Assembly (NCBI GenBank): GCA_963758525.1
Contig: CAVWVQ010000004.1
Coordinates: 32,001 to 96,000, forward strand
Length of the DNA: 64,000 nucleotides
Source: an uncultured Phycisphaerales bacterium
GTDB taxonomy: Bacteria; Planctomycetota; Phycisphaerae; Tepidisphaerales; Tepidisphaeraceae
Reading direction: 5' to 3'
Made by a program: the position numbers and the translations under genes. A model generated the notes under the pieces. The model had not been told where the DNA came from. It ran no database searches and was given only the letters and a program-made list of their open reading frames with translations. How positions within the stretch are numbered: position 1 is the first letter of the stretch; each line of letters begins with the position of its first letter. Below are positions 1 through 64,000 of this stretch, piece by piece.

Positions 1-1428
1 TGGGACGACGCTCGCTTGCGGATCTTTGAGTTCCACGACAATAACGCTGGCCATCACGTTAGGAGCATAGTGCTGCGTTTGCACAACCGGCCCGTCCTTG
101 ATCATTGTCACCGGAAGCTCTGTCGAAGGGTCACTTAAAAGATATGCTTTCTTGATTTCGCCTTTGAACGCGGGGAGCTTGAATCCGCCGCTCGGCCAGT
201 GGAATACGGTGAAATAGAGCTTGCCGGGTTTGGTCGTGCAGCGCCAATCGAGAAATGGCAGATTGACAGTTCTGCCGTTGGCTTGAGTCACTTGATGGTA
301 GCCGGGAAAGCCTTCTGCAAATGGAGATCGGCCCGCGCCATAGAGCGCTTCGCCGTTCACCTTCAGCCATCGCCCCAGGGTCAGCAGATTTTCGCGCACC
401 ACCACCGGAATAACGCCCTGCGCTGTCGGCCCGACATCCAGCAGGTAGTTTCCGCCTTTACTGGCAACATCCATTAAAATGGCAAGCACCTGACTGGGCG
501 ATTTGTAATCCGAATCGTTTTGATCAAAGCCCCAATTGTGATTCAGCTCCCCGGGCGTTTCCCAATCGCCAGTCACGCTGGCGTTGGGAATTCCGTTGTC
601 GCCCATCGTGGCGTAATCGCCCGGAATGCCGAGCCGGCCATCAATTAAACATGCGGGTTGGAGCGAATGCACAATGTCCGCGATCGGCTGCGCCCGTTGC
701 GGGGTCATCAGCGCCGGCGTGTCGAAGAACAACTCGCATACCGGGCCGTAATCGGTCAGCAGCTCCTTCACCTGCGGCTCCACCTTTGTCCTGAGATAGT
801 TGTCAAAAGCGCCATCCTTGTCCTTCGCGCTGTCCCTCCCGTAATCCCACGCGTTCCCCTCGCCACCAGGCTCGTGCCAATCGACCGACTGTGAGTAATA
901 GAATCCCAGCTTGATCCCATGCTTCGCGCACGCGTCGGCAAGTTCGCGGCACGGATCGCGATGAAACGGTGTCGCGTCCACGATGTTGTAAGGGGATGCT
1001 TTCGAGTGATACATCGCAAATCCATCCCCGTGCTTGGCAGTGATGACGATGTATTTCATCCCGGCATCCTGTGCCATCTGCACCCATTGTTCGGCGTCGA
1101 AATCCACTGGATTAAATTGGGCGGCTAACGGTTCGTATTCCTTCACGGGAATCGGCACGTGCGCCATGATCCACTCGCTGCTGGGACGAATCGCCCTGCC
1201 CTTCCAAACTCCAGCGGGAATGGCGTAAAGCCCCCAATGGATGAACAGGCCGTATTTCGCCTCGCGAAACCAGGCCATCTTTTTGTCATGGCCGGGGGAG
1301 TTCTGCGACGACGCCGGCATCGTTGTCATGACCTCCGGCATCGTTTGTGCCATGCTGTTTGCGCCAGCCAACGCAACCATCAACGTCAGAGAGAAAATGG
1401 ATCCGAACGGCGTGTGTTTCCAAGTCAT
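1..1428 (-). CDS. alpha-L-fucosidase, GH29 (runs off left edge, 3' end missing)
   Basis: Not in the ORF track (no stop in window). Manual translation from ATG at 1428: MTWKHTPFGSIFSLTLMVALAGANSMAQ (signal-like)...KMAWFREAKYGLFIHWGLYAIPAGVWKG, the typical GH29 N-terminal motif. The window edge reads ..ASVIVVELKDPQASVVP in the same frame. Confidence 0.9.
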   Translation of the reverse strand, partial: MTWKHTPFGSIFSLTLMVALAGANSMAQTMPEVMTTMPASSQNSPGHDKKMAWFREAKYGLFIHWGLYAIPAGVWKGRAIRPSSEWIMAHVPIPVKEYEPLAAQFNPVDFDAEQWVQMAQDAGMKYIVITAKHGDGFAMYHSKASPYNIVDATPFHRDPCRELADACAKHGIKLGFYYSQSVDWHEPGGEGNAWDYGRDSAKDKDGAFDNYLRTKVEPQVKELLTDYGPVCELFFDTPALMTPQRAQPIADIVHSLQPACLIDGRLGIPGDYATMGDNGIPNASVTGDWETPGELNHNWGFDQNDSDYKSPSQVLAILMDVASKGGNYLLDVGPTAQGVIPVVVRENLLTLGRWLKVNGEALYGAGRSPFAEGFPGYHQVTQANGRTVNLPFLDWRCTTKPGKLYFTVFHWPSGGFKLPAFKGEIKKAYLLSDPSTELPVTMIKDGPVVQTQHYAPNVMASVIVVELKDPQASVVP

Positions 1429-1537
1429 ATTGTTGCTCTGTCGAAATCTCGTCTGTTTGCTTCGCATTCTCGTCAACGTCAGTCGTCGGTAGGATCGCGG
1501 GGCCGGCTGGGCGCTCGAAAGTGGCGATCGGCTCCGA

Positions 1538-1605
1538 GTAGGGCGGGATTCATCCCGCCAATTTTTTCGCCGGCCGAGAAAACGGCGGGATGAATCCCGC
1601 CCTAC
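1538..1605. repeat. GTAG-type REP doublet (REPIN-like inverted pair)
   Basis: GTAGGGCGGGATTCATCCCGCC (1538-1559) and its exact reverse complement (1584-1605). Each arm is itself a hairpin (GGCGGGAT-TC-ATCCCGCC) with a terminal GTAG. Confidence 0.85.
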
Positions 1606-1672
1606 CATCGCAAGATCCGCAATCGCCACAATTAAAACTTACACCCGGCCGCCTGCACAGTCCGACCACCTC

Positions 1673-3241
1673 TCATTTTGTCTGACCGGCTCCCGGTAAG
1701 GGTTTAGAGGCTGCAAACGGGCTGTCGGTTCGAAATGGAACCGCGGGCAACCCAGCCTTGTTGAAGAAATTCGGCGTCGCTTTTTCATCCCAGGCAAATC
1801 GCACTGTTTTTGGCTCGGGCACCTGCGGGCTGGTGATGACGATCGCGTCCCCGGAGATTTCGGCTTGAGCCGGATAAAACTTGCCGTCGGCGCCGGCAGT
1901 GGTGAACCAGTCCAGAGGCTTCCCGTCTTTAGAGACGAGTCCGCCATCAACGTGGGTAAAGTGCAGGACGGCCTTAAACCCTTCTCGTTCGATGCTGCCG
2001 TTGCGATAGATCGGTCCGGACGGTTCGATTTTGCGGCCGTACTCCTTTGCCAGGGCCCATAGCGCCAGTCGCTCCCCAACCTCCTTCTTATGTGGCGGAT
2101 GCATATTCTTCAGGTCGCCGACGTCGGTGGTTACGACCATTCCAGTGTTGGGCAACTGCAACGCCTCCGCCTGCGCTTCGCGAAAAGCGGGCTCCGCGTC
2201 CGGCAGATCCGCGAATCCCGCCCGGGATGAATATTGCAACGGCGGCAACTGCACAAAGTAGAACGGCAGGTCACGGCCCCACGCCGCACGCCAACTCTCG
2301 ATCAGCGCCTTCTGTTTGTTTGCATAGATCGCACCGTCCTTCTCCAGGAGGTTGGACTCACCCTGATACCACAGCACGCCCCGAATCGCGCAAGGAACCA
2401 ACGGATGAATCATCCCGTTGTACAGCGTGCTGATGGTCGTTCCGTGGAATTTCACCTTAGGCGTCTTCGCGGCGGTCGCGAAGTCGGCCAGTGCCGGGTC
2501 GTTGTCGAAGCCGGACGCAGGCATCCAACCCTCGATGTGCGTGCCCCCCGCCGTCGCTTCCATCATGCCGATGGGAACGTTCAGTTCCCCAAACAGCTTG
2601 CGGGCAAAGAAGTAGCCGACGGCGGAAAACTTTATCTCGTCGAGCGAAGCGGGTGTGCAGACGACCCAGCCCTTCCATGGATAATCCGCCTTGGGCCGGG
2701 TGGTCGTTTCGATGTCGGGCGAGGGTTTTTCCGTGTTGGAGATTTCTTCGTTCAGCAATCGAATCAGCGGGTAGTTTGCCTCAGCCAATTCGTGCTCGGC
2801 ATCGATCGTGGTCACCGGCTGGCCCCGCCACGTTCCCACTGGCTTTTGCATATTGGACTGGCCCGAACACAGCCAGACCTCGCCAACAAGTACATCCTTG
2901 AATGTGACCGATTCCTTTCCCGCGATCGTCAGTTCCGCCGGCGTGGCGGAGATCTGCAGCGGATCAAGCTCAACCTGCCAGCGGCCCAGTCCGGCAAAGG
3001 GGGAGACCGGGCGCGTCGTCAAAGCGGGCGTTGCCGCGCCGGCCGTCGCGTGCTTTTCCTGGCCGGCGAAACGCACAGTGATCTGTTCACCCGGCTCGGC
3101 CCAGCCCCATACCGGCACCGGCATCCCCGACTGCAGCACCATATGATCGCCGAAGATGTGCGGCGTCAGCAACGCGAACGCGGGGGAACTGCCGCAAAAT
3201 ATCGCAACGGCGAAGAGTGGAATGGCATACTTGATCTTCAT
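1673..3241 (-). CDS. sialate O-acetylesterase / SASA-family carbohydrate esterase
   Basis: Signal peptide; FGDHMVLQ, VGEVWLCSGQSNM, GVLWYQGESN and DLKNMHPPHKKEVGERLA motifs of SGNH SASA esterases. Confidence 0.9.
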   Translation of the reverse strand: MKIKYAIPLFAVAIFCGSSPAFALLTPHIFGDHMVLQSGMPVPVWGWAEPGEQITVRFAGQEKHATAGAATPALTTRPVSPFAGLGRWQVELDPLQISATPAELTIAGKESVTFKDVLVGEVWLCSGQSNMQKPVGTWRGQPVTTIDAEHELAEANYPLIRLLNEEISNTEKPSPDIETTTRPKADYPWKGWVVCTPASLDEIKFSAVGYFFARKLFGELNVPIGMMEATAGGTHIEGWMPASGFDNDPALADFATAAKTPKVKFHGTTISTLYNGMIHPLVPCAIRGVLWYQGESNLLEKDGAIYANKQKALIESWRAAWGRDLPFYFVQLPPLQYSSRAGFADLPDAEPAFREAQAEALQLPNTGMVVTTDVGDLKNMHPPHKKEVGERLALWALAKEYGRKIEPSGPIYRNGSIEREGFKAVLHFTHVDGGLVSKDGKPLDWFTTAGADGKFYPAQAEISGDAIVITSPQVPEPKTVRFAWDEKATPNFFNKAGLPAVPFRTDSPFAASKPLPGAGQTK

Positions 3242-3508
3242 GCCGCGGGGCTCCTTTCAGAATCGGTTTCCGGGCGAAACCAGGCGCGTTTTGCATCGCT
3301 AAGAACGCGCGAACGAAGAACTCGATCTGTCAGCTTGAATCCGATCACTCCGCCCGGACTTTCTTGCGAGGGGATTGCCCGCCGAGCCAGCACAGGTCGC
3401 TCCCGCCGGCCTGAGTTCATATCACCCGGATGCGAAAGCGTTTGTCTCAAAATTGTACTATACTTTTGTCACATACACCGGCTTTCTGTGCGGGATCCCA
3501 GGCCATGA

Positions 3509-5428
3509 TCATTGCGGATTCACTTCGAGCCGGACGTAGTCGTAAAGAACGCCATCTGTCCAGGTGCGGACCTGCTTTGTGAGTTCGACGACATTCTCCC
3601 CCGCCTTCAGCAGCGACGCATCGAACTTCAAATCGCGCTCGACTTCAATGCTGCGGATCCCGTCGCGATGCATCACGCCCATGTTCGGCAGGTCTCCGGT
3701 GCTCCCGATCGACTTGCCATTGACGGCGGCATCCACCGGTCCTCCGCGAGCGCCGCAGATCGCCAATCGCAATGTCGCAGTGCCTTTTAGAGCCTTGTCC
3801 AGGTTAAACCGGATGCGCCAGGTCGTGTTCTTCCACCCGCCCTTGCCATCCGGCCGCGGCGGCTGGACGTAATTCCAGTCGCGCCGGTAGTCGCTCTTGC
3901 CGACCGTGAAATCGACGTCGTTGGGGAATTCCTGCGGGTAGAGGTTGTACAGCCCCCATTGCCAGTAGTGATCGCCATGACGGAATTCCTCGGCACTGCG
4001 ATTGGGAATCCCGATGTCCCAGAGCTGGCTGCCACATCGAACCGGAATCCAGGCCAATTCTCCCAGGTCGATATCCTTACCCTGCTCGATGTGCACATCA
4101 GCCCGGCTGAAATCGCCGAGGACGCCATCGGCAAATGCATAGAGCGTATAAACGCCGGGCCGGGCGTTGGGCACTTTGAAACGTCCGCTGGCATCGGCGC
4201 GAGTCCAATACTGATAGTGCTTCCCATCGATCTGCCAGTCGATCAATGCCTTGCGGCCGCGATCGAGCGTCGCCTCATACGGCGGCTGGGCCAATCCGAC
4301 CCAAGCCCCCGCGGCGCTGGCATTAGGCTCCTGAGGATCGCGTACGACAAGCTGCCCGCTGGCGCTGCCGCGCTGCTCGGCATGCTCATAGCCGGGAGCG
4401 TCCGCCCAGGCATACGGCCACGCTTTCTGCTCCTGTGCAGCACGGCCCAACGCGTCCTTCCACATCGCTTCGTTCGTTTCGCTGTGGTTGCAATAAATGC
4501 AGAACGGTCCAACGATTTTCGTCCAATCATCGGAGCCGTTGATATTGATGTCCTCGCCGCCGTAGTGGTTGCTGTGCCAAGCGAACAGAAGCGTGGGATC
4601 GGCGGGAGGCGACGGCTTGAGATCGATATGACCCGTCAGCTCCACCTTGATCGGGGCGCCGATGATGTACTCGATGCTGGGATTGACGATCCATAATCCG
4701 ACGTGCTGACTGGAGCTGCTCCATCCCCAGGCGGGCGTCTGGGAGAACATCGCGGAATAATCGTATTTGTGTTCGACCTCTCCCTGGTGAATGCCGGTGG
4801 TCATCCGCCGCGCTTCCCAGAGATTGAGTTGCTGGCCATTCACCCAATCCTCGCCGCTGATCATCTCCCGCTGTCGGCGGCTGTCCACGCTGAGATAGTC
4901 GAAAACCTTCGGATTCAGTTTGAGACAGAAGGTGCCGGCCTCAATGTTGAAGCCGGGATTTCCCGGATCGTGATGAATAATGGTCCATCCAAAGAGTCCT
5001 GAGTCACCGTGGTGGAGCGCATAGCGGATTTCGAGATTCATCGGCACCGCTCCCGGTTGGCCGTGGTACGGGAACCGCACCGCGACTTCTGCGATGGCGC
5101 CGCCATTCTTTGCTGGATCCTGTGTTATTTGAAATTCGAACGGAAGCGGCTTCTTCTCCGTTTTCGCCTGGCCGGGTGTTTCACCGTAACAATTCCAGTA
5201 CGCGCCGCCCCGGCTGAGCATGTCGACGCCACGGTATTGCAGCGAGCGCAGGTTGGCGTTTGTCTTGTCGATGATTGCCGAGACGATGCCGTTCGACAGA
5301 GTGACACTTGCGGCGTCCTGGGTGATGACGACTGCGTTCGGCTCCGCTGCCCTCGCGCGCGTGACGGCGCAGGTCACGATCAGCAGCAGCAATGCCGTTG
5401 TCAATTGTTTGGGGGGAGTGACGCCCAT
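3509..5428 (-). CDS. rhamnogalacturonan endolyase, PL4
   Basis: Signal peptide; VTLSNGIVSA, GEVEHKYDYS, HYGG, WTKIVGPF, WPYAW, YQYWTRAD..G.F...NARPGVYTLYA, LWDIGIPNRSAEEF and terminal VLYDYVRLE match PL4 domain order. Confidence 0.9.
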   Translation of the reverse strand: MGVTPPKQLTTALLLLIVTCAVTRARAAEPNAVVITQDAASVTLSNGIVSAIIDKTNANLRSLQYRGVDMLSRGGAYWNCYGETPGQAKTEKKPLPFEFQITQDPAKNGGAIAEVAVRFPYHGQPGAVPMNLEIRYALHHGDSGLFGWTIIHHDPGNPGFNIEAGTFCLKLNPKVFDYLSVDSRRQREMISGEDWVNGQQLNLWEARRMTTGIHQGEVEHKYDYSAMFSQTPAWGWSSSSQHVGLWIVNPSIEYIIGAPIKVELTGHIDLKPSPPADPTLLFAWHSNHYGGEDININGSDDWTKIVGPFCIYCNHSETNEAMWKDALGRAAQEQKAWPYAWADAPGYEHAEQRGSASGQLVVRDPQEPNASAAGAWVGLAQPPYEATLDRGRKALIDWQIDGKHYQYWTRADASGRFKVPNARPGVYTLYAFADGVLGDFSRADVHIEQGKDIDLGELAWIPVRCGSQLWDIGIPNRSAEEFRHGDHYWQWGLYNLYPQEFPNDVDFTVGKSDYRRDWNYVQPPRPDGKGGWKNTTWRIRFNLDKALKGTATLRLAICGARGGPVDAAVNGKSIGSTGDLPNMGVMHRDGIRSIEVERDLKFDASLLKAGENVVELTKQVRTWTDGVLYDYVRLEVNPQ

Positions 5429-5597
5429 GTGTCAGTTAACAAATCGGGATTCGCCGGGATATGCTACCGGTCACCCCTGAAGAAGCGGGCATTTGTCTCA
5501 TCGCACCGCCGTGCGATGAGCAGATGCCGGTTGAGTTCCTAGACCAAGATCAAGCATCCCTCTCAGAGCGTCAGCCACAGGGCTTGGTTTGGAAACG

Positions 5598-6623
5598 CTA
5601 TTTCCACGGAACCACGGTTTTATACTTATTTGGCAGCTTGTCGATGTTGCCGAAGGGGACTCCGGGGAGCGCCATATACTTGGAGGGATCGCGACCATCG
5701 GCCTCGGTCTCCAAAACGTCCAATGTGTCGAAATACTGCCGGTTACCGGTCGAGTAGCCAAGATTAAGGCCATACCCGTTGGAGTTCGCCGCATTGACCG
5801 CCGGGTCATAGGCGTAATCGTCGTTCACCGTCGTTACATGACCATCGGGGTACAACATGTTGAAGGAAGGGCGCGTACCCGACTTCCACGTGTGGGGAAA
5901 GTACCAGATGGGAGCATTGTTTGGTGTATTTGCGAAGAGAGTGCTTCTGTAAATACTGCCGTCTTTTATACCGCTGTTGTAATAAAACTCACACGCCATA
6001 ACGAGTTGGGGAGGGATCTGGTCGATCCTGCGATACGCATGCGTGTAAGAGCCGCCATACACGAACGAATAGGCGATAATAGGATTGATCATGTATGAGC
6101 CCCCGTAGGCGATATTCGCGTTCAGGACCGTACCCTCGCTTAGAATCGCCGGGCAGAATCTCACCCTTGCGAAGTCGGGATTCATCTGGTCATCAATCTG
6201 TCCATTTGAAGGAGGGAAGTTGGTGGCTGGATTCAGTGTGAATCCAAACGGAGGGAGGCCCAGGTAATTCACCAGTTGTCCGACATTCGCGCCGCGATCA
6301 CTGAAGGTATGGGTGGCGGCGTTGTAATTACTGGGGCTCGGCCCGCCCTGCCAGACGTCCAGAAAATTTTCCACATTAGGCGTCCCCCCGCCCGAACCCG
6401 AGTATTCCGGCAGGCATTGATGGTTGTCGATCGTGTAGCTGATCATTGCCATCCCGATCTGGCGCAGGTTCGACATGCAATTGGTCAACTGCGCCTGCTT
6501 TCTCGCCTTGCCCAAAGCCGGCAGCAGGATTGAAACCAGCACCGCGATGATGCCGATCACCACCAGCAGTTCGACCAGCGTAAAACCATGCAGAACCCTC
6601 TGAGAAGCGGCGTGTTTGCGCAT
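5598..6623 (-). CDS. prepilin-type N-terminal cleavage/methylation protein (DUF1559-like, H-X9-DG)
   Basis: Start reassigned to ATG 6623: [51 protein letters not shown]-terminal [11 protein letters not shown]. Confidence 0.9.
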
Positions 6624-6838
6624 ATGGACATCGCGAGAAAAAGTTGCACCCCTTTTTCGGTTCGTGGCACCGACGCCGCGAGAACACTCGAACATCGCCA
6701 GGCAGTCCGCGTCGCTCATCTCCTTGCGGACGATTTCTCGTTCGCTACCGCAACCTCGTCTTGGCCGGCGGGGCTCCGTAGAAATGATAGCTCCTGAAAG
6801 TTCCGGCACGACTCTCCTCATAACCGGGAACGCCCCTA

Positions 6839-6903
6839 ATTCTAGCACCATGTTCGACCCTGACAACGGGGGACTTCATGCATTTTTAGTATACTTTTGT
6901 CGC
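6839..6903 (-). promoter_or_regulatory. promoter with one GCGACAAAA box
   Basis: Minus strand: GCGACAAAA (6903-6895) ... TTGTCA (6866-6861)-N16-TAGAAT (6844-6839), with TG just before the -10. The box lies 1 bp from the distal-box position seen at the other copies; the proximal box is degenerate. Confidence 0.6.
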
Positions 6904-7099
6904 AATGCGCGGGGCTTCGATCCCCGTCCGCACGGAGCTCCGCAATGGGAGGAGCATATGGCGCGCCATCCTCGGTCTTCGTGCCCCTGGTGCTGCGGCT
7001 GCGGGTGAGAAATATTCAGTAGTTGCAGCATCACCAAAAGCCCCGTGCCGGTATATTACGTCGGCGGGTATCATCAACAGTCCGGCAGGAGCAGGCAAA

Positions 7100-9586
7100 A
7101 TGACGCGACGGCGGATGCATTCTTCGGGATTTCGTGCGGCGCATTGGGCAGTATTGATGGGGGCGATGGCGGCGGCCTTTGCCGGGGCGACGCGAGGGGA
7201 GGAGGGCGCGCCCGAACCGCGTGCGGCCAAGGCCGCGGGGGACCATGCTCCGGCGAAGAAGAAGCCCAAGCGCGACGTGATGAATCCCGACGCCTGGTAC
7301 AACAAAATGGACTACGGTCCCTTCCTTTCGGCCACCATCGTCAGCTCATTTCCCGATAAAAACATCACATATAAGGGCGTCGCGGTGAAGCTGACAGGCG
7401 ATGAGGCGGTCAACATTCTCTTCGACACACAGTTGATGCGCGTGGCGGCAGCGTGGAAGGGCGGGTTTCTAAAACTCGATGGGGTGGCCTATAGCGGAAC
7501 GCACGGGGTCAATCCGTCGCTGGCCGGAGAGCAAATCTTCGGCTCGCATAACTCGCCCGGCTGGGCTCATGAGGGGTCGTTCCACGATCCGCGCCCGGAG
7601 CCGTTTGGTGGAATGCCACGCAATTACATGCACTATCGCGGGCTTTACCGCGACGGCGGCCAGGTCGTCTTTTCCTACACCGTCGGCGATATGGACGTCC
7701 TCGAACTGCCCGGCACAGAGGGCGCCGGCGACGAGCTCGCCATCACGCGCACGATTCAGGCGGGCCCCTCGAAAAGCGCACAGACGCTGATCGTCAGTGA
7801 ACTGGACGCGGGCAAGGGAGGCGTCGGGCCGGTGTCGGGGGGAATCGGATCAGATCAGAAGGGACCTGCCGGCAAGACGATCGCCGTCATCGAGAATAAC
7901 GGCAACGCCACGGCAGCGGGTCTGACGGGCGCGCGAGCGGGGGCGACGTGGGAAGTGGTGGACGACAGGGGGCCGAGCATTCGGCTGACGCTTCCGCCGC
8001 ATGGTGCGAAGGAGACATTGAAGCTGGTGATTTGGAGCGGGCCCTCGGCGGGTCTGGAAAAGTTTGCCACGGCCCTGAAGGGGACTGCGATCGCAGACGT
8101 CGCGGCGCTGTGCAAGGGCGGCCCCGCCCGTTGGCCGCAAGAACTCGCCACGCAAGGGGCGCTTGGCGACGCCGATCCGAAGAACGCCAAGTCCGCTTAT
8201 GTTGTGGATGAGATTCTGCCGCCGAAAGAGAATCCCGGTCAGTCGTTTCTGCGCTTCGGCGGATTCGATCTGTTTCCGGATGGGAAGTCGGCGGCGCTGT
8301 GTACCTGGAACGGAGACGTATGGGTGGTGAAGGGAATCGATGCGAAGCTCGATCACCTGACCTGGCGACGAATTGCGGGCGGACTGTTTCAGACGCTGGG
8401 ACTGAAGATCGTCGACGGCGAGATCTACGTCATGGGACGCGATCAGATCACGCATCTGCACGATCTCAACGGCGATGGCGAAGCGGATTTCTACGAGAAC
8501 TTCAATAACGATGTGACGGTGGCCCCGGCGTTCCATGAGTTTGCCTTTGATCTCCAGCAGGACGCGGAGGGCAATTTTTATTTCGCCAAGGCCGGCGGAG
8601 TGCGTGCCGGCGGGCGTGGTTTTGAAACACCGGTTACTGCCGACCAGGGGACGGTGATGCGCGTGTCGAAGGATGGGAGCCGGCTCGATGTGATCGCTTC
8701 GGGGTTCCGCGCGCCCAACGGCATGTGCGTCGGCCCCGACGGGCAGATCGTGACCGGTGACAACCAGGGAAGCTGGATCCCGGTCGATCGCATCAACTGG
8801 GTGAAGCCGGGCGGCTTCTATGGCGTTCCCGAGTTGGCCCACCGCACGCCGACGCCAACGACCACCGACAACCCGCTCTGCTGGATGATCTATCCCAGCT
8901 GGGACAACTCCAACGGCGACCCCGTCTTCTGCACCAGCGACCGGTTCGGCCCGTTCAAGGATCAACTGCTCTATCTGTCCTACGGACAGTGTCACCTTTT
9001 CACCGTAATGAAAGAGGAAAAGGATGGCGAGATCCAGGGCGGTGTTTCCCGATTTCCTGTGGACTTTCAGACCGGCAGCATGCGGGCCCGCTTCAGCAAG
9101 ACCGACGGCGATCTGTACGTTTGCGGCCTCAAGGGCTGGCAAACGAGTGCCCGCAAAGACACCGCTTTCGAACGCGTGCGCTATACCGGCAAGCCGGCGC
9201 ACATGCCGATTGCGCTGCACGTGAAGGATAACGGAATTGAGATCACGTTCACCGATCCGGTGCAGAAGGATTCCGCCGCCGATCCGGGGGCGTGGGACAT
9301 TCAGCAGTGGAACTATCACTGGTCGTCGGACTACGGCTCCGGCGAATATTCGGTGGCCGATCCGTCGAAGAAAGGCCACGACACCGTGGCGGTCAAATCC
9401 GCGACGCTGTCCGATGACGGAAAGACGTTGTTCCTGGGCATCGACAACCTGCAGCCGGTGATGCAGATGCTGATCCGCGGCGAGATTGAAGCGGCCGACG
9501 GAACGCCAATGACGGTGGAGATCGCCAACACGATTAACGCGGTGAATGGGAAGAAGATGGTCCTGTCCGCGACGGAAAAGGGTTAA
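7100..9586 (+). CDS. DUF6797-like secreted protein with glucose/sorbosone dehydrogenase-like beta-propeller (copy 1)
   Basis: AGGAG then ATG 7100; signal-like N-terminus; MDYGPFLSATI, HYRGLY, GGFDLFPDG..CTWNGDVW, FYENFNND, HEFAFDLQ, GFRAPNG, DNQGSW, MRARFSKTDGDLYVCGLKGWQ. Confidence 0.7.
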   Translation: MTRRRMHSSGFRAAHWAVLMGAMAAAFAGATRGEEGAPEPRAAKAAGDHAPAKKKPKRDVMNPDAWYNKMDYGPFLSATIVSSFPDKNITYKGVAVKLTGDEAVNILFDTQLMRVAAAWKGGFLKLDGVAYSGTHGVNPSLAGEQIFGSHNSPGWAHEGSFHDPRPEPFGGMPRNYMHYRGLYRDGGQVVFSYTVGDMDVLELPGTEGAGDELAITRTIQAGPSKSAQTLIVSELDAGKGGVGPVSGGIGSDQKGPAGKTIAVIENNGNATAAGLTGARAGATWEVVDDRGPSIRLTLPPHGAKETLKLVIWSGPSAGLEKFATALKGTAIADVAALCKGGPARWPQELATQGALGDADPKNAKSAYVVDEILPPKENPGQSFLRFGGFDLFPDGKSAALCTWNGDVWVVKGIDAKLDHLTWRRIAGGLFQTLGLKIVDGEIYVMGRDQITHLHDLNGDGEADFYENFNNDVTVAPAFHEFAFDLQQDAEGNFYFAKAGGVRAGGRGFETPVTADQGTVMRVSKDGSRLDVIASGFRAPNGMCVGPDGQIVTGDNQGSWIPVDRINWVKPGGFYGVPELAHRTPTPTTTDNPLCWMIYPSWDNSNGDPVFCTSDRFGPFKDQLLYLSYGQCHLFTVMKEEKDGEIQGGVSRFPVDFQTGSMRARFSKTDGDLYVCGLKGWQTSARKDTAFERVRYTGKPAHMPIALHVKDNGIEITFTDPVQKDSAADPGAWDIQQWNYHWSSDYGSGEYSVADPSKKGHDTVAVKSATLSDDGKTLFLGIDNLQPVMQMLIRGEIEAADGTPMTVEIANTINAVNGKKMVLSATEKG

Positions 9587-9623
9587 GCAGCCGTTTCAGA
9601 ACGCTCCGGCGGTCTTCCGTTGA

Positions 9624-9709
9624 GGGTTCAGGGTGTCAGGGTTCAGGGTTCAGGGTTCAGGGTTCAGGATTCAGCAGCTCGATTTTCGCTGAACCGTGAA
9701 TCCTGAATC
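9624..9709. repeat. heptamer tandem repeat (GGGTTCA)n with short inverted arm
   Basis: About seven GGGTTCA-like units at 9624-9673, then reverse-complement units (TGAACC/TGAATCC) at 9689-9709. A degenerate copy lies near 60157-60177. Confidence 0.75.
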
Positions 9710-9812
9710 ACGGGCTCCTAAGCAACGAGGATCGATGCCCTTAGGTTCATGGAAATCACGGATTCGATTTCGAGACGGTCTCCGAACTCCGTACCGCTCG
9801 CTCCGTCTTCCG

Positions 9813-12077
9813 ATGCGCCGCGCGAATGCGATTCTGCATATTTTGCGGTGCAGGTTTCTAGGCTGCCTTGGAACAGCAGCTTGGAACCCCGCACCACGAT
9901 CTCTGGCAACGATCGCAATCGTTGGCGCTCTCGCGGTTGCCCTCTGCACGGTCGCATCGTTTTTCCGACCGGTGACTGCACGCGCAGTTGAACCGCCGGC
10001 CGCGAATGCAGCGGCGCAAACGGCAGCGCCTGGCGTGGTTGTCACGTTTGTCAGCTTGCGCAGATGCGCAGAAGCCGTCATTCACGGATTCGCGCGTTGC
10101 GCGACTCATCGCGCTGTACGTCCCTCATGGCATGGCGCCGAGCCCGTTCACACTGCCCGGGCGGTTCCGGGCCACGTTTGAGGGAGACATCAATCTCCGC
10201 CTCCGCGCGTTCCTCATTTTCTCCGCGGAAGGGAAGGGGAAGCTGACCGTCACCGTCGGCGGCAAGCCCGCACTGCACCTGGAGGGCGATCTTGCGAGCA
10301 AGGCCGGAGAGCGAATCCGCCTGGGCAAGGGGAAGAATCATGTCGTTGCGATCTACGAGGCCCCCGCGGATGGTGACGCATCTTTGCGTCTCTTCTGGTC
10401 GTCAAACACATTTCCCGCCGAAACCGTGCCGCCGATGGTGCTGACGCATGATCCTGACGTTGCGGGCCTTGCTGAATCAATGCGCGTGCGGGACGGACGG
10501 CTGCTGCTGGCGAACTTTCGTTGCACGAAATGCCACGCTCCGCCCAGCGCCGACGCTGCCACGGCCGGCATGACCGCCATGCCCGAACTGGCGATGGATG
10601 CGCCGTCGTTCGACGACATCGGCAAGCGACTCTCGCCACGATGGATGGCGGCCTGGATCAGCAATCCACGCGCTCTGCGTCCGGGCGCTCACATGCCCCG
10701 GCTGTTTGCAACAGCGTCGGGCGTCGCAGTCGATCCGCGCCAAGCGACGCCGCTGCATTTCTCGCATCCCTGGGAGCTTCGGAAAATTCTGCGAAAGCGA
10801 CCGATCCGTCCGCGGCAAAATTGGGCGGCCAACTGTACGCGCATCTGAACTGCGTGGCATGCCACACGTTGCCCGATGCGCCGCCGGCGGGCGATGCTTC
10901 CGCTGATCAACGCGTTTCGTTGCAGCATGTCAGGGCGAAGTTTGCACCCGGCGCGTTGCGTGAGTATCTGCTCAATCCACAGGCGAATTACGCCTGGAAT
11001 CCGATGCCGAACTTCCGGCTCTCCGATACCGAGGCATCGGCAATTGCGGCGTTTCTCGAATCGTTCGACGCGGCCAGCGCCCGCCCGAAGCTTCCGGAAT
11101 CGGTTGCAGGCGACAAGATGCGCGGACGGGAAGTGGTGCGGTCAGCAGGGTGTCTTGCGTGCCATCGTCTCGAGGGGGAGAAGTCCGCGGTGCCGCCTGC
11201 GGTTGCGCTGTCAGCGATCAAAGAAGACGGCTGGTCGCGCGGATGCCTGGCAAGCGATGATGCGGCACGCGGATCGGCCCCGGATTTCGCGCTTGCCGAC
11301 CAGCAGCGCGGCGACCTCGCGGCGGCGGGTGCGTGCAAAGCCGGATCGCTCAATCAGGACGCGCCAGCCGAGTTTGCCGAACGACAGATCCAGTCGATGC
11401 GCTGCACGGCCTGCCACGCCCGCGATGGGGAGCCGTCCCTGCTCGCGTCCAGCCTGGAGGGCGAGTTGGATGCGCTGAACAGCAAGTATCCGGCCGACGC
11501 GGGCACCGGTGAATCGTTGTCCCCCGACCAGCGCGCCCCGATGCTGACCTGGGCTGGAGAGAAGTTGAGGCCGCAGTGGATGGCTGAGTTCATCGCCGGC
11601 AAAGTTGCGTATAAACCGCGCCCGTATTTGCGGGCGCGCATGCCGTCGTTCACGTCCCGCGCCCAATTGCTCGCGGTGGGTGTGGCATCGGAGCATGGTT
11701 GCGCGCCGGAGCTTGCAGCCGAGCCGCAGCCCGATCTCGCGCTGGCCGCGATCGGTCAGAAACTCACCGGCAAGACTCCCAATCAAAGCCTCGGCTGCGT
11801 TCAGTGCCACGCCGCGGGTTCGCAACCGCCCCTCGCGCCGTTCGAGGCGCCGGCACCGAATTTCAATCACGTGACCGCACGGCTGCGGAAGGATTATTAT
11901 GTCCGCTGGGTGAGGAACCCCATCCGCATCGATCCGGAAACCAAGATGCCGCGCTTCGAGGACGACGACGGCAAAACCGGCATCACCGATATCTTCGGTG
12001 GCGACGCCCGCAAGCAGTTTGAAGCCATCTGGCAATACTTCCTGGAAGGCGACGCACTGCAGCCGCCGGCGCAATAG
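9813..12077 (+). CDS. multiheme c-type cytochrome (5 CxxCH) with N-terminal PA14-like domain; split by two frame breaks
   Basis: Joins ORFs 9696-10181 (hydrophobic signal segment), 9988-10848 (FRATFEG..LGKGKNH..LRLFWSS, CTKCH) and 10521-12077 (CVACH, CLACH, CTACH, CVQCH). Breaks near 10055 and 10740; start codon uncertain (9735 or 9813). Confidence 0.8.
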
Positions 12078-12119
12078 AGCTTCCGCGGGGAATTTCTTAC
12101 CCAGTGCAGCCGTCGCTAC

Positions 12120-13673
12120 CTACGGCGCGACATACGCAGCATCTCCCCCAAGAACCAAAAACTTACGCAGCAGCACGATATGCGTCACCGCGCCGATCAC
12201 GGCCAGGATGCTGCCGAGCAGGAATACGTAACTGTAGTCGTGTCCCCGCCATTGAACGAAACCCCCCAACGCTGGCGGCACAATCATCAGAGCAACGGCG
12301 CTGCAGACACCCGCGGCGGAAAAAAGCTCCGCGAAACGCAGAGGCGGCAGGAGGCGCTGCGCCAGCGAAGCCGTCCCGGTGATGTAGGATCCGGAGATCA
12401 CGGTATGGGCGGCCAGCGCGATGAAAAAAGTCGGAACGGTCGCGCCGAAGAAGAAAGCGAATGCTGCGACGCCGGCGTACAAAACGCTGAACAGCACCCC
12501 AAGCCGCAACGGATGAAAGCGGTCGGCGAGAATCCCCAGGGGATATGAGAGCACCAGCGAACAGACGTACCCCAGCGCCAGGCACTTTCCAAACAGCCCG
12601 TCGCTCATCCCGACGCTGCGGGCATGCAGAACCATGAAGCTGTTGACCGGCACGAACATCACCAGCCCGAACGTGATCGTGGCGAAGAACCAGAGGTAGT
12701 ACGGTTTGCTGAAGCAATCCTTGAAGTACATCAGCAGCCATGCCAGCAGTCCCCGGGCATCGTCAGCGGAGGGCGTGGGGGGCGGCGGCGGATACTGGCC
12801 CTCCTTCACGCCCAGGCACATCAGCGTGATGCCCCCGCCGTAGAGCAATCCCAGGCCGGCAAAGAACAGTGAAGCATGGCTGTCGGCTTTGCCCATCAGC
12901 CAATAGTTGAAGATGATCGCGACGGCCAGGCCGACCAGTCGGAACAGTCCGAAAAATCGCCCGACGACTTCCGCGGGGACCACATCGTTGATCAAGCCGC
13001 CGAACAGGGCGTTGGTGATAATGGTCGCGATTTCCAGGATGGTCCAGAAAAACGAAAAAATGGCGATTCGGCAGGTCGCTTCGGTGGGAGCATTTGATCC
13101 CAGTTGCACATGCGCCCAGTGGCCCAGATTCGGGGTGGCCGCAAGTCCCAGCATCGCCAGCACGATGAATGGCGTCGGAACGAGGATAAACGGAATGCGC
13201 CGTCCCCAGGGGCCGCGATGCCGGTCGGACTTGACGCCGATGCCGGGCCCGAGCAGGAGGCCGATCGCCGCGGGGATCGATCCGACGAGAAGCCCCACCA
13301 GCCAGTCCGGCGCGGCAAACCGCCGCAGCGTGATCTGAGCAAGCGGGAAGATCGTCCGCTCCTTGACGTTCCACGCGAAGTCGCCGCCCAGCAGCCAGCA
13401 GAACAAGACCGCCAGGCCCGCGGCGCTGTACGTCAGGGTGCCGACGGACCAGCGCTTGCCGAACCGCGCATACGGGATCGTCGGCGACGCGTCGATCAGA
13501 TCATCAGGAGCGATCGCACTGTCAGTTGGCACACCGCCCAACGATGCGTTTGCCGGCGAGGCTTCAGGCTCGTCGGGGTCTGAGATGGGGGTCAGTTGTG
13601 GCAAGGTTTCGCCTGAAAAACTGCTCGACCGCCGATATCCCTGGCCTTTGATGAACCCAAGGCGCTGACTCAA
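12120..13673 (-). CDS. MFS transporter
   Basis: About 12 hydrophobic segments; GVKSDRHRGPWGRRIPF and GILADRFHP loop motifs. Confidence 0.85.
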   Translation of the reverse strand: MSQRLGFIKGQGYRRSSSFSGETLPQLTPISDPDEPEASPANASLGGVPTDSAIAPDDLIDASPTIPYARFGKRWSVGTLTYSAAGLAVLFCWLLGGDFAWNVKERTIFPLAQITLRRFAAPDWLVGLLVGSIPAAIGLLLGPGIGVKSDRHRGPWGRRIPFILVPTPFIVLAMLGLAATPNLGHWAHVQLGSNAPTEATCRIAIFSFFWTILEIATIITNALFGGLINDVVPAEVVGRFFGLFRLVGLAVAIIFNYWLMGKADSHASLFFAGLGLLYGGGITLMCLGVKEGQYPPPPPTPSADDARGLLAWLLMYFKDCFSKPYYLWFFATITFGLVMFVPVNSFMVLHARSVGMSDGLFGKCLALGYVCSLVLSYPLGILADRFHPLRLGVLFSVLYAGVAAFAFFFGATVPTFFIALAAHTVISGSYITGTASLAQRLLPPLRFAELFSAAGVCSAVALMIVPPALGGFVQWRGHDYSYVFLLGSILAVIGAVTHIVLLRKFLVLGGDAAYVAP

Positions 13674-13728
13674 AGCTCCGCGCGGGCCGGGATTGCGTCT
13701 CGCGGCGCCGGCCGCGCGGGCAAGTCTA

Positions 13729-14997
13729 TCAGACAGAGCCTACAGCAGCGATTGGGCTGGAGCCCGCCACGCCGCGCGCGGGCATCGTGAAATGCCGATA
13801 GCCGCGCACCGACCGCGATTGTGCCGGCACCGACCACGGCACAAGGCCTGACTCGTGAATCATCCTGCCATCGGCGCCGCATCGCTGGAAGATCGAGGCG
13901 ATATCCGCAATCGTGTTCAGCGAATCGCCGCGCCTCGGATCATCGTCGAGTCGAACCTGCGGCGTGATATCCCGCGGGACAGCGGCTTCGGCAACACAGT
14001 TGACCACCACGATCGGCGCCCGGGCAATTTCCAGCGTCGCCAGCACGCAGTCGAGCGGCCGACCGCGGATCAACCGGCAGAACCCTTCCAAAAGCCGGTC
14101 GCGCGGATTAGCGCTCAGCGGAATCGTTTCATTTCCGACTTGACTGCGCCAGTCGATTCGCTGCTCCGGATAAATGCTCGCGCTCCCTTTGGTGCCGACA
14201 ATTTCAATGGTTGGATTGACCACCTCGGAACTGGCGTGCGTCAGCAGCAGCAGCAGATCCGTTCCCTGCTCAGTGCGAATGCGAACGCTGCAGGTATCGA
14301 AATTTTCGATGGGATTGGCGCGATACAGCTCGGCTTGGATGTCGGCGGCCTGGGCGGTGCTGCATTCCTCGGGCCCCAGCAGGAACATCGCCAGTTGCAG
14401 GTAATGCGACATGGCATTGGACAACGGGCTGTCGAGCACCCAGCGCTGATCGACGCCCAATCGGCCGGCCCACCCATTTCGCGAATAGTACGACCGCGGG
14501 CGCGGCCAGCATCCCACGACCCGCGCCCACTGAATCTTCCCGAGCTGGCCGTCGAGCAGCCGACGCTTCACCGTCAGGATCGCGGGATCGGCCAGGTGCT
14601 GGTAGCCAATGATCACCGGCAAGCCCGTCGCGTCCCGCGCGGCGATCATCGCGTCGACTTCCTGCGTGGTCGCCGCCGCCGGTTTTTCACAGAGCACCGC
14701 TTTGCCCGCCTCCAGCGCCTGGGCCACGAAGCGGCTGTGCAGATCGATCGGGAGCGGCAGCCAGACCGCTTCAATTTGCTCGCGCAACACGTCATCGAAG
14801 CGTTCATGCGCGGACACATTCCACTGCCCAAGCGTCTCGGCGCACTCAGCGCGGCGGCCGGCGTCGGGGTCGCAGACGGACACCAGCCTCGCCAGGTCTG
14901 GTCTCTCGGCAATGGTCTGCGCGACCACCCAGGCGTATCCGCCCAAGCCGGTGGTTCCGAAAGCAACTGGAAGATCTTCGATAGTGCGATGCATCAT
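13729..14997 (-). CDS. Gfo/Idh/MocA-family oxidoreductase
   Basis: GLGGYA Rossmann motif; LPIDLH..ALEAGKAVLCEKP; NAMSHYL. Start placed at MMHRT just after the upstream gene's stop. Confidence 0.9.
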   Translation of the reverse strand: MMHRTIEDLPVAFGTTGLGGYAWVVAQTIAERPDLARLVSVCDPDAGRRAECAETLGQWNVSAHERFDDVLREQIEAVWLPLPIDLHSRFVAQALEAGKAVLCEKPAAATTQEVDAMIAARDATGLPVIIGYQHLADPAILTVKRRLLDGQLGKIQWARVVGCWPRPRSYYSRNGWAGRLGVDQRWVLDSPLSNAMSHYLQLAMFLLGPEECSTAQAADIQAELYRANPIENFDTCSVRIRTEQGTDLLLLLTHASSEVVNPTIEIVGTKGSASIYPEQRIDWRSQVGNETIPLSANPRDRLLEGFCRLIRGRPLDCVLATLEIARAPIVVVNCVAEAAVPRDITPQVRLDDDPRRGDSLNTIADIASIFQRCGADGRMIHESGLVPWSVPAQSRSVRGYRHFTMPARGVAGSSPIAAVGSV

Positions 14998-15002
14998 ACA
15001 CA

Positions 15003-17719
15003 CTACTTCGGGACCGTCACAGGTAATTGATCGGGAATGAGGCCCAGGCAATCAATCGCGGATAACCCGAATCCTGCCGCGGCGTTGGTCGATACCTCAA
15101 ATTCGTCGACCGGATTCAGCACGGTGTCGCCAGTCAGATGGCGCACTGCCAACGGGGGCTCCAGAACCTTGATCCCTCCGCCACCGCCGGAAAAAAACTC
15201 GCTCCACGCCCGCTTTGCCAGCGCCGCATCCTTCAACTTCCAGGCGGCATACGCCGTCAGACGAGCATGAGCCTGCGTAAGGTAGGGTGAGCCAAAATCC
15301 CTTCCGAACGCCTTCTGCTGCTCTTGAGGCGAAGCATTGTAATACTGACAGTACTCGATCCAGGTCTTTTCGTATTCGGGTACGTCCAGCAGTTGAAGCA
15401 GTTCGGCATTGACCTCGAACGCTCCGAATGAAGTGCATAAAGGGGAGATGTAAAAATGGTCATCCCGTTTGAAGAATCGGCCCGTGGCGAGGTCGTACCC
15501 TCCCCCGCCGGACAACCATCCGTGCGGCAGGGCCGCAATGGTCCTCATTCCAGTCAGCAGCTTGTCGCGGCATGCGATGTCGCCGGTCCGCTCCCATTCG
15601 GTCAGCCAGGCGGACGCGATCGACGTCCATTCGATGCCGATCATAAAGTTCATCGGATAAGGCTTCCCAGTGGTGTCGGCCAGCTCCTTTGATTCCTTCC
15701 TCTCCACCGGAACCTGCCCGGCCGTCTTGTCCGCCCCAAGCTCGTCGCGCATGAGATCTCCGGTGCGCTCATCGGCTGTCAGGTAGTAGAAGAATCGCCT
15801 ATTTTCCGCGGTGCTCACCCGCAACTGCTTGGAGCTGTCGCCCCAGGGCACCACGTTGTGCCGCGAACCCAGCCCCGCAAAACGACCCAGGTGATAGACA
15901 TCCACTTCGCCCGTGTGGCGGCACATCGCTTCGGCAAAGCGAAACAGATCCGCCCGGCCCGTGCGTAGAAAACTGTACCAAAGCCAGATATCCGTCGATT
16001 GTTCGGAGTTGTCCCAGGCATATCCGCCAACATCATAGCGCCAGCCGTGCCGATCAAAGTCGTACCGGTGCATGACATTGCCGAAGTACCAAAAGCCGTA
16101 CCAGTGACGCTGGTCGACCTGTTTCTCGTAGTAATCCAACAAAAAATTTTGTTGGTCTTCAATCCGCGCCGCGACCGGATTCCCACGATCGGGCAAGTTC
16201 CAAATCGCCCCGCCAAACACAGCGGCATCCTTAAAATCCTGCGGGCGGCACATCAGTTGAGGCGGGGTGCACAGTCTCCGCGACAGGCTCGCGACCCCGG
16301 CATTCGACGGAGTCGCCGGCAACGCCCAGAGCATCAGCTCACTGGTGCGCGCAATACCCGTGGCGGTGGCAAAACCTGGCTCGTAATCCTCGTAGGTCAG
16401 CTGGGCTCCTTCGAGTTGCTTGGCGAAGGTGTCCATCCCCATGTCATCATGCCAGCCGCGCAGATCCATCGGGCGCGCGTCGGGCGCCCAGAGCCACGCC
16501 GTCACTTCCGCGCTGTCGCTTGCCGCGCCGCGGATATTTAGTTGGCTCGGATAACTCTGCCAGAAGTTGCGGATGCCAAAAGCCATGCCGCCGCTCGGTC
16601 CACCCACATAACCCAGACCCGAAGCACGACGTCCGGTGGCGCTATTGATCCAGGCAAAGCCTGCTTTGGTGCGCTTGCGAATCTCAAACGAATCGGAGGA
16701 AAGCTGCGACAGCGCGAAATCGCCAAATGCCGGAACGTAGTCCAGGTCCTTGACGACCGCGGGATTCCATGTTTCCAATGGCGGAGTCTTTAGGCCCGCA
16801 ATTTGCCGCTTGCGCACTTCCGATCCCGGATCGCGCTGCAAGCCGGTCAATCCCCTCACCGCTTCGGCCCAGACGCCGTCGCCCTCCCCGCCGAACCGCA
16901 CATGCCGGTCGTAAAGCGGGTCTTTGAGGGGGACCGAGAAGCGAATGCCAAGGCCGCTGATGAAATCGTGTGACGCATCGCCGTCGAAGATGATCGTGTG
17001 AAGGATCCGCACCGAATCTGCGCCGGCATAAAAATAGAATCGCACCACAAATGGAAGCCACGTCCTGCCGCTCGAATCGGCGTGCTTCCCCTGCACCTTG
17101 ATCACCGCGCGAACCGGGCCCTCTTGCTCGATCGTGGCGGTCGATATCTCTCCGCGAAAGGACTGTTGTTGGATCGTGCCGTCGCTGTCAGGATCGGGCG
17201 AATTGCGGAGCAGGCAAACCAGTTGGCCATCGGTTGCCAATGTCTTGCCATCGCGAGAGATCGAGTCGAGCAGAATGTTGCCGCTCCTGCGAATTCGGCA
17301 CTGCATGACGCCGGTATTCACGGTGATGACATCCGCGTCCTCGCTGACCGACAGCGGCGCTGCGGGCGAGGGCGAGTCGCCCGGCTCGAGCCAAAACGGC
17401 CCGGCCAGGCCGGCGGTCGCGACGATTGCGTGGGCCGTCCATTTCAACGATCCATCCGGCCAAAAGGCGGTAGGCCAACTCTGCATCGGCACCGCCTTCC
17501 CATCCGCACTCCGCAAGGAAAACGACGTGCCTCGCGACACCGCCCCGCGCGGCCAGGCGCTCCCCACGTGCTTCCGACAAGCGAAGGGGATTCGCTGTTC
17601 GCGTCCAGCCAGTTCACTTGGCGCGGCGGAGCTTCCGCCCGAGCGCGGGCGGCCAGACCGAGCGCAAGGAACAGCGCCATGCGGAGAAGGGAAGAAGAGG
17701 TGTCGGAGCTTCGAGGCAT
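15003..17719 (-). CDS. exo-rhamnogalacturonan lyase-like protein (PL26 / YetA-like), frame break near 17560
   Basis: Signal peptide in ORF 17444-17719 (..GSTWG) continues into ORF 15003-17567 (WPRG..QSWPTAFWPDGSLKWTAHA; HWYGFWYFGNVMH; WRYDVGGYAWDNSE; HTGEVDVYH; GSRHNV). Confidence 0.8.
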
Positions 17720-17755
17720 TGGCGTGTTCTGCCGGAGCGGCTTTGCCGCAGGAAT

Positions 17756-18846
17756 CTAATCCGGAAAATCCACATCCAGGCCCACGCCGGTTAATCCACC
17801 TCCAGAACTGGTTCCCCCAGTAATGGCGTTGCTGGAATAGGTGCTCCAGGGGGTTGCAACGGTGCCGCCCGAATAGCCACTGGGCCGCTCGGTGTTCGAA
17901 TTCTGGAAATACATTGAACCGGCAGTCGCGTCTACGAGCGGGTAGTTGGATGCACCGCTCGCAAGAATCTGCTCAGTATCAACGTGCCCGTCCACATACA
18001 GAATGTTCATTCGCCCCTTGTGACGTATGTCATCGAACACCTCTTGCTGGGCGGCGCCAAGGTTGAAGAAATCGGCGAGGCTCGCGGGCGCTTTCGATAC
18101 CGCAACGGCATACCCATTGGATTTGTGCAGAAATGCCTCGTAGCAGAAGCTGCCGTCACACATCAGCATCGTACTGCTCGGGTGGGGAACCGCCGAAAAG
18201 AGGCCGCGAAGCCGGGTATGCGGAGGCGATCCAATGTGATTTTGGAATCCAAGGACTTCTTCGTTGTAAACATAGCTTGAGTAACCGGTAAGCCAGTAGC
18301 TTGTCTCGGCAAACCACCGAGGCGCATTTCCAAGGTTGACATTATTTGTCGCGGCGTTGTCAGCCGCCGCTTGTGCGGTTGCAACGTCCGACGGGCACAG
18401 AAAGAGGTCTAGTATAGGGGGCACTGCCATCGCATTCTCGACGCCGGTGTAGGTAGTGTCCTGTAACGGCCGCACCCCCAAATACGGCGACAACGCATGA
18501 GGAAGCGCGGTTGTCTGCAGTCCGGCGCCGTTATTAATGTAATATGTGTAGCGCTGCCTGGTGGCATCTCCAACTGCGGACGGTGTTGTCGAGACCAGAT
18601 TACAGCCCTGCAGCTGACAATACCCACGGTGCTCATTGGCGAAAAGATACATCGCCTGTCCAAGCGAGCGCAACTGACTTGCGCATTTGAGCTGCTGCGC
18701 TGAACGCCGCGCGCCGCCAGCGCCGGCAGCAAGATCGCGATCAGAACGGCGATGATACCGATGACAACAAGGAGTTCGACAAGCGTAAACCCTCTGCGCC
18801 GGCCCTTACGGCATCGACTAGGCGTGGGGAAAGAACGATGTGACAT
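17756..18846 (-). CDS. prepilin-type N-terminal cleavage/methylation protein (DUF1559-like), frame break near 18710
   Basis: [28 protein letters not shown] in ORF 18409-18846 continues as ..CASQLRSLGQAMYLFANEH..FLCPSD..RHKGRMNILYVDGHV in ORF 17756-18673. Confidence 0.85.
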
Positions 18847-18949
18847 GTTTACAACCCTATCTGGTCACGGCCAGGAGCTGGATCGCCAGCGCGAAGGATT
18901 TGAAACCGGCAATGGTCCCGTTCACGCGCTGCGGCACGCGCAACAACCA

Positions 18950-19013
18950 ATTATACCATCGGCCGGATCGACCACAACGAAACTTTTGTCACCACTTCAT
19001 GCACCTTTGTCAC
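18950..19013 (-). promoter_or_regulatory. tandem-box promoter
   Basis: Minus strand: GTGACAAAG (19013-19005)-N12-GTGACAAAA (18992-18984)-N6-TTGTGG-N16-TATAAT (18955-18950), with an extended -10 TG. Confidence 0.75.
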
Positions 19014-19270
19014 ATCCGCGCTGTTATCGGGCGAAGGTAGCTCAGCTGTTTCCGTCGCTAATCCCCAGCACGGCCGGGATCGGTTTGGAACGGATCTGCG
19101 GTCGCTCCTTCAGAAGCTTAAAGATCAGTTCGCCATAAAAATTGGTTTAGCGACGCGAACCAATTTTCTGCTGAATTTGCTGGCATCGCTTTTCTGAAAG
19201 GACTCGTGCATGAAGCCGGTGCCGGCCGACGAGCGAGTGAGCGTCGCCAGGCTTACGCATCACCCCTCCA

Positions 19271-21946
19271 TCAATGCGGCAAGCTCGAGCAGTTCACGAA
19301 CCGGAGCGTCTGCACCTTCATTTTTGGAAGCGCAAGCGTTGCAATGAGCTGCCCCCCCTGCTCATGCGTTGGCACTTCGCCAATCTTGTCGCCATTCAAC
19401 TCGACAGCCTCCACACTGTCGGCGCGGCCGTCGAGCACAATCTGATGCGGCATCGAGCCGCCTGCGGCATTGAATATCCTGACCAGCAAATCGTTTCCGT
19501 CCCGCATCATCGCACAGATCTCGTAGCCACCGCCCACCACGCTTATCAGCGATTTTCGCCCGTGACTCAGAAGAGAATTCGCCGCACCGATGGTTGTCGA
19601 CAAAGGCTCGTTCCAGCAGTCGCTCCTGGTCCAGATCCCGGCCTGGTCCCACGTTCCGGCGTGCGGCACCACCGCGTAATGAACGTCGGCTGGGCCCGTG
19701 ATGTCGTATTGTCTGCCCCATAAGCCGACGCCCGAATACTGCAATGTAAGCCCGAGCGGGTAGTCAGCGCCATGTTCATAGCTCGTGGTATGGTCTGTGA
19801 ACAGTGCCATGCCATTTGCGTGAACGCCGTCCGTTGCGTCCACCCAGTTGAGGATGATGTTATTTTTAATGCCGTCCCATCGGGTGAAAAAGGTATCGGT
19901 TAACTTGCTCTCGGTCACATCGAACGGCGCGTTCTTATAGATTTTCTGCGCCTCAAGCTTCAGGGGGAACAATACCTGAAGCTTGCCGCGATCGTCATAG
20001 AAGGCTTTTTGGTTATCCTCCTTTTTCCAGGCAACGGTTTGAGCATAATCAGCGCCGATGCCGGGGCTGCCCTGCCAATCGATGCGCAAATGGAAATCTA
20101 TTTTGGAATCTCCCTGCGCAACGGTGATCACCTGCGTGAACGGATGAATGCCAATAAAGCCCTGCGTCTGCACTCGCGCCTCCACCGGGCCGTTCTCCAG
20201 GATGGTGAGCTTCGCCGGGTGATCGGCACTGGAAAGATATTTTTGCTGCTCAAAAAAGTAGCCCCTGATTTCCCCGAAACGCCGTGCGTTGGCGCCGTCT
20301 ACAAACTCCTTGTTGTACAGCCCCTTGGCCCTGAGGCTTCGAATTGCTCCACCCTGCAATGGATCAAGCTCGAGCGTATACAGATCGGTTTCGATCTTGT
20401 ATGTCCCGTCCGCCTCGATGGAGACCGACGCCCCACTGGAAGGCGATGCGCGCGTTTTGTCCAGATAATAAGTGCCATAGCCCATCGACGGCACGTCCGC
20501 GGCGAAGACGACATCGGCGCCACCAGCGTCAGCTCGGGCGACAACCTGCGAGGGCACCTCCCTGTCATTGTCATCTAAAACGCGAACCTGCTGCGGTGTC
20601 CATCCATCCGGCAGCGCGGCGATTGCCGGCTCCTTCCGTTCGACTCCAACGGTGTTGAACACGCGAACGCTCGTGCGGCCAGATCCCGCGCCGGATGGAG
20701 CGCCCCCAGAGAGCGCCGCCATCGATTGTTTCGCGACGGCGTCGCTGACCTGTCTCGTGTTCTCCGTCCAGCGGGCGATTTTTTCGGCCCAACTGGTTCC
20801 CCCCTTGTTTCGCAACCCCAGTGCGGTGGGCGCGGCGCTGTCGCCGGCTCGGTTGACGTTGTAAGGAACGATCCAGCAGTCATGGTGTTCCGAGAGCAGT
20901 AAAGTTCTCCATGCCGCGTCGAATGACGATTTTGGCCACGCAGCGGCGGTGTAGTTCCCGGCCATCGCCGCCAGCTTTTCAGCCATGATGATCTTGTTTT
21001 CAGACGAACGCACCTCCTGCGCGATCCGCTGAAGCACCTGCGAACCCCAGACAAGACTGACTTGCACGTCTTCCTGGCTGAATTGCCAGTCCTGCGTCGG
21101 GTTCTGGATGGCTCGATTTTCAAAGTAGTCGCGCCATGTGACGTATTCCGTCGGCTGATAGGCGTCCTTGCCCAGGCGCGGACCATGCACCCACCCCGCA
21201 TCCTGCAGGCACATGCCAACAGGATGGGCGATGCCGGCATCGAACGCGGCCTTGATGTAATTGGGGGCATTGTCCGATGCGATGGTTTTCCATGTAGTCG
21301 TGGGGCTTAATTGCTCCGTCGCGTAGCGCGGAACCGCAGTGATCCTGGTTCCATCAGGGCCGACCCAGTTGACCAATTCCCCGCCAAATGCGCGCGTATA
21401 CCCGCCCCAGCAGGTGTTTGGATTTTTCAAGGCCGCATATTTGAAGCCGAACGATTTCAGAATCCCCGGCAGCGCGCTGGTGAAGCAGGGTTCTTCCGAG
21501 GAGTAGACCGAGAAATCGGCATTCGGAAAGTGCTGTCGTATTTTGCGCATACCATAATCGAACTGCCGCACGACGCTTTCGCCTGTCACATTCCACAGGT
21601 AGCTCTGCGCGAAGTCCGGATTGATGAACTCGACGCGCCCTGCGACGGATTGATCCGCCGCCAGCGCGACAAATGCCTTATAGGCGTCCGGCGTATTAGC
21701 CTCCACCCAATCCCATGTCTCCGGTTCGATCTCCAGGTTGATCTTCCACTGGGGATAACGTTTCATCTGATCGACGAGGAACTGCGTCACCCACGGCGGA
21801 TAGTGCCCCCACACCCCGCCGTGCCATCCATCCACAAAATAGGCCGTCGGGTCCGAGAGGGCTCGATTGACGCAAAAGATCAGAAGCGTCACGGCGAACA
21901 CCCCCGTCCTCAACGTCGTCCCGCGGCTGGACCCAATTCGTCTCAT
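19271..21946 (-). CDS. glycoside hydrolase family 38-like (alpha-mannosidase-like)
   Basis: Signal peptide; YFVDGWHGG, GESVVRQF, AWRTLLLSEHHDCW, VRVFNT, LENGPV and DLLVRIFN resemble GH38 N, middle and C domains. Confidence 0.75.
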   Translation of the reverse strand: MRRIGSSRGTTLRTGVFAVTLLIFCVNRALSDPTAYFVDGWHGGVWGHYPPWVTQFLVDQMKRYPQWKINLEIEPETWDWVEANTPDAYKAFVALAADQSVAGRVEFINPDFAQSYLWNVTGESVVRQFDYGMRKIRQHFPNADFSVYSSEEPCFTSALPGILKSFGFKYAALKNPNTCWGGYTRAFGGELVNWVGPDGTRITAVPRYATEQLSPTTTWKTIASDNAPNYIKAAFDAGIAHPVGMCLQDAGWVHGPRLGKDAYQPTEYVTWRDYFENRAIQNPTQDWQFSQEDVQVSLVWGSQVLQRIAQEVRSSENKIIMAEKLAAMAGNYTAAAWPKSSFDAAWRTLLLSEHHDCWIVPYNVNRAGDSAAPTALGLRNKGGTSWAEKIARWTENTRQVSDAVAKQSMAALSGGAPSGAGSGRTSVRVFNTVGVERKEPAIAALPDGWTPQQVRVLDDNDREVPSQVVARADAGGADVVFAADVPSMGYGTYYLDKTRASPSSGASVSIEADGTYKIETDLYTLELDPLQGGAIRSLRAKGLYNKEFVDGANARRFGEIRGYFFEQQKYLSSADHPAKLTILENGPVEARVQTQGFIGIHPFTQVITVAQGDSKIDFHLRIDWQGSPGIGADYAQTVAWKKEDNQKAFYDDRGKLQVLFPLKLEAQKIYKNAPFDVTESKLTDTFFTRWDGIKNNIILNWVDATDGVHANGMALFTDHTTSYEHGADYPLGLTLQYSGVGLWGRQYDITGPADVHYAVVPHAGTWDQAGIWTRSDCWNEPLSTTIGAANSLLSHGRKSLISVVGGGYEICAMMRDGNDLLVRIFNAAGGSMPHQIVLDGRADSVEAVELNGDKIGEVPTHEQGGQLIATLALPKMKVQTLRFVNCSSLPH

Positions 21947-21997
21947 GCTGCCTCGTCGCCCCACGAAAATGGCCACGTCCCTCAGTCGACACGGTCT

Positions 21998-23212
21998 TTA
22001 ATGGGTGACGCTATCGGCGCCTGCGGCCGGAGAAGTAGAAGGTTCCGGCGAACGAGCCAACGGAGCAGTCGCGACACCCACAACACTGTCGGCGCAGCCG
22101 AAGTAGAGGAACCACTGGCTGTGGTAGAGCGCCAAGCCTTCGATGAACGTGGTTCCCGCTCTAAACAGGCCTGTTTTCTCCCATGGGTACTCTGGCTGGA
22201 TGAACGGTTTGTCCAGACGGGTGATGAGATGTTTCGGATCCTTCGAATCGAACAGCGCTTGGCCGCCGCAGTACCGGTTTTTGGCGATTGAAGGATCGCC
22301 CCCGTTAGGGCCGGCGTTCGTTCCATTGTAGAAAACGACGATTCCATCTTTGGTCAGCACCGACTGGCAACCGACCTCCGTGAGCTTGCTGTCGAAGAAC
22401 CCGCTGCGCGGAGCCATGATGGTCAGCATCTTGCCATCGGGGGTTTCAAGCGGTTTCCAGTGCGTCAGATCATCGGACGTCGCCAGATGCACCGCGTTTT
22501 CGCCGAAGTACATCCAGAAGGTTCCGTTGATTTTCGCGGCAACGAGATGGCCATCTTTGATCTCATGGACGACGGCCGCGGATTTGACGTGGGCGCTCTC
22601 CCACTTGGTGCCGGCGAACGCGCCGCCAAGTTTCTTCCAGTGCTTGAGATCCGTGGAGGACGCGATGCCGATTCTGAACCCCTTGCTGTACTCGGAGTAG
22701 GTGAGGCGATAGGAACCATCGGGTGCTGTTGCCAGGCGCGGATCTTCGCACCCGCCTCTGCCTTCGGCTCCGGCCCACTCGAAGTCCTTCTGATCATCGT
22801 TCGTTGGGTAGTAAACGGGCGTGGGGTCGCACGTGAAGTGTAAGCCGTCATCACTCTGGGCATAGCCGATGCGGGAGACGGTATTACCCGGGCCTTGCTG
22901 CGCGCGGTACAGCACCACAATCTTGCCGTCATGAACCGCCGCGGCGGGATTGTAGACCCACGCCTTTTCCCAATGGACGGTCTCCTGGTTGATGGGGTTC
23001 ACGAACGTCGCGTCAGGGTTTGGCTTGATGACGGGCTCGGGAGTCGCCTGTCGATTGAAAGGGCCGATCGCCCAGGATGGAAGCGACGCGGCGGCGGAAT
23101 CCTTCGACGGGCCGGTCGAAGGAGTCGGCGCACCCTGCGCGTTGAGAGATGTCGCAAGCAGCATGGCGATCAGCATCGCTGGAGCTACCGGCGTGCGCCT
23201 TTTTACGATCAC
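21998..23212 (-). CDS. glycoside hydrolase family 130 protein
   Basis: WAIGPF, VYNPAAAV..GKIVVLYRAQ, SRIGYAQSDDG, GGCEDPRL, WEKTG..GTTFIEGL, LYFGCAD. Start uncertain (GTG 23212 precedes a signal-like segment; ORF track starts at 23380). Confidence 0.85.
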   Translation of the reverse strand: MIVKRRTPVAPAMLIAMLLATSLNAQGAPTPSTGPSKDSAAASLPSWAIGPFNRQATPEPVIKPNPDATFVNPINQETVHWEKAWVYNPAAAVHDGKIVVLYRAQQGPGNTVSRIGYAQSDDGLHFTCDPTPVYYPTNDDQKDFEWAGAEGRGGCEDPRLATAPDGSYRLTYSEYSKGFRIGIASSTDLKHWKKLGGAFAGTKWESAHVKSAAVVHEIKDGHLVAAKINGTFWMYFGENAVHLATSDDLTHWKPLETPDGKMLTIMAPRSGFFDSKLTEVGCQSVLTKDGIVVFYNGTNAGPNGGDPSIAKNRYCGGQALFDSKDPKHLITRLDKPFIQPEYPWEKTGLFRAGTTFIEGLALYHSQWFLYFGCADSVVGVATAPLARSPEPSTSPAAGADSVTH

Positions 23213-23239
23213 CCGGAAGACCGCAGCGATTTGGCCTTT

Positions 23240-23305
23240 TCCCCCTCCCCTGGTACTCCGGACTTCGGTGAGCTCAGTCGAACCGGCGAGGGTTGGGGTG
23301 GGGGT
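23240..23305. repeat. REP-like hairpin element with internal insert
   Basis: CCCCCTCCCCTGGTACTCCG..GGCGAGGGTTGGGGTGGGGG interrupted by GACTTCGGTGAGCTCAGTCGAACC; related to the hairpin at 49166-49205. Confidence 0.5.
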
Positions 23306-23381
23306 TCGTCGACTGCCGTGGGACCTGCAAAACATCGCGTTCTCCGTTCCGCCCCCCACCTCAATCCTCGTAGCCAACACA

Positions 23382-25588
23382 TCAATGCTCCAGCGCGAGC
23401 CCCTGTTCCGATGCGCCGATCGTCAATAGCCCGCCGTTAAAGCGAACGGCCGAGAGGGTGCCTTTGAACGGACGCGGCGTTTGGGGGTCGACGAGAATCG
23501 TCTTGCCATCGGGCGAAGGATCGAGGCCGAAGAATGGGTTGATCACCACGTCCGCAAACGCCGCGCCGCTGATGCACTCTTTCATATTGCTCCCCCGCAG
23601 TGCGATGCGCACGGGGGCATCGTTCGACGTCGGGTTGGGTCCAATGAACTCGTGGGCCTGGGCAAATGGGCCCTCTTTGGTGACCTCGGCGGTGCGACAG
23701 TAGAAAGCGTAGGCGTCCTGAGTGCCGCCAAGTCGCCACATGGCTGCAGCGGTCAGTGGAATCCAGCCATCATAAGAGCCGGTGTAGGCGTGATCGGGAC
23801 GGGTGGCCTTCGGATAATTGGGATCCTTCAGGCTCATCGCCCGCATCCAGTCTTTGGTAAACAATTCGCGCTTGGCGAAGTCGATCGTTTTGGTCCTCTG
23901 CTCCGGCGACAGATCGTTGTAAAGCGCATCATCGGCGTAAATAAAATCCACGCAATGCTGCACCGGTACTGTCGCCCCATCCACTCTTCGCAGGTTCCAC
24001 GCACCTGTCTCCTTGTTATAGAGCGACAGCACCGCAGGCAGGAACGCGTCTGCTTTCTTGCGGAGATCGGCGGCGGCGGCCTCATTGCCCTTGAGCGAGT
24101 CCCAGTCGGCCGCTCGACGCATCATCCAGACGTTTTGCGCGTTGAACGCAGCGACGCATTCAACGTAGAGCGGGCCGGTTTCGAGCAGTTTTCCATTGTT
24201 GCCATAGTTTACTAAACCGTCTGGTCCCTTCGGCAGTGTCTCCCAGTCGGTGGCCAGTGCATTCATACTTTCGAAAACTGTTTTTCCATTCTCGAGCTTC
24301 TCATCGAGGAACGCGCGATCGCCGGTTACGCGCAGGTAGGTGTCGACGGTGGCGAATGTCGTGCAGGCATTGGCGGCATAGCCGGTGATGGCATCGTAAT
24401 GTTTTGCATCAAATCCACTCGCGTCCCGCAAATTGATATGAACGCTGCCACGCGGATTCTGCGCCAACCAGCGGCGGAGAATTGCCTTCATGTCTTTCGG
24501 CTCTAGCAGCGCCAGGCGCTCGCCGCCATCGAAGCATCCCAGAAATACTGAATCCCTTCTGATCGTTCGCCGCTGGTGATGAAGGCGCGCTGGATGGGGA
24601 ACTGCGTGCGCTCCAGATCAAGCATCGTCAGCGCGCCCATGTAGTAATTTCGCCGCAGCGAAGCATCGTCCGAATTCAAAACCGGCAGGTTCCCGGAGAA
24701 ATGAGCGTTTCCCGGCGTAAACGCGTCGGCCCAGCGCTGCTTCCAGACGCCTTCGAAAGCGTCCATCTCCGCCGCGAAATTGCCCGCCCAGCCGGTGACG
24801 TTCTTTCGTGTGGCAGCGGTCTGGTCGTGACTTCCATCTCCGGCCACATAACCTAGCTCGATCGCTGCGCCCGCAGGCAATGTCAGTTTCCACTGCCATA
24901 CCACATCGTCACCTTCAACGCTCACCCGATCCGGTTTGCGCAAAGGCGCGACGGCGGAGGTGTTTCGCGGATTCTGCGTAGCGTTCAGGACGTTGACGCC
25001 GTCTGCATCCAGCTTGCCGGGAACACGGAGCACCAATTGGAATTCTTTGGTCCCCCTGGTGCTGTTGGTCACCGTGATTTGACAGAGCACGCCGCGTTGC
25101 TCGTTCACCATGCGCGTATCGGTCAGGACAGACAAGCCAGCGCAGTCCCGGTTGCGTCGCAGGGCTCGATATGCGTACCAGCGGAAATCCGTAGCCGGAT
25201 ATTCCACCCCATCGAGTGTCATTTTCACCAATGGGTATCCGATCTTCCATTGCGTGAGCGGATCCTTCGTGTGAGTAAAGAGCGCGCCAAAGTAGCAGTA
25301 GTAAGACGTGAGATCGCGTGCCACGATGACCATGTCGCGGAAATTGTTGACGTCGGGAAGGTTGGTCACGATCGAAGCCGGCATCCAGTCGCCGGACATC
25401 TCGTCCAGCGACGGGACGTGCTGCGGAGGCTGTACGAAATCCGCAGCGACACTGGGCTTCGAACTTGACGTGTTGGATGCGCTTCGTGCAGGCAATGCCA
25501 TGGCTGTAACGATAAGCAGCGAGGGGAGGCAGGAGATCGCCCGGACTTTAGAGTTGTGGGTCTCAAAACCGCCGGTCGTTGGTTTCAT
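23382..25588 (-). CDS. secreted putative glycoside hydrolase, (alpha/alpha)6 six-hairpin-like; frame break near 24510
   Basis: ORF 24503-25666 ends GIQYFWDASMAASAW; one added G gives ..SAWALLEPKDMKAILRRWL into ORF 23382-24491. YFWD motif and location between GH92 and GH130 suggest a glycosidase of unassigned family. Confidence 0.6.
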
Positions 25589-25667
25589 TGGGACGTATCC
25601 TTCCATTGCTGTTTCCGGGCCGACGTGGTGACAATTGCAGCGGACTTCAATGCATTCTGCTCGCATG

Positions 25668-28049
25668 CTATCGCACGCCCCACTGCTTGTTGGGTGTGGA
25701 TCCCAGCACTAGCTCCAATGTTCCGCCTGCCGTAATTTCCGCATAGCTGAGCCAGCACCGATTGAACGGTTTGCCATTCAGGCGGGCGGACTGGATGCAG
25801 ATGTTGTCCGGCGAATTGTTCTTCGCCGTGATGGTGAACGATCCGCCCTTGGCATATTTCGGATCGAATTTGTAGGTCACCTTGTCGAAGAGCGGCGTGA
25901 CGATTTCGAAGCGGGGATCGCCAGGACAACTTTGCACAAGGCCGCTGGCCGCCGTGACGTACCAGGCGGAGAGCTGGCCGACGTCGTCATCGCCCGGCAC
26001 GCCGTCGGGGCCGACTTTGTAGGCGTTCTCCTCGTTCAGCAGCCATTTCTCGGTCAACCACGGAGCGCCGGCCCGGTTGAACAGGAAGACAATGAGCTCG
26101 GTCGGTTCGTTACCGGGGTTGTTGAAGGTACCCGCCCAGTACTTGGGAGCATTGGGATTCGGTGTCCGCTGGTCGGGGTTGTAAGTCGTGAAATCAGGCG
26201 ACCGTTTGTAGAAGTCGTCGAGCTTGGCGATGAAGAGATCCTTGCCCCCGTGCAGTTGGACCAGGTCGGGTACATCGTAGTACACACCGAACTCGGCCTG
26301 TTCGACCGTCGATTCGCGCGCACCCTTGGGCGAGGTCAGGCCCTCCCAGGGCACGAAGTTCCCGTTGCCGTCCTTCACGCGAAACGAGCCCTTCCACTCC
26401 GGGTTGGCATCGGTGCCGGCAGCGTCGTAGGTCCATGCCTGATTGGGATCGAAAATGTGTTTGTAAGACTGGGAGAGGGCCAGGTATTTCGCGGCGTCGT
26501 CCTTCTTGCCCAGCGCGGCGGCGAACTGGCTGACGTTCCATTCGTCGAGGCCGTACTCCGTCGTGTCGGAAATGGATCCACGGCAAAAGCCAAGCTTGGA
26601 GTTGCCGCTCTTGAGCGTGGTGTTGACCGCGTATTGGTAGGCCTTCTCGCTGTCGAAGCCTCGAATGCCTTTCTGCCAGGCGTCGTTGATGATGACGACT
26701 TCCGGATTGCCAGTCATGCAGCCGGTATAACAGCCCATGATTTCCCAGCGATCGTAGTAATGGGTGCCATTGAAGTCGGCCAGGTTGACCATGCTGTTGA
26801 TCTGATCATTGACCACCGACGGGTCCACCAGGCTCAGCAAGGGATAGACGCTCCGGAAGTTGTCCCAGCCGCTGAAGAGCGTGCGGTTGACGAACGTGCT
26901 TGAGTGATGAACTTTGTGATCACCGCCGGGATAGTTTCCGTTCACGTCGGCGAAGGTCATTGGAAAGAGCATGGCGCGATACAGCGCGCTGTAGAAGATG
27001 GTCTTGTGGTCCTCGGTGCCGCCTTCGACTGACAGATGATCCAGCGCACTGCTCCAGGCCTTGCGCGCCTCCTGATGAACGCGATCAAAATCCCAATCGG
27101 CAATCTCAGCCTTGAGATTCGCCCGCGCGCCCTCGATGCTGGCAAAGGATATCCCCGCCTTGACCTGCACCACTTCGCCTTCCTTCGTTGCAAACTCGCT
27201 GTAGAAGCCCAGATGCTGGCCCTCTTTCTCCCTGCAGCCCGGCAGGACCGCGGCCTTGCGGCACGCTTCAATGAAGGCGGGATCGCTGATCGTTTTAGTC
27301 TTGGCGTGGTAGTGCACGGAAGAATCGCTCCACACCGGCGGGAGCGCCGCGTCCCAGACGCCGACTTTTGCAAAAGGCTTGCTGAACTCGAGATGGTAGT
27401 AGAGCGTGTAGCTGGTCGCGCCAAACCGCCAGCCGCCCCCCTCGGCCGGGCAATTGATCTGGCCTTCAATGCTGTGATCATCCGTCACCTTCACGGTTTG
27501 ATGAAGGGAGGTGCCATCGTTGCGGTGAGACAGATCGATCTGGATGCGCGATTGGCTGTTTTCGGGAAACGTGAAGCGCAGCATTCCGCTGTGAGCGGCG
27601 GCCGTGCACTCGACGTGAATATGATAATCGTCGAGCGTCACCGCGTAGTACCCCGCGGAGGCTGTTTCCGACTTCTTTGAGAATGAGGATAGGTAGCCGG
27701 TTCCCGACTTGCCTTTCTGCCCCCAGTAGGTGTGGAGCGGGCCGATCGTGGCCATCGTCAACAGGTTGGCCAATTCGCCCCCATCCGCGCCGCCGATGTG
27801 CGTGAAGCTGAAGCCGCTGACGGTTTTGTCTGAGTAGTAATAGCTGACGACTCCAGCGGTGACCGTGTCCGGGCTGACCTTGGCCATGCCGAAAGGAGTC
27901 GATGCGCCGGGGAAATCCTTTCCCTGACTCCCGGTGCCGATGAAAGGATCGATGTAATCCACCGCGTCCTTCGCGCGAAGCGTGCCGGACAGGAGGGCCA
28001 GCATCGCCATCAACACGAGTAGGAAAAAAGTGGTGTTGCTACCGCGCAT
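25668..28049 (-). CDS. GH92 alpha-mannosidase
   Basis: YIDPFIGT, FPGASTPFGMAKVSPDT, GFSFTH, ETASAGYY, FSGWDNFRS, NPGNEP, GVPGDDDVGQLSAWYV. Confidence 0.92.
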   Translation of the reverse strand: MRGSNTTFFLLVLMAMLALLSGTLRAKDAVDYIDPFIGTGSQGKDFPGASTPFGMAKVSPDTVTAGVVSYYYSDKTVSGFSFTHIGGADGGELANLLTMATIGPLHTYWGQKGKSGTGYLSSFSKKSETASAGYYAVTLDDYHIHVECTAAAHSGMLRFTFPENSQSRIQIDLSHRNDGTSLHQTVKVTDDHSIEGQINCPAEGGGWRFGATSYTLYYHLEFSKPFAKVGVWDAALPPVWSDSSVHYHAKTKTISDPAFIEACRKAAVLPGCREKEGQHLGFYSEFATKEGEVVQVKAGISFASIEGARANLKAEIADWDFDRVHQEARKAWSSALDHLSVEGGTEDHKTIFYSALYRAMLFPMTFADVNGNYPGGDHKVHHSSTFVNRTLFSGWDNFRSVYPLLSLVDPSVVNDQINSMVNLADFNGTHYYDRWEIMGCYTGCMTGNPEVVIINDAWQKGIRGFDSEKAYQYAVNTTLKSGNSKLGFCRGSISDTTEYGLDEWNVSQFAAALGKKDDAAKYLALSQSYKHIFDPNQAWTYDAAGTDANPEWKGSFRVKDGNGNFVPWEGLTSPKGARESTVEQAEFGVYYDVPDLVQLHGGKDLFIAKLDDFYKRSPDFTTYNPDQRTPNPNAPKYWAGTFNNPGNEPTELIVFLFNRAGAPWLTEKWLLNEENAYKVGPDGVPGDDDVGQLSAWYVTAASGLVQSCPGDPRFEIVTPLFDKVTYKFDPKYAKGGSFTITAKNNSPDNICIQSARLNGKPFNRCWLSYAEITAGGTLELVLGSTPNKQWGVR

Positions 28050-28102
28050 CGGAGTCCGAGGGCCGAACGATGGCGGGAGTTGCGCCACCGTCAGAACAGA
28101 CG

Positions 28103-28135
28103 AATGTGGTATAGGCTGCACCGTTTGTCAAACGG
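28103..28135 (-). promoter_or_regulatory. GH92-operon promoter with perfect palindrome over the -35
   Basis: CCGTTTG-T-CAAACGG (28121-28135); minus strand reads TTGACA-N17-CACATT. Confidence 0.5.
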
Positions 28136-28198
28136 GATGCGCAAGGTATCGAGGTTTGCAGGAGTTTGCAGCGGCTAACCACATATTTTTAGAGCCGC

Positions 28199-28262
28199 GT
28201 GACAAAAATGCATAAGTGAGTGACAAATACGCTCTTGCCAATGATCGCGAATGTGAGAAGAT
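28199..28262 (+). promoter_or_regulatory. tandem-box promoter (copy 1 of a duplicated promoter)
   Basis: GTGACAAAA (28199)-N12-GTGACAAAT (28220)-N6-TTGCCA (28235)-N16-GAAGAT (28257), TG before the -10. Confidence 0.7.
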
Positions 28263-28272
28263 CGCACATTGC

Positions 28273-29292
28273 ATGATCCATAAACGCGCAGCGCTTACGA
28301 TGATCGAATTGCTGGTTGTGATCGGGATCATTGCAATAATGGTCGCGGTTCTGTTGCCAGCGCTCGGCGCCGCGCGGGCACGCGCCCGAGTCGTCAATTG
28401 CGCTTCGAACATCCGGCAGATTTTGATGGGGACGTTAGCATATGCCAATGAGAACCATGGCTATCTGCCGCCGAGGGCGGGCGCGGGCAGTGCGGCTATC
28501 AGCGGGGCAGGCTACGAATTCGCAGAGGTGGTTTATACGGTCAGCGGCAAAACGTATCCTTCGAATGTCGGATCGCTGATCGCCGGAGGGTATCTCGGCC
28601 CGTCTTATGATGCCGCCTTCCTGGGCGCAACCAATCCGGTGACTGGACTGCCCAATTACTGCGACACGGCCATCTGCCCCGTTCGATATGACCCGGCCAT
28701 AGACCCCTCCGTTCTTGCCATCACTATGGGCGGCGGCACTCACCCTGGAACCGCACTCGCCTTTTGCTACAGTTCTAGCTATCTCTACAATCCGCATTGG
28801 GCCATCACGAGCTCGTCTCTCTACCCGGGCGGCGGCGTGAGTTGGTATCGCCGCGTCTCTGATTTCAACCCCTACAAGGCCCTGGTGACCGATCTGAGCA
28901 TCGGCGCGCTTGGGGGTACCTCGGCAAACGCATGGCTCGGCGCGGTACCCCACCCCGGCCGCAGCACGTGGACGTATAACCTCGGGTTCATTGATGGCCA
29001 TGTGACATCCGTGGCGGACACCATTCTCTCGACCTGTTCTCCGACGACCGGAGATGGCGTGGCCCTTGGATATGCCGTGCGAATGCCGCTCCAACTGGAA
29101 ACCATCGATTCTGACTTGGACGTGTTGGAAACCGAAGCTGACGGTCGCAACCCGGTCTTGATCACCGCCGATCCCGGAAAGGTGCCGTTGGATCGGACGT
29201 TCGGATACAACTCTTCCTCCCCATTCGAGTACCGCATCCAGGGACCGTCCGCTGCCCCTGGCTTGTATCATCCGCAGGTGAACTGGCCTTGA
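28273..29292 (+). CDS. prepilin-type N-terminal cleavage/methylation protein (DUF1559-like)
   Basis: [51 protein letters not shown]-terminal PH..YNLGFIDGHV. Confidence 0.88.
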   Translation: MIHKRAALTMIELLVVIGIIAIMVAVLLPALGAARARARVVNCASNIRQILMGTLAYANENHGYLPPRAGAGSAAISGAGYEFAEVVYTVSGKTYPSNVGSLIAGGYLGPSYDAAFLGATNPVTGLPNYCDTAICPVRYDPAIDPSVLAITMGGGTHPGTALAFCYSSSYLYNPHWAITSSSLYPGGGVSWYRRVSDFNPYKALVTDLSIGALGGTSANAWLGAVPHPGRSTWTYNLGFIDGHVTSVADTILSTCSPTTGDGVALGYAVRMPLQLETIDSDLDVLETEADGRNPVLITADPGKVPLDRTFGYNSSSPFEYRIQGPSAAPGLYHPQVNWP

Positions 29293-29399
29293 CGTGATTC
29301 GCTCGCCCCTATCACCCGCCGCTCGGGGTGAAAGTCCGCCGTCGGGACAAACGATGATGGTGATCTTCGGGGGCGGCGGGGTTCTGTACGCCTACGAGC

Positions 29400-29462
29400 G
29401 CGACAGAATACATAACGGAATGACAAATACGCTCTTGCCAATGATCGCGAATGTGAGAATAT
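29400..29462 (+). promoter_or_regulatory. tandem-box promoter (copy 2 of a duplicated promoter)
   Basis: GCGACAGAA (29400)-N11-ATGACAAAT (29420)-N6-TTGCCA-N16-GAATAT; 29421-29459 is identical to 28221-28259. Confidence 0.7.
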
Positions 29463-29475
29463 ACCTAAGACTGAT

Positions 29476-31830
29476 ATGACATCCATCGGTCGATCCTCCT
29501 TTTGCTGCCTCTGCTTGATCCTTTGTGCCGGATCCGTCTCACGCGGGACGATCACTGACGGCGTGGACTACGGTCTGTTCATCTCATATCGCGTGGCCAT
29601 ACCAACGTCCAAGTCCACGACCGCCAAGCCGGTGGAATCCGCTCCCGGCGGGAAGAAGAAGAAGAGTAAGAAGGAGAAAGAGCCCAGGTCCGTTGTCTAC
29701 AAGGGCATCACGGTTTCGCTGGATCAAAACACATCCGTTTGTTTCGACGCGGATCTCATGCGCTATGCGGCGGGTTGGACTGGCGGCTTCCTCGACATGG
29801 TCGACACCAACGCCGGCTCCAAGGCGGGCCATGATGATGCCGAGCCGGTAGGGGAAATCCGCTGGACGACCGATGTGGCGCCCGGCGCCATCGTCGGCTC
29901 GGGAGGTTTTATCGATCCCCGGCCCGATAAGCAGGGGCCGTTGCCACGCGCCACGGCCCACTATCGGGGGCTGTATAAAAACGGAAAGCACGTCGTCTTC
30001 TCCTACACCGTCGGCGATGTGGGCGTTTACGATCTGCCCGGCGTGATCGCTTCCGGCTCCGATGTTCTGTTCACACGCACCGTTCAGATAGATAAGTCAA
30101 CCGAGCCGGTGAGCTTCCTGTTGGCGGACCTCGCAGGCGCAACGCCCAAATCGATGCCCTCCGGCGCCGCCCGCATCACCGCGATTTCCGCTGGGCAAAA
30201 CGCGGTGGCGGCCGTCCTGCTCGATGGCGCGGCCACGGGAGCCAAGCTTGCCGCGACGGGCGGAGAACTCGTCCTCTCCGTTCCCGCCCACACTTCCGCG
30301 ACGACCGTTCGAGTGGGCATCTGGAGCGGCGCGGCTTCCAAGCTTGGCGAGATTCCTGCACTGGTCTCAAACCCCCCGGCGGCGGACAATATCGCGTCGC
30401 TGATTGCCGGTGGACCGCCGCAGTGGGGCGCTCCCATCGCAACTTCCGGCACGCTCGGCGCAGACAAGGCCGCGTACGTCGTTGACACCATCGGACTTCC
30501 CGAATCCAACCCATGGGGGTGCCGAATCAAGACTGGCGGCTTGGATTTCTTCAAGGATGGACGGGTGGCGGTGTGCACCTACAGCGGCGACGTCTGGATC
30601 GTCTCGGGGATGAATGACACGCTGGGCCGCGTGACATGGAAGCGCTTCGCCGCGGGTTTGTATGAAACGCTGGGCCTCAAAGTCGTCGATGACCAGATTT
30701 ATGTGCTGGGCCGCGATCAGATCACGCTGCTGCACGATCAAAAAGGGAGCGGCGAGGCTGACTTCTATGAGAACTTCAATAACGACCAGATCGCCGCGGA
30801 ATCGTATCACGCTTTTGCTTTCGATCTACAGACAGACAGCCACGGCGACTTCTTTTATTCCATTGACGGGAACCTGGTCGAGCCCTCGGTCAGACTGCAT
30901 GGCATCATCATGAAAGTCTCGAAAAGCGGCGACAAGAGCGAAGTCTACGCCCGCGGATTGCGAGCCCCCAACGGGACGGGAATGGGACCCAACGACGAAT
31001 TGGTTTGCAGTGACAATCAGGGACACTGGACGCCAGTAGACCGCATCAATTTCGTCCGCAAAGGAGGCTTTGAGGGGTATCGTGGCGATCCGCGCCTCTC
31101 CAAGGCCGGCGACGCCGAGCGGCTGGGGTTGCCCAGCCAATATGATCCGCCAATTTGCTGGATTCCCTACAGCCTGGACAACTCCGCCGGCGGCGAAGTG
31201 TGGGCAACCAGCACCAGGTGGGGTCCGCTCGATGGAAAGTTGCTCCAGACATCGTATGGGAAGAGCATTCTCATGGAGGTCCTGTGGGAGATGACCGATG
31301 GCGTGCCGCAGGGTGGCGTGGTTCGCCTGCCCCTGAAATTCGAGTCAGGCATCATGCGCGCCCGATTCAACCCCACCGACGGGCAACTCTACGTGTGCGG
31401 CCTCAAGGGATGGCAGACCAATGCCCGCCATGAAGGTTGCCTCCAGCGCGTCCGGTACACTGGCAAACCGGTCAATCTGCCGATTGCCCTGCACATCAAG
31501 CATGACGGAATCGAGCTGACTTTCTCCGAGAAGCTCGATCCGACCACCGCCAACGACGGCGACTCGTACAACATCGAGCAGTGGAACTATCGCTACTCAG
31601 CCACCTACGGGTCGCCGGAGCTCAAAGTCTCCAATCCATCCGCCCAGGGGCACGATGTCGTTCCAATCAAGTCCGCCATGCTGCAGCCTGACGGCAAGAC
31701 CGTATTCCTGCGCGTCGACAATCTGCAACCGGTGATGCAGATGGCGATCCAGTGCAAACTCGACTCCGCCGACGGCTCGCCTGTGGAGTGCGAGATCGAC
31801 AACACGATCAATAAGGTGCCTGCCAAATGA
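29476..31830 (+). CDS. DUF6797-like secreted beta-propeller protein (copy 2)
   Basis: Collinear with 7100-9586: DYGLFIS, YKGI, HYRGLY, VFSYTVGD, CTYSGDVW, FYENFNND, LRAPNG, DNQGHW, MRARFNPTDGQLYVCGLKGWQT, LQPVMQM. Confidence 0.7.
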   Translation: MTSIGRSSFCCLCLILCAGSVSRGTITDGVDYGLFISYRVAIPTSKSTTAKPVESAPGGKKKKSKKEKEPRSVVYKGITVSLDQNTSVCFDADLMRYAAGWTGGFLDMVDTNAGSKAGHDDAEPVGEIRWTTDVAPGAIVGSGGFIDPRPDKQGPLPRATAHYRGLYKNGKHVVFSYTVGDVGVYDLPGVIASGSDVLFTRTVQIDKSTEPVSFLLADLAGATPKSMPSGAARITAISAGQNAVAAVLLDGAATGAKLAATGGELVLSVPAHTSATTVRVGIWSGAASKLGEIPALVSNPPAADNIASLIAGGPPQWGAPIATSGTLGADKAAYVVDTIGLPESNPWGCRIKTGGLDFFKDGRVAVCTYSGDVWIVSGMNDTLGRVTWKRFAAGLYETLGLKVVDDQIYVLGRDQITLLHDQKGSGEADFYENFNNDQIAAESYHAFAFDLQTDSHGDFFYSIDGNLVEPSVRLHGIIMKVSKSGDKSEVYARGLRAPNGTGMGPNDELVCSDNQGHWTPVDRINFVRKGGFEGYRGDPRLSKAGDAERLGLPSQYDPPICWIPYSLDNSAGGEVWATSTRWGPLDGKLLQTSYGKSILMEVLWEMTDGVPQGGVVRLPLKFESGIMRARFNPTDGQLYVCGLKGWQTNARHEGCLQRVRYTGKPVNLPIALHIKHDGIELTFSEKLDPTTANDGDSYNIEQWNYRYSATYGSPELKVSNPSAQGHDVVPIKSAMLQPDGKTVFLRVDNLQPVMQMAIQCKLDSADGSPVECEIDNTINKVPAK

Positions 31831-31998
31831 TACGCCGCACATGCCGGCGCCCGTCGCTGGTCTTGATGCTGACTGCGGCACTGGCCTCAGACGTATGCGA
31901 TTTTTTCCCGGCTGCTCGCTCCGCAGATGCTGAAAAGCTCCTGAACGCAGCATAAAATCTTCTCAAGCTGAGAAGAAACGAATGGGTTGCGGCGCAGA

Positions 31999-32123
31999 TT
32001 GAATGAAATCACTGGGAAGACCATCGCATCGACTATCTCAAGGCGACCGGCCTTCACATTTGCCTCTTGATCAACTTCGGGAAACCGCAAGTGGACGTTA
32101 AACGCATCGTACGAAGTCTCTGA
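31999..32123 (+). pseudogene. internally deleted GxxExxY protein remnant
   Basis: LNEITGKTI (31999-32025) abuts, in another frame, IDYLKATGLHICLLINFGKPQVDVKRIVRSL* (32028-32123); these resemble the N- and C-termini of GxxExxY proteins. Confidence 0.65.
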
Positions 32124-32217
32124 TCAATCTGCGTTCATCGGCGTTTATCAGCGGTTCAATCTCTTTCCCTGCGTTCATCCACGGCCAGAGCGGACCGGTC
32201 GCGCGAGATGTTTGCGT

Positions 32218-33228
32218 TTAATTCAAATCCACGGGTGTCGCCAGCGGCACAGGCTGATTCCATGGCGTCTTGCCGTCAAACACGGCGTTGAAGAGGTAGG
32301 TGATCTTCCCGTTCTCGATCAAAAGCCACGGCCGTTCGCGGCGCACAGGGTTGAACTCGGTGCCGTCGGTCCAGTGAATGGTGTCGTCGTAGGCAATCGG
32401 TTGCGGAGCCGCCCGCCAATGGCTGATGCCGTCGTCGGAGATCAGATGCCCGCCCCACCGCTTGTCGTGGCCGGTCAGCTTGCCGCCGTTATCTTCGCAA
32501 ATGAGATGATAGGTGCCCCCTTTTTTGAACATGAAGAAATCCTCCAGCTTTCCCGATGGCCAGAGATTTTTATTCGCGACCGTGTAAGGCCCGTCGAACG
32601 ATTTCGCGACGGATTCACAGACGCGCAGTCTGTCGGTACGCCAGACCAGCTTCACGCTGCCGTCCGGCTCGAACCACGCCGCAGGATTGTTCGCATCGCC
32701 GGCGACGCCAAGGTCCAGCGGCTTGTCCCGCCGCGTCCACGGACCGGCGACGGAAGAGGCAGTGGCGATCCCAATCTGCCGGAGGCTGGAGCCAACATCA
32801 CTTCCGATGTAGTACAAGACGAACGTGTCGCCGACCTTATAGATGGCAGGATTGTGCGCCATGGCGCTGTCCCATTTGCCGGCGGCGCGTTTCCCGATGA
32901 CGACTTCCTTAAACTCGTAGGGGCCTTGCGGCTTGGACGCTTCGGCGCGGACGATCTCGGAGTGTTGCCGATAGCCTTCGGGGAATTTCGTGCTGGCCGG
33001 CCAGCGCGAGGCGAACATCTCGTAAGCGTCGCCAACCTTGATGACCGAGCCGCACCAGACTTTGAAACCGTCCATCGCAAAGCCAGTCCCTTTTGCGACG
33101 GGTGCAAACGCACTTGGCTCAATGCCCACCGACGCCGTAGCCGGCGGCTCACTGCCGAACGCCGGACAATGGGCCAGCGACAGAAATGCGACCGCGCCGA
33201 TCATCAACAGATTATTGAGCTTGGCCAT
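32218..33228 (-). CDS. glycoside hydrolase, five-bladed beta-propeller (GH43-like)
   Basis: Signal peptide MAKLNNLLMIGAVAFLSLA; VWCGSVIK, FASRWP, SEIVRA..GPY, AHNPAI, NNPAAW, LEDFFMF, RRERPWL. Confidence 0.8.
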   Translation of the reverse strand: MAKLNNLLMIGAVAFLSLAHCPAFGSEPPATASVGIEPSAFAPVAKGTGFAMDGFKVWCGSVIKVGDAYEMFASRWPASTKFPEGYRQHSEIVRAEASKPQGPYEFKEVVIGKRAAGKWDSAMAHNPAIYKVGDTFVLYYIGSDVGSSLRQIGIATASSVAGPWTRRDKPLDLGVAGDANNPAAWFEPDGSVKLVWRTDRLRVCESVAKSFDGPYTVANKNLWPSGKLEDFFMFKKGGTYHLICEDNGGKLTGHDKRWGGHLISDDGISHWRAAPQPIAYDDTIHWTDGTEFNPVRRERPWLLIENGKITYLFNAVFDGKTPWNQPVPLATPVDLN

Positions 33229-33276
33229 GATGCACCGACACCTGTAATTGAACCTGACGAACAACGATCTAAAACA

Positions 33277-33678
33277 ACCACAGAGGGGGAAGAGCCCACA
33301 GAGATCACAGAGCGAATTTAAGTGCAGGCAGCCGTGATCGGCCGCAATTCTGCAACTGAGTTTCGGGACCACGCTCTGTCTCTGTGCCACAACCCATTGA
33401 GATCTTCGCGCGCTGCGCAAATTTTCCCGGGCAGGCGATCAGCCAAAAGATCAAGAGCCGCGAAGACGCGAAGCCGCGAAGACAAACGCGAAGGAAGACA
33501 ATTCAATTGCACCTGAAACCCGAGGGCACAATTCCTTGGGCTTCGATCCCGCATTTTTGATTTTCTTACCTTCGCGTCTCTCTTCGCGTCTTCGCGTCTT
33601 CGCGGCTCTTCGTTTTGGTTGCGGCCGAGCGAAGCGAGGCAGCGCCGGGATCTCTGTGAGCTCGGTGTCCTCTGTGGT
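33277..33678. repeat. nested inverted short-repeat arrays
   Basis: Outer pair ACCACAGAGG..CACAGAGATC (from 33277) versus ..CTCTGTG..CCTCTGTGGT (to 33678). Inner pair AAGAGCCGCGAAGACGCGAAG.. (from 33453) versus ..CTTCGCGTCTTCGCGGCTCTT (to 33610). Confidence 0.75.
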
Positions 33679-33728
33679 CGACTTTTGATCCGCGAGAACC
33701 ACGAGGTGTCCGTCCTCGTTCAACACGG

Positions 33729-33990
33729 TCATCGCTGCCCCGATGATGCTCGCCGGCGACCGCACAGCAATGGTCCCGCTCCGGCAAAAATCAGCAGTGC
33801 CGTGCTGGGTTCAGGAGCAGCGCTGTAATCAAGGTACAGCGCCTCGTTGCCCGCGCTCAGTTCCACCGCCGGTAATCGTGCCGCCTGCGGCGGCAGTTGG
33901 GGTAACCACAATGCCCCCAACTGACCGTCAGCGTATCGGCAGCGGTCATGGTCAAACGGGCCGTTGCACCACTCATCTCATCCATATGCG
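33729..33990 (-). pseudogene. PEP-CTERM protein remnant
   Basis: Intact tail NEALYLDYSAAPEPSTALLIFAGAGPLLCGRRR* preceded, in other frames, by only short passenger-like pieces (LTMTAADTLTV; GIVVTPTAAAGGTITGG). Confidence 0.7.
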
Positions 33991-34269
33991 CGGAAGCACG
34001 CTCAAACTGCCCCACTGCAGAGCTGAGGAGCAGACGGTCGCAGAGCCTGGTGAGTTTCATCATTTCGGCACTTCGGGTCTCAGAAAATTGTCCCTCAAAT
34101 TGCTCGCCGCGATCTGCGTCAATTCGCGAACGTGAGGCGCTCGCCCCTGTCATCCCCGCTCCGGGTGAAAGTTCGCCGTCAACTTCAAGCTGGGACGACT
34201 TCGCCGCCGGTGAAGCCTCGCCAATCAGTAGGCCAATCGCATTCGGGGAAAGGGTGGGAGGGAAAGTTA

Positions 34270-34390
34270 AAAGGTTGAAGAGTGAAAGGGGGAACGCGCC
34301 CGGCAACTGGCATTTTACTTCACCCTTTTCACTTCACTCTTCACCCTTCGGATTTACTTCACCCTTCTCACTTCACCCTTCACTCTTTCC
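34270..34390. repeat. CTTCAC(C/T)-type heptamer repeat cluster
   Basis: Repeated CTTCACC/CTTCACT units at about 34315-34390 with complementary GTTGAAG/AGTGAAAG units near 34272-34290. Confidence 0.6.
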
Positions 34391-34417
34391 CTCACGGAAG
34401 CCCCCGGCTGCCGGCAA

Positions 34418-37400
34418 TTACCCGTTGGCGCCGGCTGTGCGTGCACGCCGGCGACGCCGGCTTGTCAGCATAGGCAATGCGCCGGCCAGCAGCAGCATCG
34501 CAGTGCCGGGCTCGGGGGTGGCGTTGTAAACGACATCCAAGCTGTAGGAAGAGGTGCCCAGGTACTCCAGTTCCAACACGGGAGCACCGAATGCGTACCC
34601 GCTTGAAAATTCGCCCGGGGGCATGGCCAAGACAAAGGGACTGCTCCCGGCGGAGGCGCCGGCTGTCGCCAAGACCGTCACAGGACTTCCCGAGGTCGGC
34701 GCTGGGTAACTTGCGAGATTGCCTGTTCCCAACCCGCTCAGCTGGCTGATCCCTCCGGCGATCACCCAGTCCTCCGATGTCGCCGTGGGAAGCGCAGCGC
34801 CGTTGGCGGTGACCGTGAATGGTGTGGCCGAGGAGATGGTCGAGTCAAACGTCAACGTGCCGCCGCCTGTGGCATTCAGAAACATCTCGTCATTGGATGG
34901 CGTCCCCGAGGTGTTGAACACCCGGGCGGTGTAGCCGCTGCTGCCTTTCCAGGTTTGACTGCCTGTTGTCAGTGTCTTAGCTGTGTTCGTGACGCCATCG
35001 TTCACGGCGATTGTGCCGCCAGTCAGCGTAACCAGCCCGCTTCCCAGCCCCGTATTGGTTGCCTGCACGATGCCGGCTGAGATCGTCGTCCCGCCCGTAT
35101 ACGTGCTTGCACCGGTTAGAGTCTGTTTTTCTGTCGGATTGTTGAGGTTGACGACCAAGGCGACCACCCCGGCAGTCCCGCCGGTTCCAGTGTTCTGTAT
35201 CGTGCCGCCAAAGCTCTGGCTGGACACGCCATTCAACGTCAGCGTCGAAGTGCTGCTGCCAACGCTGTTGGTGACAATCCCGTTCGTCCCGGCCCCGATG
35301 AACCCGGCGACCGTGGCGGCGCTCTTCCCGCCGAGGTCGAGGGTCGGGGTGTTTGCGTTATTGCCGAATGTCACGTAGCCGGTGCCGAAGGTGCCCGTGC
35401 CACTTGCGGCCGAATTCAGTACCGTGCCGTTGTTAATGATCAACCCGCCGCCGAACGCGTTGGCCGTCCCGCTGAGGGTCAGCGTGCCAGCGCCGATCTT
35501 GGTGAAGGCAAACGCACCAGTTGAGTTAAAGCCGCCGAGATTACCCGCGCCGCCAATCTGGCCACCGATGTTGGTAATGTTGCCCGAGAGCGCGACAGCA
35601 TTGCCGTTCGTATCGATGGTGCCGCCTGTCGCCCCGATGGTGACCGCCTTGGAGGAAGTAATCGCATTGGCCGCTTGCAGCGTGCCGCCGTTGAAGGCAA
35701 ACGATGCCGCCGATCCGATGCCGTTGGAGGTTGTATTAAGGGTGCCGCCGTTGAGGTAAATGCCGCCAGTAAAGGTATTGGCACCCGACGTTGGATTGAG
35801 AGTCAGCAGACCCGCGCCACTCTTCGTCAGCCCAGTCGCGGAGGTGTTGTTGGCGATGACTGATCCGATCGTCAAACCGCCGCCTGCCGTGGCATCATTT
35901 TGAATGACAATGAGATCACCGCCGCTAAAACCTTCGAGCGTGCCGCCGGTGATGCTTAAAGCGTTCGCACCGACATTCGACGTTACAAGGATACCGCCGG
36001 AGGTGACGATTCCAGTTCCCGTCTGCGTCACCACGTTCGCGGCCGCCGTGTTGAAGCGGATGCTGTTGGTCGAACCAGCGGGGAACGCATCGCTCGTAGT
36101 CACGTTCGTGTTCGTACCGGCGCTGAACGTGTCAGCCGTGTAGCCAGTATAAGCAATGATGTTACCGCCCGACGAATTCGTGGCATTGGTTGCCCAATCG
36201 GACCCCCCTACCGTGGCGTAGGCGCCGAGGATGCCGTTGGTGTTCGTGTTGACCGTCGTAAAGCCGTTGATCGTACTCTGCGGGCCGTTCGGCAACACGA
36301 AATTCACCGTGCCGCCCACCGCGCGAGAACCCGCCGCGGCAAAGCTCACCAGCGTGCCCATGCCGCTGTTATTTACCGCCGTCACCGTCGAAGACCCCGC
36401 GTTGACCACCAACCCGCTGTTGAACGGCTGGCTCGTCGTGCCCGCCAAGTTGCCGTATTCCACGAAGGTGCCCCCGCCCACGTTCAACGCTACGTTGTTA
36501 TTCCCGTTTGAGTAAGCGCCCACATACCCGTTGCCGACCTGAAAAGTTCCACCGTTGACCGTCAACCCGCTCGAGCCGATTTCGGTGTTGGCGATGATTT
36601 CCGTGCCACTGTCGAGGGTCAAGTTCACAACCCGCCCGGGGGAATAGTTGCCAATGATCCCCGCAAAGCTAGCCGTGCCCGAGCCAATGAGTATCCAATT
36701 ACCAGTGCCGCCACCGCTGGAGAAATCTCCATTGGAAGCATTAGTCCCTTGGGCATCCGCCAGCAGACCAGAGGTGATGGTGTTTGCGCCGACGTTGATG
36801 CCGCCGCCGCCCGCGCCAGTGTAGACTTGGTTGCCGAAGGTGACATTGCCCGTGCCGAATGGTGTGCCGCCGGAGTTAAAGGCCAGTCGCCCACCGTTGA
36901 AGTAGAGGCCCCCGCTGAACGAGTTGTTGATGTTGTAAAAGCCGATATATCCACCGCTGGAGAGCCCCGAGGCGGCCACCGACAATGGGGTGGCGCCGTT
37001 ATCGACAATCAGCGAACTCAGGTTTAATGTCGCCGAGCCGCTATTGTTAATGGCTGCCAACTGCCCGCCAGTGGTACCCGTGATCGTGCCGCCGGTGATC
37101 GTGCCCCCGCCGCTTGCCGCCGAGGTCTGCAGAATGCCCCCGGCTTGAATCGTGTTCACCCCGGTCAGGGTCAAAGTGTATCCCGTGGCGTTGTTGAAGC
37201 GGATGCTGTTAGGCGTGATTGCCGCCGTCGGTGTCGCCGAAGCGTTAAAATCAATATTCTGTGCCGTGTAGTTCGCGGGCACATTCAGTGCGGTTCCCGT
37301 CTCGGTATAGCTGCCGGTCGCCAAGCCCGTGATCGCTCCACCGGACGTCGCGGGGGCAACCGCCCATGTTGTTTTGCCGCCATAGGTCGCGAAGCCGCCG

Positions 37401-39526
37401 AGGATGCCGTTGACGTTGCCACTGGTGGTCGTGATCGAACTCGTCGTATTTGGGTTGATGTCCGCCGTCGCCCCGCCCGTGGAGGTAATTGCGCCCAAGT
37501 TGAGCGTCTGGTAGGCGGTGGAGGTCGTAACCGAGTTTTCGCCCGCGGCGAAAGTCGTGCTGGCGAAACTCTGCGTCTCGGCGGTGGTGCCGCTCACGCG
37601 GGTGTAGTTCAAGATGCCGCCGTTCGCAAAGCCACCGAGAACAAGGGCACTGCTAGAACTAATCGATCCTGTGGCACCCCCATTGCCCAGGTTCAGGGTG
37701 CTGCCCGTCACCGTCGTCGTGCCCGTATAAAGATTCGCGCCAGTCAATGTGATCGTATTGCTAAAGCCCGCTAAGGTGAGGCTACCCGCCCCGCTGAACA
37801 CCCCCGAGGTCGTCGAATTCGCGTTGTTGATCGGGTTGCCGATCGTCAGCGTGATCGGGGCTGGGGTTCCGGCGTTATTCTGCAACAGGTAGCTGTTGTT
37901 CGCCGTGGTGCCGACGGAACCGAAGGTGAATGCGTTGCTCGTCACCAAGCTATCAAACGTGATCGAACCAGGAGACGTGAAACTGACCGCGCTGTTCTGC
38001 AACGCCAGCGAGTTTTGCAGGTCAAGCTTCCCGGCCGTCACCGTCGTCGCCCCCGTGAACGTGCCTGTTCCAGACAGGACGGCGGTTCCAGTGGATATGC
38101 CGTTGATCGTCAATGCACCCGAACCACCGATGTTCGCGCTGGTGGTGATCGTGCTGCTGGCTGCCGGTTCAATCGTCAGCGTCGCGCTATCAAGAATCGA
38201 CCCGCTTGCCAACGAACCGTTCGTCGTCTGGTTGCCCAACTGAAGGATGCCAGCGGCAATAGTCGTCGCACCCGTATAGGTTTCAGCAGCCGTTAGGATC
38301 AATGAGTTTGTGCCCAGCTTACTCAGGCCAATCACGTTGGAGCCGCTGTTGGTGTTGGCGACCACATTGCCGTAGGTCGTGGTGGCGGCGGTCGTGTCGA
38401 TCCCCAGAAACGATCCATTCTCAAATCCGCCGCTGGCGGTGCCAAGGCCGGACAAGGTGTTGATGTCCGAATTAGTGAAATATGGGGTCGTGTTGTTGTC
38501 GACCTCGAAAGCCAGCGTCGCCCCAGGCTGCACGACGATGTTGCCGGCCGTCCAGTCGGCGGAGATGTTGTCATAGAGCGACACTTCCTTGGTGAACTCC
38601 ATCGTACCGGCCTTCACAGTCGTGAGGGCGCTGGTATTGGTGTTGGTTCCCGTGAGTGTCATCGATTGCAGCACGCTATTTTCGGTGACAGCGCTGACGG
38701 TAAGGCCGAGGTTGCCACTGATCAGGAAACTGCTGCTGACGGCGCCGCTGGCGCTGCTGGAGTTGTCGGTGATGGTGACAGCCTGTCCGACTCCTGAAGC
38801 CCCGCCGACGTTGCCGCTGAGCGTCATCGCCTGGGTCGGTGCAGTGCCCTGAATGAGCTGGTTCACGACAAGATTGATTCCCCCGCCACCGCCGATCGTG
38901 TTGCCGAGGCCGGCAATGGAGGAAAATTGGTCGGTGTTGTTTCCCGTAGTATTGAGAACGTTCAAAGTGAGCGTTCCCGCAGTGTTGTTGATGACCCCGC
39001 CGTTCAACTCCGGGCCGCCACCGCCGGTCACGGTGGAGCCGATATCCAGCGAAGTGTTCATCAGGATTTGGGGAGCGATGATGATATGTGCTCGGCTATT
39101 CGTAGTGGTGTCGGCGATGGCAGCGTTGCTATCGCCAAACGGGTTGACGACACCTCCGGTGTTGTCCATCGTGATCGTGTTGGCCGAGTTGCTGATGGTC
39201 CAGTTAGAGCCGGCAGAATTGGTGAGCTGCCCGAGGGTGATACTCAAATCGAGGTTGGTCGTCGGCGTTGTCAGGGCGCTGGTGGCGATGTTGCCTGCGC
39301 CGGTAGCGGGGCCGGCAGGAGACCATTCGCCGCTCGTGTCCCAGCTACCCGTGGTGCTCTGCAGCGTAAAGGTGGTTACGGCCGCATAAGCAGAGCGGCT
39401 CAGCAGCATCCCCGACAACGGCAGAACGGCCGCAGCGATGCGGAGCTTCCGCCGCCGGGCGGCTTGCTGGTCCGATTGTGCCTTGATGTTGTTTCCGCCG
39501 GTGATTGTCCTGCTCTTGCCCGTCAT
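34418..39526 (-). CDS. large PEP-CTERM surface protein with autotransporter-associated beta-strand repeats (copy 1)
   Basis: GGAGG then ATG 39526; signal ..AAAVLPLSGMLLSRSAYA; G/T/N/S-rich repeats (LTGANLYTGTTTV, LTKSGAGLLTL, YTGGTTISAG); tail NATPEPGTAMLLLAGALPMLTSRRRRR. Confidence 0.9.
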   Translation of the reverse strand: MTGKSRTITGGNNIKAQSDQQAARRRKLRIAAAVLPLSGMLLSRSAYAAVTTFTLQSTTGSWDTSGEWSPAGPATGAGNIATSALTTPTTNLDLSITLGQLTNSAGSNWTISNSANTITMDNTGGVVNPFGDSNAAIADTTTNSRAHIIIAPQILMNTSLDIGSTVTGGGGPELNGGVINNTAGTLTLNVLNTTGNNTDQFSSIAGLGNTIGGGGGINLVVNQLIQGTAPTQAMTLSGNVGGASGVGQAVTITDNSSSASGAVSSSFLISGNLGLTVSAVTENSVLQSMTLTGTNTNTSALTTVKAGTMEFTKEVSLYDNISADWTAGNIVVQPGATLAFEVDNNTTPYFTNSDINTLSGLGTASGGFENGSFLGIDTTAATTTYGNVVANTNSGSNVIGLSKLGTNSLILTAAETYTGATTIAAGILQLGNQTTNGSLASGSILDSATLTIEPAASSTITTSANIGGSGALTINGISTGTAVLSGTGTFTGATTVTAGKLDLQNSLALQNSAVSFTSPGSITFDSLVTSNAFTFGSVGTTANNSYLLQNNAGTPAPITLTIGNPINNANSTTSGVFSGAGSLTLAGFSNTITLTGANLYTGTTTVTGSTLNLGNGGATGSISSSSALVLGGFANGGILNYTRVSGTTAETQSFASTTFAAGENSVTTSTAYQTLNLGAITSTGGATADINPNTTSSITTTSGNVNGILGGFATYGGKTTWAVAPATSGGAITGLATGSYTETGTALNVPANYTAQNIDFNASATPTAAITPNSIRFNNATGYTLTLTGVNTIQAGGILQTSAASGGGTITGGTITGTTGGQLAAINNSGSATLNLSSLIVDNGATPLSVAASGLSSGGYIGFYNINNSFSGGLYFNGGRLAFNSGGTPFGTGNVTFGNQVYTGAGGGGINVGANTITSGLLADAQGTNASNGDFSSGGGTGNWILIGSGTASFAGIIGNYSPGRVVNLTLDSGTEIIANTEIGSSGLTVNGGTFQVGNGYVGAYSNGNNNVALNVGGGTFVEYGNLAGTTSQPFNSGLVVNAGSSTVTAVNNSGMGTLVSFAAAGSRAVGGTVNFVLPNGPQSTINGFTTVNTNTNGILGAYATVGGSDWATNATNSSGGNIIAYTGYTADTFSAGTNTNVTTSDAFPAGSTNSIRFNTAAANVVTQTGTGIVTSGGILVTSNVGANALSITGGTLEGFSGGDLIVIQNDATAGGGLTIGSVIANNTSATGLTKSGAGLLTLNPTSGANTFTGGIYLNGGTLNTTSNGIGSAASFAFNGGTLQAANAITSSKAVTIGATGGTIDTNGNAVALSGNITNIGGQIGGAGNLGGFNSTGAFAFTKIGAGTLTLSGTANAFGGGLIINNGTVLNSAASGTGTFGTGYVTFGNNANTPTLDLGGKSAATVAGFIGAGTNGIVTNSVGSSTSTLTLNGVSSQSFGGTIQNTGTGGTAGVVALVVNLNNPTEKQTLTGASTYTGGTTISAGIVQATNTGLGSGLVTLTGGTIAVNDGVTNTAKTLTTGSQTWKGSSGYTARVFNTSGTPSNDEMFLNATGGGTLTFDSTISSATPFTVTANGAALPTATSEDWVIAGGISQLSGLGTGNLASYPAPTSGSPVTVLATAGASAGSSPFVLAMPPGEFSSGYAFGAPVLELEYLGTSSYSLDVVYNATPEPGTAMLLLAGALPMLTSRRRRRARTAGANG

Positions 39527-39629
39527 TCGTCCGCCTCCGAAGAACCCACCCGAGTTACACGCGGCATCCAGTCCGATAAGCGAAACGTGGAAAACTCCCA
39601 TCCGCTCTCGGGTCGCCGCACTGTTGGGG

Positions 39630-39693
39630 ACTCTACCGCAGGTCCAAGCCACTGCAAGGATGTTTTTGTCACAAGTTTATGTGCTTTTGTAAC
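39630..39693 (-). promoter_or_regulatory. tandem-box promoter
   Basis: Minus strand: GTTACAAAA (39693-39685)-N12-GTGACAAAA (39672-39664)-N6-TTGCAG-N16-TAGAGT (39635-39630). Confidence 0.75.
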
Positions 39694-39739
39694 AGATTTC
39701 CCGCTTCCGGACGGCGGATTGGGCGACAAATACGTAGTT

Positions 39740-39815
39740 GGGGGGAAGGGGGAGGGGGAAAAAGGGACAGAGGGACAAAGGGACAAAGGGACAGAGGGAC
39801 TGAGGGGCTAAGGGG
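39740..39815. repeat. G-tracts followed by octamer tandem repeat (AGGGACAR)n
   Basis: GGGGGGAAGGGGGAGGGGG, then AGGGACAG AGGGACAA AGGGACAA AGGGACAG AGGGACTG AGGGGCTA from 39763. Confidence 0.75.
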
Positions 39816-40067
39816 AGAGCGACAGCGGGTGGTTTGGGCGCTTGGGATCGCGATTCGCTCCGGAGCGCAGCGTCTATAACCGGAGATCGCTGCCGATGAC
39901 AAAAGTGCAGCAATTGGCACCGCAAGTAATTTTTAGGGCAGAACGCACAGACGGGATGGACGGAGAAGGCGGAGAAGCGTTCCGAGGCAGAATATCTCTT
40001 CTGGCGGAATATGCCATTGTCGGACTTTCGCCGCCGCGGGACCGGGGCGGGCGATGACGAGGGATCG

Positions 40068-40590
40068 ATGACCCAATCGCAGACGCCCAAGGAGTTCGCA
40101 TATCAGTTGCTGCGCGCTCAGCCGCACATATACGGCTATGTGTATTCGTTACTTCCGAATACGGACGCGGCGATGGACGTGCTGCAGGAAACGAACCTGG
40201 TGCTCTGGCGAAAGTCCAACGAGTTTGTGGGGGGGAACTTTTTTGCGTGGGCCTGCAGCGTCGCGCGGTTCTGCGTGCTTTCTCACAGACGGGACCTGGC
40301 CCGCGAGAAGCGGGTGTTCAGCGACGAGTTGATCGAAGATCTCGCGGATCAGTTCGAGCAGCGGTTGCCCAGGGTGAATTTGATGGCGGAAGCTTTGGAA
40401 CGGTGCCTGGAGAAGCTCACTGCGGAGGACCGCGAGCTGCTCAACGCCCGCTACTCCCACGGGGGATCGGTGGCCCAGGTGGCGGCGCAGCGGGGAAGAA
40501 CTGTCAACGCGATCTCCCGTGCCTGCTACCGCCTGCGCGATACTGCTTGACTGCATCCACGGGTCACTGGCGAAGGAAACTGCCCTATGA
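40068..40590 (+). CDS. ECF sigma-70 factor (Rhodopirellula/Verrucomicrobium type), frame break near 40543
   Basis: IYGYVYSLLP..AMDVLQETNLVLWRK..NFFAWACSVARF..ALERCLEKL..RELLNARY. The shifted frame gives LLDCIHGSLAKETAL*, whose TGA overlaps the next ATG (ATGA). Confidence 0.88.
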
Positions 40591-42395
40591 GCAATCCCGA
40601 ACCAGTTTCGCCAGATACTGACCGGCTCATCGGGAAGTTGGTCGATGGGTTATTGGACCCCGAGCAAACCCGGGGTCTGGAAACACTGCTGAAAAGCAAC
40701 GAAGCGGCACGCGGTCGATATTGCGATCTGGTCATGCTGCACTCGCTGCTGCAATGGCGCACCATGGGCAGCGAAATGGCCCTTGCCTTGGGCGATGACG
40801 ACCAGCCTGCGGCGACGGATTTGCACGCGGCGATGATTTTGCCCGCCATTCGAATCGATGAGCCGATCGTAACAGGTCAACCTTCTCCGGGCTCGCCAAT
40901 GGGGCCAATGGGTGGGCCATCATTGGAGGATCTGGAGATTCCCGCGGCGCGGGAGGGAATGGCGAAATCCGTGCCAGTTGCGTCCGGCACCACCTCTCAC
41001 CCACGGTGGAACTTCATCCGGATGTGGTACGTGGCGGCCTCGGTACTCGTCGTTGCGTCCCTGGCAGCAGTGATCACCTCGGCGGTCATGCGGGAGCGAT
41101 CGCACGCAGCCGACGTTGCGACGTTGACGGGCACCATCGATGCACGTTGGGATGATGCGCCGGCCGGACTGGGCGACGGCGCAGTGCTCCCTTTGCAGCA
41201 GGTCATCTCCCTGCAATCCGGGTGGGCGGAATTGGCATACCCCAACGGCGTGGTGGTCACGATCGAGGGGCCGGCGCGGTTCTCCATCCGGCCCGGACAG
41301 GAATTGTCCCTGGAGCGGGGAAAACTGGTGGCACTGGTCTCCAAGGCTGGACATGGCTTTGCAGTCACCACTCCCTGTGCGCGGGTCGTTGATCTCGGCA
41401 CTGAGTTCGGGGTTGCCGTAGGTTCAACTGGAGAAACCGACGTCGACACGTTTCGCGGCACGGTATCCCTCACGCCCACCGCCGTCGCGTCCGATTCGGC
41501 CTCGACTCTCATCAGCGCCGGCTTCGCACGACGCGTCAGCTCGACCGGAGCCATCGCGGAAGTCCCGATCAACGAGAATGCGTTCGTTCGGCCTCAGCAG
41601 TTTGCTGACTGGAACTCGACGCACCCAGCCGGCTACGAATCATGGCGCGCATACAGCGAACGGCTGCGCCATGATCCGGATCTGGTCGCTTACTACACAT
41701 TCAACAAAGCCGCTCAATCGCCCGATCGGCTGCTCAATCAGTCATCCCTTGGCTCGGCCCTGGATGGCGTTCTAACCAGCGACAAACCCGGAGTTCGCCC
41801 CGCCTGGACAACAGGGCGCTGGCCCGAGAAGGGCGCTTTGGAGTTTAGCGGAAGCGACAACCCGCGGGTGGTCGTGGCCAGCGGGCGCGGGGACCCGCTC
41901 GATTTCTCACGCGGCCAGCAGACAGCCTCTCCAATGACGATTGCCGGCTGGATCCGGCCTGAGGCTGAAGAAAACGCTGCGATCGCTGCCAAAGGCGCTA
42001 GTTTTTCAGAGCAGTTCGCGCTGGAAACGGGGCGCGCCTGGGTCAGACAAACCCCTGGCAATGCCAACGAGCCGCTGAGGAGGGTCTTGACGCCGCCCGC
42101 CGGAGCAGGGGTATGGAGCCAGCTTGTGTTTACCTACGACCCAATTGGGCGCAACACCCGCCTGTATCGCAACGGCGTTCTGATTGGTTATGAGGAAAGC
42201 GCCCCTGCACGGCTGTTGCAGACGGAGGCACCGATGACCATCGGTTGCCGCCCACTCCACTTATCTGACAAGCCGGGCAAGCCTCCGCAGTACATCGGAG
42301 CTTTTCATGGTTGCATGGACGAGCTGCTCATTATGAAAAGAGCGATGTCTGCCGACGAGGTGCGCGAGATGTTTCGAATAGGAAAGCCTGGTTGA
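40587..42395 (+). CDS. FecR-domain anti-sigma factor with C-terminal LamG-like (concanavalin A) domain
   Basis: N-terminal LVDGLLDPEQ..ARGRY, one TM segment, FecR motif GFAVTTPCARVVDLGTEFGVAV, then LVAYYTF..GRWPEKGALEF..MTIAGWI..LYRNG..FHGCMDEL. Confidence 0.88.
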   Translation: MSNPEPVSPDTDRLIGKLVDGLLDPEQTRGLETLLKSNEAARGRYCDLVMLHSLLQWRTMGSEMALALGDDDQPAATDLHAAMILPAIRIDEPIVTGQPSPGSPMGPMGGPSLEDLEIPAAREGMAKSVPVASGTTSHPRWNFIRMWYVAASVLVVASLAAVITSAVMRERSHAADVATLTGTIDARWDDAPAGLGDGAVLPLQQVISLQSGWAELAYPNGVVVTIEGPARFSIRPGQELSLERGKLVALVSKAGHGFAVTTPCARVVDLGTEFGVAVGSTGETDVDTFRGTVSLTPTAVASDSASTLISAGFARRVSSTGAIAEVPINENAFVRPQQFADWNSTHPAGYESWRAYSERLRHDPDLVAYYTFNKAAQSPDRLLNQSSLGSALDGVLTSDKPGVRPAWTTGRWPEKGALEFSGSDNPRVVVASGRGDPLDFSRGQQTASPMTIAGWIRPEAEENAAIAAKGASFSEQFALETGRAWVRQTPGNANEPLRRVLTPPAGAGVWSQLVFTYDPIGRNTRLYRNGVLIGYEESAPARLLQTEAPMTIGCRPLHLSDKPGKPPQYIGAFHGCMDELLIMKRAMSADEVREMFRIGKPG

Positions 42396-42464
42396 AGAAG
42401 TATCGGTTGCAGTCGTTTTAACACTACGGAACACAAGATCTTAAATTCTCAGGGAGAGTGATAA

Positions 42465-45400
42465 ATGCGAGGGTTCATTTCTGACAAAATCGTAGTATCG
42501 AAGCGAAACAAGCGCCTTCTGACCGCCGCGGCGGCGGCTCTGCCGTTGTCTGGGATGCTGCTGAGCCAGTCGGCTTGGGCCGCCAATACCGAGCAGAACG
42601 TCAATAATGGCTCGGCTGATCTCACTAATGCCGCCAGCTACACGCCCACTGGTGTGCCGACCGTCGCCAGCGATGTGACCTTCAACGCGGTGACTTACAC
42701 CCCCGCCGCATTCACGCTCAATAGCAGCCAGACCTTCGGCTCGCTCAACGACCTGAGCTCTACGGCACTGACGATTTCCAACACCAGTTCCAGCGGCACG
42801 GGCGACACCCTCACCCTGGGCGGCACGGGCGATCTTGGCGATGGCGTTCTGGGCTCAAACTCCAGTGACCTTCTTTTCGTCAACACCGGCAGCAACCTGA
42901 CCCTGACGGGCGGCAGCGGCGTAACGGCCTTGGGCCTCGTCCTCGGCCAGAGCGGCAACTTCGATGTCTCGGGCACGGCAACTATTAGCTCTGCCATCAC
43001 CAGCACCGGCACGGCCAACCTGACCAGAACAGGATTGGGACTTCTCACGCTTTCCGGCGGAATCAACAACACCGGAAGCTTCACCAATTCGGGCACTGCG
43101 CCAACTATCTACCCCATCGTGGGAATCGCTGCTCCGCCCGCCGGGTCTACCTACATTAATGGCACGGTCGGCGCCAGTGTGACCGGGATCGTTCAGAACG
43201 GCACTTCGGACCTGGTTCTCAATAATCTTGGCTCGACCTACAACGCAGGCATCACGATTCAGAACGGGGCCGTGCTAATCAGCGTCGGGGCCAACGCGCT
43301 GGGCGCCACGACCGACACCGTTTACCTGGGCAACGGCTCGACGACCTCAAACGCGACGTTGGATTACGCGGGCAACATCGCCGGTTCAGGCGGTGCCAAC
43401 CACACGTTCGTCAACCCCATCACGGTCGGCTCCAAGACCGGTGAGGGCGTGAATGTCATCAGCGCGTCTGACTATAACCTGACACTGAACGGGCCGATCT
43501 CGCTGACCGGCGGCGACCTGACCCTCGCTCCGTTTAATACTGGTAGCAGCACCATCACGGTCACCGGCGGCATCACGGGCACGGGCAACGTGTTCGTTTC
43601 GGACGTGGATAACAAGAACAGCAACATCGTGACCCTCAGCGGCAGCCAGATCAATAACAACGGCACGATCACTTTTAACAACGCACCGATCAACGGTGTG
43701 CTCGCCACCGCCGCCAACACCGGTACGAACGTCGTCAGCGCCAACATTGGGTCCAGTGTCAAGCAAGTCATCGAAAACAGCACCGACCCGCTGCAACTCT
43801 CGGGCGCAAATGCTTACACAGGGCCAACCACGATCTTAACCGGCACGATCAACGAGACGGGCGGGTCACTCGCCTCGACGACCCTGAACGTCGGCGCCGG
43901 CACGTTCAACTACTCGAAAACGGGCGGCACGCAAGGCTTCACGACCACGAACCTCACCGCCGGCGCGACCATCAACAACACGAGCGCCACGGCAACCCTC
44001 AATCTGGGCACGGTGAGCCGCCCGGTCGGCACCGCCGTCGATTTTGGCATCACTGGAACGGTCAACATCGTCAATGCCAACACCGGCACCACAATTCTCG
44101 GCGGCTGGGCCACGACCGGGGGCGGGGCGAACTGGGCGGTCAGCGGCGGCAACGGCAGCACGGCCGGCGCCATTACTGCTCTCGGTGTCTACACCACGGC
44201 GAACGCCACGGCGGCAGCGGACAATGGTGCGGATATCGACGTGAATTTTAGCACGGCAACGAACACCACTGCTTCGGGCGCGATCACCCCGAACAGCATC
44301 CGCTTCAGCGGCGCGGCCGCGAACACGCTTACCTTGACGGGCACGAACGTCGTCGCGACCGGCGGTATCCTTGTTACCCCCAGCGTGGTCGGCAACGCCT
44401 CAACGATCGCCGGCGGGACGCTCGAGGGCTCATCCGGCGGAGACCTGGTCGTCAATCAATGGGATTCCAACGCCGCCGGTACCTTGACCATTTCATCGAC
44501 CATCGCAAACAACGGCAATGCGACCGCATTGACCAAGGCGGGTCCGGGAAAACTAATCCTCTCGACCAACAACAGCTATACGGGCGGCACGTATATCGTC
44601 GGCGGCACCCTTGCTGTCACCGCCGACGGACAACTCGGCGGCGGCACGAGCGGAAGTCCGACCACCATCACGATCAACGGCGGCACCCTGCTAGACAACG
44701 CCGCCGCGAGTTTCACGCTTGGGTCAGGCCACATCTTAAGCATCGGCAGCAGCGGCGGCGGCATCTCTTCCACGGGAGGCTTTAACCAATCCATGGTCCT
44801 GGGGACCACAAACCAGTTGACCGGGAGCGGCACACTTACATTGAACGGGACAGGCGCTGCTAACAGCTCGCTCGTCGTGAGCGCTTCGCAAAGCGGATTT
44901 ACCGGCAACATCGTGATCAACACCGGCCGGCTCGAATTAAACACCAACGGCGTCACCTCACCTCTGGGTAGTGGCACAATCACCATTGTCTCCGGCGCCA
45001 CGCTCGGTGCTTCCATCGTCACCAACTCGAATACCGGCAACACCATCACGAACACAATCTATGTGGCCGGGAACGGCGACAACGGCGCGATCCATAGCAA
45101 GGCGGCGGGTGGGACGACGAATACTTTCAGCGGCCCGATCATCCTCACTGCTAACGCGAGCTTCTATGACGACGTTAATAGCACCAGCATCACGGCTTTC
45201 AGCGGCGGCATCTCCGGACCTTACACGCTGACACTGAGCGGAAGTGGCAGTTATGTCCTGAGCGGTGTGGATACAGAAGCCGCGCTCACCCTCAACAACA
45301 ACGGCGGCACGACCCAACTGAGCGGCAGCGGGACGCTGGGCGCGCCGAACGTCACCCTTAACTTTAGCCAGAACGGCGCCAAACTCGACCTTAACGGCAC

Positions 45401-46538
45401 CAATCAGACGATCGGGACGATCAACAACAACACGGCCACGATCCTCAACAACGGCAGCCAGGCGAGCACCCTGACGATCAACGGCGGCGGCACCACCGCG
45501 ACCGCCTTCAACAATGGAAGCAACACGCTGGGACTCACCGTCGGTGGTGCAAGCACGCTCACGCTGAGTGCGTCAAGCTCCTATTCGGGCGGAACAACGA
45601 TCAACGGAGGCACGCTCGCGCTGACCCCGGCTTCGCCTTCGGTCAATAACATCGCGTCTTCCAAGTTCATCAACGTTGGAAATGCTGCCGCCTTGAACGT
45701 GACCAACGTCGGCGGCGCGGCGCAAACGCGTTCGCGTTGAAAGGCACTGGTACCCAGTCGACCAGTCAGATTCTGGGCGGGACCGGTACCGTGACAGGGG
45801 CCGTCGCCACCGCTAATGGAGCGACTCTTTCCGCGGGAACCGACAGCGGCACGGGAAAAGTGAATGTCGTCGGCGCAAGCTCCACCCTGCTCCCCGCAAC
45901 CGGGACGACCAACACCATCGGGACGTTAACCACCGGCAATCTGGCCCTCGGAGCCTCCACGGGCACCAGCGGCAACCTGGCGATCAAAGTGTCTGATGCG
46001 GCCAGCTCGGGAAACCCCGGGACGGCTGGAACCAATTACGATACGGTTGTCGCGCAAACCATTAGCGTGCCCTCCAATTCGCCCATGCTCCCGGCCAGTC
46101 CCTTCAACGTTCAGTTGCTCGGGTACGGAACCCTCAGCTCACCGGTGGCGAATTCCGCGTCGGTCAATTTCAATTCGAACGCCACATACGTCTGGCAAAT
46201 TGCCTCGTACACCTCCACGACTATCCCGGGCACCGGGGACGGCACGACGGAAGTCCTCACCAACGGCGGCGGTCTGACCGCGCCATCGGCCGTTTCCGGC
46301 CTGTTCAGTCTCGATACCAGCGGATTCGCCAGCGCCAACTCCATCCCCGGAGGCCAGCAGGGCATTCTATCTGGAAGACGTCGGAACCACCGGCGGCGCC
46401 GGAACGCTGGACGTGGTCTACAACGCCACCCCCGAACCCGGGACGGCGGTGCTGGTTCTCGCCGGCGTCGTTCCGATGCTCGGTCGCCGTCGGCGACGCC
46501 GCGGTCGGGATCGGAAGGAAGAAATGCTGGCCCAGTAG
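42465..46538 (+). CDS. large PEP-CTERM surface protein with autotransporter-associated beta-strand repeats (copy 2); frame breaks near 45720 and 46355
   Basis: ORF 42465-45740 (signal AAAALPLSGMLLSQSAWA, ALTKAGPGKLILSTNNSYTGGT) + ORF 45737.. + third frame AFYLEDVG..DVVYNATPEPGTAVLVLAGVVPMLGRRRRRR..EMLAQ* (TAG 46536-46538). Confidence 0.85.
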
Positions 46539-46745
46539 CCCGACGTTCGGGCAGGGACGGCGGGATTCGCAGTGGAGCATATAGTCATCGGCCATCTGGT
46601 GCCCTGCCGCATTCTTGAGGACGGGCACCACGCACCGTTGAAACACCAGCTGGGAGGCTGCCGAAACGCTACTATCGCTTAATTCGCCGTGTTCGGGCTT
46701 GCTAAAATGTGCGCGATGCATCCGGCCGCCCGTCTGGAGGGAACC

Positions 46746-47726
46746 ATGTCATTTATACCCAACGCCCGATCGTCCCCCTATTACAGCGAGCGCCGAGGTT
46801 TTACGCTTGTAGAGCTGCTGGTCGTCATAGGGATTATTGCATTACTGATCGCCCTTCTTTTGCCCGCACTGAACCGAGCTCGCGAGGCAGCCAAGTCAAT
46901 TAATTGCGGTTCGAATCTCCGCCAGATGGGGCAAGCCCTCCTGATGCACGCCAACGACCACCGTCAATACATGCCGTTGGCTGGAGCCCAGTATGCTGGA
47001 CCAGTGCAGTCTTCCGAAGACCTGCCGGCGAATCTGGCCGACAGCCAAGTGCAAAAGTACGACTACTTTATGGATTCCGGCGCCCATCCTGTAGGGGGAC
47101 TGCATCCAACCTCGTTGCCCGCGGCCCTCGCACAGTATCTGGGCGCCCAATCGGTCCGGTCGGACGACTCGACCGATGTGCAAACCGACACCGGCCACGG
47201 GCCCTTGCAGACGATCTTTACCTGCCCATCGGATGAATATGGTATCACGAAGTCGCATAATTGGGTCTATGACCAGTCGCCAGGGGCCCTCTCGTACGTG
47301 ACGGGTTACTCGAGTTACATAGACAATTCGGAGGCCTTTTCCTTTGCTAAGAACCAAAGCGTCCACAATTACGCCGGTATCAGCGGACACTCCCGCGCCG
47401 CCGGCTTTATTCCGGCGATGGCGTATCCCAGTCAGACCGTGCTGATTTGCGACGGATTCGGGGGAGTGGACGGCGCTAATTGCTTTGAGTTCTACGTGCA
47501 CAACACCCCCGGCACGATGGCCGATGCTTACAACGGGACCAAGGGGGGGATCGGACCCAACGCCTTCGACCTCCTCCGCCATCGGGGAAGAATCAACGTC
47601 CTATTTCTCGACGGGCACGTGGAGAACCTCCCGATCCTCAACACCGATGGAACGACCACCGGCCCGGGCGTCAGCGCCTCGGGCGATCTGGCCAGCGTAA
47701 ATGCCAATAACGGCTTTTCGGAATAG
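46746..47726 (+). CDS. prepilin-type N-terminal cleavage/methylation protein (DUF1559-like, H-X9-DG)
   Basis: [68 protein letters not shown]. Confidence 0.92.
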
Positions 47727-47737
47727 AGCTGAAAATC

Positions 47738-48283
47738 GTGGGGATCCGCCAGACGATCAATCAGAGTCCAAAGCTGACCGGCGTCATCGCCGGCGTCATT
47801 GCGCTGTTGGCGCTGTTTCTGATTGCGTGGAATCTCTTCGGCCATGGCAATGCCCAAAATACCTACCGCGGCAAAACATTCTTCTCCGATGACGATGGGG
47901 GAACCTGGTTCATCGATGATGCGTCGCGCCTGCCGCCCTTTGATCACAACGGCAAAACGGCCTATCGAGCCGTGCTATACAGATGTGGCAGCGGGAAACC
48001 TTTCGTTGCTTATCTGGGAAAATACTCCGACGCCCAGTTGGCCCGCATGGACGAAATGAAAAAGGAGATAGCCGCGCGCGATCCGGGAGAGGATCCGGAG
48101 CGGCTGGTCGCTAACCTTCCGATGGATGTAAAGAAACCAGGCGATTCCAAGTGGGAGGCCGGGTTCGCGCCCAAAGGCGCAAACTACGATCCCGCGGCCT
48201 ATGAGAAAGTAACAACGGTCGTTTGCCCCCAAGGCGAGGGCACGCCGGTCATGGTGCAAGTGTCTGACTGGGATGTGCAGTAA
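47738..48283 (+). CDS. membrane-anchored hypothetical protein
   Basis: 181 aa; single N-terminal TM (LTGVIAGVIALLALFLIAW); two Cys; starts 11 bp after the pilin-like gene. Confidence 0.75.
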   Translation: MGIRQTINQSPKLTGVIAGVIALLALFLIAWNLFGHGNAQNTYRGKTFFSDDDGGTWFIDDASRLPPFDHNGKTAYRAVLYRCGSGKPFVAYLGKYSDAQLARMDEMKKEIAARDPGEDPERLVANLPMDVKKPGDSKWEAGFAPKGANYDPAAYEKVTTVVCPQGEGTPVMVQVSDWDVQ

Positions 48284-48428
48284 CTCCCGACGCGATCGCG
48301 AATGGTCTCCCCCGACCGATCCAAACTGCAGTCGAGATCTTTCGGCGGCAGGCAAAGTGGGAAGCATATGTCTCTGCACTTGCACGCGATGTCTATGTTA
48401 AACCCCTTTTTCTAAGGAAACTTCACCG

Positions 48429-48794
48429 TCAGCAGTAACAATAGCTTTCCCAATGATTAAGATGTGAAGAAACCGGGGGAGCCGAGATGGGTTCGCGCGG
48501 GCAGCCTACAAGATCACCAACTTCTCCGTAGCTTGCATTGAACTTATCCGCAGTGCCTGCATAGCAGATCGTGTTGCCCTTGCTCTCGCCCAGATACATG
48601 ACGTAAGCGGTGGCGAGCTGGCGCACGTTCAATGCGCATTGAATCGCTTTGGAAGCCTGACGCGCGCGTTTCAGGGCGGGCATCAAGAGGGCGATGAGAA
48701 TGGCGATGATCCCGATGACGACCAACAGTTCGACAAGTGTAAAACCGTTTGGACGCGAGGCACCCGCCGCGGCGGGTAAACTGTGGCACGACAT
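48429..48794 (-). pseudogene. truncated prepilin-type (DUF1559-like) gene
   Basis: [47 protein letters not shown], then stops at about 120 aa with no H-X9-DG motif. Confidence 0.7.
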
Positions 48795-49165
48795 CAGTCT
48801 GCGCGGCGAATGAGCGGCGGGATGAAGGGGAGGAGAGCTGCTGCTCACTGATGGCAGCCCGACCAGCAACAGCGGGAAATCAGCGCCGGTGCCATGGGCG
48901 TGCTTGCAAGGCCGCATCGTTCCCAACCTTTCCAAGACGTCGCAATTACGGCGGGCCAGCCCGACTCACTCCGCCGAGCACGATCGTGCTGAATCGCACT
49001 TCTGCCTGTCGGAGTTTCCTCCATGGAAACAGTTTTCTGTTGTACGCCAAATAGGTGCTGAAACAAGGGGGAGAAAAGGCAGTTCCTTATATACTTACGT
49101 CGCGCTGAAAGGTCACCGTGATCTTCAACTTGCTCATGGCCAGCCTCCAAGTCGGACCGCTCTTT

Positions 49166-49205
49166 CCCCCTCTCCTGGTATGGAATACCGGGAGAGGGGC
49201 AGAGG
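49166..49205. repeat. REP-like stem-loop downstream of the isomerase gene
   Basis: CCCCTCTCCTGGTA-TGGAA-TACCGGGAGAGGGG, a near-perfect stem. Confidence 0.55.
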
Positions 49206-49273
49206 AGTTCCGGCAATAGCCGGGCGAAGCGGAACACGCTCGCATGTATGCGTATGTTTTCTCCCAGAAGCTC

Positions 49274-51028
49274 TCAGGTTCGCACGTACGCCTGCAAGGT
49301 CGCACATTCACTTCCCATGGCCTGCCCATCCGGGCGAATCGTGTACGCACCAACGACGGCGGGGACAATGAAAGTCTCGGCGTAGTGCACGACAAACGGC
49401 TCAAACGCGCCGGTGGGGCTTTCCACGATGGCTTGCTCCCCTTCCACCAAATTCAGCACGTGGACGCCGCCGTGCGTGTCGTGCTGCACCGGCCCAGTAA
49501 ACCAATGACGGCGAGTTTCGATAAACTCGCGCCGGTGCAGCCCGGTGCGCTCCTCCCGCCAGCCGGGGCCGGAGGCGAGCGGTTCGACGACACTCACGAG
49601 ATGATCGCTGACCCACGATGTTGTGCAATCCCATTGGATATTGGCTATGCCATGCCGCAGATGGATCGGGCGGGGCCTGCCGTCGAGGCCCAGACGACCC
49701 CAGTCCCACATTTTGAAGGTGAAGATGTAGGGAGTGGCGCTGATCTCGAGAACCATCGACCCCGCTCCGCTGCAATGCACGGTGCCGGCCGGGATCAGAA
49801 AGTGATCGTGCTTTTTCGCGGGGAAGCGGTTGACATATTTCTCGGCGGGAAATGGAGCTCCCCCGGCCTGAGCCTGTTGCAGGTCGTCGAGCATCGCTTC
49901 CCGATCGACTTGCGACTTGATGCCCAGATAGACGCTGGCTCCCGGCTCGGCGTCGAGGATGTAATAGCTTTCGTCCTGCGTGTAATGCATGCCAAAATGA
50001 TGCTGGATATATTCGGTGAGCGGATGCACCTGGAAGGAGAGATTGCCGCCGCCGATCGTATCGAGGAAATCGAAGCGGATGGGAAACTCGTCGCCGAAGC
50101 GAGCGTGGACGGGATCTCCGAGAAGCGCCCTGGGCTGGTGGAACACCAGATCGAGTGACGGTATCTCCAGGCGCAGGTCCGCAAAGCCGAGCAGCAGGCT
50201 GTTCTCTTCCGGAACACAGTCGAAGCACCATCCGTAATTGGTCGCGGTGCGGTCCAAATCACAGAACTGCTTCATCCATTGTCCGCCCCACGGCGCCGGG
50301 TCAAAAAAGGGGACAACCCGAAAAGGCCGCGTGGCCGCATGCTCCAGGGCGCGGCGCACGGCGGCGCCATCGGCCAGCTTCGGCTCGGGGCCGTGGGTGT
50401 CGAGAACATAGTCCCAGCGCGCGATCAGCGGCCGCTTCCAGCGATCGCAGACCCGCCAGTCCACAAAAAATGCGCGTTTGTATTGAAGACTTGCCGCCTG
50501 CGTTTGGTTGCTTGCGCCAAGGTTGGCAACCTGATTCCGCCGGTAACGCAACTGCCCCTCCCAGCGGGAGAGGTCGGCATAGACGAGAATGTCCGGCTGG
50601 GCCACCAGGCTGGCCCCGCATCCCACGATCAGCACCACTCCCGGCCCGGCTTGCGCAGCCTGTGAGCGAAGGTGATCAACCTTGGCGGCATCGAAGAACT
50701 GCGGGAGGGTCAGCCCGCAGAGAAAGCCGAAGACCGGATCATCGCCGCCCAGAAAGGGCTCGATCAGCGCGTCGATCTGTTCGGACGGAAGCATCGCGTC
50801 GGCCGCGTGAAGAGTTAGTGCGGGAGTGAGCCGGGTCGCAAGCTCCCGAAGGACCATTTCTTCGTCCACCCCGGTATAGCACTCCACCACCAGAACAGTT
50901 TTAGCGGCGGCGCGATTCGCGACCGCCTGGCGCAGACGTGCTGCAACCTGCGTCCAGCCCTGCACACAGCAGTTGGCGCCGCCGGGCACTTCGATGAAGG
51001 GGAATTTATCGTAGTTGGATGTTCTCAT
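49274..51028 (-). CDS. class I mannose-6-phosphate isomerase-like protein (long form)
   Basis: PFRVVPFFDPAPWGG, EFPIRFDFLDT, NLSFQVHP, QDESYY, LIPAGTVHCSG, VLEIS: cupin metal-binding Q-H-E-H set, with a ~230 aa N-terminal extension. Confidence 0.85.
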   Translation of the reverse strand: MRTSNYDKFPFIEVPGGANCCVQGWTQVAARLRQAVANRAAAKTVLVVECYTGVDEEMVLRELATRLTPALTLHAADAMLPSEQIDALIEPFLGGDDPVFGFLCGLTLPQFFDAAKVDHLRSQAAQAGPGVVLIVGCGASLVAQPDILVYADLSRWEGQLRYRRNQVANLGASNQTQAASLQYKRAFFVDWRVCDRWKRPLIARWDYVLDTHGPEPKLADGAAVRRALEHAATRPFRVVPFFDPAPWGGQWMKQFCDLDRTATNYGWCFDCVPEENSLLLGFADLRLEIPSLDLVFHQPRALLGDPVHARFGDEFPIRFDFLDTIGGGNLSFQVHPLTEYIQHHFGMHYTQDESYYILDAEPGASVYLGIKSQVDREAMLDDLQQAQAGGAPFPAEKYVNRFPAKKHDHFLIPAGTVHCSGAGSMVLEISATPYIFTFKMWDWGRLGLDGRPRPIHLRHGIANIQWDCTTSWVSDHLVSVVEPLASGPGWREERTGLHRREFIETRRHWFTGPVQHDTHGGVHVLNLVEGEQAIVESPTGAFEPFVVHYAETFIVPAVVGAYTIRPDGQAMGSECATLQAYVRT

Positions 51029-51975
51029 GTGAAAAGCGCCGGATGAATTTGACGGAACAACGCCTCCGCGCCAACCAGTGCCGCATCATCCCCCAACGCA
51101 GCGGTAATGACAGGGATTTGCAACGGAATTCCAGGCATATGCCGGGAGAGGTGTTGTTCCATTGCAGGGAGGATGACGGCGGCGCTGCGGAGGACGCCGC
51201 CGCCGAGCAACACGAGTTGGGGGTCGTAGGCGAGCACGGCGTTTTGCAGCACCACCGCCCAAACTCGAAGGCTTTCTTCCAGCAACGACGCGGAACACGC
51301 GTCGCCATGCCCGGCCAGTGCGAAGAGCGTCTCGAAGTCGATTTTCGTGGCACGGTTCAACGCGCTTCCTGCGAAATCCGGACGTCTTCGCGCGCGTTCC
51401 TCAAGCGTGGCGGTCGAAGCGAGGTCTTCGGCGCAGCCGATGTTGCCGCAACGGCTGCGGGCGCCCTGATGATCGATCGTGCCGTGGCCCAGAACCGTAG
51501 CCGCTCTGTTATTGGCGCCGCGAAGCAGACGGCCTGCCGAGATGACCGCGCAACCGATGCCCGTGCCCAGCGCCAGCATCACAACATCCGTCTTCCCACG
51601 CGCCGCTCCGGCAACCCACTCGCCCAGCAGCGCCACGCGCAAGTCGTTCTCCAGTGCCGTTGGCAGGCCCAGTCTTTGGTCGCTCCATGCGGCGAAATCG
51701 ATATCGGCGGCTCCTGGAAATTTGCCGAAGTCACCCAGCACGCGGGGTTGTTTTGGATCGGCCACAAAGGGGAGCGCCAACGCCGTGCCCTTGCAATACC
51801 GCAGAGCGCCGCCCGCTTCCGTCAGCAACTTTTCCCAGGCACAGGCGACCGCTTCGAGCCGCTCAGACATCGGGCGATCGGCGCGCGCCGGGAGCCGCAG
51901 TCGCGCCAGGACGGCTCCCTCTCGCACGATTCCCAGCTTGATCGTCGTCCCCCCAAAGTCGGCGGCAAGAATCAT
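51025..51975 (-). CDS. ROK-family sugar kinase
   Basis: ADFGGTTIKLG, LENDLRVALLGE, LGTGIG, GH..CGNIGCAE; no N-terminal HTH. Confidence 0.9.
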   Translation of the reverse strand: MILAADFGGTTIKLGIVREGAVLARLRLPARADRPMSERLEAVACAWEKLLTEAGGALRYCKGTALALPFVADPKQPRVLGDFGKFPGAADIDFAAWSDQRLGLPTALENDLRVALLGEWVAGAARGKTDVVMLALGTGIGCAVISAGRLLRGANNRAATVLGHGTIDHQGARSRCGNIGCAEDLASTATLEERARRRPDFAGSALNRATKIDFETLFALAGHGDACSASLLEESLRVWAVVLQNAVLAYDPQLVLLGGGVLRSAAVILPAMEQHLSRHMPGIPLQIPVITAALGDDAALVGAEALFRQIHPALFT

Positions 51976-52053
51976 GCGAAGCTCCTCGTCAAACCCGGGG
52001 GCAGTGCAAAGGGGACGAGGATGCGTTGAACTTCCCCGGATTCCAAGCGGTTT

Positions 52054-53115
52054 TCATCGGCTGTCCTTCGCCTGGCTGACGTTGATCAGGACCGCCAGCA
52101 GAATCAGACCGCCGCGCACGACGTGCTGCCAGTATTCACTGATGTTCAGCAGCGTCATTCCATTCACGAGGACGCCCAGGAAGATGACGCCGATGAGCGT
52201 GCCCCACATGGTGCCGGCGCCGCCCAGCAGGCTGGCGCCTCCGATGATCACTGCGGAAATAACGTCCAGCTCCCATCCCATCGCGGTGCTGGCTGAGCCG
52301 GCCATGATCTGCGAAGACTGCATGACGCCGCTGAGGGCCGCGAGCAAACCAAGCGCCTCCCATCGCCACGATTTTGACCTTGCGGACATTGATCCCGCTG
52401 AGTCGCGCCGCTTCGGCATTTCCGCCCACGGCATAGATGGCCCGTCCGAACGCCGTGTAGCCCATCATGATCTGAAAGAAGAGGAAAATGACCACGAACA
52501 CGATGGCGGGGAACGGGATCTTTAGCACGTAGCCGCCGCCCAGGAAATTGTACCAATCGGGAAACGGCGTCAGCGGGAAACCGTTGGTGAGCAACTCGGC
52601 GGCGCGCGCAGCACCGTCATCCACGCCAGGGTGGAAATAAACGTCGGCACCCTGAACCGCGTGCGGAGCATTCCGCTGATGCTGCCGACAAAAAATCCCA
52701 GCAGCAGACTGCTGAGAATCGCCAGCGTGATCGCCAACGGCAGCGACAGGTGCAGGGGAGCGCCGCTCAGCCAGCCGGTGAGCCATGCCGTGAGACAGCC
52801 GGAGAGCGCCACCGCCGAGCCGACGCTCAGATCGATCTCGCCGGCGATGATGACCATCGTCATGCCGAACGCGATGATGCCCTGCATCGACACGTTGCGC
52901 AAGACATTGAGCAGATTGTCGATCGAGAGAAACCCATCCGCCTTGAACGCCAGAAAGATGCACAGAGCCAGCAGCACCAGCTCCATGACCAGTTGCCGCG
53001 CCAGCCGGCTGCTGCGGCTCCAGGCCCCGAGCCGGACTTGCGTGGGTTGGGCGGTTGCGGCGTCAGTTGGCGCGGAGGCTATTGTGCCGGTTTCGTCGTT
53101 GGTTGCCGTTTCCAT
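52054..53115 (-). CDS. sugar ABC transporter permease (RbsC-like), frame breaks near 52608 and 52355
   Basis: GMTMVIIAGEIDLSVGS (ORF 52570-53115), FGRAIYAVGGNAEAARLSGINV (ORF 52136-52963), WELDVISAVIIGGASLLGG (ORF 52054-52434). Confidence 0.88.
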
Positions 53116-53122
53116 GTCGCTT

Positions 53123-54610
53123 TTAGTTCTCCATGCAACGCACGAAAAGATCGTCGACAGCCAGATTCGTCGGATCCACCTCGCCCGTGATTGTCCCCTT
53201 TTTCATGATGACAATGCGATGGCAGACTTCGATCAGCTCTTCCAGCTCGCTGGAGACGAAGACGCTGCTGATGCCCTGCTTTGCCAGGTCCCACATAATG
53301 TCGAACAGGTGCTGTTTTGCCTGCACATCGATCCCCCGCGTCGGCTCATCGAACAGGATTATTTTCGGCTGCGTTTCCAGCCATTTGCCGACGACGATTT
53401 TCTGCTGATTGCCGCCGCTGAGCGACGCGATTGGTTGCTCCATGTCGGAGAGCTTGATCGCCAGCTTCTTCACCATCGCCGCGACAATGTTCCTCTCCCG
53501 GCGGCGGGTGGTAAATCCCGCGGAAGAATGGCGGTCGAGGCTGGCCATGCAGGCATTGGCCCGCGTACTGAGTGTGATCGCCAGCGCCTGTTCCTTGCGA
53601 TGCTCCGGCGTAAATGCCAGGCCCATCTGCCGCATCCGCAGCGGGCTGGGGCTCCGCACGATCCGGCCGGCCACGAGAATTTCGCCGCTGTCGAAACCAT
53701 CCGCGCCAAACATCGCCCGCAGCAATTCCGTGCGCCCAGAACCGAGCATCCCCGCGATTCCCAATATCTCGCCGCGATAGACCGTCAGGTCCACGTCATG
53801 GAATTTGCCGGCACGGGTGAGCTTGCGCACCTGCAGCGTCGGCTCCGATCGTGGCTGCACGTCCATCGGACGCCGCTTGTGCTCGATTTCGCCGAACATC
53901 ATTTGAACGATCGACTTGTTGGTGCACCGGCTCATCGGTTCGCTGCCGATCAGCTTCCCGTCGCGCAGCACCGTCACCGTGTCGGCGATGCGCGACAGTT
54001 CCTGCAGGCGATGGGTGATGTGAATGATCACCACTCCCTTGGCCGCGAGCTGGCGAATCAAGGCAAACAGGCTCTCGGTTTCGTGGTGGGCCAGCGCACT
54101 GGTCGGCTCATCGAGCATCAGCACCGCGGGATTGAGGCTCATCGCCTTGGCGATCTCGATCACCTGCTGCTGCGCGATGCCCAGTTGCGACACTTTCTGC
54201 CGGACATCCAGATGCACCTTCATCTCCCCCAGCACTTGTTCCGCCCGCTGGCTGGTCGCCTTCCAGTCGATCCCCAGACCGCCGGCCTTGCGCGGCAAAC
54301 GTCCCAGAAGAATATTTTCGGCGATGCTCAGCTCGGGGATCAGGCTCATTTCCTGATGCACCGTGGCGATGCCGCAGCGATAGGCGTCCTGCGCGCTGCG
54401 GAGCCTCAGCTCTTTTCCGTTGAGCAGAATCTGTCCGCGGGTGGGTTCCAGGGCGCCGCAGAGAATTTTCACCAGCGTGCTCTTCCCCGCGCCATTCTTA
54501 CCGAGCAGGGCATGGACCTTGCCGCCCTCAAAATCCACCGACACGTCGTCGAGGGCGAGGGTCGCTGGGAATTCTTTACGGATCGCAATCGTCTGGAGCC
54601 GGCTGCTCAT
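53123..54610 (-). CDS. sugar ABC transporter ATP-binding protein (RbsA-like)
   Basis: GKNGAGKSTL, LMLDEPTS, LSGGNQQKI, FDEPTRGIDV; two fused ABC domains. Confidence 0.95.
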   Translation of the reverse strand: MSSRLQTIAIRKEFPATLALDDVSVDFEGGKVHALLGKNGAGKSTLVKILCGALEPTRGQILLNGKELRLRSAQDAYRCGIATVHQEMSLIPELSIAENILLGRLPRKAGGLGIDWKATSQRAEQVLGEMKVHLDVRQKVSQLGIAQQQVIEIAKAMSLNPAVLMLDEPTSALAHHETESLFALIRQLAAKGVVIIHITHRLQELSRIADTVTVLRDGKLIGSEPMSRCTNKSIVQMMFGEIEHKRRPMDVQPRSEPTLQVRKLTRAGKFHDVDLTVYRGEILGIAGMLGSGRTELLRAMFGADGFDSGEILVAGRIVRSPSPLRMRQMGLAFTPEHRKEQALAITLSTRANACMASLDRHSSAGFTTRRRERNIVAAMVKKLAIKLSDMEQPIASLSGGNQQKIVVGKWLETQPKIILFDEPTRGIDVQAKQHLFDIMWDLAKQGISSVFVSSELEELIEVCHRIVIMKKGTITGEVDPTNLAVDDLFVRCMEN

Positions 54611-55668
54611 TGCGACCCCTGGCTGGTCCATTCCTTGAACTGCTGCGAGAACGCGCTGACGCCCGCCGGATCCTCCCGCGAGAGCAAAATCCCTTTGACG
54701 ATCGTGGTTTTCTCAACAGGTTCGCCCTTGACGGCCTTGATCGCCGCGGCCACAGACTGCTCCCCCACCTCTACCGGCCGTTGACTGGTAATCGCTTGCA
54801 GAATGTTGTCGGGCGCCTGCAGCATGTCGAGCAACTGCTGACTGCAATCGGTTCCGAACACGGCGACTTTCCCCGCCTTTCCCGCATTTTTCACTGCGAG
54901 CGCCGCGCCGGTGGTGCCCCCTTCGTTGGCCGCGTAGACGATGTTGATGTCCGGGTTGGCCGTGAGCATATCGCCAACGGTTTTGATCGCCATTTCGGGC
55001 AGCCAGGCGTCCTGTTCAGCCACGATCTGCACGCCCGGCAACTGGGTCACCTGCGACTTAAAGCCATTGGTGCGGGCATTACTCTGCTCGGGAACCTGGC
55101 TCTTGAAGGCGACGATTCCGATCTTCGCCTTGCCCCCCAGATTCTTCTGGATATACGTTACCGCCGCCTTACCCGTCTGCTGCCCCAGATCCTCCGAACT
55201 GCATCCGATATACGCCTGGTAAAAGTCAGCATTGAGCGGCGTATTGTTGACGATGATGGAAATCCCCTTTTCGTGCGCCGTCTTGAGTGCCTGGATCGAT
55301 CCACTCTGGCTCATCGGTGAAATGATGATGGCATTGACGCCGCGAATCGCATAGGTGCTGATCAGCTCCACTTCCTTGTCAGGTTTGTTGTCGCTGTTCC
55401 CTTCGATGTATTGCACGCCGGCCGCGGTGGCCGCATGGCGCATGCCGAACTGCACCAGTCGGAAAAACTGGTCTTCCTGGAAGACGATACCCGCTAATTT
55501 GATCTTCGAGTTATCCGGCGTTGAAGCCTGAGTGGCCGCCCCCGAGCTGGAACTTCCCGCCTGCGTCCCGCCGCTGTCGCTCTTGCTGCACCCGTTGCTC
55601 CCCAGAAAAAACGCCCCCGCGACGATGACGATTACAGACAGTTTCGAAGTCCGCACGCATGCTCCCAT
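54607..55668 (-). CDS. sugar ABC transporter substrate-binding lipoprotein
   Basis: Lipobox-like FFLGSNGC; periplasmic binding protein I motifs (GVNAIIISP, ARTNGF, NIVYAANEGG, VFGTD). Confidence 0.9.
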   Translation of the reverse strand: MGACVRTSKLSVIVIVAGAFFLGSNGCSKSDSGGTQAGSSSSGAATQASTPDNSKIKLAGIVFQEDQFFRLVQFGMRHAATAAGVQYIEGNSDNKPDKEVELISTYAIRGVNAIIISPMSQSGSIQALKTAHEKGISIIVNNTPLNADFYQAYIGCSSEDLGQQTGKAAVTYIQKNLGGKAKIGIVAFKSQVPEQSNARTNGFKSQVTQLPGVQIVAEQDAWLPEMAIKTVGDMLTANPDINIVYAANEGGTTGAALAVKNAGKAGKVAVFGTDCSQQLLDMLQAPDNILQAITSQRPVEVGEQSVAAAIKAVKGEPVEKTTIVKGILLSREDPAGVSAFSQQFKEWTSQGSQ

Positions 55669-55841
55669 GTTGGAAAGGCCGCCCGCCGCCATAATTATAC
55701 TAAACTTCGCGGCAGAATAGTTGAATTGCCCTCAATCAGCCGGCGATGCGCCGGATGAGAAATCTCCGCTTTGCTCAGTCAGGAATTGACGCTTGCCCCC
55801 TTCACGGCCAGGCACTGCGCGCCCCAAGCACAATTTGGGGG

Positions 55842-55905
55842 AGAGTACCACTCTTTCGACCGCCGACAAGGCTGTTTTTGTCACCACGTTATGTGTTTCT
55901 GTCAC
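55842..55905 (-). promoter_or_regulatory. tandem-box promoter
   Basis: Minus strand: GTGACAGAA (55905-55897)-N12-GTGACAAAA (55884-55876)-N6-TTGTCG-N16-TACTCT (55847-55842), with an extended -10 TG. Confidence 0.75.
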
Positions 55906-56009
55906 CCGGACACCGAGCGATGGTTTGTAATGCGCGACATTTCTACGTTCTGAGTTCGATCTGCAAGACGCGGAACACACCGCCGCCCCGCCGCTGCCCC
56001 TTTTTTCTC

Positions 56010-59000
56010 CTACCGCGCCGGCACATGCACGGTCGTCGACGATGAAATGCCGGCGGCGTTCACCGCCGTCACCTGGTAGGAGTAGTCGATGCTGTCGTCG
56101 AGACCCTTTTTGGCCGCATTCTTGTCGGTGACGCCTTGATCGGTGTAGGTGGTTTCAACAAGCGCGGTCAGGAAGTTGGACGGCCACTGGAATGACCTCT
56201 CGGCGCCCGTGGAGCGGTAGATGACGTAGCCGGTCGCGCCGGGAACCGCGGACCAACTGAGCGTGATGGCGTTCCCGTTCCTCGTCTTCTTCCAGTGTCC
56301 CACGAGCTCCGCGGGCGCTCCGCTGGGCTTGGGAGGCAGTGGCTGGGCGCTCACGACCGGAGACGGCCCGCTCGTGCCGGCCGCGCTGGAGGCCCTCACA
56401 AAATAGCTGTACATCCGGCCATCCGACGTCGCGCTGTCGACGTAAGCCGTCTCCGTCGTTGCATCGTCGACGATTGCCCAGCGCAACGGATAGACGCCGC
56501 CGACACCGTCCGCGTGCAGCGCGGCGCGCCAGACGTTGTAGTAGTTTGCCCCCGGCGACGCGTTCCAATGCAATGCGACGTTGTGATGGCCGGAGGCGGT
56601 GACCTTCAAGCCCGTGGGCGCCGGCGGGACGACGGAGGGGAGGCGGGCCGACGGCATCACTCCAGAGCTGGGTGATGAGGGGGCTCTGGCGGATCGGGTT
56701 CACTGACTGCACGGCATAATAGTATTGCGCTCCACTGACAGCACTCGTGTCAATAAATGCGGCCCGGCTCGTGTCGGAGCCACTCGTGGGGCCGATCACC
56801 CCGGTTGCGATCGATGCGAAACCAGCGCCCGGCGCAGTCGAGCGCAGGATGTTGTAGCTGGTTGCTCCGGGAACCGCCGGCCAACGGACCAGGACGCGGC
56901 TGTTGCCGGGATACGCCGTGACGCTGGCGGGCGCGGGAGGGACGTAGCCGGTCAATTCAAGGCGCAGGTAGTCCACCATGAGATAGGCGGTGCCGTTCTT
57001 GGCGTTCATCTGGATGGTGATGGTGTTCTGCCCGGAGTGGAGCATTTTGCCGGGGAGATTGATCCGCTCGTCGGAGAACGGGCCGTGATCGCCGAAATGA
57101 ATGCTGCTGTCGTCGGAATACGGAGGATTGAAGCCGTCGGCATCAATAGTCTGAGGCGCGGCGGTCACTCCGGCCGCTCCACCGAGGTTGACGTCGTTGA
57201 CACCGACGACGACATGGCCCCCATCATCTCCGGCGCATCCAATGTAAATTGAAGCTTCTGATCCGCTGGCGGGCGGCTGCGCAAGATTGAACGTGAGTTT
57301 GCCCGTGGCAGACTGGTAATTCCCGGCTAAGTCAGGCGCGGAGGGCAGGCAGTAATTCCAGTCGGCCTCCCACCGGCTTTTCCCGACGGTGAAATTCAGT
57401 CCGTTCGGGAAATCCAAAGGATATTCCATTTGGCCTCCCCACACCGGGGTGGGAAAGCCGAGCTTGGGCGGCACGCCTGGCGCCCAGAAATCGTCGCCAT
57501 GACGAAACTTGTCGGCCTTTCGATTCGGATAACCCAGCTCAAACACCGTTGCGCCGACGCGTTTGGGGATCCAAGTCACGGTTCCCAAGTCAGTCGTCGC
57601 GCCGGCGGCAACTTTCACCGCAAACGGCGTCGCGGGCAGGTCGAGCTCCAACGGCGGGTTGCCGCCCGTCTGATTTTGGGAGAGGAATGTTCCTGCCGCT
57701 CCCGGTCCGTAGGCCCACAACGAGTAATGATCTCCGGGGAGCACATGGGGGAAGCTGAAGCTGCCGGTCGAGTCTGTCTGCGTCCAGAACTGATAGGGCT
57801 TGAGCCATTTCTGAAAATCGTATGTACCGTTGTTGGTTTGGGGCTGCTGCTCCAGACCCACCCACAGCCCAGCGGCGGAGGCGTTGGGATTGCCGCTGTC
57901 ATTGATGACAAATTTCCCAGCAACCGTGCCGCGCCCTGAAGCGGGAACAAAGCTCGGGTTCTTGAACCAGCTATACGGCCACGCCTGTTTTTCAGCCTCG
58001 GCCTGCGCCAGTGCGTCTTGATACAGCATCGCCGCCGCCCGCTTCGAGTCCGTGATGTTGGTGGGAACGTCATTCAGGTAGATAAACCATGGCCCGCACG
58101 TCTTGGTCCAGATTTCGCCGTCGGCAAAATGCCCGTCCGAGCCCATTCCCAGTTCACCGGTGAGAATCGAGTTGTTCAATTCGCTGTAGGGATAGACCGA
58201 CACGTCCCGCTTCATCGGTCCGCCGTTGCTGAATTCCATGTTGGTCATCATCCAGATGCCGACGTTCAAGCCGCCCTGCCCGACGCTGCTCCATCCCCAG
58301 GCGCGCAGATCGGCGTGATCCTGTCCATAGATAAACTTGTCGGCGTACTGACCTTGCTGTGTGCCGTTGAGGTTGACGGTGATTTCATGCGGCGAGTTGG
58401 GCACTTTCACGCCGGATTTGCTGGGCACCCCAATCAAGAAGTTGCGCATCGCATCGGCGCTCAGCCAGTTGAAGTTTGGCGGAACTCGCGTGACGACGCC
58501 CCACGCGCCCACTTCGAATGCGACATCCTGGCGCCGGTGAGTCATGACGGCGGTGGAATAGTATCCCGGCGATCCGCGCAGCATCGAGAAATGCACTTCC
58601 ATCACGCCGTTGGAGTCGGTCGTGCTGAGCAACATCACGTCGGCGTACTTCCCGCCGTTGCTGGCAGGATCAGTGGCAAGCGAATACTCGTAAACGCCGC
58701 TGCCGAGGCTGAATCCGCCGTAGTAGTATTCTCCTTTGCCCTTGAGCACCTCGCTGGTTTGAAGAGTGCCGCCGTTGCGGTGCGTGTACGTCACCGAATT
58801 GAGCCGGGCAGTCTTCTTCACGATCGCGATGGAAACCAAGCCATTTCCCATCGTCACCGTGCCGTCGCCGTTATCGGTAACAGTCACAGGCGGTCCCGAC
58901 CCCGTTCCGCCGCCGGGAATGTTCGCCAACGCCGCGCAATGATGTGGCGACAGGACGACCGCCAGCGAAACAAAGGACAGAAGATAGCGTGTGCAGCAGC

Positions 59001-59010
59001 TTGGCATCAT
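56010..59010 (-). CDS. PL4-like rhamnogalacturonan lyase with three C-terminal fibronectin type III repeats; frame break near 56680
   Basis: Signal peptide; VTMGNGLVSI, WTKTCGPW, WPYSW, YQFWTQTD, FELGYPNRKADKFRHGD, VDYLRLE; Fn3 repeats (WPAVPGATSYNILRS; WNASPGANYYNV and WSAVPGATGYVIYRS in ORF 56010-56660). Confidence 0.8.
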
Positions 59011-59041
59011 CCACCGGTATACCCGTTCTGAGTTCGTTTGT

Positions 59042-59071
59042 TGGTCTCACCAAATACTTAACTTCTGTCAC
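59042..59071 (-). promoter_or_regulatory. degenerate tandem box upstream of the PL4-Fn3 gene
   Basis: Minus strand GTGACAGAA (59071-59063)-N12-GTGAGACCA (59050-59042); 21-bp period kept, but no clear -35/-10 at the standard distance. Confidence 0.4.
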
Positions 59072-59301
59072 CCGAACATTCCGGGATTCGCATTGTCTCA
59101 TCCCATCTCGGGACTCTCCTGCGCAAACCGGAAGATCTGTTTCTACGTGGGCTCGATCGCTCTGTGCAACCAGGGCATCGCCGACCACTTCGTGAGAAAG
59201 ATGCTAATTTGTCGCTGGCCCGCATCCGGACTTATACTAAAATGTTGTTTGGCATCAAAGCATTGGCAGGCTATGTTGCACGACTGTTAATCTGATTAGC
59301 T

Positions 59302-60138
59302 ATGGCCGGCTCTTCGAGCATTCAAGAACCCGTCGCGCAGCGGATCGGCGGCATCGCAGTCGAGCGCCCGCGAGACGAGGTGCCGCGGGGGCTGCCGGTA
59401 GCGCTGCGCACCGTACAACATTCGATTATTTCCAAAGGACGCTTCGCTCAGACCTGGTCAAAGCGCATGGTTCTGGTGAAGTGGGTCATTTCTGGTGAAG
59501 CGGTGATGGGAGTCGCGGGGCGCAGGTTGACGTTTGGACCGGGCGAGGCAGCGGTCTACCTGCCGAGCATTCCCCACCGGTTCTGGGCGGTGGCCGATGA
59601 GAACGAGATGTGCTGGTTCTCGGTCGATGGACCGCTTGCCGAACAGTTCGCCATCGAGTTGGAATTCCGACCAGGGGTGTATCCACTGGGGCCGGCCCCC
59701 GTCGAGAAGATCCACGACTTGATGGAAAGCCTGAAGGACCACAGCATCCAGGGACGCAGGCAGGCGAGTCTGATGGTGATCGGGATGATGTACCAGGTCG
59801 CCAACGCGATCCGCGCACCGCAGGTTCCTCCCGTTGTCCTCAAAGCGCAGCACAAGATCCAGCAGGGCTTCGGCGATCCGGATCTCTCAACGGGATCGAT
59901 CGCAAGGGATCTGGGGTATCACCGCGGCTCGCTCAGCCGATTGTTTCACAAGCACACGGGGATCACGATCATTGACTTCCTTACCGACGCTCGGCTGCAG
60001 GAAGCCAAAGCATTGCTGGCCCACACGAACGACAAGATCTCGGACATCTCCAAAAAGTGCGGATTCCGGGAGCCGACGTATTTCCATCACTGGTTTCGGA
60101 AGCACACCGGCGTGACGCCCAACGATCTGCGTGAGTAA
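59302..60138 (+). CDS. AraC-family transcriptional regulator
   Basis: Cupin-like N-domain (PGEAAVYLPSIPHRF) plus double HTH: LSTGSIARDLGYHRGSLSRLFHKHTG..ARLQEAKALL..ISDISKKCGFREPTYF..FRKHTGVTP. Confidence 0.95.
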   Translation: MAGSSSIQEPVAQRIGGIAVERPRDEVPRGLPVALRTVQHSIISKGRFAQTWSKRMVLVKWVISGEAVMGVAGRRLTFGPGEAAVYLPSIPHRFWAVADENEMCWFSVDGPLAEQFAIELEFRPGVYPLGPAPVEKIHDLMESLKDHSIQGRRQASLMVIGMMYQVANAIRAPQVPPVVLKAQHKIQQGFGDPDLSTGSIARDLGYHRGSLSRLFHKHTGITIIDFLTDARLQEAKALLAHTNDKISDISKKCGFREPTYFHHWFRKHTGVTPNDLRE

Positions 60139-60210
60139 AGCGGGCGCAAGGTTTGGGGATTCAGGGTCCAGGGTTTAGCTTATTCCGCTAGAGGCATCGG
60201 AACTCTTTTC

Positions 60211-61254
60211 ATGTCGAAGCTAAGACTTGCCACGATCGGCGCATATGGGCATTTCCCCCATGTTCTGGAGGAACTCGATGGCTTGGATGATCTGGATGTA
60301 GTCGCCCTGGCCAAGGCGCTTCCCGACGATGATCTGAATGCGGTGCGAAAGTATCCGATCGCCAGCTTGGCGCCGGCTTACGATGATTATCATTTGATGC
60401 TGCGCGAGCGGCGCCCGGATGTCGTGGTCGTAAGCACCCGGCTGGATCTGATCAACCCCATCGCCATTGATGCCGCTGAGGCGGGTTGTCATCTAATCTG
60501 CGAAAAGCCATTAGCGCTCGCCCACGCGCCGCTGGAAAGACTGTATCGCACGATTGAAAGTCACGGCGTGCAATGCATCGCCATGTTGAGCAATCCGTAT
60601 CACTCCGTCATCCGCGGCGCTCGACAACTGACGGCCGAAGGCCGGTTCGGCAAGATCGCGATCGTCAATGCGCGAAAGAGCTATAAGTGGGGATCGCGGC
60701 CGGACTGGTTCGGCAACCGACAGCAGTATGGAAACACGATCGGCTGGGTGGGCATTCACGCGCTGGACATGATCCAAGCCGCCACCGGCGAGCGTTTCAC
60801 TTCGGTCGCGGCCATGAGCTCCAACATCTCCCACCCGGAGCGGCCCGATTGCCAGGATAACGTCTCGATGATCCTTGGGCTCAGTGGCGGGGGTCATGCC
60901 ACGGTGAGCGTCGATCTGCTTCGACCGGACGCCGCCGCCACGCATGGCGACGACTGGCTGAGAATCGTGGGCTCCAAGGGCACTGCAGAAGCATCTCTTG
61001 ATGGCGGTTGGCTGCACATTACCGACAGTGCCGAGGCGCAATGCCGAGTGACACTGCCGGCGTCGCAGAAATATTATGCTGATTTTTTGAGATCACTCAC
61101 AAACGCGCCCGCAGGACCGTCGGCCGATAGCCGCCGGGCGTTCGAGTTGACCCATCTCTGTCTGACAGCGTGGGATGCTGCCAGCGAAGGCCGTGTCGTA
61201 GAGGTGCTGCCGGGTCCGTGGAGTGTGCCGGTGGTGGGCTCCGCAACTGATTGA
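60211..61254 (+). CDS. Gfo/Idh/MocA-family oxidoreductase
   Basis: IGAYGH, PDVVVVST, AGCHLICEKPLA, VGIHALD. Confidence 0.9.
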   Translation: MSKLRLATIGAYGHFPHVLEELDGLDDLDVVALAKALPDDDLNAVRKYPIASLAPAYDDYHLMLRERRPDVVVVSTRLDLINPIAIDAAEAGCHLICEKPLALAHAPLERLYRTIESHGVQCIAMLSNPYHSVIRGARQLTAEGRFGKIAIVNARKSYKWGSRPDWFGNRQQYGNTIGWVGIHALDMIQAATGERFTSVAAMSSNISHPERPDCQDNVSMILGLSGGGHATVSVDLLRPDAAATHGDDWLRIVGSKGTAEASLDGGWLHITDSAEAQCRVTLPASQKYYADFLRSLTNAPAGPSADSRRAFELTHLCLTAWDAASEGRVVEVLPGPWSVPVVGSATD

Positions 61255-61335
61255 TCGGTCGAATTCGTTGAAGGTCCTGATGCGCCCTTCGCTCTTGTGC
61301 GGATCGCCACAGCTGAATTCCTGGCACCAACCGGG

Positions 61336-62313
61336 TCAATACCAAATCCTGCCGCCGGCGCCAGGAGTCCACGCATCTTTGGCAGAGTTGTTCGTGTCAA
61401 CCGTTAGCGATGTTGGGTTTCCGCCCCATCCTGGGGTGACGCTCGCGGACATGCCGTAGGCGGATGTGCCCGCCGGTGTGGCGGGGATGCTGATGACCCA
61501 CTCCACGTGACCATCCGCAAAAGCCTCGTTAAAGCCCCTGATAAACGCTGTCATCGCGGTAGGGCCAGGCGTGGACCGATGATTGATGTAAAAACTGGCC
61601 GGCGCGTCGAGCGAGCCATACACAATCTGATCCGCAAACAGCGGCTTGAGAGCAGTCCCCCCTTCCCAGTATTTGTGCGGCCATCTGGAAGGATCCCGCA
61701 CCTGCGATTGATAGTTTCTCCCAGTGGGAACCAACGGATAGTATCCGCTGGCGAGATATACGTAACTGGAATGCAGCATTGCATTCGGCTCAGACCCATC
61801 GACCGCATAACCCAGGATGGTGAGCCCGCCCCAAAAGGGAGTCGTGACGATCTGGTTTGACGGACATTGCCAAATGCCATCGGTCACAAAACTGGAAATG
61901 ACCGGGCTGACTGGTGCGCCGTCGGGATGAAAGCACGCGACGTACATGTCCCATCGGAAATACTCCATGTAATCGCGAACGCTACTGGGCGCAACGATCG
62001 CCCGCACCGGCAGCGGGAAGTTCCCCCTGTTTTCCTGGCAATACTCGATCGCCCCGGCAGCGAGCTGCTTCAGATTGCTTTCACACGTGACGATGTGAGA
62101 CGCTTCGCGCGCCTTACCCAATGCGGGCAGCAGCAGCGATATCAACAACGCGATAATCCCGACTACAACAAGCAGTTCACTCAGGGAAAATGCCGCGCGT
62201 TTGCCCCTCGCCACTCCGGGGCGTTCAACGAAAGAGGAAGCGAGTCGTCGGTTCCTGAAGCTTGCCACGGCGGCATTCCCAATCGCTTGCGTTGAGTCAA
62301 CACCCCCTTGCAT
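61336..62313 (-). CDS. prepilin-type N-terminal cleavage/methylation protein (DUF1559-like)
   Basis: [61 protein letters not shown]; start uncertain. Confidence 0.88.
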   Translation of the reverse strand: MQGGVDSTQAIGNAAVASFRNRRLASSFVERPGVARGKRAAFSLSELLVVVGIIALLISLLLPALGKAREASHIVTCESNLKQLAAGAIEYCQENRGNFPLPVRAIVAPSSVRDYMEYFRWDMYVACFHPDGAPVSPVISSFVTDGIWQCPSNQIVTTPFWGGLTILGYAVDGSEPNAMLHSSYVYLASGYYPLVPTGRNYQSQVRDPSRWPHKYWEGGTALKPLFADQIVYGSLDAPASFYINHRSTPGPTAMTAFIRGFNEAFADGHVEWVISIPATPAGTSAYGMSASVTPGWGGNPTSLTVDTNNSAKDAWTPGAGGRIWY

Positions 62314-62541
62314 CCGCAAACGGTGAACCCGTTTATTCACGCGGCGAAACCTTCGTTGTGAATAAAGTAAAGTCGATCCGAAGGCAAGACGTATCGACCC
62401 CTCCTCCACCCCGATTTTCCGGACGACTTGACAACGAAAAGCGCCAATTTCGTCCGCACCCTTTCGCCTCGCAGGCTCTGCCTCGGCATCAATCACCTTC
62501 AGGCGAACGTGTCTGGCAACCAGGCGACCGTCTCTGTCAAC

Positions 62542-63978
62542 GAGCGCGCGCATAGTTTGTAGGTAGAAAAATGGCCTTTCCTCGGTTTTGATGGGAGTTG
62601 CAAAAGACAACCATCTACCCAAGGAAGGGCCATATGAATCTTACCACTGCTGCGGAGAATGTGCTCGCGTTGCTGGTCGAAGAGTCGAAGAAGGGGCGAA
62701 GTTATCCAACGACATCAATGAGGTCGAACGGCTGGTTCGCAACGCCGTGCAGCGCATCGGCGCCAAGGCGATTGAAATTCAGTTGACGGGCAAATCCCTC
62801 GGATATGAAGGAAGCAGTCGGGGCTGCAGCACGCCGGGGTGTCAGCGCGATCAACGATTTGTCTCGTATCGTTCCCGCACGCTGGCGACGGTTTTGGGAC
62901 AAGTCACTTTCGAGCGGGCTTATTATCACTGCGAGGAATGCGGCTCTTCGTGCTGTCCTTACGACCAGCAAGTGGGCTTGGGATCAGGCCAACAGAGCGA
63001 AGAACTTGCCAAAGCTGCGACGCTGCTGGCCGCCATGGACCCGTTCGTCCCAGCAGCAAAAGTGCTGCATGCCCTGACCGGGCAGCGTCTGTCTGATCGC
63101 ACCGTGCATAGCGTGGCCCGACGAGTCGGCGCGGTGGCATCGGAGCAGGAACGTCAGATGGCGCTGCGCATGGCAGCATGGTCGGTGCCAATTGAAGCGA
63201 TCCAGGCGAAGCCGGCAAGGCTTTACGTGGCGGTGGATGGCGTATTCGTGCATCGCCAGGAGTGGAACGAGGCCAAATGCGTCACATGCTACTGGGAAGA
63301 ACCTGACGGTCACGGCGGCGTGCAACGCCTTGCCCGCTATGCGGTCCGGTTCGAGTCAGCCGATCAGTTCAAGTCTTTCGTCTGGTCGCTGGCGTGCCGC
63401 TGCGGTTTGGAGACGGCGACAGAGGTGATCCTTCTGGGAGACGGCGCGGCATGGATCTGGGACCATGTTCGAGGCATTCTCGGCGAGCAGGCGATCTGCA
63501 TCACCGACTGGTATCATGTCATGGAGCACGTCTGGGCGTGCGGCAAAGCGCTGTACGGCGAGAAGACGCCTGAAACGATTGCATGGGTCAAAGAGCGTGA
63601 AACGCTCCTGTGGGAAGGAGAGTATCGCTCGCTGCTTCAGTCGTTGGCCGTGCAGCGCCGCAAGACGCGATCATTGCCGAAACACCAGGCGCTGCGTGAC
63701 TTGGAAACCTATCTGGAAAATCAGGGCGGCCGCCTGGACTATGCTCGCTTTCGCGCCGCCGGCTACGACATTGGCTCGGGTCGAGTGGAATCAGCCTGCA
63801 ATCATGTCGTCAAGATACGGATGAAACGCAGCGGCATGATCTGGTCCGACGCGGGAGCCCAGGAAATATTAAGCCTGCGCACCGCACTTTTGAACGGCTG
63901 GTGGGACGCCCTGTGGGCAACTAAGCCCCTCGCTAGAAAGGTGGCGTAATTTTTCACCTACATTCACTGCGCGGGCTC
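62542..63978 (+). mobile_element. complete ISKra4-like insertion sequence (1437 bp) with 9-bp target duplication
   Basis: Imperfect TIRs GAGCGCGCGCATAGTTTGTAGGTAGAAAAAT (from 62542) versus reverse complement of the right end GAGCCCGCGCAGTGAATGTAGGTGAAAAATT (to 63978). TCTGTCAAC flanks both sides (62533-62541, 63979-63987). Confidence 0.9.
62634..63949 (+). CDS. ISKra4-family (UPF0236-like) DDE transposase; frame break near 62690
   Basis: RAYYHCEECG, LYVAVDGV, LGDGAAWIW, DWYHVMEH, IGSGRVESACNHVV..RMKRSGMIWS. ATG 62634 after AAGGAAGG (MNLTTAAENVLALLVEESKK) needs a -1 shift into ORF 62588-63949. Confidence 0.88.
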
Positions 63979-64000
63979 TCTGTCAACCGTCTTTGGCACC

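Follow-up and report, generated by a model that had tools for sequence, protein, structure and literature searches.

Pilin-type genes and their neighbours

As shown in Table 1, the window (the whole stretch of DNA that was analysed, 64,000 nucleotides) contains six prepilin-type genes, pil1 to pil6, at the positions given for them in the preliminary description; four are intact, pil2 is frameshifted and pil5 is probably a short fragment. All six products combine a class III (prepilin) signal, a pilin helix and Glu5, and carry the signature of the pilin superfamily, i.e. a leader ending with Gly or Ala at position −1, a hydrophobic residue at +1, Glu at +5 and about 20 hydrophobic residues. The predicted cleavage-site sequence of pil1, pil2, pil4 and pil5 is G/FTLVELL, whereas Ala replaces Gly at position −1 in pil3 (A/LTMIELL) and pil6 (A/FSLSELL).

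Table 1. Genes and sites identified in the window (a slash in the last column marks the predicted cleavage site).
Feature	Position	Strand	Remarks
PL4 rhamnogalacturonan lyase	3509..5428	-	signal peptide; second gene behind pil1; Pfam Rhamnogal_lyase, fn3_3, CBM-like
pil1, DUF1559 prepilin-type protein	5598..6623	-	intact; Pfam N_methyl and DUF1559 matches
Related operator-like site	6873..6902	-	upstream of pil1; GCGACAAA...TGCATGAAGT
DUF6797 / GSDH-like / PVC-type haem-binding protein	6905..9586	+	divergent from pil1
Operon stretch behind pil2	12120..17567	-	
MFS transporter	12120-13673	-	behind pil2
GFO-type dehydrogenase	13729-15051	-	behind pil2
PcRGLX/PL26 exo-lyase	15003-17567	-	behind pil2
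pil2, DUF1559/H-X9-DG prepilin-type gene	17756..18846	-	frameshifted after LLPALAA in this assembly; N-terminal ORF 18409-18846, C-terminal ORF 17756-18673
Operator	18985..19013	-	upstream of pil2; 0 mismatches to GTGACAAA-N13-GTGACAAA
GH92, two unknown genes, GH130, GH38	19271..28121	-	mannoside-degrading operon, divergent from pil3
Operator	28199..28227	+	between GH92 and pil3; 0 mismatches to GTGACAAA-N13-GTGACAAA
pil3, prepilin-type protein	28273..29292	+	intact; DGHV motif; AA/LTMIELL
DUF6797 protein	29476..31830	+	behind pil3
PATR-repeat giant, 1744 aa	34418..39652	-	PEP-CTERM tail (TIGR02595 at 34445-34519, 23.7 bits; cut-off 16)
Operator	39665..39693	-	directly upstream of PATR giant; 1 mismatch
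Weaker operator half-site	39896-39915	+	before ECF sigma gene
ECF sigma factor	40011-40550	+	
FecR-type anti-sigma	40587-42395	+	LamG domain
Second PATR protein	42465..46538	+	split by frameshifts
pil4, DUF1559/H-X9-DG prepilin-type protein	46746..47726	+	intact; model pLDDT 91
Partner protein, 181 aa	47738..48283	+	single-pass; no known family
pil5, prepilin helix and short tail	48429..48794	-	probable fragment
ROK protein, sugar ABC transporter, PL4-like protein, AraC regulator	51025..60138	.	permease fragmented
pil6, divergent prepilin-type protein	61336..62313	-	intact; ADGHV motif; AA/FSLSELL

Matches to TIGR02532 or PF07963 were obtained for pil1, pil2 (N-terminal ORF), pil4 and pil5. 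DUF1559 with its H-X9-DG motif (PF07596 "SBP_bac_10", TIGR04294) is a family of prepilin-type paralogues known from the PVC group. Membership in it was found for pil1 (PF07596, 23.4 bits; cut-off 23.3), pil2 (TIGR04294 on the C-terminal ORF, 24.4 bits; cut-off 19) and pil4 (31.1 bits with PF07596, 21.1 bits with TIGR04294), and pil3 and pil6 show the DGHV motif alone, by alignment. The pil5 product lacks that region; its approximately 105 mature residues comprise only the helix, with neither a head nor H-X9-DG, and the gene was missed by the coding-score gene caller. Since this assembly is frameshift-prone, pil2 may owe its break to an error; the site is not covered by the single public run that could be located. 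The characterization of these proteins as having conserved helices and variable heads holds, because the window pilins are 14–36% identical to pil1 overall.

Two pilin genes do head lyase operons: pil1 is followed by the PL4 gene, and pil2 by those encoding PL26, the dehydrogenase and the MFS transporter. In its last frame, the second PATR protein terminates in the PEP-CTERM-like tail also present on the PATR giant, and such tails in the window are accompanied by two PF09721 exosortases encoded on contig C3 of the genome. The ROK, ABC transporter and AraC genes are candidates for the regulation of the locus and for its transport functions. Transposases are also located near genes of the window.

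Scanning of 40 window ORFs gave no match to the TonB-receptor, T2SSE, T2SSF, secretin or Peptidase_A24 families, confirming that a TonB receptor, a pilus ATPase and a prepilin peptidase are missing from the window; all five families were found on contig C3. As regards a Sus-like PUL, none of the 40 ORFs matched Plug, TonB_dep_Rec or SusD.

In the 6.47 Mb of the genome, the bipartite site GTGACAAA-N13-GTGACAAA has four occurrences with up to one mismatch, and three of these are in the window (0.09 expected), directly upstream of pil2, pil3 and the PATR giant. The related site upstream of pil1 is situated between this gene and the divergently oriented DUF6797 gene. The shared promoter motif noted earlier is thus real at pil2 and pil3, with its relative at pil1; the sugar regulation attached to it is putative, as judged from gene content only.

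The DUF1559 family and assembly systems in the genome

Approximately 54 DUF1559/H-X9-DG entries were identified genome-wide, six of them in the window (0.53 expected). This number is in line with the anticipated expansion of the family in Planctomycetota and with the large copy numbers in print: R. baltica is reported to have 74 copies and P. limnophila 68, with two essential (PMC2754498, PMC10632474). In the Atlas, the closest clusters belong to DUF1559 and come from Planctomycetota, Verrucomicrobiota and Armatimonadota.

Mean identity among 37 paralogues, by position in the mature protein, is 72% for residues 1–30, 44% for residues 31–60 and 18% for the heads. The polymerization helix is therefore far more conserved than the heads, which fits one shared machine. 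Outside the family, the N-terminal HMM scores highest with two pilins from a system at C3:1208–1213 kb (56.7 and 46.7 bits), above the canonical pilins PilA (30.4 bits) and GspG (20.6 bits). Pilus or pseudopilus machinery, predicted to be encoded elsewhere, was indeed found outside the window: three T4P/T2SS-type systems, one Tad system and two A24 peptidases (C3:1911036 and C3:2528924), with assembly ATPases, platform proteins and secretins in the genome. The system at C3:1205–1219 kb contains PilB-like and PilC-like proteins, two PilT-like ATPases and minor pilins whose helix is the nearest to that of DUF1559, and a T2SS (secretin, GspE, GspF, GspG) is encoded at C3:610–623 kb.

The expected co-location of pilin and CAZyme genes was observed only for the immediately following gene. 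The first downstream gene on the same strand encoded a GH, PL or CE for 10 of the 48 family entries outside the window, compared to 9 of 152 genes drawn at random (p = 0.004, in a hand-counted tally of post hoc design; baseline approximately 6%), but a plain census of two genes on either side revealed no significant difference (18/154 versus 9/152, p = 0.11). Approximately four-fifths of the entries have no glycan enzyme gene after them, their contexts including glycosyltransferases, housekeeping genes or nothing on the same strand. Glycan-related downstream genes were found at 7 of 37 DUF1559 loci in other genera of the family. Among 48 PL26 loci found in other genomes, 47 lacked the pilin–PL26 linkage, the three nearest ones (70–74% identity) being among these 47.

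An association was also seen with PEP-CTERM proteins: of their 19 matches, 14 are no more than 6 kb away from a family gene (1.7 expected; maximum of 7 in 2000 random draws). ECF sigma genes were enriched among family neighbours (9/154 versus 1/152 controls, p = 0.02), and FecR genes numbered 4 versus 0. Certain same-strand orders recur, namely sigma, FecR, pilin, partner and GH (with GH2/GH78/GH35 at loci L023 and L024) and PATR, dehydrogenase, pilin and partner; several cassettes continue into MFS, SSF, GFO and 2-hydroxyacid dehydrogenase genes.

Predicted structure of the pilin head and its membrane partner

Prediction of a head structure, one of the checks originally suggested, was performed for pil4 and gave a pilin fold (pLDDT 91): an α1 helix of approximately 50 residues (21–71) packed on an antiparallel sheet. 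The best structural matches, all of them pilins or pseudopilins, include 6xxd (Z 4.8, rmsd 4.0, 123 aligned residues) and EpsG (4lw9; Z 4.1, rmsd 3.2, 94 aligned residues), with GspK also present; the top 16 VIA matches are nearly all pilins, but every one is weak (Z < 5). When PDB sequences were searched with a profile, pilin N-termini were the sole matches. VIA and Foldseek searches with the head gave no match to a lectin, CBM or solute-binding fold; the 41 VIA matches with Z ≥ 2 and the Foldseek matches contained no solute-binding chain, a missing match not excluding the fold. The head was thus modelled as an enlarged pilin fold. The proposal that these proteins are glycan-capture subunits on a shared pilus gains from helix conservation and the modelled fold, but neither a fold nor a motif for glycan binding was found in the head; glycan capture is a plausible but putative role of the heads.

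The 181-aa partner has 28–29 paralogues in this genome, compared to one to seven copies in relatives. At least 20 of 28 are directly downstream of a family gene, whereas in relatives a DUF1559 gene is present within 1.5 kb at only 5 of 31 partner loci, and in the window four of the five headed pilins have no partner gene. Co-modelling of the pil4 head with the partner's periplasmic domain gave an ipSAE of 0.71, versus 0.45 for the best control (in calibration, 116 of 157 solved complexes attained the mark, as did 2 of 215 mismatched pairs), with at least 74% contact agreement between runs and a partner pLDDT of at least 82. The partner is thus predicted to bind the pil4 head, at an interface comprising α1C residues 52–74 and D289–H291 (the DGH motif). 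That control retained the partner and replaced the pilin, and its score points to some stickiness of the partner in the modelling. In known pili the α1C face packs on neighbouring subunits; according to the model, its coverage by the partner may compete with filament packing.

Interpretation and comparison with known systems

The reading that we tentatively favour, with confidence somewhat short of an even chance, is that DUF1559/H-X9-DG proteins are locus-specific accessory subunits on a shared pilus or pseudopilus, their variable heads engaging the glycan degraded. The window would then be a glycan-degrading super-locus, in which pilin-fold proteins head or sit inside enzyme operons with one operator. 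DUF1559 proteins would be cut by prepilin peptidase and loaded on a filament encoded elsewhere, the candidate machine being the system at C3:1205–1219 kb. The heads would bind the glycan of their locus, and pilus retraction would bring it into the periplasm, where the products of the same operons (lyases, mannosidases, dehydrogenases, MFS/ABC transporters) would complete the process. The PEP-CTERM/PATR giants may act as adhesins at the surface, with sensing assigned to the FecR-LamG/ECF sigma pair.

The predicted pil4–partner binding, an interface spanning the α1C face and the DGH motif, the partner genes placed directly downstream of family genes, and the excess of ECF sigma and FecR neighbours would also suit proteins that stay unpolymerised in the inner membrane, pilin-anchored and periplasmic, many of them paired with the single-pass partner, as scaffolds or co-sensors for FecR/ECF sigma or as organisers of periplasmic enzymes. 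This possibility appears doubtful, since a plain anchor needs neither the helix identity nor the conserved Glu5 seen among the 37 paralogues, most headed window pilins have no partner gene, the DUF1559–partner linkage is infrequent in relatives, and the partner is somewhat sticky in the pilin-replaced control. It is unlikely that DUF1559 proteins are instead cargo-specific T2SS pseudopilus subunits or adaptors, helping neighbouring enzymes and PEP-CTERM giants through the outer membrane and not binding free glycan: the GspG of the T2SS at C3:610–623 kb scores lowest of the genome's canonical pilins with the N-terminal HMM, several cassettes lead to transporters and dehydrogenases (MFS, SSF, GFO, 2-hydroxyacid dehydrogenase) and not to secreted cargo, and no T2SS is known to have dozens of cargo-specific pseudopilins. 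On the other side stand the presence of this T2SS, the N-termini, which are nearest to GspG and ComG-type pseudopilins in NCBIfam, EpsG and GspK among the structural matches, the mostly secreted neighbours (PL4 with its signal peptide, PATR/PEP-CTERM giants, GH genes) and the raised type II secretion expression of a planctomycete on fucoidan, reported in PMC11685898.

Mere chance adjacency of two numerous classes of genes, DUF1559 and CAZymes (approximately 6% of genes), scattered by duplications, would be in keeping with the plain neighbour census, the unconserved PL26 synteny, the recent expansion of family and partner in this genome (29 partner copies) and the nearby transposases. It is nevertheless quite improbable, given an operator common to pil2, pil3 and the PATR giant and found almost nowhere else in the genome, the recurrent same-strand cassette orders, a PEP-CTERM co-location far beyond random draws and the downstream-gene enrichment in other genera.

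The favoured reading of locus-specific subunits on a shared filament can be extended, although in this form it is speculative and rather doubtful, to a modular planctomycete "pilin PUL", in which per-locus DUF1559 heads on one retractile pilus would reel polymer into an enlarged periplasm. Each module would consist of a DUF1559 head, often joined by the membrane partner, by an adhesin of the PEP-CTERM type and by an ECF sigma/anti-sigma pair as sensor. If true, such a system would correspond in function to SusC/SusD, and a gene family that ranks among the largest unexplained ones in the phylum would have an explanation.

DUF1559 proteins are treated in the literature as "solute-binding proteins" or as unknown, whereas the model obtained here has the fold of a pilin and gave no solute-binding match. 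In four papers mentioning DUF1559, we did not find operon position, a shared operator, the partner protein or PEP-CTERM linkage. Minor pilins and pseudopilins (PilV, PilX, ComP, GspG-K) share the class III signal, Glu5, the long α1 helix and the pilin-type sheet, and DNA-binding pilins of the ComP type are specialised heads on a common filament. DUF1559 differs from them in a head of approximately 250 residues with large insertions, in dozens of paralogues per genome, in gene location away from assembly genes and inside catabolic operons, and in the H-X9-DG motif, which is foreign to those families. In the Sulfolobus bindosome, class III signal peptides are carried by sugar-binding proteins with solute-binding folds attached to ABC transporters; pilin-type signal peptides on sugar-acquisition proteins would be a shared trait, but in DUF1559 the whole protein is predicted to adopt the pilin fold.

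The resemblance to Bacteroidota PULs is one of logic only, i.e. substrate-specific enzyme clusters that each have accessory genes for the surface or envelope, with an ECF sigma/FecR-type pair controlling several of them; the accessory genes of the window encode pilin-like proteins and PEP-CTERM giants in place of a TonB-dependent receptor and SusD. A crateriform/fibre model of planctomycete dextran uptake is cited in PMC11131199. Akkermansia muciniphila, as described in PMC12418764 and PMC13174399 (both of which cite Davey et al. 2023), is a PVC bacterium that takes up glycan without SusC/D, its mucin uptake requiring MUL genes (MUL1/MUL2) that encode pili and a periplasmic complex. By the description in PMC13174399, MUL2 is a single locus of four conserved genes that encodes a PilM protein and one pilin of archaeal type (Amuc_1102), which sets it apart from DUF1559, a multi-copy family distributed over many enzyme operons.

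Gene content of the window and the six pilin-like genes

Comparison of 40 long ORFs of the window with Pfam, and of 22 with NCBIfam, revealed that glycan-related genes are densely packed in this DNA (see the table). None of the 40 ORFs matched the TonB-receptor, SusD, pilus ATPase, platform, secretin or A24 peptidase families, in agreement with the preliminary description, which had noted neither a TonB receptor nor a pilus assembly ATPase or prepilin peptidase here. Two DUF6797 proteins adjoin prepilin-type genes, one divergent from pil1 and the other in the same operon as pil3; one of the two contains a GSDH-like region and gives a weak match to a PVC-type haem-binding family. The divergent neighbour of pil6 is a UPF0236-family transposase gene. 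The window corresponds to C4:32001-96000; contig C4 (174 kb) carries seven members of the prepilin-type family and may represent mobile DNA or have undergone recent rearrangement.

Features of the window and candidate filament or secretion machinery on contig C3 (window coordinates unless C3 is named)
Feature	Position	Strand	Remarks
PL4 lyase	3509-5428		
pil1	5598-6623	-	intact
operator-related site	6873-6902		pil1/DUF6797 divergent gap
DUF6797 protein	6905-9586		
PcRGLX/PL26 lyase	15003-17567		with GFO-type dehydrogenase and MFS transporter
pil2	17756-18846	-	break at 18700-18730
operator	18985-19013		before pil2
GH92, two unknown genes, GH130, GH38	19271-28121	-	single-strand run
operator	28199-28227		before pil3, divergent from GH92
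pil3	28273-29292	+	intact
DUF6797 protein	29476-31830		
PATR giant	34418-39652		1744 aa, PEP-CTERM tail
operator	39665-39693		directly before PATR giant
purine-rich run	39740-39800		
second PATR protein	42465-46538		read in three frames
pil4	46746-47726	+	intact
partner	47738-48283		181 aa
pil5	48429-48794	-	helix and ~50 more residues
ribose-type ABC permease	52057-53115		in fragments
second PL4-like gene	56155-59010		C-terminus (56155-56660) apparently out of frame
pil6	61336-62313	-	intact
UPF0236 transposase	62588-63949		
GH29 fucosidase and SASA esterase			
GH43-like gene			
sugar ABC system, ROK protein, AraC regulator			
ECF sigma/FecR-LamG pair			
T2SS-like set	C3, near 610-623 kb		
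type IV pilus-like set	C3:1205000-1219600		4 or 5 pilin-like genes, PilC-like, PilB-like, two PilT-like ATPases (one split)
Tad set	C3, near 2528-2537 kb		
T4aP set	C3, near 4117-4128 kb		
two Peptidase_A24 genes	C3		

All six genes described earlier as prepilin-type encode a pilin helix preceded by a class III signal, but only four are intact: pil2 shifts frame directly after LLPALAA, and pil5, which the coding-score caller did not call, is a helix with a short extension. Over the whole protein, the other window pilins share 14-36% identity with pil1.

Since there are several further apparent frameshifts in the window (in the second PATR protein, the ABC permease and the second PL4-like gene), the pil2 break is at least as likely to be an assembly error as a real lesion. 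Two other genes of the family (G000:C3:3873270-3873300 and G000:C3:3326730-3326760) lose their frame only a few codons from the corresponding position, just after LLPAL..AR, and each of the three breaks resembles a one-base loss in GC-rich sequence. The cause may be an error made systematically in assembly or, alternatively, slippage at a site common to the three genes (phase variation). The one public run found to contain part of the window (soil DNA; 0.10 of the words, two short contigs) leaves the pil2 break outside its coverage, and no RNA run containing the window was listed.

The prepilin-type family in the genome and its predicted fold

The genome (6.47 Mb, six contigs, 91% complete) was searched with an HMM built from the N-termini. 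This yielded 59 ORFs at ≥45 bits, reduced to 54 family entries after the pilins of one canonical system had been dropped and fragments merged; six of these are located in the window, compared to 0.53 expected. The conserved N-terminal helices and variable heads noticed in the window proved to be general: among 37 full-length paralogues, mean pairwise identity is 72% in mature residues 1-30, 44% in residues 31-60 and 18% in the head. Such a pattern is expected if many heads fit one peptidase, platform and filament core.

The pilus or pseudopilus assembly genes that had been postulated elsewhere in the genome are present, and all of the sets found outside the window are on contig C3; pil1-pil6 would presumably make use of one of them. 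The best candidate host filament, which may be retraction-capable, is the type IV pilus-like set, because its pilins (C3:1208-1213 kb) reach the highest family HMM scores among non-members (56.7 and 46.7 bits, compared to 30.4 for PilA and 20.6 for GspG).

The pil4 protein, modelled with 66 homologues (pLDDT 91, pTM 0.87), is predicted to consist of a helix (residues 21-71) and an alpha/beta head of approximately 250 residues. In a Foldseek search of the PDB, the model matched only pilin N-terminal helices (best E 0.29). The top matches in a Foldseek-independent search (VIA, 48,161 chains) were nearly all pilins or pseudopilins: PilA4 (6xxd; Z 4.8, rmsd 4.0, 123 aligned, model residues 18-319) was followed by EpsG (Z 4.1) and then PilV, ComP and GspK. 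The structural evidence for a pilin-type fold is modest, since every Z value is below 5; the sequence profile concurs, as a PDB profile search returned pilin N-termini and nothing else. Head-domain modelling, proposed in the preliminary description, thus linked pil4 to pilins but gave no recognisable glycan-binding fold: solute-binding, lectin and CBM folds were absent from the Foldseek and VIA matches. DUF1559 proteins are termed "solute-binding proteins" in passages of PMC4807772 and PMC2754498, and the Pfam short name is SBP_bac_10. The solute-binding reading appears unlikely, as the pil4 fold searches gave pilins only, and the label finds no support in our analysis. Invariant head residues in a 67-sequence alignment include C54, H72, D99, Y107, C160, R278, H279, D289 and H291.

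Gene neighbourhoods, a shared operator and a partner protein

For each of the 48 entries outside the window, the two closest non-family genes on either side were taken (154 proteins in total) and compared with a control set collected in the same way around the middle gene of 38 random 12-kb regions (152 proteins), using gene calls from a codon-score heuristic and a Pfam scan at E ≤ 1e-5. PATR repeat proteins (10 entries, representing 9 genes, versus 0; p 0.002), ECF sigma factors (9 versus 1; p 0.02) and 2-hydroxyacid dehydrogenases (6 versus 0; p 0.03) were more frequent near family genes, with p 0.12 for FecR (4 versus 0). The anticipated genome-wide co-location with carbohydrate-active enzymes was only partly borne out. 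In this plain census, GH/PL/CE-type families gave 18/154 versus 9/152 (p 0.11), but when the first same-strand gene 3' of the pilin was considered (skipping the partner, described below), 10 of 48 belonged to these families, compared to 9 of 152 random genes (p 0.004), in a tally designed post hoc and counted by hand; it becomes 11/48 if a GH2 gene one small ORF farther is included. As a partial replicate, we inspected 40 DUF1559 loci in genomes of other genera belonging to the same taxonomic family, 37 of which have a downstream same-strand ORF (50 ORFs scanned). Glycan-related genes were found at seven of the 37, an uncontrolled raw count (CBM96 with a LacI regulator, GDSL, glycoamylase, sulfatase, DUF4838, BNR and a sugar SBP).

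Gene orders outside the window revealed recurrent same-strand cassettes: sigma, FecR, pilin, partner, GH2 (L023); sigma, anti-sigma-like, pilin, partner, GH78, pilin, partner, GH35 (L024); and PATR, dehydrogenase, pilin, partner followed by an alginate-lyase-like gene (L002), GSDH (L028) or SSF (L035). A D-2-hydroxyacid dehydrogenase gene is directly 5' of the DUF1559 gene, often behind a PATR giant, at L001, L002, L028, L032 and L035 (contigs C1, C2 and C3). Large dehydrogenase-like genes akin to the DUF6797 genes come after pilin-partner pairs at L012 and L028. A prepilin-type subgroup occurring across the genome (L004, L005, L021, L024) has ARYVRWQAFSRD... after the helix in place of the usual C.SNLRQ motif, and is likewise found behind sigma/FecR pairs, with the small partner.

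The pairing of pilin-like and PEP-CTERM proteins suggested by the window was confirmed. The PATR giant matches TIGR02595 at its C-terminus (23.7 bits; cut-off 16), and 14 of the 19 TIGR02595 matches in the genome have a family entry no more than 6 kb away (random placement: mean 1.7, maximum 7 in 2000 draws). The pairing is therefore a genome-wide pattern that extends beyond the window. The genome contains two exosortase genes.

Inspection and a gapped pattern search identified a bipartite operator, GTGACAAA-N13-GTGACAAA with a TGCAT(G)AAGT core, in the upstream regions of pil2 and pil3, in each case directly 5' of -35/-10-like hexamers. With at most one mismatch in the two octamers, it occurs four times in the whole genome, including three sites in the window; a 20-letter version has three window matches, compared to 0.09 expected. 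The preliminary description had linked three pilin genes through a shared promoter motif; the three window sites precede pil2, pil3 and the PATR giant, and pil1 has a related site, GCGACAAA...TGCATGAAGT. A weaker half-site is located 5' of the ECF sigma gene, and no exact 9-mer is common to three or more of the six pilin upstream regions. The direct repeats, 21 bp apart, suggest a binding site for a dimeric activator or repressor; the products of the AraC gene at 59302 and the ROK gene at 51025 are candidates. A purine-rich run of tandem GGGACA(A/G)A units adjoins operator sites in the gap separating the ECF sigma gene from the PATR giant.

Of the six window genes, pil4 alone is followed by a partner gene. 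The partner combines a single membrane helix at its N-terminus with a conserved outer domain (FFSDDDGKTWF...VKKPGD..W...CPDG), in which two cysteines are conserved, and it matches no Pfam or NCBIfam family. The partner model (pLDDT 88.6) gave no Foldseek match at E ≤ 0.001 and a best VIA Z of 2.4, and the sole similarity in a PDB profile search was to the Asp-box motif of sialidases (E 7e-4). The genome contains 28 (phmmer) or 29 (profile) paralogues, at least 20 of which follow a same-strand family gene at a distance of no more than 400 bp. Complex prediction with the pil4 head (residues 46-326) and the partner outer domain (residues 45-181) gave an ipSAE of 0.71, compared to 0.45 for the best control, and passed the mark applied, which 116 of 157 solved complexes but just 2 of 215 mismatched pairs attain; these counts hold only roughly when custom alignments are used, as here. 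The runs share at least 74% of contacts (partner pLDDT ≥82), which involve pil4 residues 52-74 (alpha-1C), 221-229 and 289-292 (DGH motif). These predictions support binding of the partner outer domain by the pil4 head.

Partners were detected in 23 of 24 same-family genomes, with 1-7 copies each; one of the 24, G204, is unpublished. Among 200 further genomes sampled across the phylum, three have a partner. In relatives, a DUF1559 gene is within 1.5 kb of only 5 of 31 partner loci. The partner was therefore rejected as an ancient pilin companion, and the tight pairing appears to be mostly the result of expansion within this genome.

Possible role of the family in glycan acquisition

We tentatively favour a model in which the family proteins are locus-specific accessory pilin subunits that would be loaded on a shared filament system and help to acquire glycans. 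Adhesion would then fall to the PEP-CTERM giants, and sensing to the FecR-LamG/ECF sigma pair. The helix/head identity pattern and the enzyme genes downstream of family members are consistent with this model. Three observations fit it poorly. Many family members adjoin glycosyltransferases, housekeeping genes or nothing; the pil4 head shows no recognisable binding fold; and a DUF1559 N-terminus was found within 6 kb at only one of 48 PL26 loci of other genomes, in a Tepidisphaeraceae MAG. The 48 include three at 70-74% identity. Conserved pilin-PL26 synteny was accordingly rejected. The closest PL26 relative is in a MAG labelled Chthoniobacterales. A verrucomicrobial origin was set aside, and Planctomycetota is regarded as the likely phylum, because FtsZ_C, present in 13 of 14 control genomes, has no match in this genome (91% complete), and PSCyt/PSD planctomycete cytochrome domains occur in same-family genomes.

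The same poorly fitting neighbourhoods would also suit simple adjacency without shared function; next to the recurrent cassettes and the PEP-CTERM pairing, this explanation seems quite improbable. A non-polymerising inner-membrane complex of pilin and partner, serving as a scaffold or co-sensor, would suit the predicted pil4-partner contacts and the sigma/FecR cassettes; five of the six window genes stand without a partner, and we consider such a complex rather unlikely. It is slightly less probable still that the proteins are cargo-specific type II secretion adaptors, a role compatible with the T2SS-like set and the EpsG and GspK matches, set against the low score of GspG with the family HMM.

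The locus offers a concrete and testable handle on the function of one of the largest planctomycete paralogue families (68-74 DUF1559 copies in model strains, according to parts of PMC2754498 and PMC10632474). It provides three operons that begin with a pilin gene and whose substrates can be predicted (rhamnogalacturonan, mannosides), a nearly unique operator, a predicted pilin-partner pair and a candidate retractile machine. Should the heads bind glycans, DUF1559 would represent a new class of substrate-capture proteins and a marker of glycan loci in PVC genomes. The literature searched, supplements aside, does not describe any DUF1559 gene as part of an enzyme operon; supplements may list some. 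The locus also bears on the uptake of whole polysaccharides without TonB/Sus systems. A fibre/crateriform model has been put forward for dextran uptake (cited in a passage of PMC11131199), and mucin uptake by Akkermansia requires MUL genes, which code for pili and for a complex in the periplasm, as stated in portions of PMC12418764 and PMC13174399.

Follow-up and report, generated by a model that had tools for sequence, protein, structure and literature searches.

A predicted AraC-family regulator and its probable direct-repeat operators in a rhamnogalacturonan-type glycan cluster of an uncultured Phycisphaerales bacterium

The regulator gene and the paired boxes of the window

The window, i.e. 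the whole stretch of 64,000 nucleotides analysed from an uncultured Phycisphaerales bacterium, encodes a PcRGLX-like (PL26) exo-rhamnogalacturonan lyase (15003-17567, minus strand; assigned by Pfam and PDB entry 5xq3, E 5e-224), a PL4 rhamnogalacturonan lyase-like protein (3509-5428, minus), a type I mannose-6-phosphate isomerase-like protein (49274-51028, minus; PDB 1qwr, E 2.5e-10, residues 234-460) and a second PL4-like protein (56155-59010, minus) that is divergent from an araC-type gene (59302-60138, plus). No tRNA or Rfam match was found. The araC product is a stand-alone, cytoplasmic protein of 278 aa, probably an activator, that consists of a cupin sensor and a double HTH only. HTH_18, the C-terminal double HTH domain, scored 80.9 bits (cut-off 33.6) and AraC_binding, the N-terminal cupin domain for ligand binding and dimerisation, scored 28.2 (cut-off 21.1), and both domains that mark the cupin-sensor type of the AraC/XylS family were hence present. 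The AF2 model (pLDDT 90.8) contained the beta-barrel and matched the folds of AraC (2arc), BgaR and ToxT, and the protein stayed below the NCBIfam equivalog cut-offs for E. coli AraC, RhaS and RhaR (55.8/208, 43.1/288 and 50.2/363, respectively).

Ahead of four transcription units we identified pairs of 9-bp boxes with a 21-bp period, lying 6 bp ahead of a -35 and followed by a 16-bp -35/-10 spacer (box-N12-box-N6-TTGnnn-N16-(T/G)AnnnT). Site A (18950-19013, minus; boxes 19013-19005 and 18992-18984, -35 at 18977-18972, -10 at 18955-18950) precedes an operon of a frameshifted pilin-like gene (ATG 18846), the PcRGLX/PL26-like lyase, a Gfo/Idh/MocA gene and an MFS gene. Site B (28199-28262, plus; boxes 28199-28207 and 28220-28228, -35 at 28235-28240, weak -10 at 28257-28262 with a TG extension) serves a pilin-like gene whose ATG at 28273 leaves a very short leader. 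Site C (39630-39693, minus; boxes 39693-39685 and 39672-39664) lies before the gene of a large, PEP-CTERM-like surface protein with PATR repeats (probably from 39526 to 34418), and site D (55842-55905, minus; boxes 55905-55897 and 55884-55876) before an operon running from 55692 to 49274 that comprises a sugar ABC transporter, a ROK kinase and the mannose-6-phosphate isomerase-like gene. The boxes at A-D are oriented to the downstream gene, as the initial annotation had proposed, and the proximal half-site keeps a fixed distance from the -35 in 4/4 of these predicted promoters. The -10 is TG-extended in three of the four, a feature absent from that annotation, and begins with G at site B and at 29400. 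The CAT(A/G)A core ascribed to the N12 spacers was present in all four window spacers, but orthologue sites keep only its C and the next A/C.

A fifth promoter to which the same layout had been attributed (29400-29462, plus) lies before the DUF6797 gene (29476-31830) and has a 20-bp period (N11). It was regarded as a partial duplicate of site B and not as a fifth independent site because the two share 40 consecutive identical bases covering box 2 and the -35. It ranked 1294th in register and 4th-5th with one base inserted after box 1, and the one-base shortfall may reflect decay or an assembly indel; two soil assemblies searched gave no coverage of this spot. This duplication, along with a box-like 7-bp tandem repeat common in many family genomes, raises the question of whether the sites arose by duplication of one promoter, reflect a microsatellite or form an element common to pilin-like genes in general. 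However, sites A-D conserve their boxes but not their linkers and -35/-10 spacers, they show no 7-bp periodicity, just three of the 47 pilin-like genes of the host genome, all named window genes, score >13 bits, and in the regulator tree (a quick one) the motif turns up on many distinct branches. This explanation is largely refuted, and we give it hardly any weight. The same 7-bp microsatellite swamped our first family-wide search pattern, which was discarded.

The remaining candidates are less regular. At 6839-6903 (minus) a probable site precedes a pilin-like gene, PL4, a SASA esterase and then, past the window edge, GH29/GH92/GH52; its strong distal box (half-site rank 4 in the genome) and 16-bp spacer stand as described earlier, but the spacer is displaced by one base and the proximal box is poor, and the site ranked 23-24 with the orthologue-derived motif and 12 with -35/-10 added. 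An internal position ahead of the SASA esterase gene (3443-3472, minus) may be a further site; it has the good single half-site noted at 3464-3472 (rank 3), but its second box is off period and fits only if the period is set to 22 or 24, values picked post hoc from six. A probable site at 59042-59071 (minus) lies before the PL4-like gene, in the DNA that separates it from the divergent araC; it ranked 8th and 6th, respectively, but the PL4 start codon occupies the expected -10 position; PL4 orthologues in two loci (L100 and L164) have standard sites. These three sites (6903, 3472 and 59071) are all off-register. The initial annotation did not contain a further candidate at 39896-39925 (plus), before an ECF sigma gene (40011) and FecR (40587), which ranked 9 with the orthologue-derived motif and 5 with -35/-10 added and showed no clear in-register -35/-10.

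Rarity of the motif and its association with the regulator

The four clean sites are real and beyond chance. In leave-one-out scans of the 6.47-Mb genome with all 30 columns, each held-out site (4/4) was matched or beaten only by itself and the three training sites, and with the boxes only, 4-5 genomic positions reached the held-out score. The exact 9-mer has 30 genomic copies, five of them inside the window (1% of the genome). A motif derived de novo from orthologues only placed sites A-D at ranks 1-4 genome-wide (C at 1, A and D at 2-3, B at 4), and with -35/-10 added the window sites took ranks 1-6 (C at 1, A at 2, D at 3). The double-box signal of the host genome is confined to this cluster.

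For comparison among relatives, 114 homologues of the regulator were retrieved and the orthologue loci were collected with an alignment query, a single-protein query having returned no loci. With a threshold of >=15 bits, the window-trained profile matched 16 of the 45 upstream regions in the non-redundant araC set, vs 7/4,249 controls and 2/369 AT-rich controls, and 15 of these 16 sites face away from araC. When periods from 15 to 27 were tested, 16 matches fell at period 21 and at most three at any other, and the inverted half-site arrangement gave at most five at one spacing in the 45 upstream regions, where the direct one dominates. Low-identity AraC loci were tried as a control, were apparently AT-richer with an equal match rate at 12 bits, and were replaced by the upstream-region controls. 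The motif discovery across relatives that had been suggested as a check yielded the window motif: de novo EM without any window sequence reached a log-likelihood of 347, compared with 138 and 140 in two shuffled runs that started from fewer seeds. The most frequent placements among 34 orthologue sites were gap 6 for TTG (11 sites) and gap 28 for TAnnnT (13 sites), against four sites for either runner-up.

The association is not uniform. In 29 of the 45 orthologues no site was found within 350 bases upstream; neither G077, a complete genome, nor G054 had a site >=14 bits around the orthologue (80 kb and ~42 kb, respectively) or an exact pattern match; and in AraC-positive G057 the PL4 and isomerase orthologues had no in-register site. 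In the same genome the orthologue of the site B gene (50% identity) has a site. Across 140 family genomes the exact pattern was found in 12/16 AraC-positive vs 22/124 AraC-negative genomes, a count in which three of the 12 hold weak matches only, some matches come from the training set, and related genomes do not count as independent. Among scored matches (seven from other genomes were unscored), those of >=23 bits were found only in AraC-positive genomes.

Whether the boxes could serve another factor was considered on three grounds. LytTR-type regulators bind 9-bp direct repeats with 12-bp spacing, which the 9+12+9 arrangement matches; the host genome has 8 HTH_18 genes, so other AraC candidates exist; and the ECF/FecR pair lies inside the cluster. 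Against these, LytTR had no match in the host genome (90.9% complete), while the control detected it in 5/14 genomes; no strong site lies within 6 kb of the remaining 7 AraC genes, where scores stop at 15.8 bits as against 27.9 at the 59302 locus; and an ECF homologue occurs in one orthologue locus only. AraC is the one protein cluster common to most loci (34/43 groups, next 9), the loci having been fetched via AraC itself. We consider a different binding factor quite improbable. The original assignment of the boxes to the protein at 59302 is supported by independent footprinting on orthologue sequences, by the co-occurrence of motif and regulator in the family genomes and by the failure of the rivals tested.

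Proposed target genes, mechanism and inducer

We propose, at a probability of roughly 85%, that the double box is the operator of the 59302-60138 protein, which is predicted from sequence to act as a sugar-induced activator of a rhamnogalacturonan-type glycan cluster. By AraC-family precedent, a dimer would bind two ~17-bp half-sites on one helix face, the proximal one overlapping the -35 by ~2 bp, and would recruit housekeeping-sigma polymerase to weak promoters (class II activation). The regulon would turn on lyases, esterases, the mannose import/entry operon, pilin-like proteins and the large surface protein. Of the longer target list first drawn up, four clean targets remain, neither five nor six, and its isomerase is mannose-6-phosphate isomerase-like; the GH92/GH130/GH38 operon (28121 to 19271) has no site of its own and faces away from the 28199 site.

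Genes downstream of the orthologue sites include PL4, PcRGLX, GH106, GDSL/YxiM-type esterases, PL9 and GH95, and GH28, GH35, GH53, GH78 and GH88 are neighbours in the orthologue loci. Judged from these sequences, the targets across lineages point to rhamnogalacturonan-I (RG-I), with mannose uptake added only in the window lineage. None of the isomerase, ROK, binding protein, GH38 and DUF6797 genes was found adjoining any orthologue, and the mannose ABC/ROK/isomerase operon and DUF6797 genes therefore look like lineage-specific recruits. Sphagnum pectin (sphagnan) is said to release rhamnose, mannose and arabinose (PMC9599518); as substrate it would fit the mixed enzyme set, which is only a lead.

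The wealth of mannose genes in the cluster (GH92, GH38, GH130, beta-mannosidase, isomerase) and a site before a GH92 gene in the closest relative (L075) might suggest that the protein senses mannose and not a pectin fragment, and at 59071, where the second box may overlie the -35, that it chiefly represses. We regard either as unlikely, as the enzymes that recur across lineages are those of RG-I and not of mannose, and in the four main sites, as in the majority of those near orthologues, the boxes sit entirely upstream of a weak -35 at a fixed distance, the position of an activator. For the activator reading preferred here, the targets suggest an RG-I-derived oligosaccharide as the inducer with slightly better than even odds, mannose or another sugar being a lesser candidate and free rhamnose a little weaker still. 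The oligosaccharide is favoured because the rhamnose isomerase-like (RhaI-like) gene (C3:3175165) has no site (9.2 bits at most within 6 kb). A rhamnose monosaccharide regulon was set aside, no site having been found at rhamnose catabolic genes, and no RhaM was found in the host genome search. ManR, considered on account of the isomerase, was also rejected; Bacteroides ManR belongs to the GntR family.

A pilin-like gene comes first at 8/34 orthologue sites vs ~0.8% of host genes. Modelled from its sequence alone, the pilin-like protein reached a pLDDT of just 34.8, and its Atlas relatives were hypothetical N_methyl/DUF1559 clusters only. That the pilin-like and PEP-CTERM proteins act in surface capture is a hypothesis. 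More tentatively, and with the odds against it, the pilin-like (N-methyl, DUF1559 / H-X9-DG type) and giant PATR/PEP-CTERM proteins might be substrate-specific glycan-capture parts in the polysaccharide clusters of the phylum, the functional counterpart of SusD-type proteins, with each set wired directly to the activator of its own glycan and this regulon marking the rhamnogalacturonan-specific ones. By linking a handful of the dozens of pilin-like paralogues to one substrate, the regulon makes their function directly testable. The finding also offers a predicted regulator-operator pair, a possible inducible promoter and, for the phylum, a promoter layout (TTG, 16-17 bp, frequently with a TG-extended -10).

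Comparison with known systems

CAZyme clusters in Planctomycetota are without functional characterisation according to a 2024 survey (PMC11131199), and no planctomycete regulon reconstruction was found, going by titles and the openings of abstracts among the papers listed, in a literature search outside which most subscription journals and RegPrecise lay. The proposed regulon would work like RhgR or Bacteroides HTCS regulons, with a textbook AraC mechanism by analogy. Bacillales RhgR/RhaR and Bacteroides RhaR, AraC-family regulators (PMC3870299), belong to other phyla and are a tentative parallel; the window regulon has pilin-like and PATR/PEP-CTERM genes among its predicted targets. Bacteroides HTCS regulons such as HTCS_Rgu-1 (PMC3878776) share the AraC-type HTH, direct repeats ~21 bp apart and a pectin-degradation cluster; however, HTCS proteins fuse sensor, kinase and receiver to the AraC HTH, whereas the 59302 protein has no sensor kinase, and no SusC/SusD was found among the window proteins scanned. 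E. coli RhaS/RhaR resemble the window system in family, link to rhamnose and a half-site overlapping the -35, but bind inverted repeats (PMC3870299, PMC11983282), unlike the direct repeats seen here. E. coli AraC shares the cupin and HTH fold with the 59302 protein and differs in sequence and sugar, and at PBAD its direct-repeat half-sites (17 bp + 4 bp) adjoin and overlap the -35 (PMC11983282), much as predicted in the window.

Sites in the window and the surrounding glycan cluster

Most of one glycan cluster falls inside the window (G000:C4:32001-96000), including two PL4-like lyases and one PcRGLX-like lyase, GH92, GH130 and GH38 hydrolases, a SASA esterase, a sugar ABC transporter, a ROK kinase, several pilin-like genes, two PATR-repeat proteins, an ECF/FecR pair and a single AraC-family gene. 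The protein at 15003-17567 matched the solved PcRGLX structure (E 5e-224), and the isomerase annotated beside the ABC and ROK genes matched mannose-6-phosphate isomerase. About 20 kb more of the cluster lies left of the window (G000:C4:12291-33629 of the source genome; loci L264 and L265), encoding GH29, GH92, GH52, a pilin-like gene, a GH2 mannosidase and GH106, with no double box of at least 12 bits. The right edge carries a UPF0236 gene (62588-63949), from a transposase family; beyond the window an apparent housekeeping gene comes next.

The four main sites, at 18950-19013 (-), 28199-28262 (+), 39630-39693 (-) and 55842-55905 (-), were borne out exactly as described in the initial annotation, and TG precedes the -10 in three of the four promoters. 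In leave-one-out searches of both genome strands, no position other than the held-out site and the three training sites attained the held-out site's score. The boxes proposed at 29400 are present but not independent: this site is a duplicate of 28199, as it shares 40 identical consecutive bases with it and has a 20-bp period, and it attains genome rank 4th-5th only after insertion of one base. Because the window holds several apparent frameshifts (pilin gene at 18846/18673, 24503/23382, permease at 52136-53115, 42465/45737), an assembly indel is a plausible source of the short period. Split or truncated genes at these positions and at 48429-48935 suggest long-read indel errors or decay. The promoter duplication, which we regard as recent, pairs the promoter at 28196-28262, of a pilin-like gene, with the one at 29397-29462, of the next DUF6797 gene.

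At the annotated sites 6903 and 3472 the distal half-site is excellent (genome rank 4 and rank 3, respectively), but the proximal box is off-register. As double boxes, 59071 ranked 8 and 39896, absent from the initial annotation, ranked 9; adding the -35/-10 learned from orthologues placed window sites at genome ranks 1-6 and 6903 at rank 12. An ECF sigma factor, a FecR-LamG protein and the second PATR protein (40011-46618), with a candidate AraC site upstream, form a possible second regulatory tier. No site in the matching orientation accompanies the operon of GH92, a split hypothetical gene, GH130 and GH38 (19271-28121, -). Predicted 5' ends at 28273, 29476 and 59010 are very short or leaderless, and an intergenic element of at least 60 bases is repeated at several places in the genome (window 33570; C3:574791; C3:3900916).

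Linkage of the double box to the AraC-family regulator

Orthologues of the regulator (E <=1e-50) were found in 16 of 140 family genomes, and its homologues carry the names Tepidisphaeraceae, Phycisphaerales or Planctomycetota, which makes the source organism a likely member of the Phycisphaerae. From 61 metagenome and 37 genome loci, 63 full-length genes with upstream DNA yielded 45 non-redundant upstream regions. A profile trained solely on the four window sites reached at least 15 bits in 16 of these 45, with 15 of the hits directed away from araC. The same threshold was reached in 7 of 4,249 upstream regions from the source genome and in 2 of 369 AT-rich controls; this orthologue enrichment was seen only at period 21. 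Conversely, EM given nothing but the orthologue regions found this motif again, by a wide margin over two shuffled runs; it used random seeds, a motif width picked with the window in mind and fewer seeds for the shuffled runs. The resulting profile placed the four window sites at genome ranks 1-4, ranks 5-7 going to positions in a short repeat or within reading frames. Offsets to the -35 and -10 elements played no part in choosing orthologue sites, yet they peaked at the annotated fixed distances (11/34 and 13/34), and the 16-bp spacer recurred in 16 of 35 sites.

The repeat structure, fixed geometry, cluster confinement and linkage to the regulator are shown by these analyses. The two-way profile tests support the earlier assignment, and the boxes are very probably (about 0.85), judging from sequence, the operator of the AraC protein at 59302-60138. 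Binding by a LytTR-type regulator, another AraC protein of the genome or an ECF sigma factor fails as an explanation, since no LytTR was found in the source genome (6.47 Mb, 90.9% complete), its other seven AraC genes have no strong site, and an ECF gene occurs in a single orthologue locus. A single reversed box stands directly before the araC start codon in L081, L083, L087, L137 and L145, possibly reflecting autoregulation.

Distribution across family genomes

Some family genomes (G134, G135, G136, G019, G096, G147 and others) contain a box-like 7-bp tandem microsatellite, with dozens of dispersed copies, and the exact search pattern was designed to avoid it. The pattern occurred in 12 of 16 AraC-positive versus 22 of 124 AraC-negative genomes (Fisher p 7e-6, overstated because related genomes are not independent and some matches are training sites). 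Among 42 matches, 30 were obtained as loci, another three were scored on separately retrieved stretches and seven from other genomes were unscored; scored matches of at least 23 bits came solely from AraC-positive genomes, three positives being weak, and the best AraC-negative match (22.3) lay in a repetitive stretch. Isomerase homologues in eight AraC-negative genomes and PL4 homologues in six had no site (best 15.2), and the copies in G057 and G124, both AraC-positive, likewise lacked one; G077 and G054 have the regulator yet no site near its gene.

In a quick tree, with sites called by the orthologue-trained profile, site-bearing loci made up 30 of 46 rows, spread over several separate supported branches and a Lentisphaeria outlier. 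At L171:9867 (Lentisphaeria, another phylum), the AraC protein is 31% identical and the same double box precedes a GH2 gene. Sites are conserved at gene level for the 28273 pilin-like gene (G057), PL4 (L100, L164) and PcRGLX (L100). The regulon is not always local, since strong sites on contig C7 of G057 (L202:4186, L203:3982) lie far from araC, ahead of G8-domain proteins.

Targets, likely inducer and known systems

First genes at orthologue sites encode PL4, PcRGLX, GH106 rhamnosidases, PL9, GH95, GH92 and GH2, besides GDSL/YxiM-type esterases, Gfo/Idh/MocA, G8-domain, pilin-like and PATR/PEP-CTERM proteins; neighbours, surveyed as 72 and 42 selected proteins and not every ORF, include GH28, GH35, GH42, GH53, GH78, GH88, GH127 and many unrelated genes. 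As PL4, PcRGLX, GH106 and others recur at or near these sites, the target set points to rhamnogalacturonan-I (RG-I), and an RG-I oligomer is the likeliest candidate inducer, at somewhat better than even odds. No site accompanies the rhamnose isomerase-like gene, as an RhgR-like regulator of polymer use would predict. In the window a first-rate site precedes the mannose ABC/ROK/isomerase operon; this operon is likely a local recruit, because none of its isomerase, kinase and binding-protein genes adjoined an orthologue of the regulator in the loci examined.

Of 41 orthologue sites, 34 could be assessed (the other 7 were too short), and a pilin-like gene leads at 8 of these 34, the source genome baseline being 40-47 in about 5,600 genes. 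The box as a generic element of pilin-like genes fails, since only 3 of 47 carry a site. A more interesting, testable side claim concerns these pilin-like proteins; no relevant paper on DUF1559 or H-X9-DG function was found in the literature searched, and one report places a pseudopilin among 17 alginate-induced genes of a verrucomicrobium (PMC13274419).

E. coli AraC binds 17-bp direct half-sites 4 bp apart that overlap the -35 (PMC11983282). By analogy, a dimer of the window protein would occupy one helix face, its proximal subunit touching sigma region 4, while the cupin domain would detect the sugar. The protein scores below the E. coli AraC, RhaS and RhaR cut-offs and is not an HTCS. Searched literature yielded no planctomycete regulon. 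AraC regulators with 21-bp direct repeats serve rhamnose/rhamnogalacturonan use in Bacillales, Bacteroides and Enterococcus (PMC3870299), as do the Bacteroides HTCS with such repeats (PMC3878776), and by these published descriptions the window regulator would work like RhgR. The regulon is real and well supported, its general kind is already known, and it is of moderate interest as an added member of an already described AraC regulon type.

What the first reader, a model, noticed from the sequence alone, without database searches (positions are those of the whole stretch)
28199..29462. Pilin-like gene bracketed by a duplicated promoter exactly 1200 bp apart
Seen: TGACAAATACGCTCTTGCCAATGATCGCGAATGTGAGAA (39 bp) is identical at 28221-28259 and 29421-29459, with partial similarity over about 60 bp. 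Each copy holds a regulator box, the -35 and most of the -10. The unit between them contains one pilin-like gene. Inference: the gene behaves as a cassette; recombination between the repeats would delete or amplify it and leave the DUF6797-like gene under an intact promoter. This could be a route for gain, loss or exchange of pilin heads.
Basis: partly seen in the sequence, partly recalled or inferred. Interest (0 to 1): 0.7.

Follow-up and report, generated by a model that had tools for sequence, protein, structure and literature searches.

The report
Recently copied promoter core, not cassette
Two neighbouring genes in a sugar-breakdown gene cluster of an uncultured bacterium start with the same 39 bases, likely because the core of one regulated promoter was recently copied onto the other; this is probably ordinary promoter reuse, not a switchable pilin cassette.

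Summary
The 39-bp exact repeat is real, 1200 bp apart, with only two copies in the genome. It has the layout of a promoter core (near half of a 21-bp direct-repeat box, -35, spacer, half of the -10) shared by at least three other promoters of this pectin-type polysaccharide locus; an AraC-family gene in the locus is the likely regulator. Only the core is young: the upstream half-boxes differ at 7 of 24 positions. A close relative keeps the pilin-like gene behind one homologous promoter (27/39) with no second copy, and has the DUF6797 gene elsewhere, so what differs is the DUF6797-GH43 block, which here lies between two 87%-identical copies of the pilin gene's tail. No empty site, silent pilin donors, further 39-mer copies or nearby recombinase were found; public reads do not cover the repeats. 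Best reading: one-off promoter reuse during local duplication and reshuffling (known kind).

The parts
28221..28259 (+). Repeat copy 1 (P1 core): near half-box, predicted -35 (28235-28240), 16-bp spacer, first half of predicted -10 (28257-28262)
28200..28220 (+). Far half-box of P1, canonical 21-bp period
28273..29292 (+). Prepilin-like (N-methyl / DUF1559-like) gene, 339 aa; short leader and a degenerate cleavage motif compared with relatives
29292..29343 (+). Tail sequence t1, starting at the last base of the pilin-like stop codon; homologous to the relative's post-stop sequence; not terminator-like
29401..29420 (+). Far half-box of P2, one base short (20-bp period), 17/24 like P1 and 17/24 like the site at 55904
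29421..29459 (+). Repeat copy 2 (P2 core), identical to copy 1
29476..31830 (+). DUF6797 gene, 784 aa; start confirmed by two orthologues with the same N-terminus
32218..33228 (-). GH43-like glycoside hydrolase gene, second gene of the block between t1 and t2
34130..34180 (+). Tail copy t2, 45/52 identical to t1, next to the end of the PEP-CTERM-type gene
25668..28121 (-). GH92 glycoside hydrolase gene, divergent from P1
18987..19012 (-). Same box upstream of a frameshifted prepilin-like gene
39667..39692 (-). Same box upstream of the PEP-CTERM-type gene
55879..55904 (-). Same box upstream of a sugar ABC-transporter-like operon
59302..60138 (+). AraC-family regulator (cupin + HTH_18), candidate binder of the box

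Best explanation
The repeat is likely the core of one regulated promoter that was recently copied between two neighbouring transcription units of the same local regulon, so that the pilin-like gene and the DUF6797 gene are predicted to be switched on by the same AraC-type activator. Shown: two identical cores, dissimilar far half-boxes, the same box at other promoters of the locus, a second duplicated piece (the pilin gene's tail) bracketing the DUF6797-GH43 block, and a different gene order in a close relative. Inferred: local duplication and deletion brought the DUF6797-GH43 block behind the pilin gene, and a short-tract event (gene conversion, or a transient amplification that collapsed by a second crossover) then made the two cores identical; the donor was more likely the pilin promoter (about 60:40). 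It is a one-off product of host recombination, not a programmed switch; any deletion or amplification through 39 bp would be incidental and rare.
For: Core identical (0/39) while far half-boxes differ (7/24), Fisher p=6e-4 with the boundary chosen after the fact. Other promoters of the same class within one genome share 5-26 of 39 core bases (25 pairs besides this one), so selection on the motif does not give identity. The relative's pilin promoter is 27/39 (13/19 free positions) like the core, the best of 300 pairs apart from two identical pairs, matching the 62% fourfold-site identity of the gene. The relative has one promoter, no second box behind the pilin gene, and DUF6797 on the other side of the glycoside hydrolase gene. 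t1/t2 repeat 45/52. Tandem duplication of such units recurs: tandem pilin pairs in G057 and L056, the latter each with its own box; a 180-bp 85% relic in a pilin array on C1; a 161-bp ~97% upstream duplicate at two tandem PEP-CTERM-type genes on C3; 34 of 227 unique two-copy repeat segments 0.4-6 kb apart are non-coding. Box found in 7 of 17 loci of AraC orthologues against 2 of 29 DUF6797 loci, shuffles about 10%.
Against: Only one close allele (L054 and L055 are identical over 498 bases), and it carries deletions that break DUF6797 and GH43, so its order may itself be derived. Its DUF6797 promoter is not held, so the direction of copying is untested. Both copies here sit only 10 and 13 bases (after the predicted -10) from their start codons, whereas the relative's pilin leader is about 150 bases; that fits copying from the DUF6797 promoter instead. 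No remnant of a second pilin ORF lies between P2 and t2, so a simple duplicate-and-replace history needs precise ends. The excess divergence of the pilin allele is not explained by this model. No expression or binding data.
Confidence: 0.63

Rival explanations
1. One-off insertion of the pilin-like unit in front of DUF6797 with a long target duplication (or Campbell-type integration at the promoter): the core belonged to DUF6797 and the incoming pilin gene took the duplicate.
For: Repeat is unique, exact and over 30 bp, as in the cases of PMC2853133 (passages). Equal, very short leaders at both copies and a changed pilin N-terminus. Pilin allele older than its neighbours.
Against: No empty site seen in 40 relatives, 140 family genomes or 400 phylum genomes searched, which hold no close locus at all. 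The relative has the pilin gene at the equivalent place with a homologous promoter. GC content equals the neighbours' (0.597 vs 0.586-0.607). Does not account for t1/t2.
Confidence: 0.22
2. Active cassette: the population keeps deleting, amplifying or swapping the pilin gene through the two promoter copies, and this is what keeps them identical.
For: Direct orientation, perfect 39 bp, one whole gene between; a transient amplification would give exactly a converted core (inference).
Against: No donors: two copies of the 39-mer only, nearest paralogue 42% identical, 1 of 45 prepilin-like ORFs so flanked; no tyrosine or serine recombinase on the contig; no internal mosaic; no such identical promoter pair in 19 other fetched stretches of the regulon, several of them short.
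Confidence: 0.07
3. Old duplication of the whole unit (promoter to tail) with the core kept identical by selection and chance, no later copying.
For: P1/P2 91% over 56 bp and t1/t2 87% are similar overall ages; tandem units exist in relatives.
Against: At 13.5% divergence, no change in 39 sites has p=0.003, or 0.03 if 15 sites are constrained, while 7 of 24 in the far half-box has p=0.035; the orthologous promoter has changed 12 of the same 39 bases.
Confidence: 0.06
4. Assembly artefact.
For: No public contig bridges either repeat; the genome's contamination figure is 6%.
Against: Flanks of the two copies are different and each carries its own half-box; short contigs identical to the window exist for GH92, the pilin-like gene and DUF6797; both genes have intact orthologues.
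Confidence: 0.02

Closest known systems
Putative mobile promoters / promoter reuse (Nijveen, Matus-Garcia, van Passel 2012, PMC3575422; main text read)
   Same: A pair of near-identical upstream sequences before unrelated genes in one genome, not part of a known mobile element; most published families are pairs averaging 92% identity.
   Different: Their screen used positions -150 to -50 from the start codon; this repeat lies at -52 to -14 and -55 to -17 and would have been missed. The copies are adjacent and belong to one regulon.
Promoter capture by duplication (citT case, as mentioned in PMC3575422; details recalled)
   Same: A gene comes under a neighbour's promoter through local duplication without a dedicated recombinase.
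   Different: No tandem amplification persists here; the history is inferred from one relative.
Insertion with long target duplication (PMC2853133; passages)
   Same: Unique direct repeats over 30 bp around a small insert with no mobility genes.
   Different: Described for restriction-modification genes and defined by an empty site, which was not found; insert GC is not atypical.
Pilin antigenic variation (Neisseria pilE/pilS) and shufflons (recalled)
   Same: A pilin-fold protein in a large paralogous family.
   Different: No silent near-identical donors, no recombinase on the contig, no mosaic in the gene.
AraC/XylS-family regulons (A-box/B-box half-sites: 10.64898/2026.09.23.753698, passages; 21-bp direct repeat abutting -35: recalled)
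   Same: Two conserved patches about 10 bp apart, repeated at 21 bp, next to a -35; AraC-family gene in the locus.
   Different: Binding untested; the motif was not found in print in the searches made.

Membership tests
Putative mobile promoter (PMP) | 80% or more identity over 50 nt or more upstream of genes | tested here: met
   51/56 ungapped
Putative mobile promoter (PMP) | Downstream coding sequences not paralogous | tested here: met
   No significant pilin match in 29293-34420, best E 0.012; different Pfam families
Putative mobile promoter (PMP) | Match lies within -150 to -50 of the start codon (the published screen's window) | tested here: not met
   Only 27 columns align in that window; it works like a PMP but falls outside the screen's operational definition
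Putative mobile promoter (PMP) | Not a known RNA family | tested here: met
   No Rfam match at 28-30 kb up to E 5
Insertion with long target duplication | Unique direct repeat longer than 30 bp around an insert under 20 kb | tested here: met
Insertion with long target duplication | Empty site with one copy in a related genome | tested here: inconclusive
   No close genome among those searched; the one close contig is rearranged, not empty
Insertion with long target duplication | Insert carries restriction-modification genes (criterion of PMC2853133) | tested here: not met
   Insert is one prepilin-like gene
Pilin antigenic-variation or shufflon system | Silent, closely related donor copies or repeated crossover sites | tested here: not met
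   Two copies of the 39-mer; nearest paralogue 42%; 1 of 45 flanked
Pilin antigenic-variation or shufflon system | Linked site-specific recombinase | tested here: not met
   14 PF00589 and 2 PF00239 matches, none on contig C4; other recombinase families not searched
Pilin antigenic-variation or shufflon system | Variant junctions in the population | tested here: inconclusive
   Contigs of depth about 2 cover neither repeat
Type IV pilin / prepilin-type N-terminal domain | Class III signal peptide (Pfam N_methyl, TIGR02532) at curated cut-off | tested here: inconclusive
   19.5 vs 21.2 bits and 14.0 vs 16.3: just under; the relative's orthologue passes (26.2); Glu5 present, Phe1 replaced by Leu
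Type IV pilin / prepilin-type N-terminal domain | Long N-terminal helix plus globular head | tested here: inconclusive
   Model pLDDT 75, helix 10-60; best match PilA4 6xxd_A Z 5.0, rmsd 3.2, 124 aligned, top 12 rows all pilins or pseudopilins, but Z under 8; Foldseek none at E 0.001
DUF1559 / H-X9-DG proteins | PF07596 or TIGR04294 at cut-off | tested here: not met
   PF07596 16.9 vs 23.3; TIGR04294 not matched at E 10; the H and DGH residues are invariant in 22 aligned sequences but spaced differently, so DUF1559-like only
AraC/XylS-regulated promoter | Direct-repeat box abutting -35, co-occurring with the regulator | tested here: met
AraC/XylS-regulated promoter | Binding and activation by the regulator | not testable with these tools
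   needs EMSA/reporter

The most novel reading that the evidence does not exclude
In these planctomycete polysaccharide loci the shared regulon promoter itself serves as the crossover site, so whole pilin-like transcription units are gained, amplified and swapped between lineages without any recombinase, tuning a repertoire of sugar-induced pilin-like proteins.
Probability: 0.12. Interest if true: 0.6.

Novelty: new member of a known kind. Interest (0 to 1): 0.22.

Why it matters
As promoter reuse it is one more example of a described process, though a clear one: a regulon growing by copying a promoter core onto a neighbour. The by-product is more useful: a conserved box that ties DUF1559-like pilin-fold proteins, PEP-CTERM-type proteins and pectin-degrading enzymes to one AraC-type regulator gives a concrete condition under which to test what these abundant, unexplained planctomycete proteins do.

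Tried and rejected
Reads: four runs of one study with small word shares, no RNA holder listed; laid twice, no contig covers either repeat and no joint falls in the unit: no verdict. A degenerate box pattern over 141 genomes hit 3 and found only one site in the own genome, so it was mis-specified and is not used. Homology upstream of the box between this strain and L054: not above shuffles (20.5 vs 24.7), dropped. Tail as terminator or structured RNA: z -0.3 to -1.0, no terminator, no Rfam family. Repeat as duplicated coding N-terminus: both copies read in frame into the downstream ORF, but copy 2 has no ATG/GTG/TTG start before 29476 and two orthologues start there; rejected. Mosaic (head swap) within the pilin gene: permutation p=0.14. 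DUF6797 as a habitual pilin neighbour: 4 of 109 loci with short flanks. Foldseek gave no match at E 0.001. The NAR paper behind the PMP screen is not held, so only its commentary was read. Literature searches for DUF1559 or H-X9-DG with pilins, planctomycetes or polysaccharide loci (listings only, plus passages of PMC2754498) showed no description of this regulon or arrangement; the library lacks most subscription journals and no supplements were opened.

Full report
Observation. The repeat is as described: 39 identical bases at 28221-28259 and 29421-29459, 1200 apart, not extendable, 51 of 56 over the wider tract, chance expectation 3e-14. In the 6.47-Mb genome the next best match has 13 mismatches. 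Between the copies is one ORF, 28273-29292; downstream is a DUF6797 gene, 29476-31830; a GH92 gene diverges to the left.

Setting. The window is a polysaccharide locus: rhamnogalacturonan lyases, a PcRGLX-like protein, GH38, GH43, GH92, GH130, a sugar transporter, two DUF6797 genes, long passenger-repeat (PEP-CTERM-type, label recalled) genes and five prepilin-like genes. The organism is probably a Tepidisphaerales-like planctomycete (inferred from gene content and from the label of the closest named DUF6797 relatives). An AraC-family gene lies at 59302-60138.

What the repeat is. A box with two conserved patches, repeated at 21 bp, precedes P1 and three other transcription units (19012, 39692, 55904, all minus strand), with weaker sites at 59070, 39897 and 3471. 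At those three the near TGACA is followed after 9 bases by TTG and, 16 bases after that hexamer, by TATAAT, TACTCT or TAGAGT; the repeat has the same spacing, with GAAGAT and GAATAT at the -10 place. A matrix from five sites scores only those five above 21 bits in the genome (the five are the training set). The generic sigma-70 scan does not flag either copy. The AraC gene has orthologues in 16 of 140 family genomes; the box scores 12 or more in 7 of 17 of their loci against 2 of 29 DUF6797 loci and about 10% of shuffles. So an AraC-activated promoter is the likely identity; binding is untested. Of 25 sites collected, 9 have a prepilin-like gene next, plus one frameshifted (several loci were fetched because of their pilin, so this is biased).

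Only the core is young. The far half-boxes differ at 7 of 24 columns, copy 2's being one base short and as like the 55904 site (17/24) as like P1 (17/24); against 0 of 39 in the core Fisher p is 6e-4, with the boundary chosen after the fact. The other 25 within-genome pairs share 5-26 of 39.

The close relative. L054 and L055 (one allele, identical over 498 bases) carry the orthologue at 82%. It has one promoter, 27/39 like the core and 13/19 at free positions, the best of 300 pairs apart from two identical pairs, a leader of about 150 bases, and no second box behind the gene. Its order is DUF6797 (truncated), GH43 fragments, glycoside hydrolase, promoter, pilin-like gene, a small gene pair and transposase-like ORF (labels recalled), PEP-CTERM-type gene. 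Here DUF6797-GH43 lies behind the pilin-like gene, between two copies of the gene's tail: 29292-29343 and 34130-34180, 45/52 identical; the first is homologous to the relative's post-stop sequence. So the arrangement is not fixed, but it is the DUF6797-GH43 block that differs, not the presence of the pilin gene. No remnant of a second pilin ORF lies in that block. The relative's contig has its own deletions, so its order may be derived, and its DUF6797 promoter is not held (the gene's start is known from P0028 and P0027).

At fourfold sites the pilin-like genes of the two strains are 98/159 identical, the neighbours 377/471 (p=7e-6), evenly along the gene (best split, permutation p=0.14). One lineage probably replaced the whole gene or kept a different paralogue. 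This does not need the 39-bp repeat. Also for the opposite direction of copying: both copies here sit within 10-13 bases of a start codon and the pilin N-terminus is changed.

Cassette tests. No third copy of the core in the genome, in 256 of 261 loci (the other five are this locus) or in viral contigs. Of 45 prepilin-like ORFs only this one has an exact flanking repeat of 20 bp or more; the next are 18 and 17 bp, and 400 control ORFs reach 15. The 18-bp case is part of a 180-bp 85% relic including a pilin start codon in a tandem array. None of 14 tyrosine and 2 serine recombinase matches is on this contig. No exact repeat of 25 bp or more at box sites was seen in 19 other stretches of the regulon; repeats in G057, G138 and G143 lie elsewhere. 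Reads could not test junctions. Local two-copy repeats are not rare in this genome: 34 of 227 segments are non-coding, including tRNA-end and interspersed-repeat cases, and two tandem PEP-CTERM-type genes on C3 share a 161-bp upstream duplicate. Tandem pairs of this pilin subfamily occur in G057 and L056, the latter with two old (14/39) promoters.

The protein. It falls just under the N_methyl and TIGR02532 cut-offs and well under DUF1559; the orthologue passes TIGR02532. The model has a 50-residue N-terminal helix and its best structural matches are pilins at modest scores (Z 5.0, rmsd 3.2, 124 aligned; Foldseek none). A prepilin peptidase family gene is in the genome. Pilin-like is fair; function is untested.

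Mechanism. Most likely (0.63): duplication and deletion placed DUF6797-GH43 behind the pilin unit, and a short-tract conversion, or an amplification that collapsed by a second crossover, made the two promoter cores identical, probably from P1 to P2. Both genes would then answer the same activator; no terminator was found between them, so P2 would be an internal booster. Rivals: one-off insertion with long target duplication (0.22), active cassette (0.07), old duplication kept by selection (0.06), artefact (0.02).

Known kinds. Promoter reuse as in PMC3575422 (main text read) fits by identity, length and unrelated downstream genes, though outside that screen's window. Insertion with long target duplication (PMC2853133, passages) fits the repeat but lacks the empty site. 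DUF1559 is described as an expanded planctomycete family of unknown function (PMC2754498, passages). AraC half-site anatomy: 10.64898/2026.09.23.753698 (passages); the 21-bp period rule, pilE/pilS and shufflon features are recalled. PMC13732712 gave only a reference line. Searches showed no account of this regulon; supplements were not opened. G004 is flagged unpublished and enters only the tallies of the family searches. Earlier scan notes on other genomes describe similar promoter-flanked units; none concerns this locus and none was checked.

Verdict. Real feature, ordinary kind: interest 0.22; new member of a known kind.

Noticed in passing
window 19012-, 28200+, 39692-, 55904-, 59070-, 39897+, 3471-; L046:640, L054:3740, L056:367 and 1682, L134:15618, L228:2558, L234:2597: Conserved 21-bp direct-repeat box abutting a -35, enriched near orthologues of the AraC gene 59302-60138 and often upstream of prepilin-like or PEP-CTERM-type genes; an apparently undescribed regulon of planctomycete polysaccharide loci.
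   Followed up: partly
window 28273-29292 vs L054:3947-4999: Pilin-like allele far more diverged at fourfold sites (62%) than neighbouring genes (79-81%), evenly along the gene: likely whole-gene replacement or differential paralogue retention.
   Followed up: partly
G000:C1:425529-425708 and 426928-427103: 180-bp 85% direct repeat, including a pilin start codon and leader up to the cleavage site, brackets another prepilin-like gene in a three-gene array (spacing 1399).
   Followed up: partly
G000:C3:661560-661718 and 667115-667274 (approximate): 161-bp ~97% duplicated upstream region at two tandem PEP-CTERM-type genes, the downstream one frameshifted.
   Followed up: partly
window 5598-9586: A second prepilin-like / DUF6797 pair, divergently arranged; the DUF6797 paralogue is 71-77% identical in DNA stretches to 29476-31830 and lacks the box.
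   Followed up: partly
window 17756-18846, 23382-25666, 42465-46618, 48429-48935, 52136-53115: Several genes appear split by a frameshift or stop (the 23382-25666 hydrolase is one ORF of 718 aa in L054); could be long-read assembly errors or decay.
   Followed up: no
L054:790-1270: In the relative, DUF6797 and GH43 are cut by two deletions (about 1.3 kb and 0.4 kb) and fused out of frame.
   Followed up: partly
window 33430-33630: Palindromic short-unit repeat present in about 90 places in the genome (REP-like).
   Followed up: no
window 33857-34306 (-): 149-aa ORF overlapping tail copy t2, with no Pfam match and no homologue in the genome; probably not a gene.
   Followed up: partly
window 40011-42395: ECF sigma factor and FecR-LamG anti-sigma pair, divergent from the PEP-CTERM-type gene, with a weak box at 39897.
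   Followed up: no
window 62123-63949: Prepilin 5' remnant near 62123-62186 beside a UPF0236 (transposase-like, label recalled) gene.
   Followed up: no
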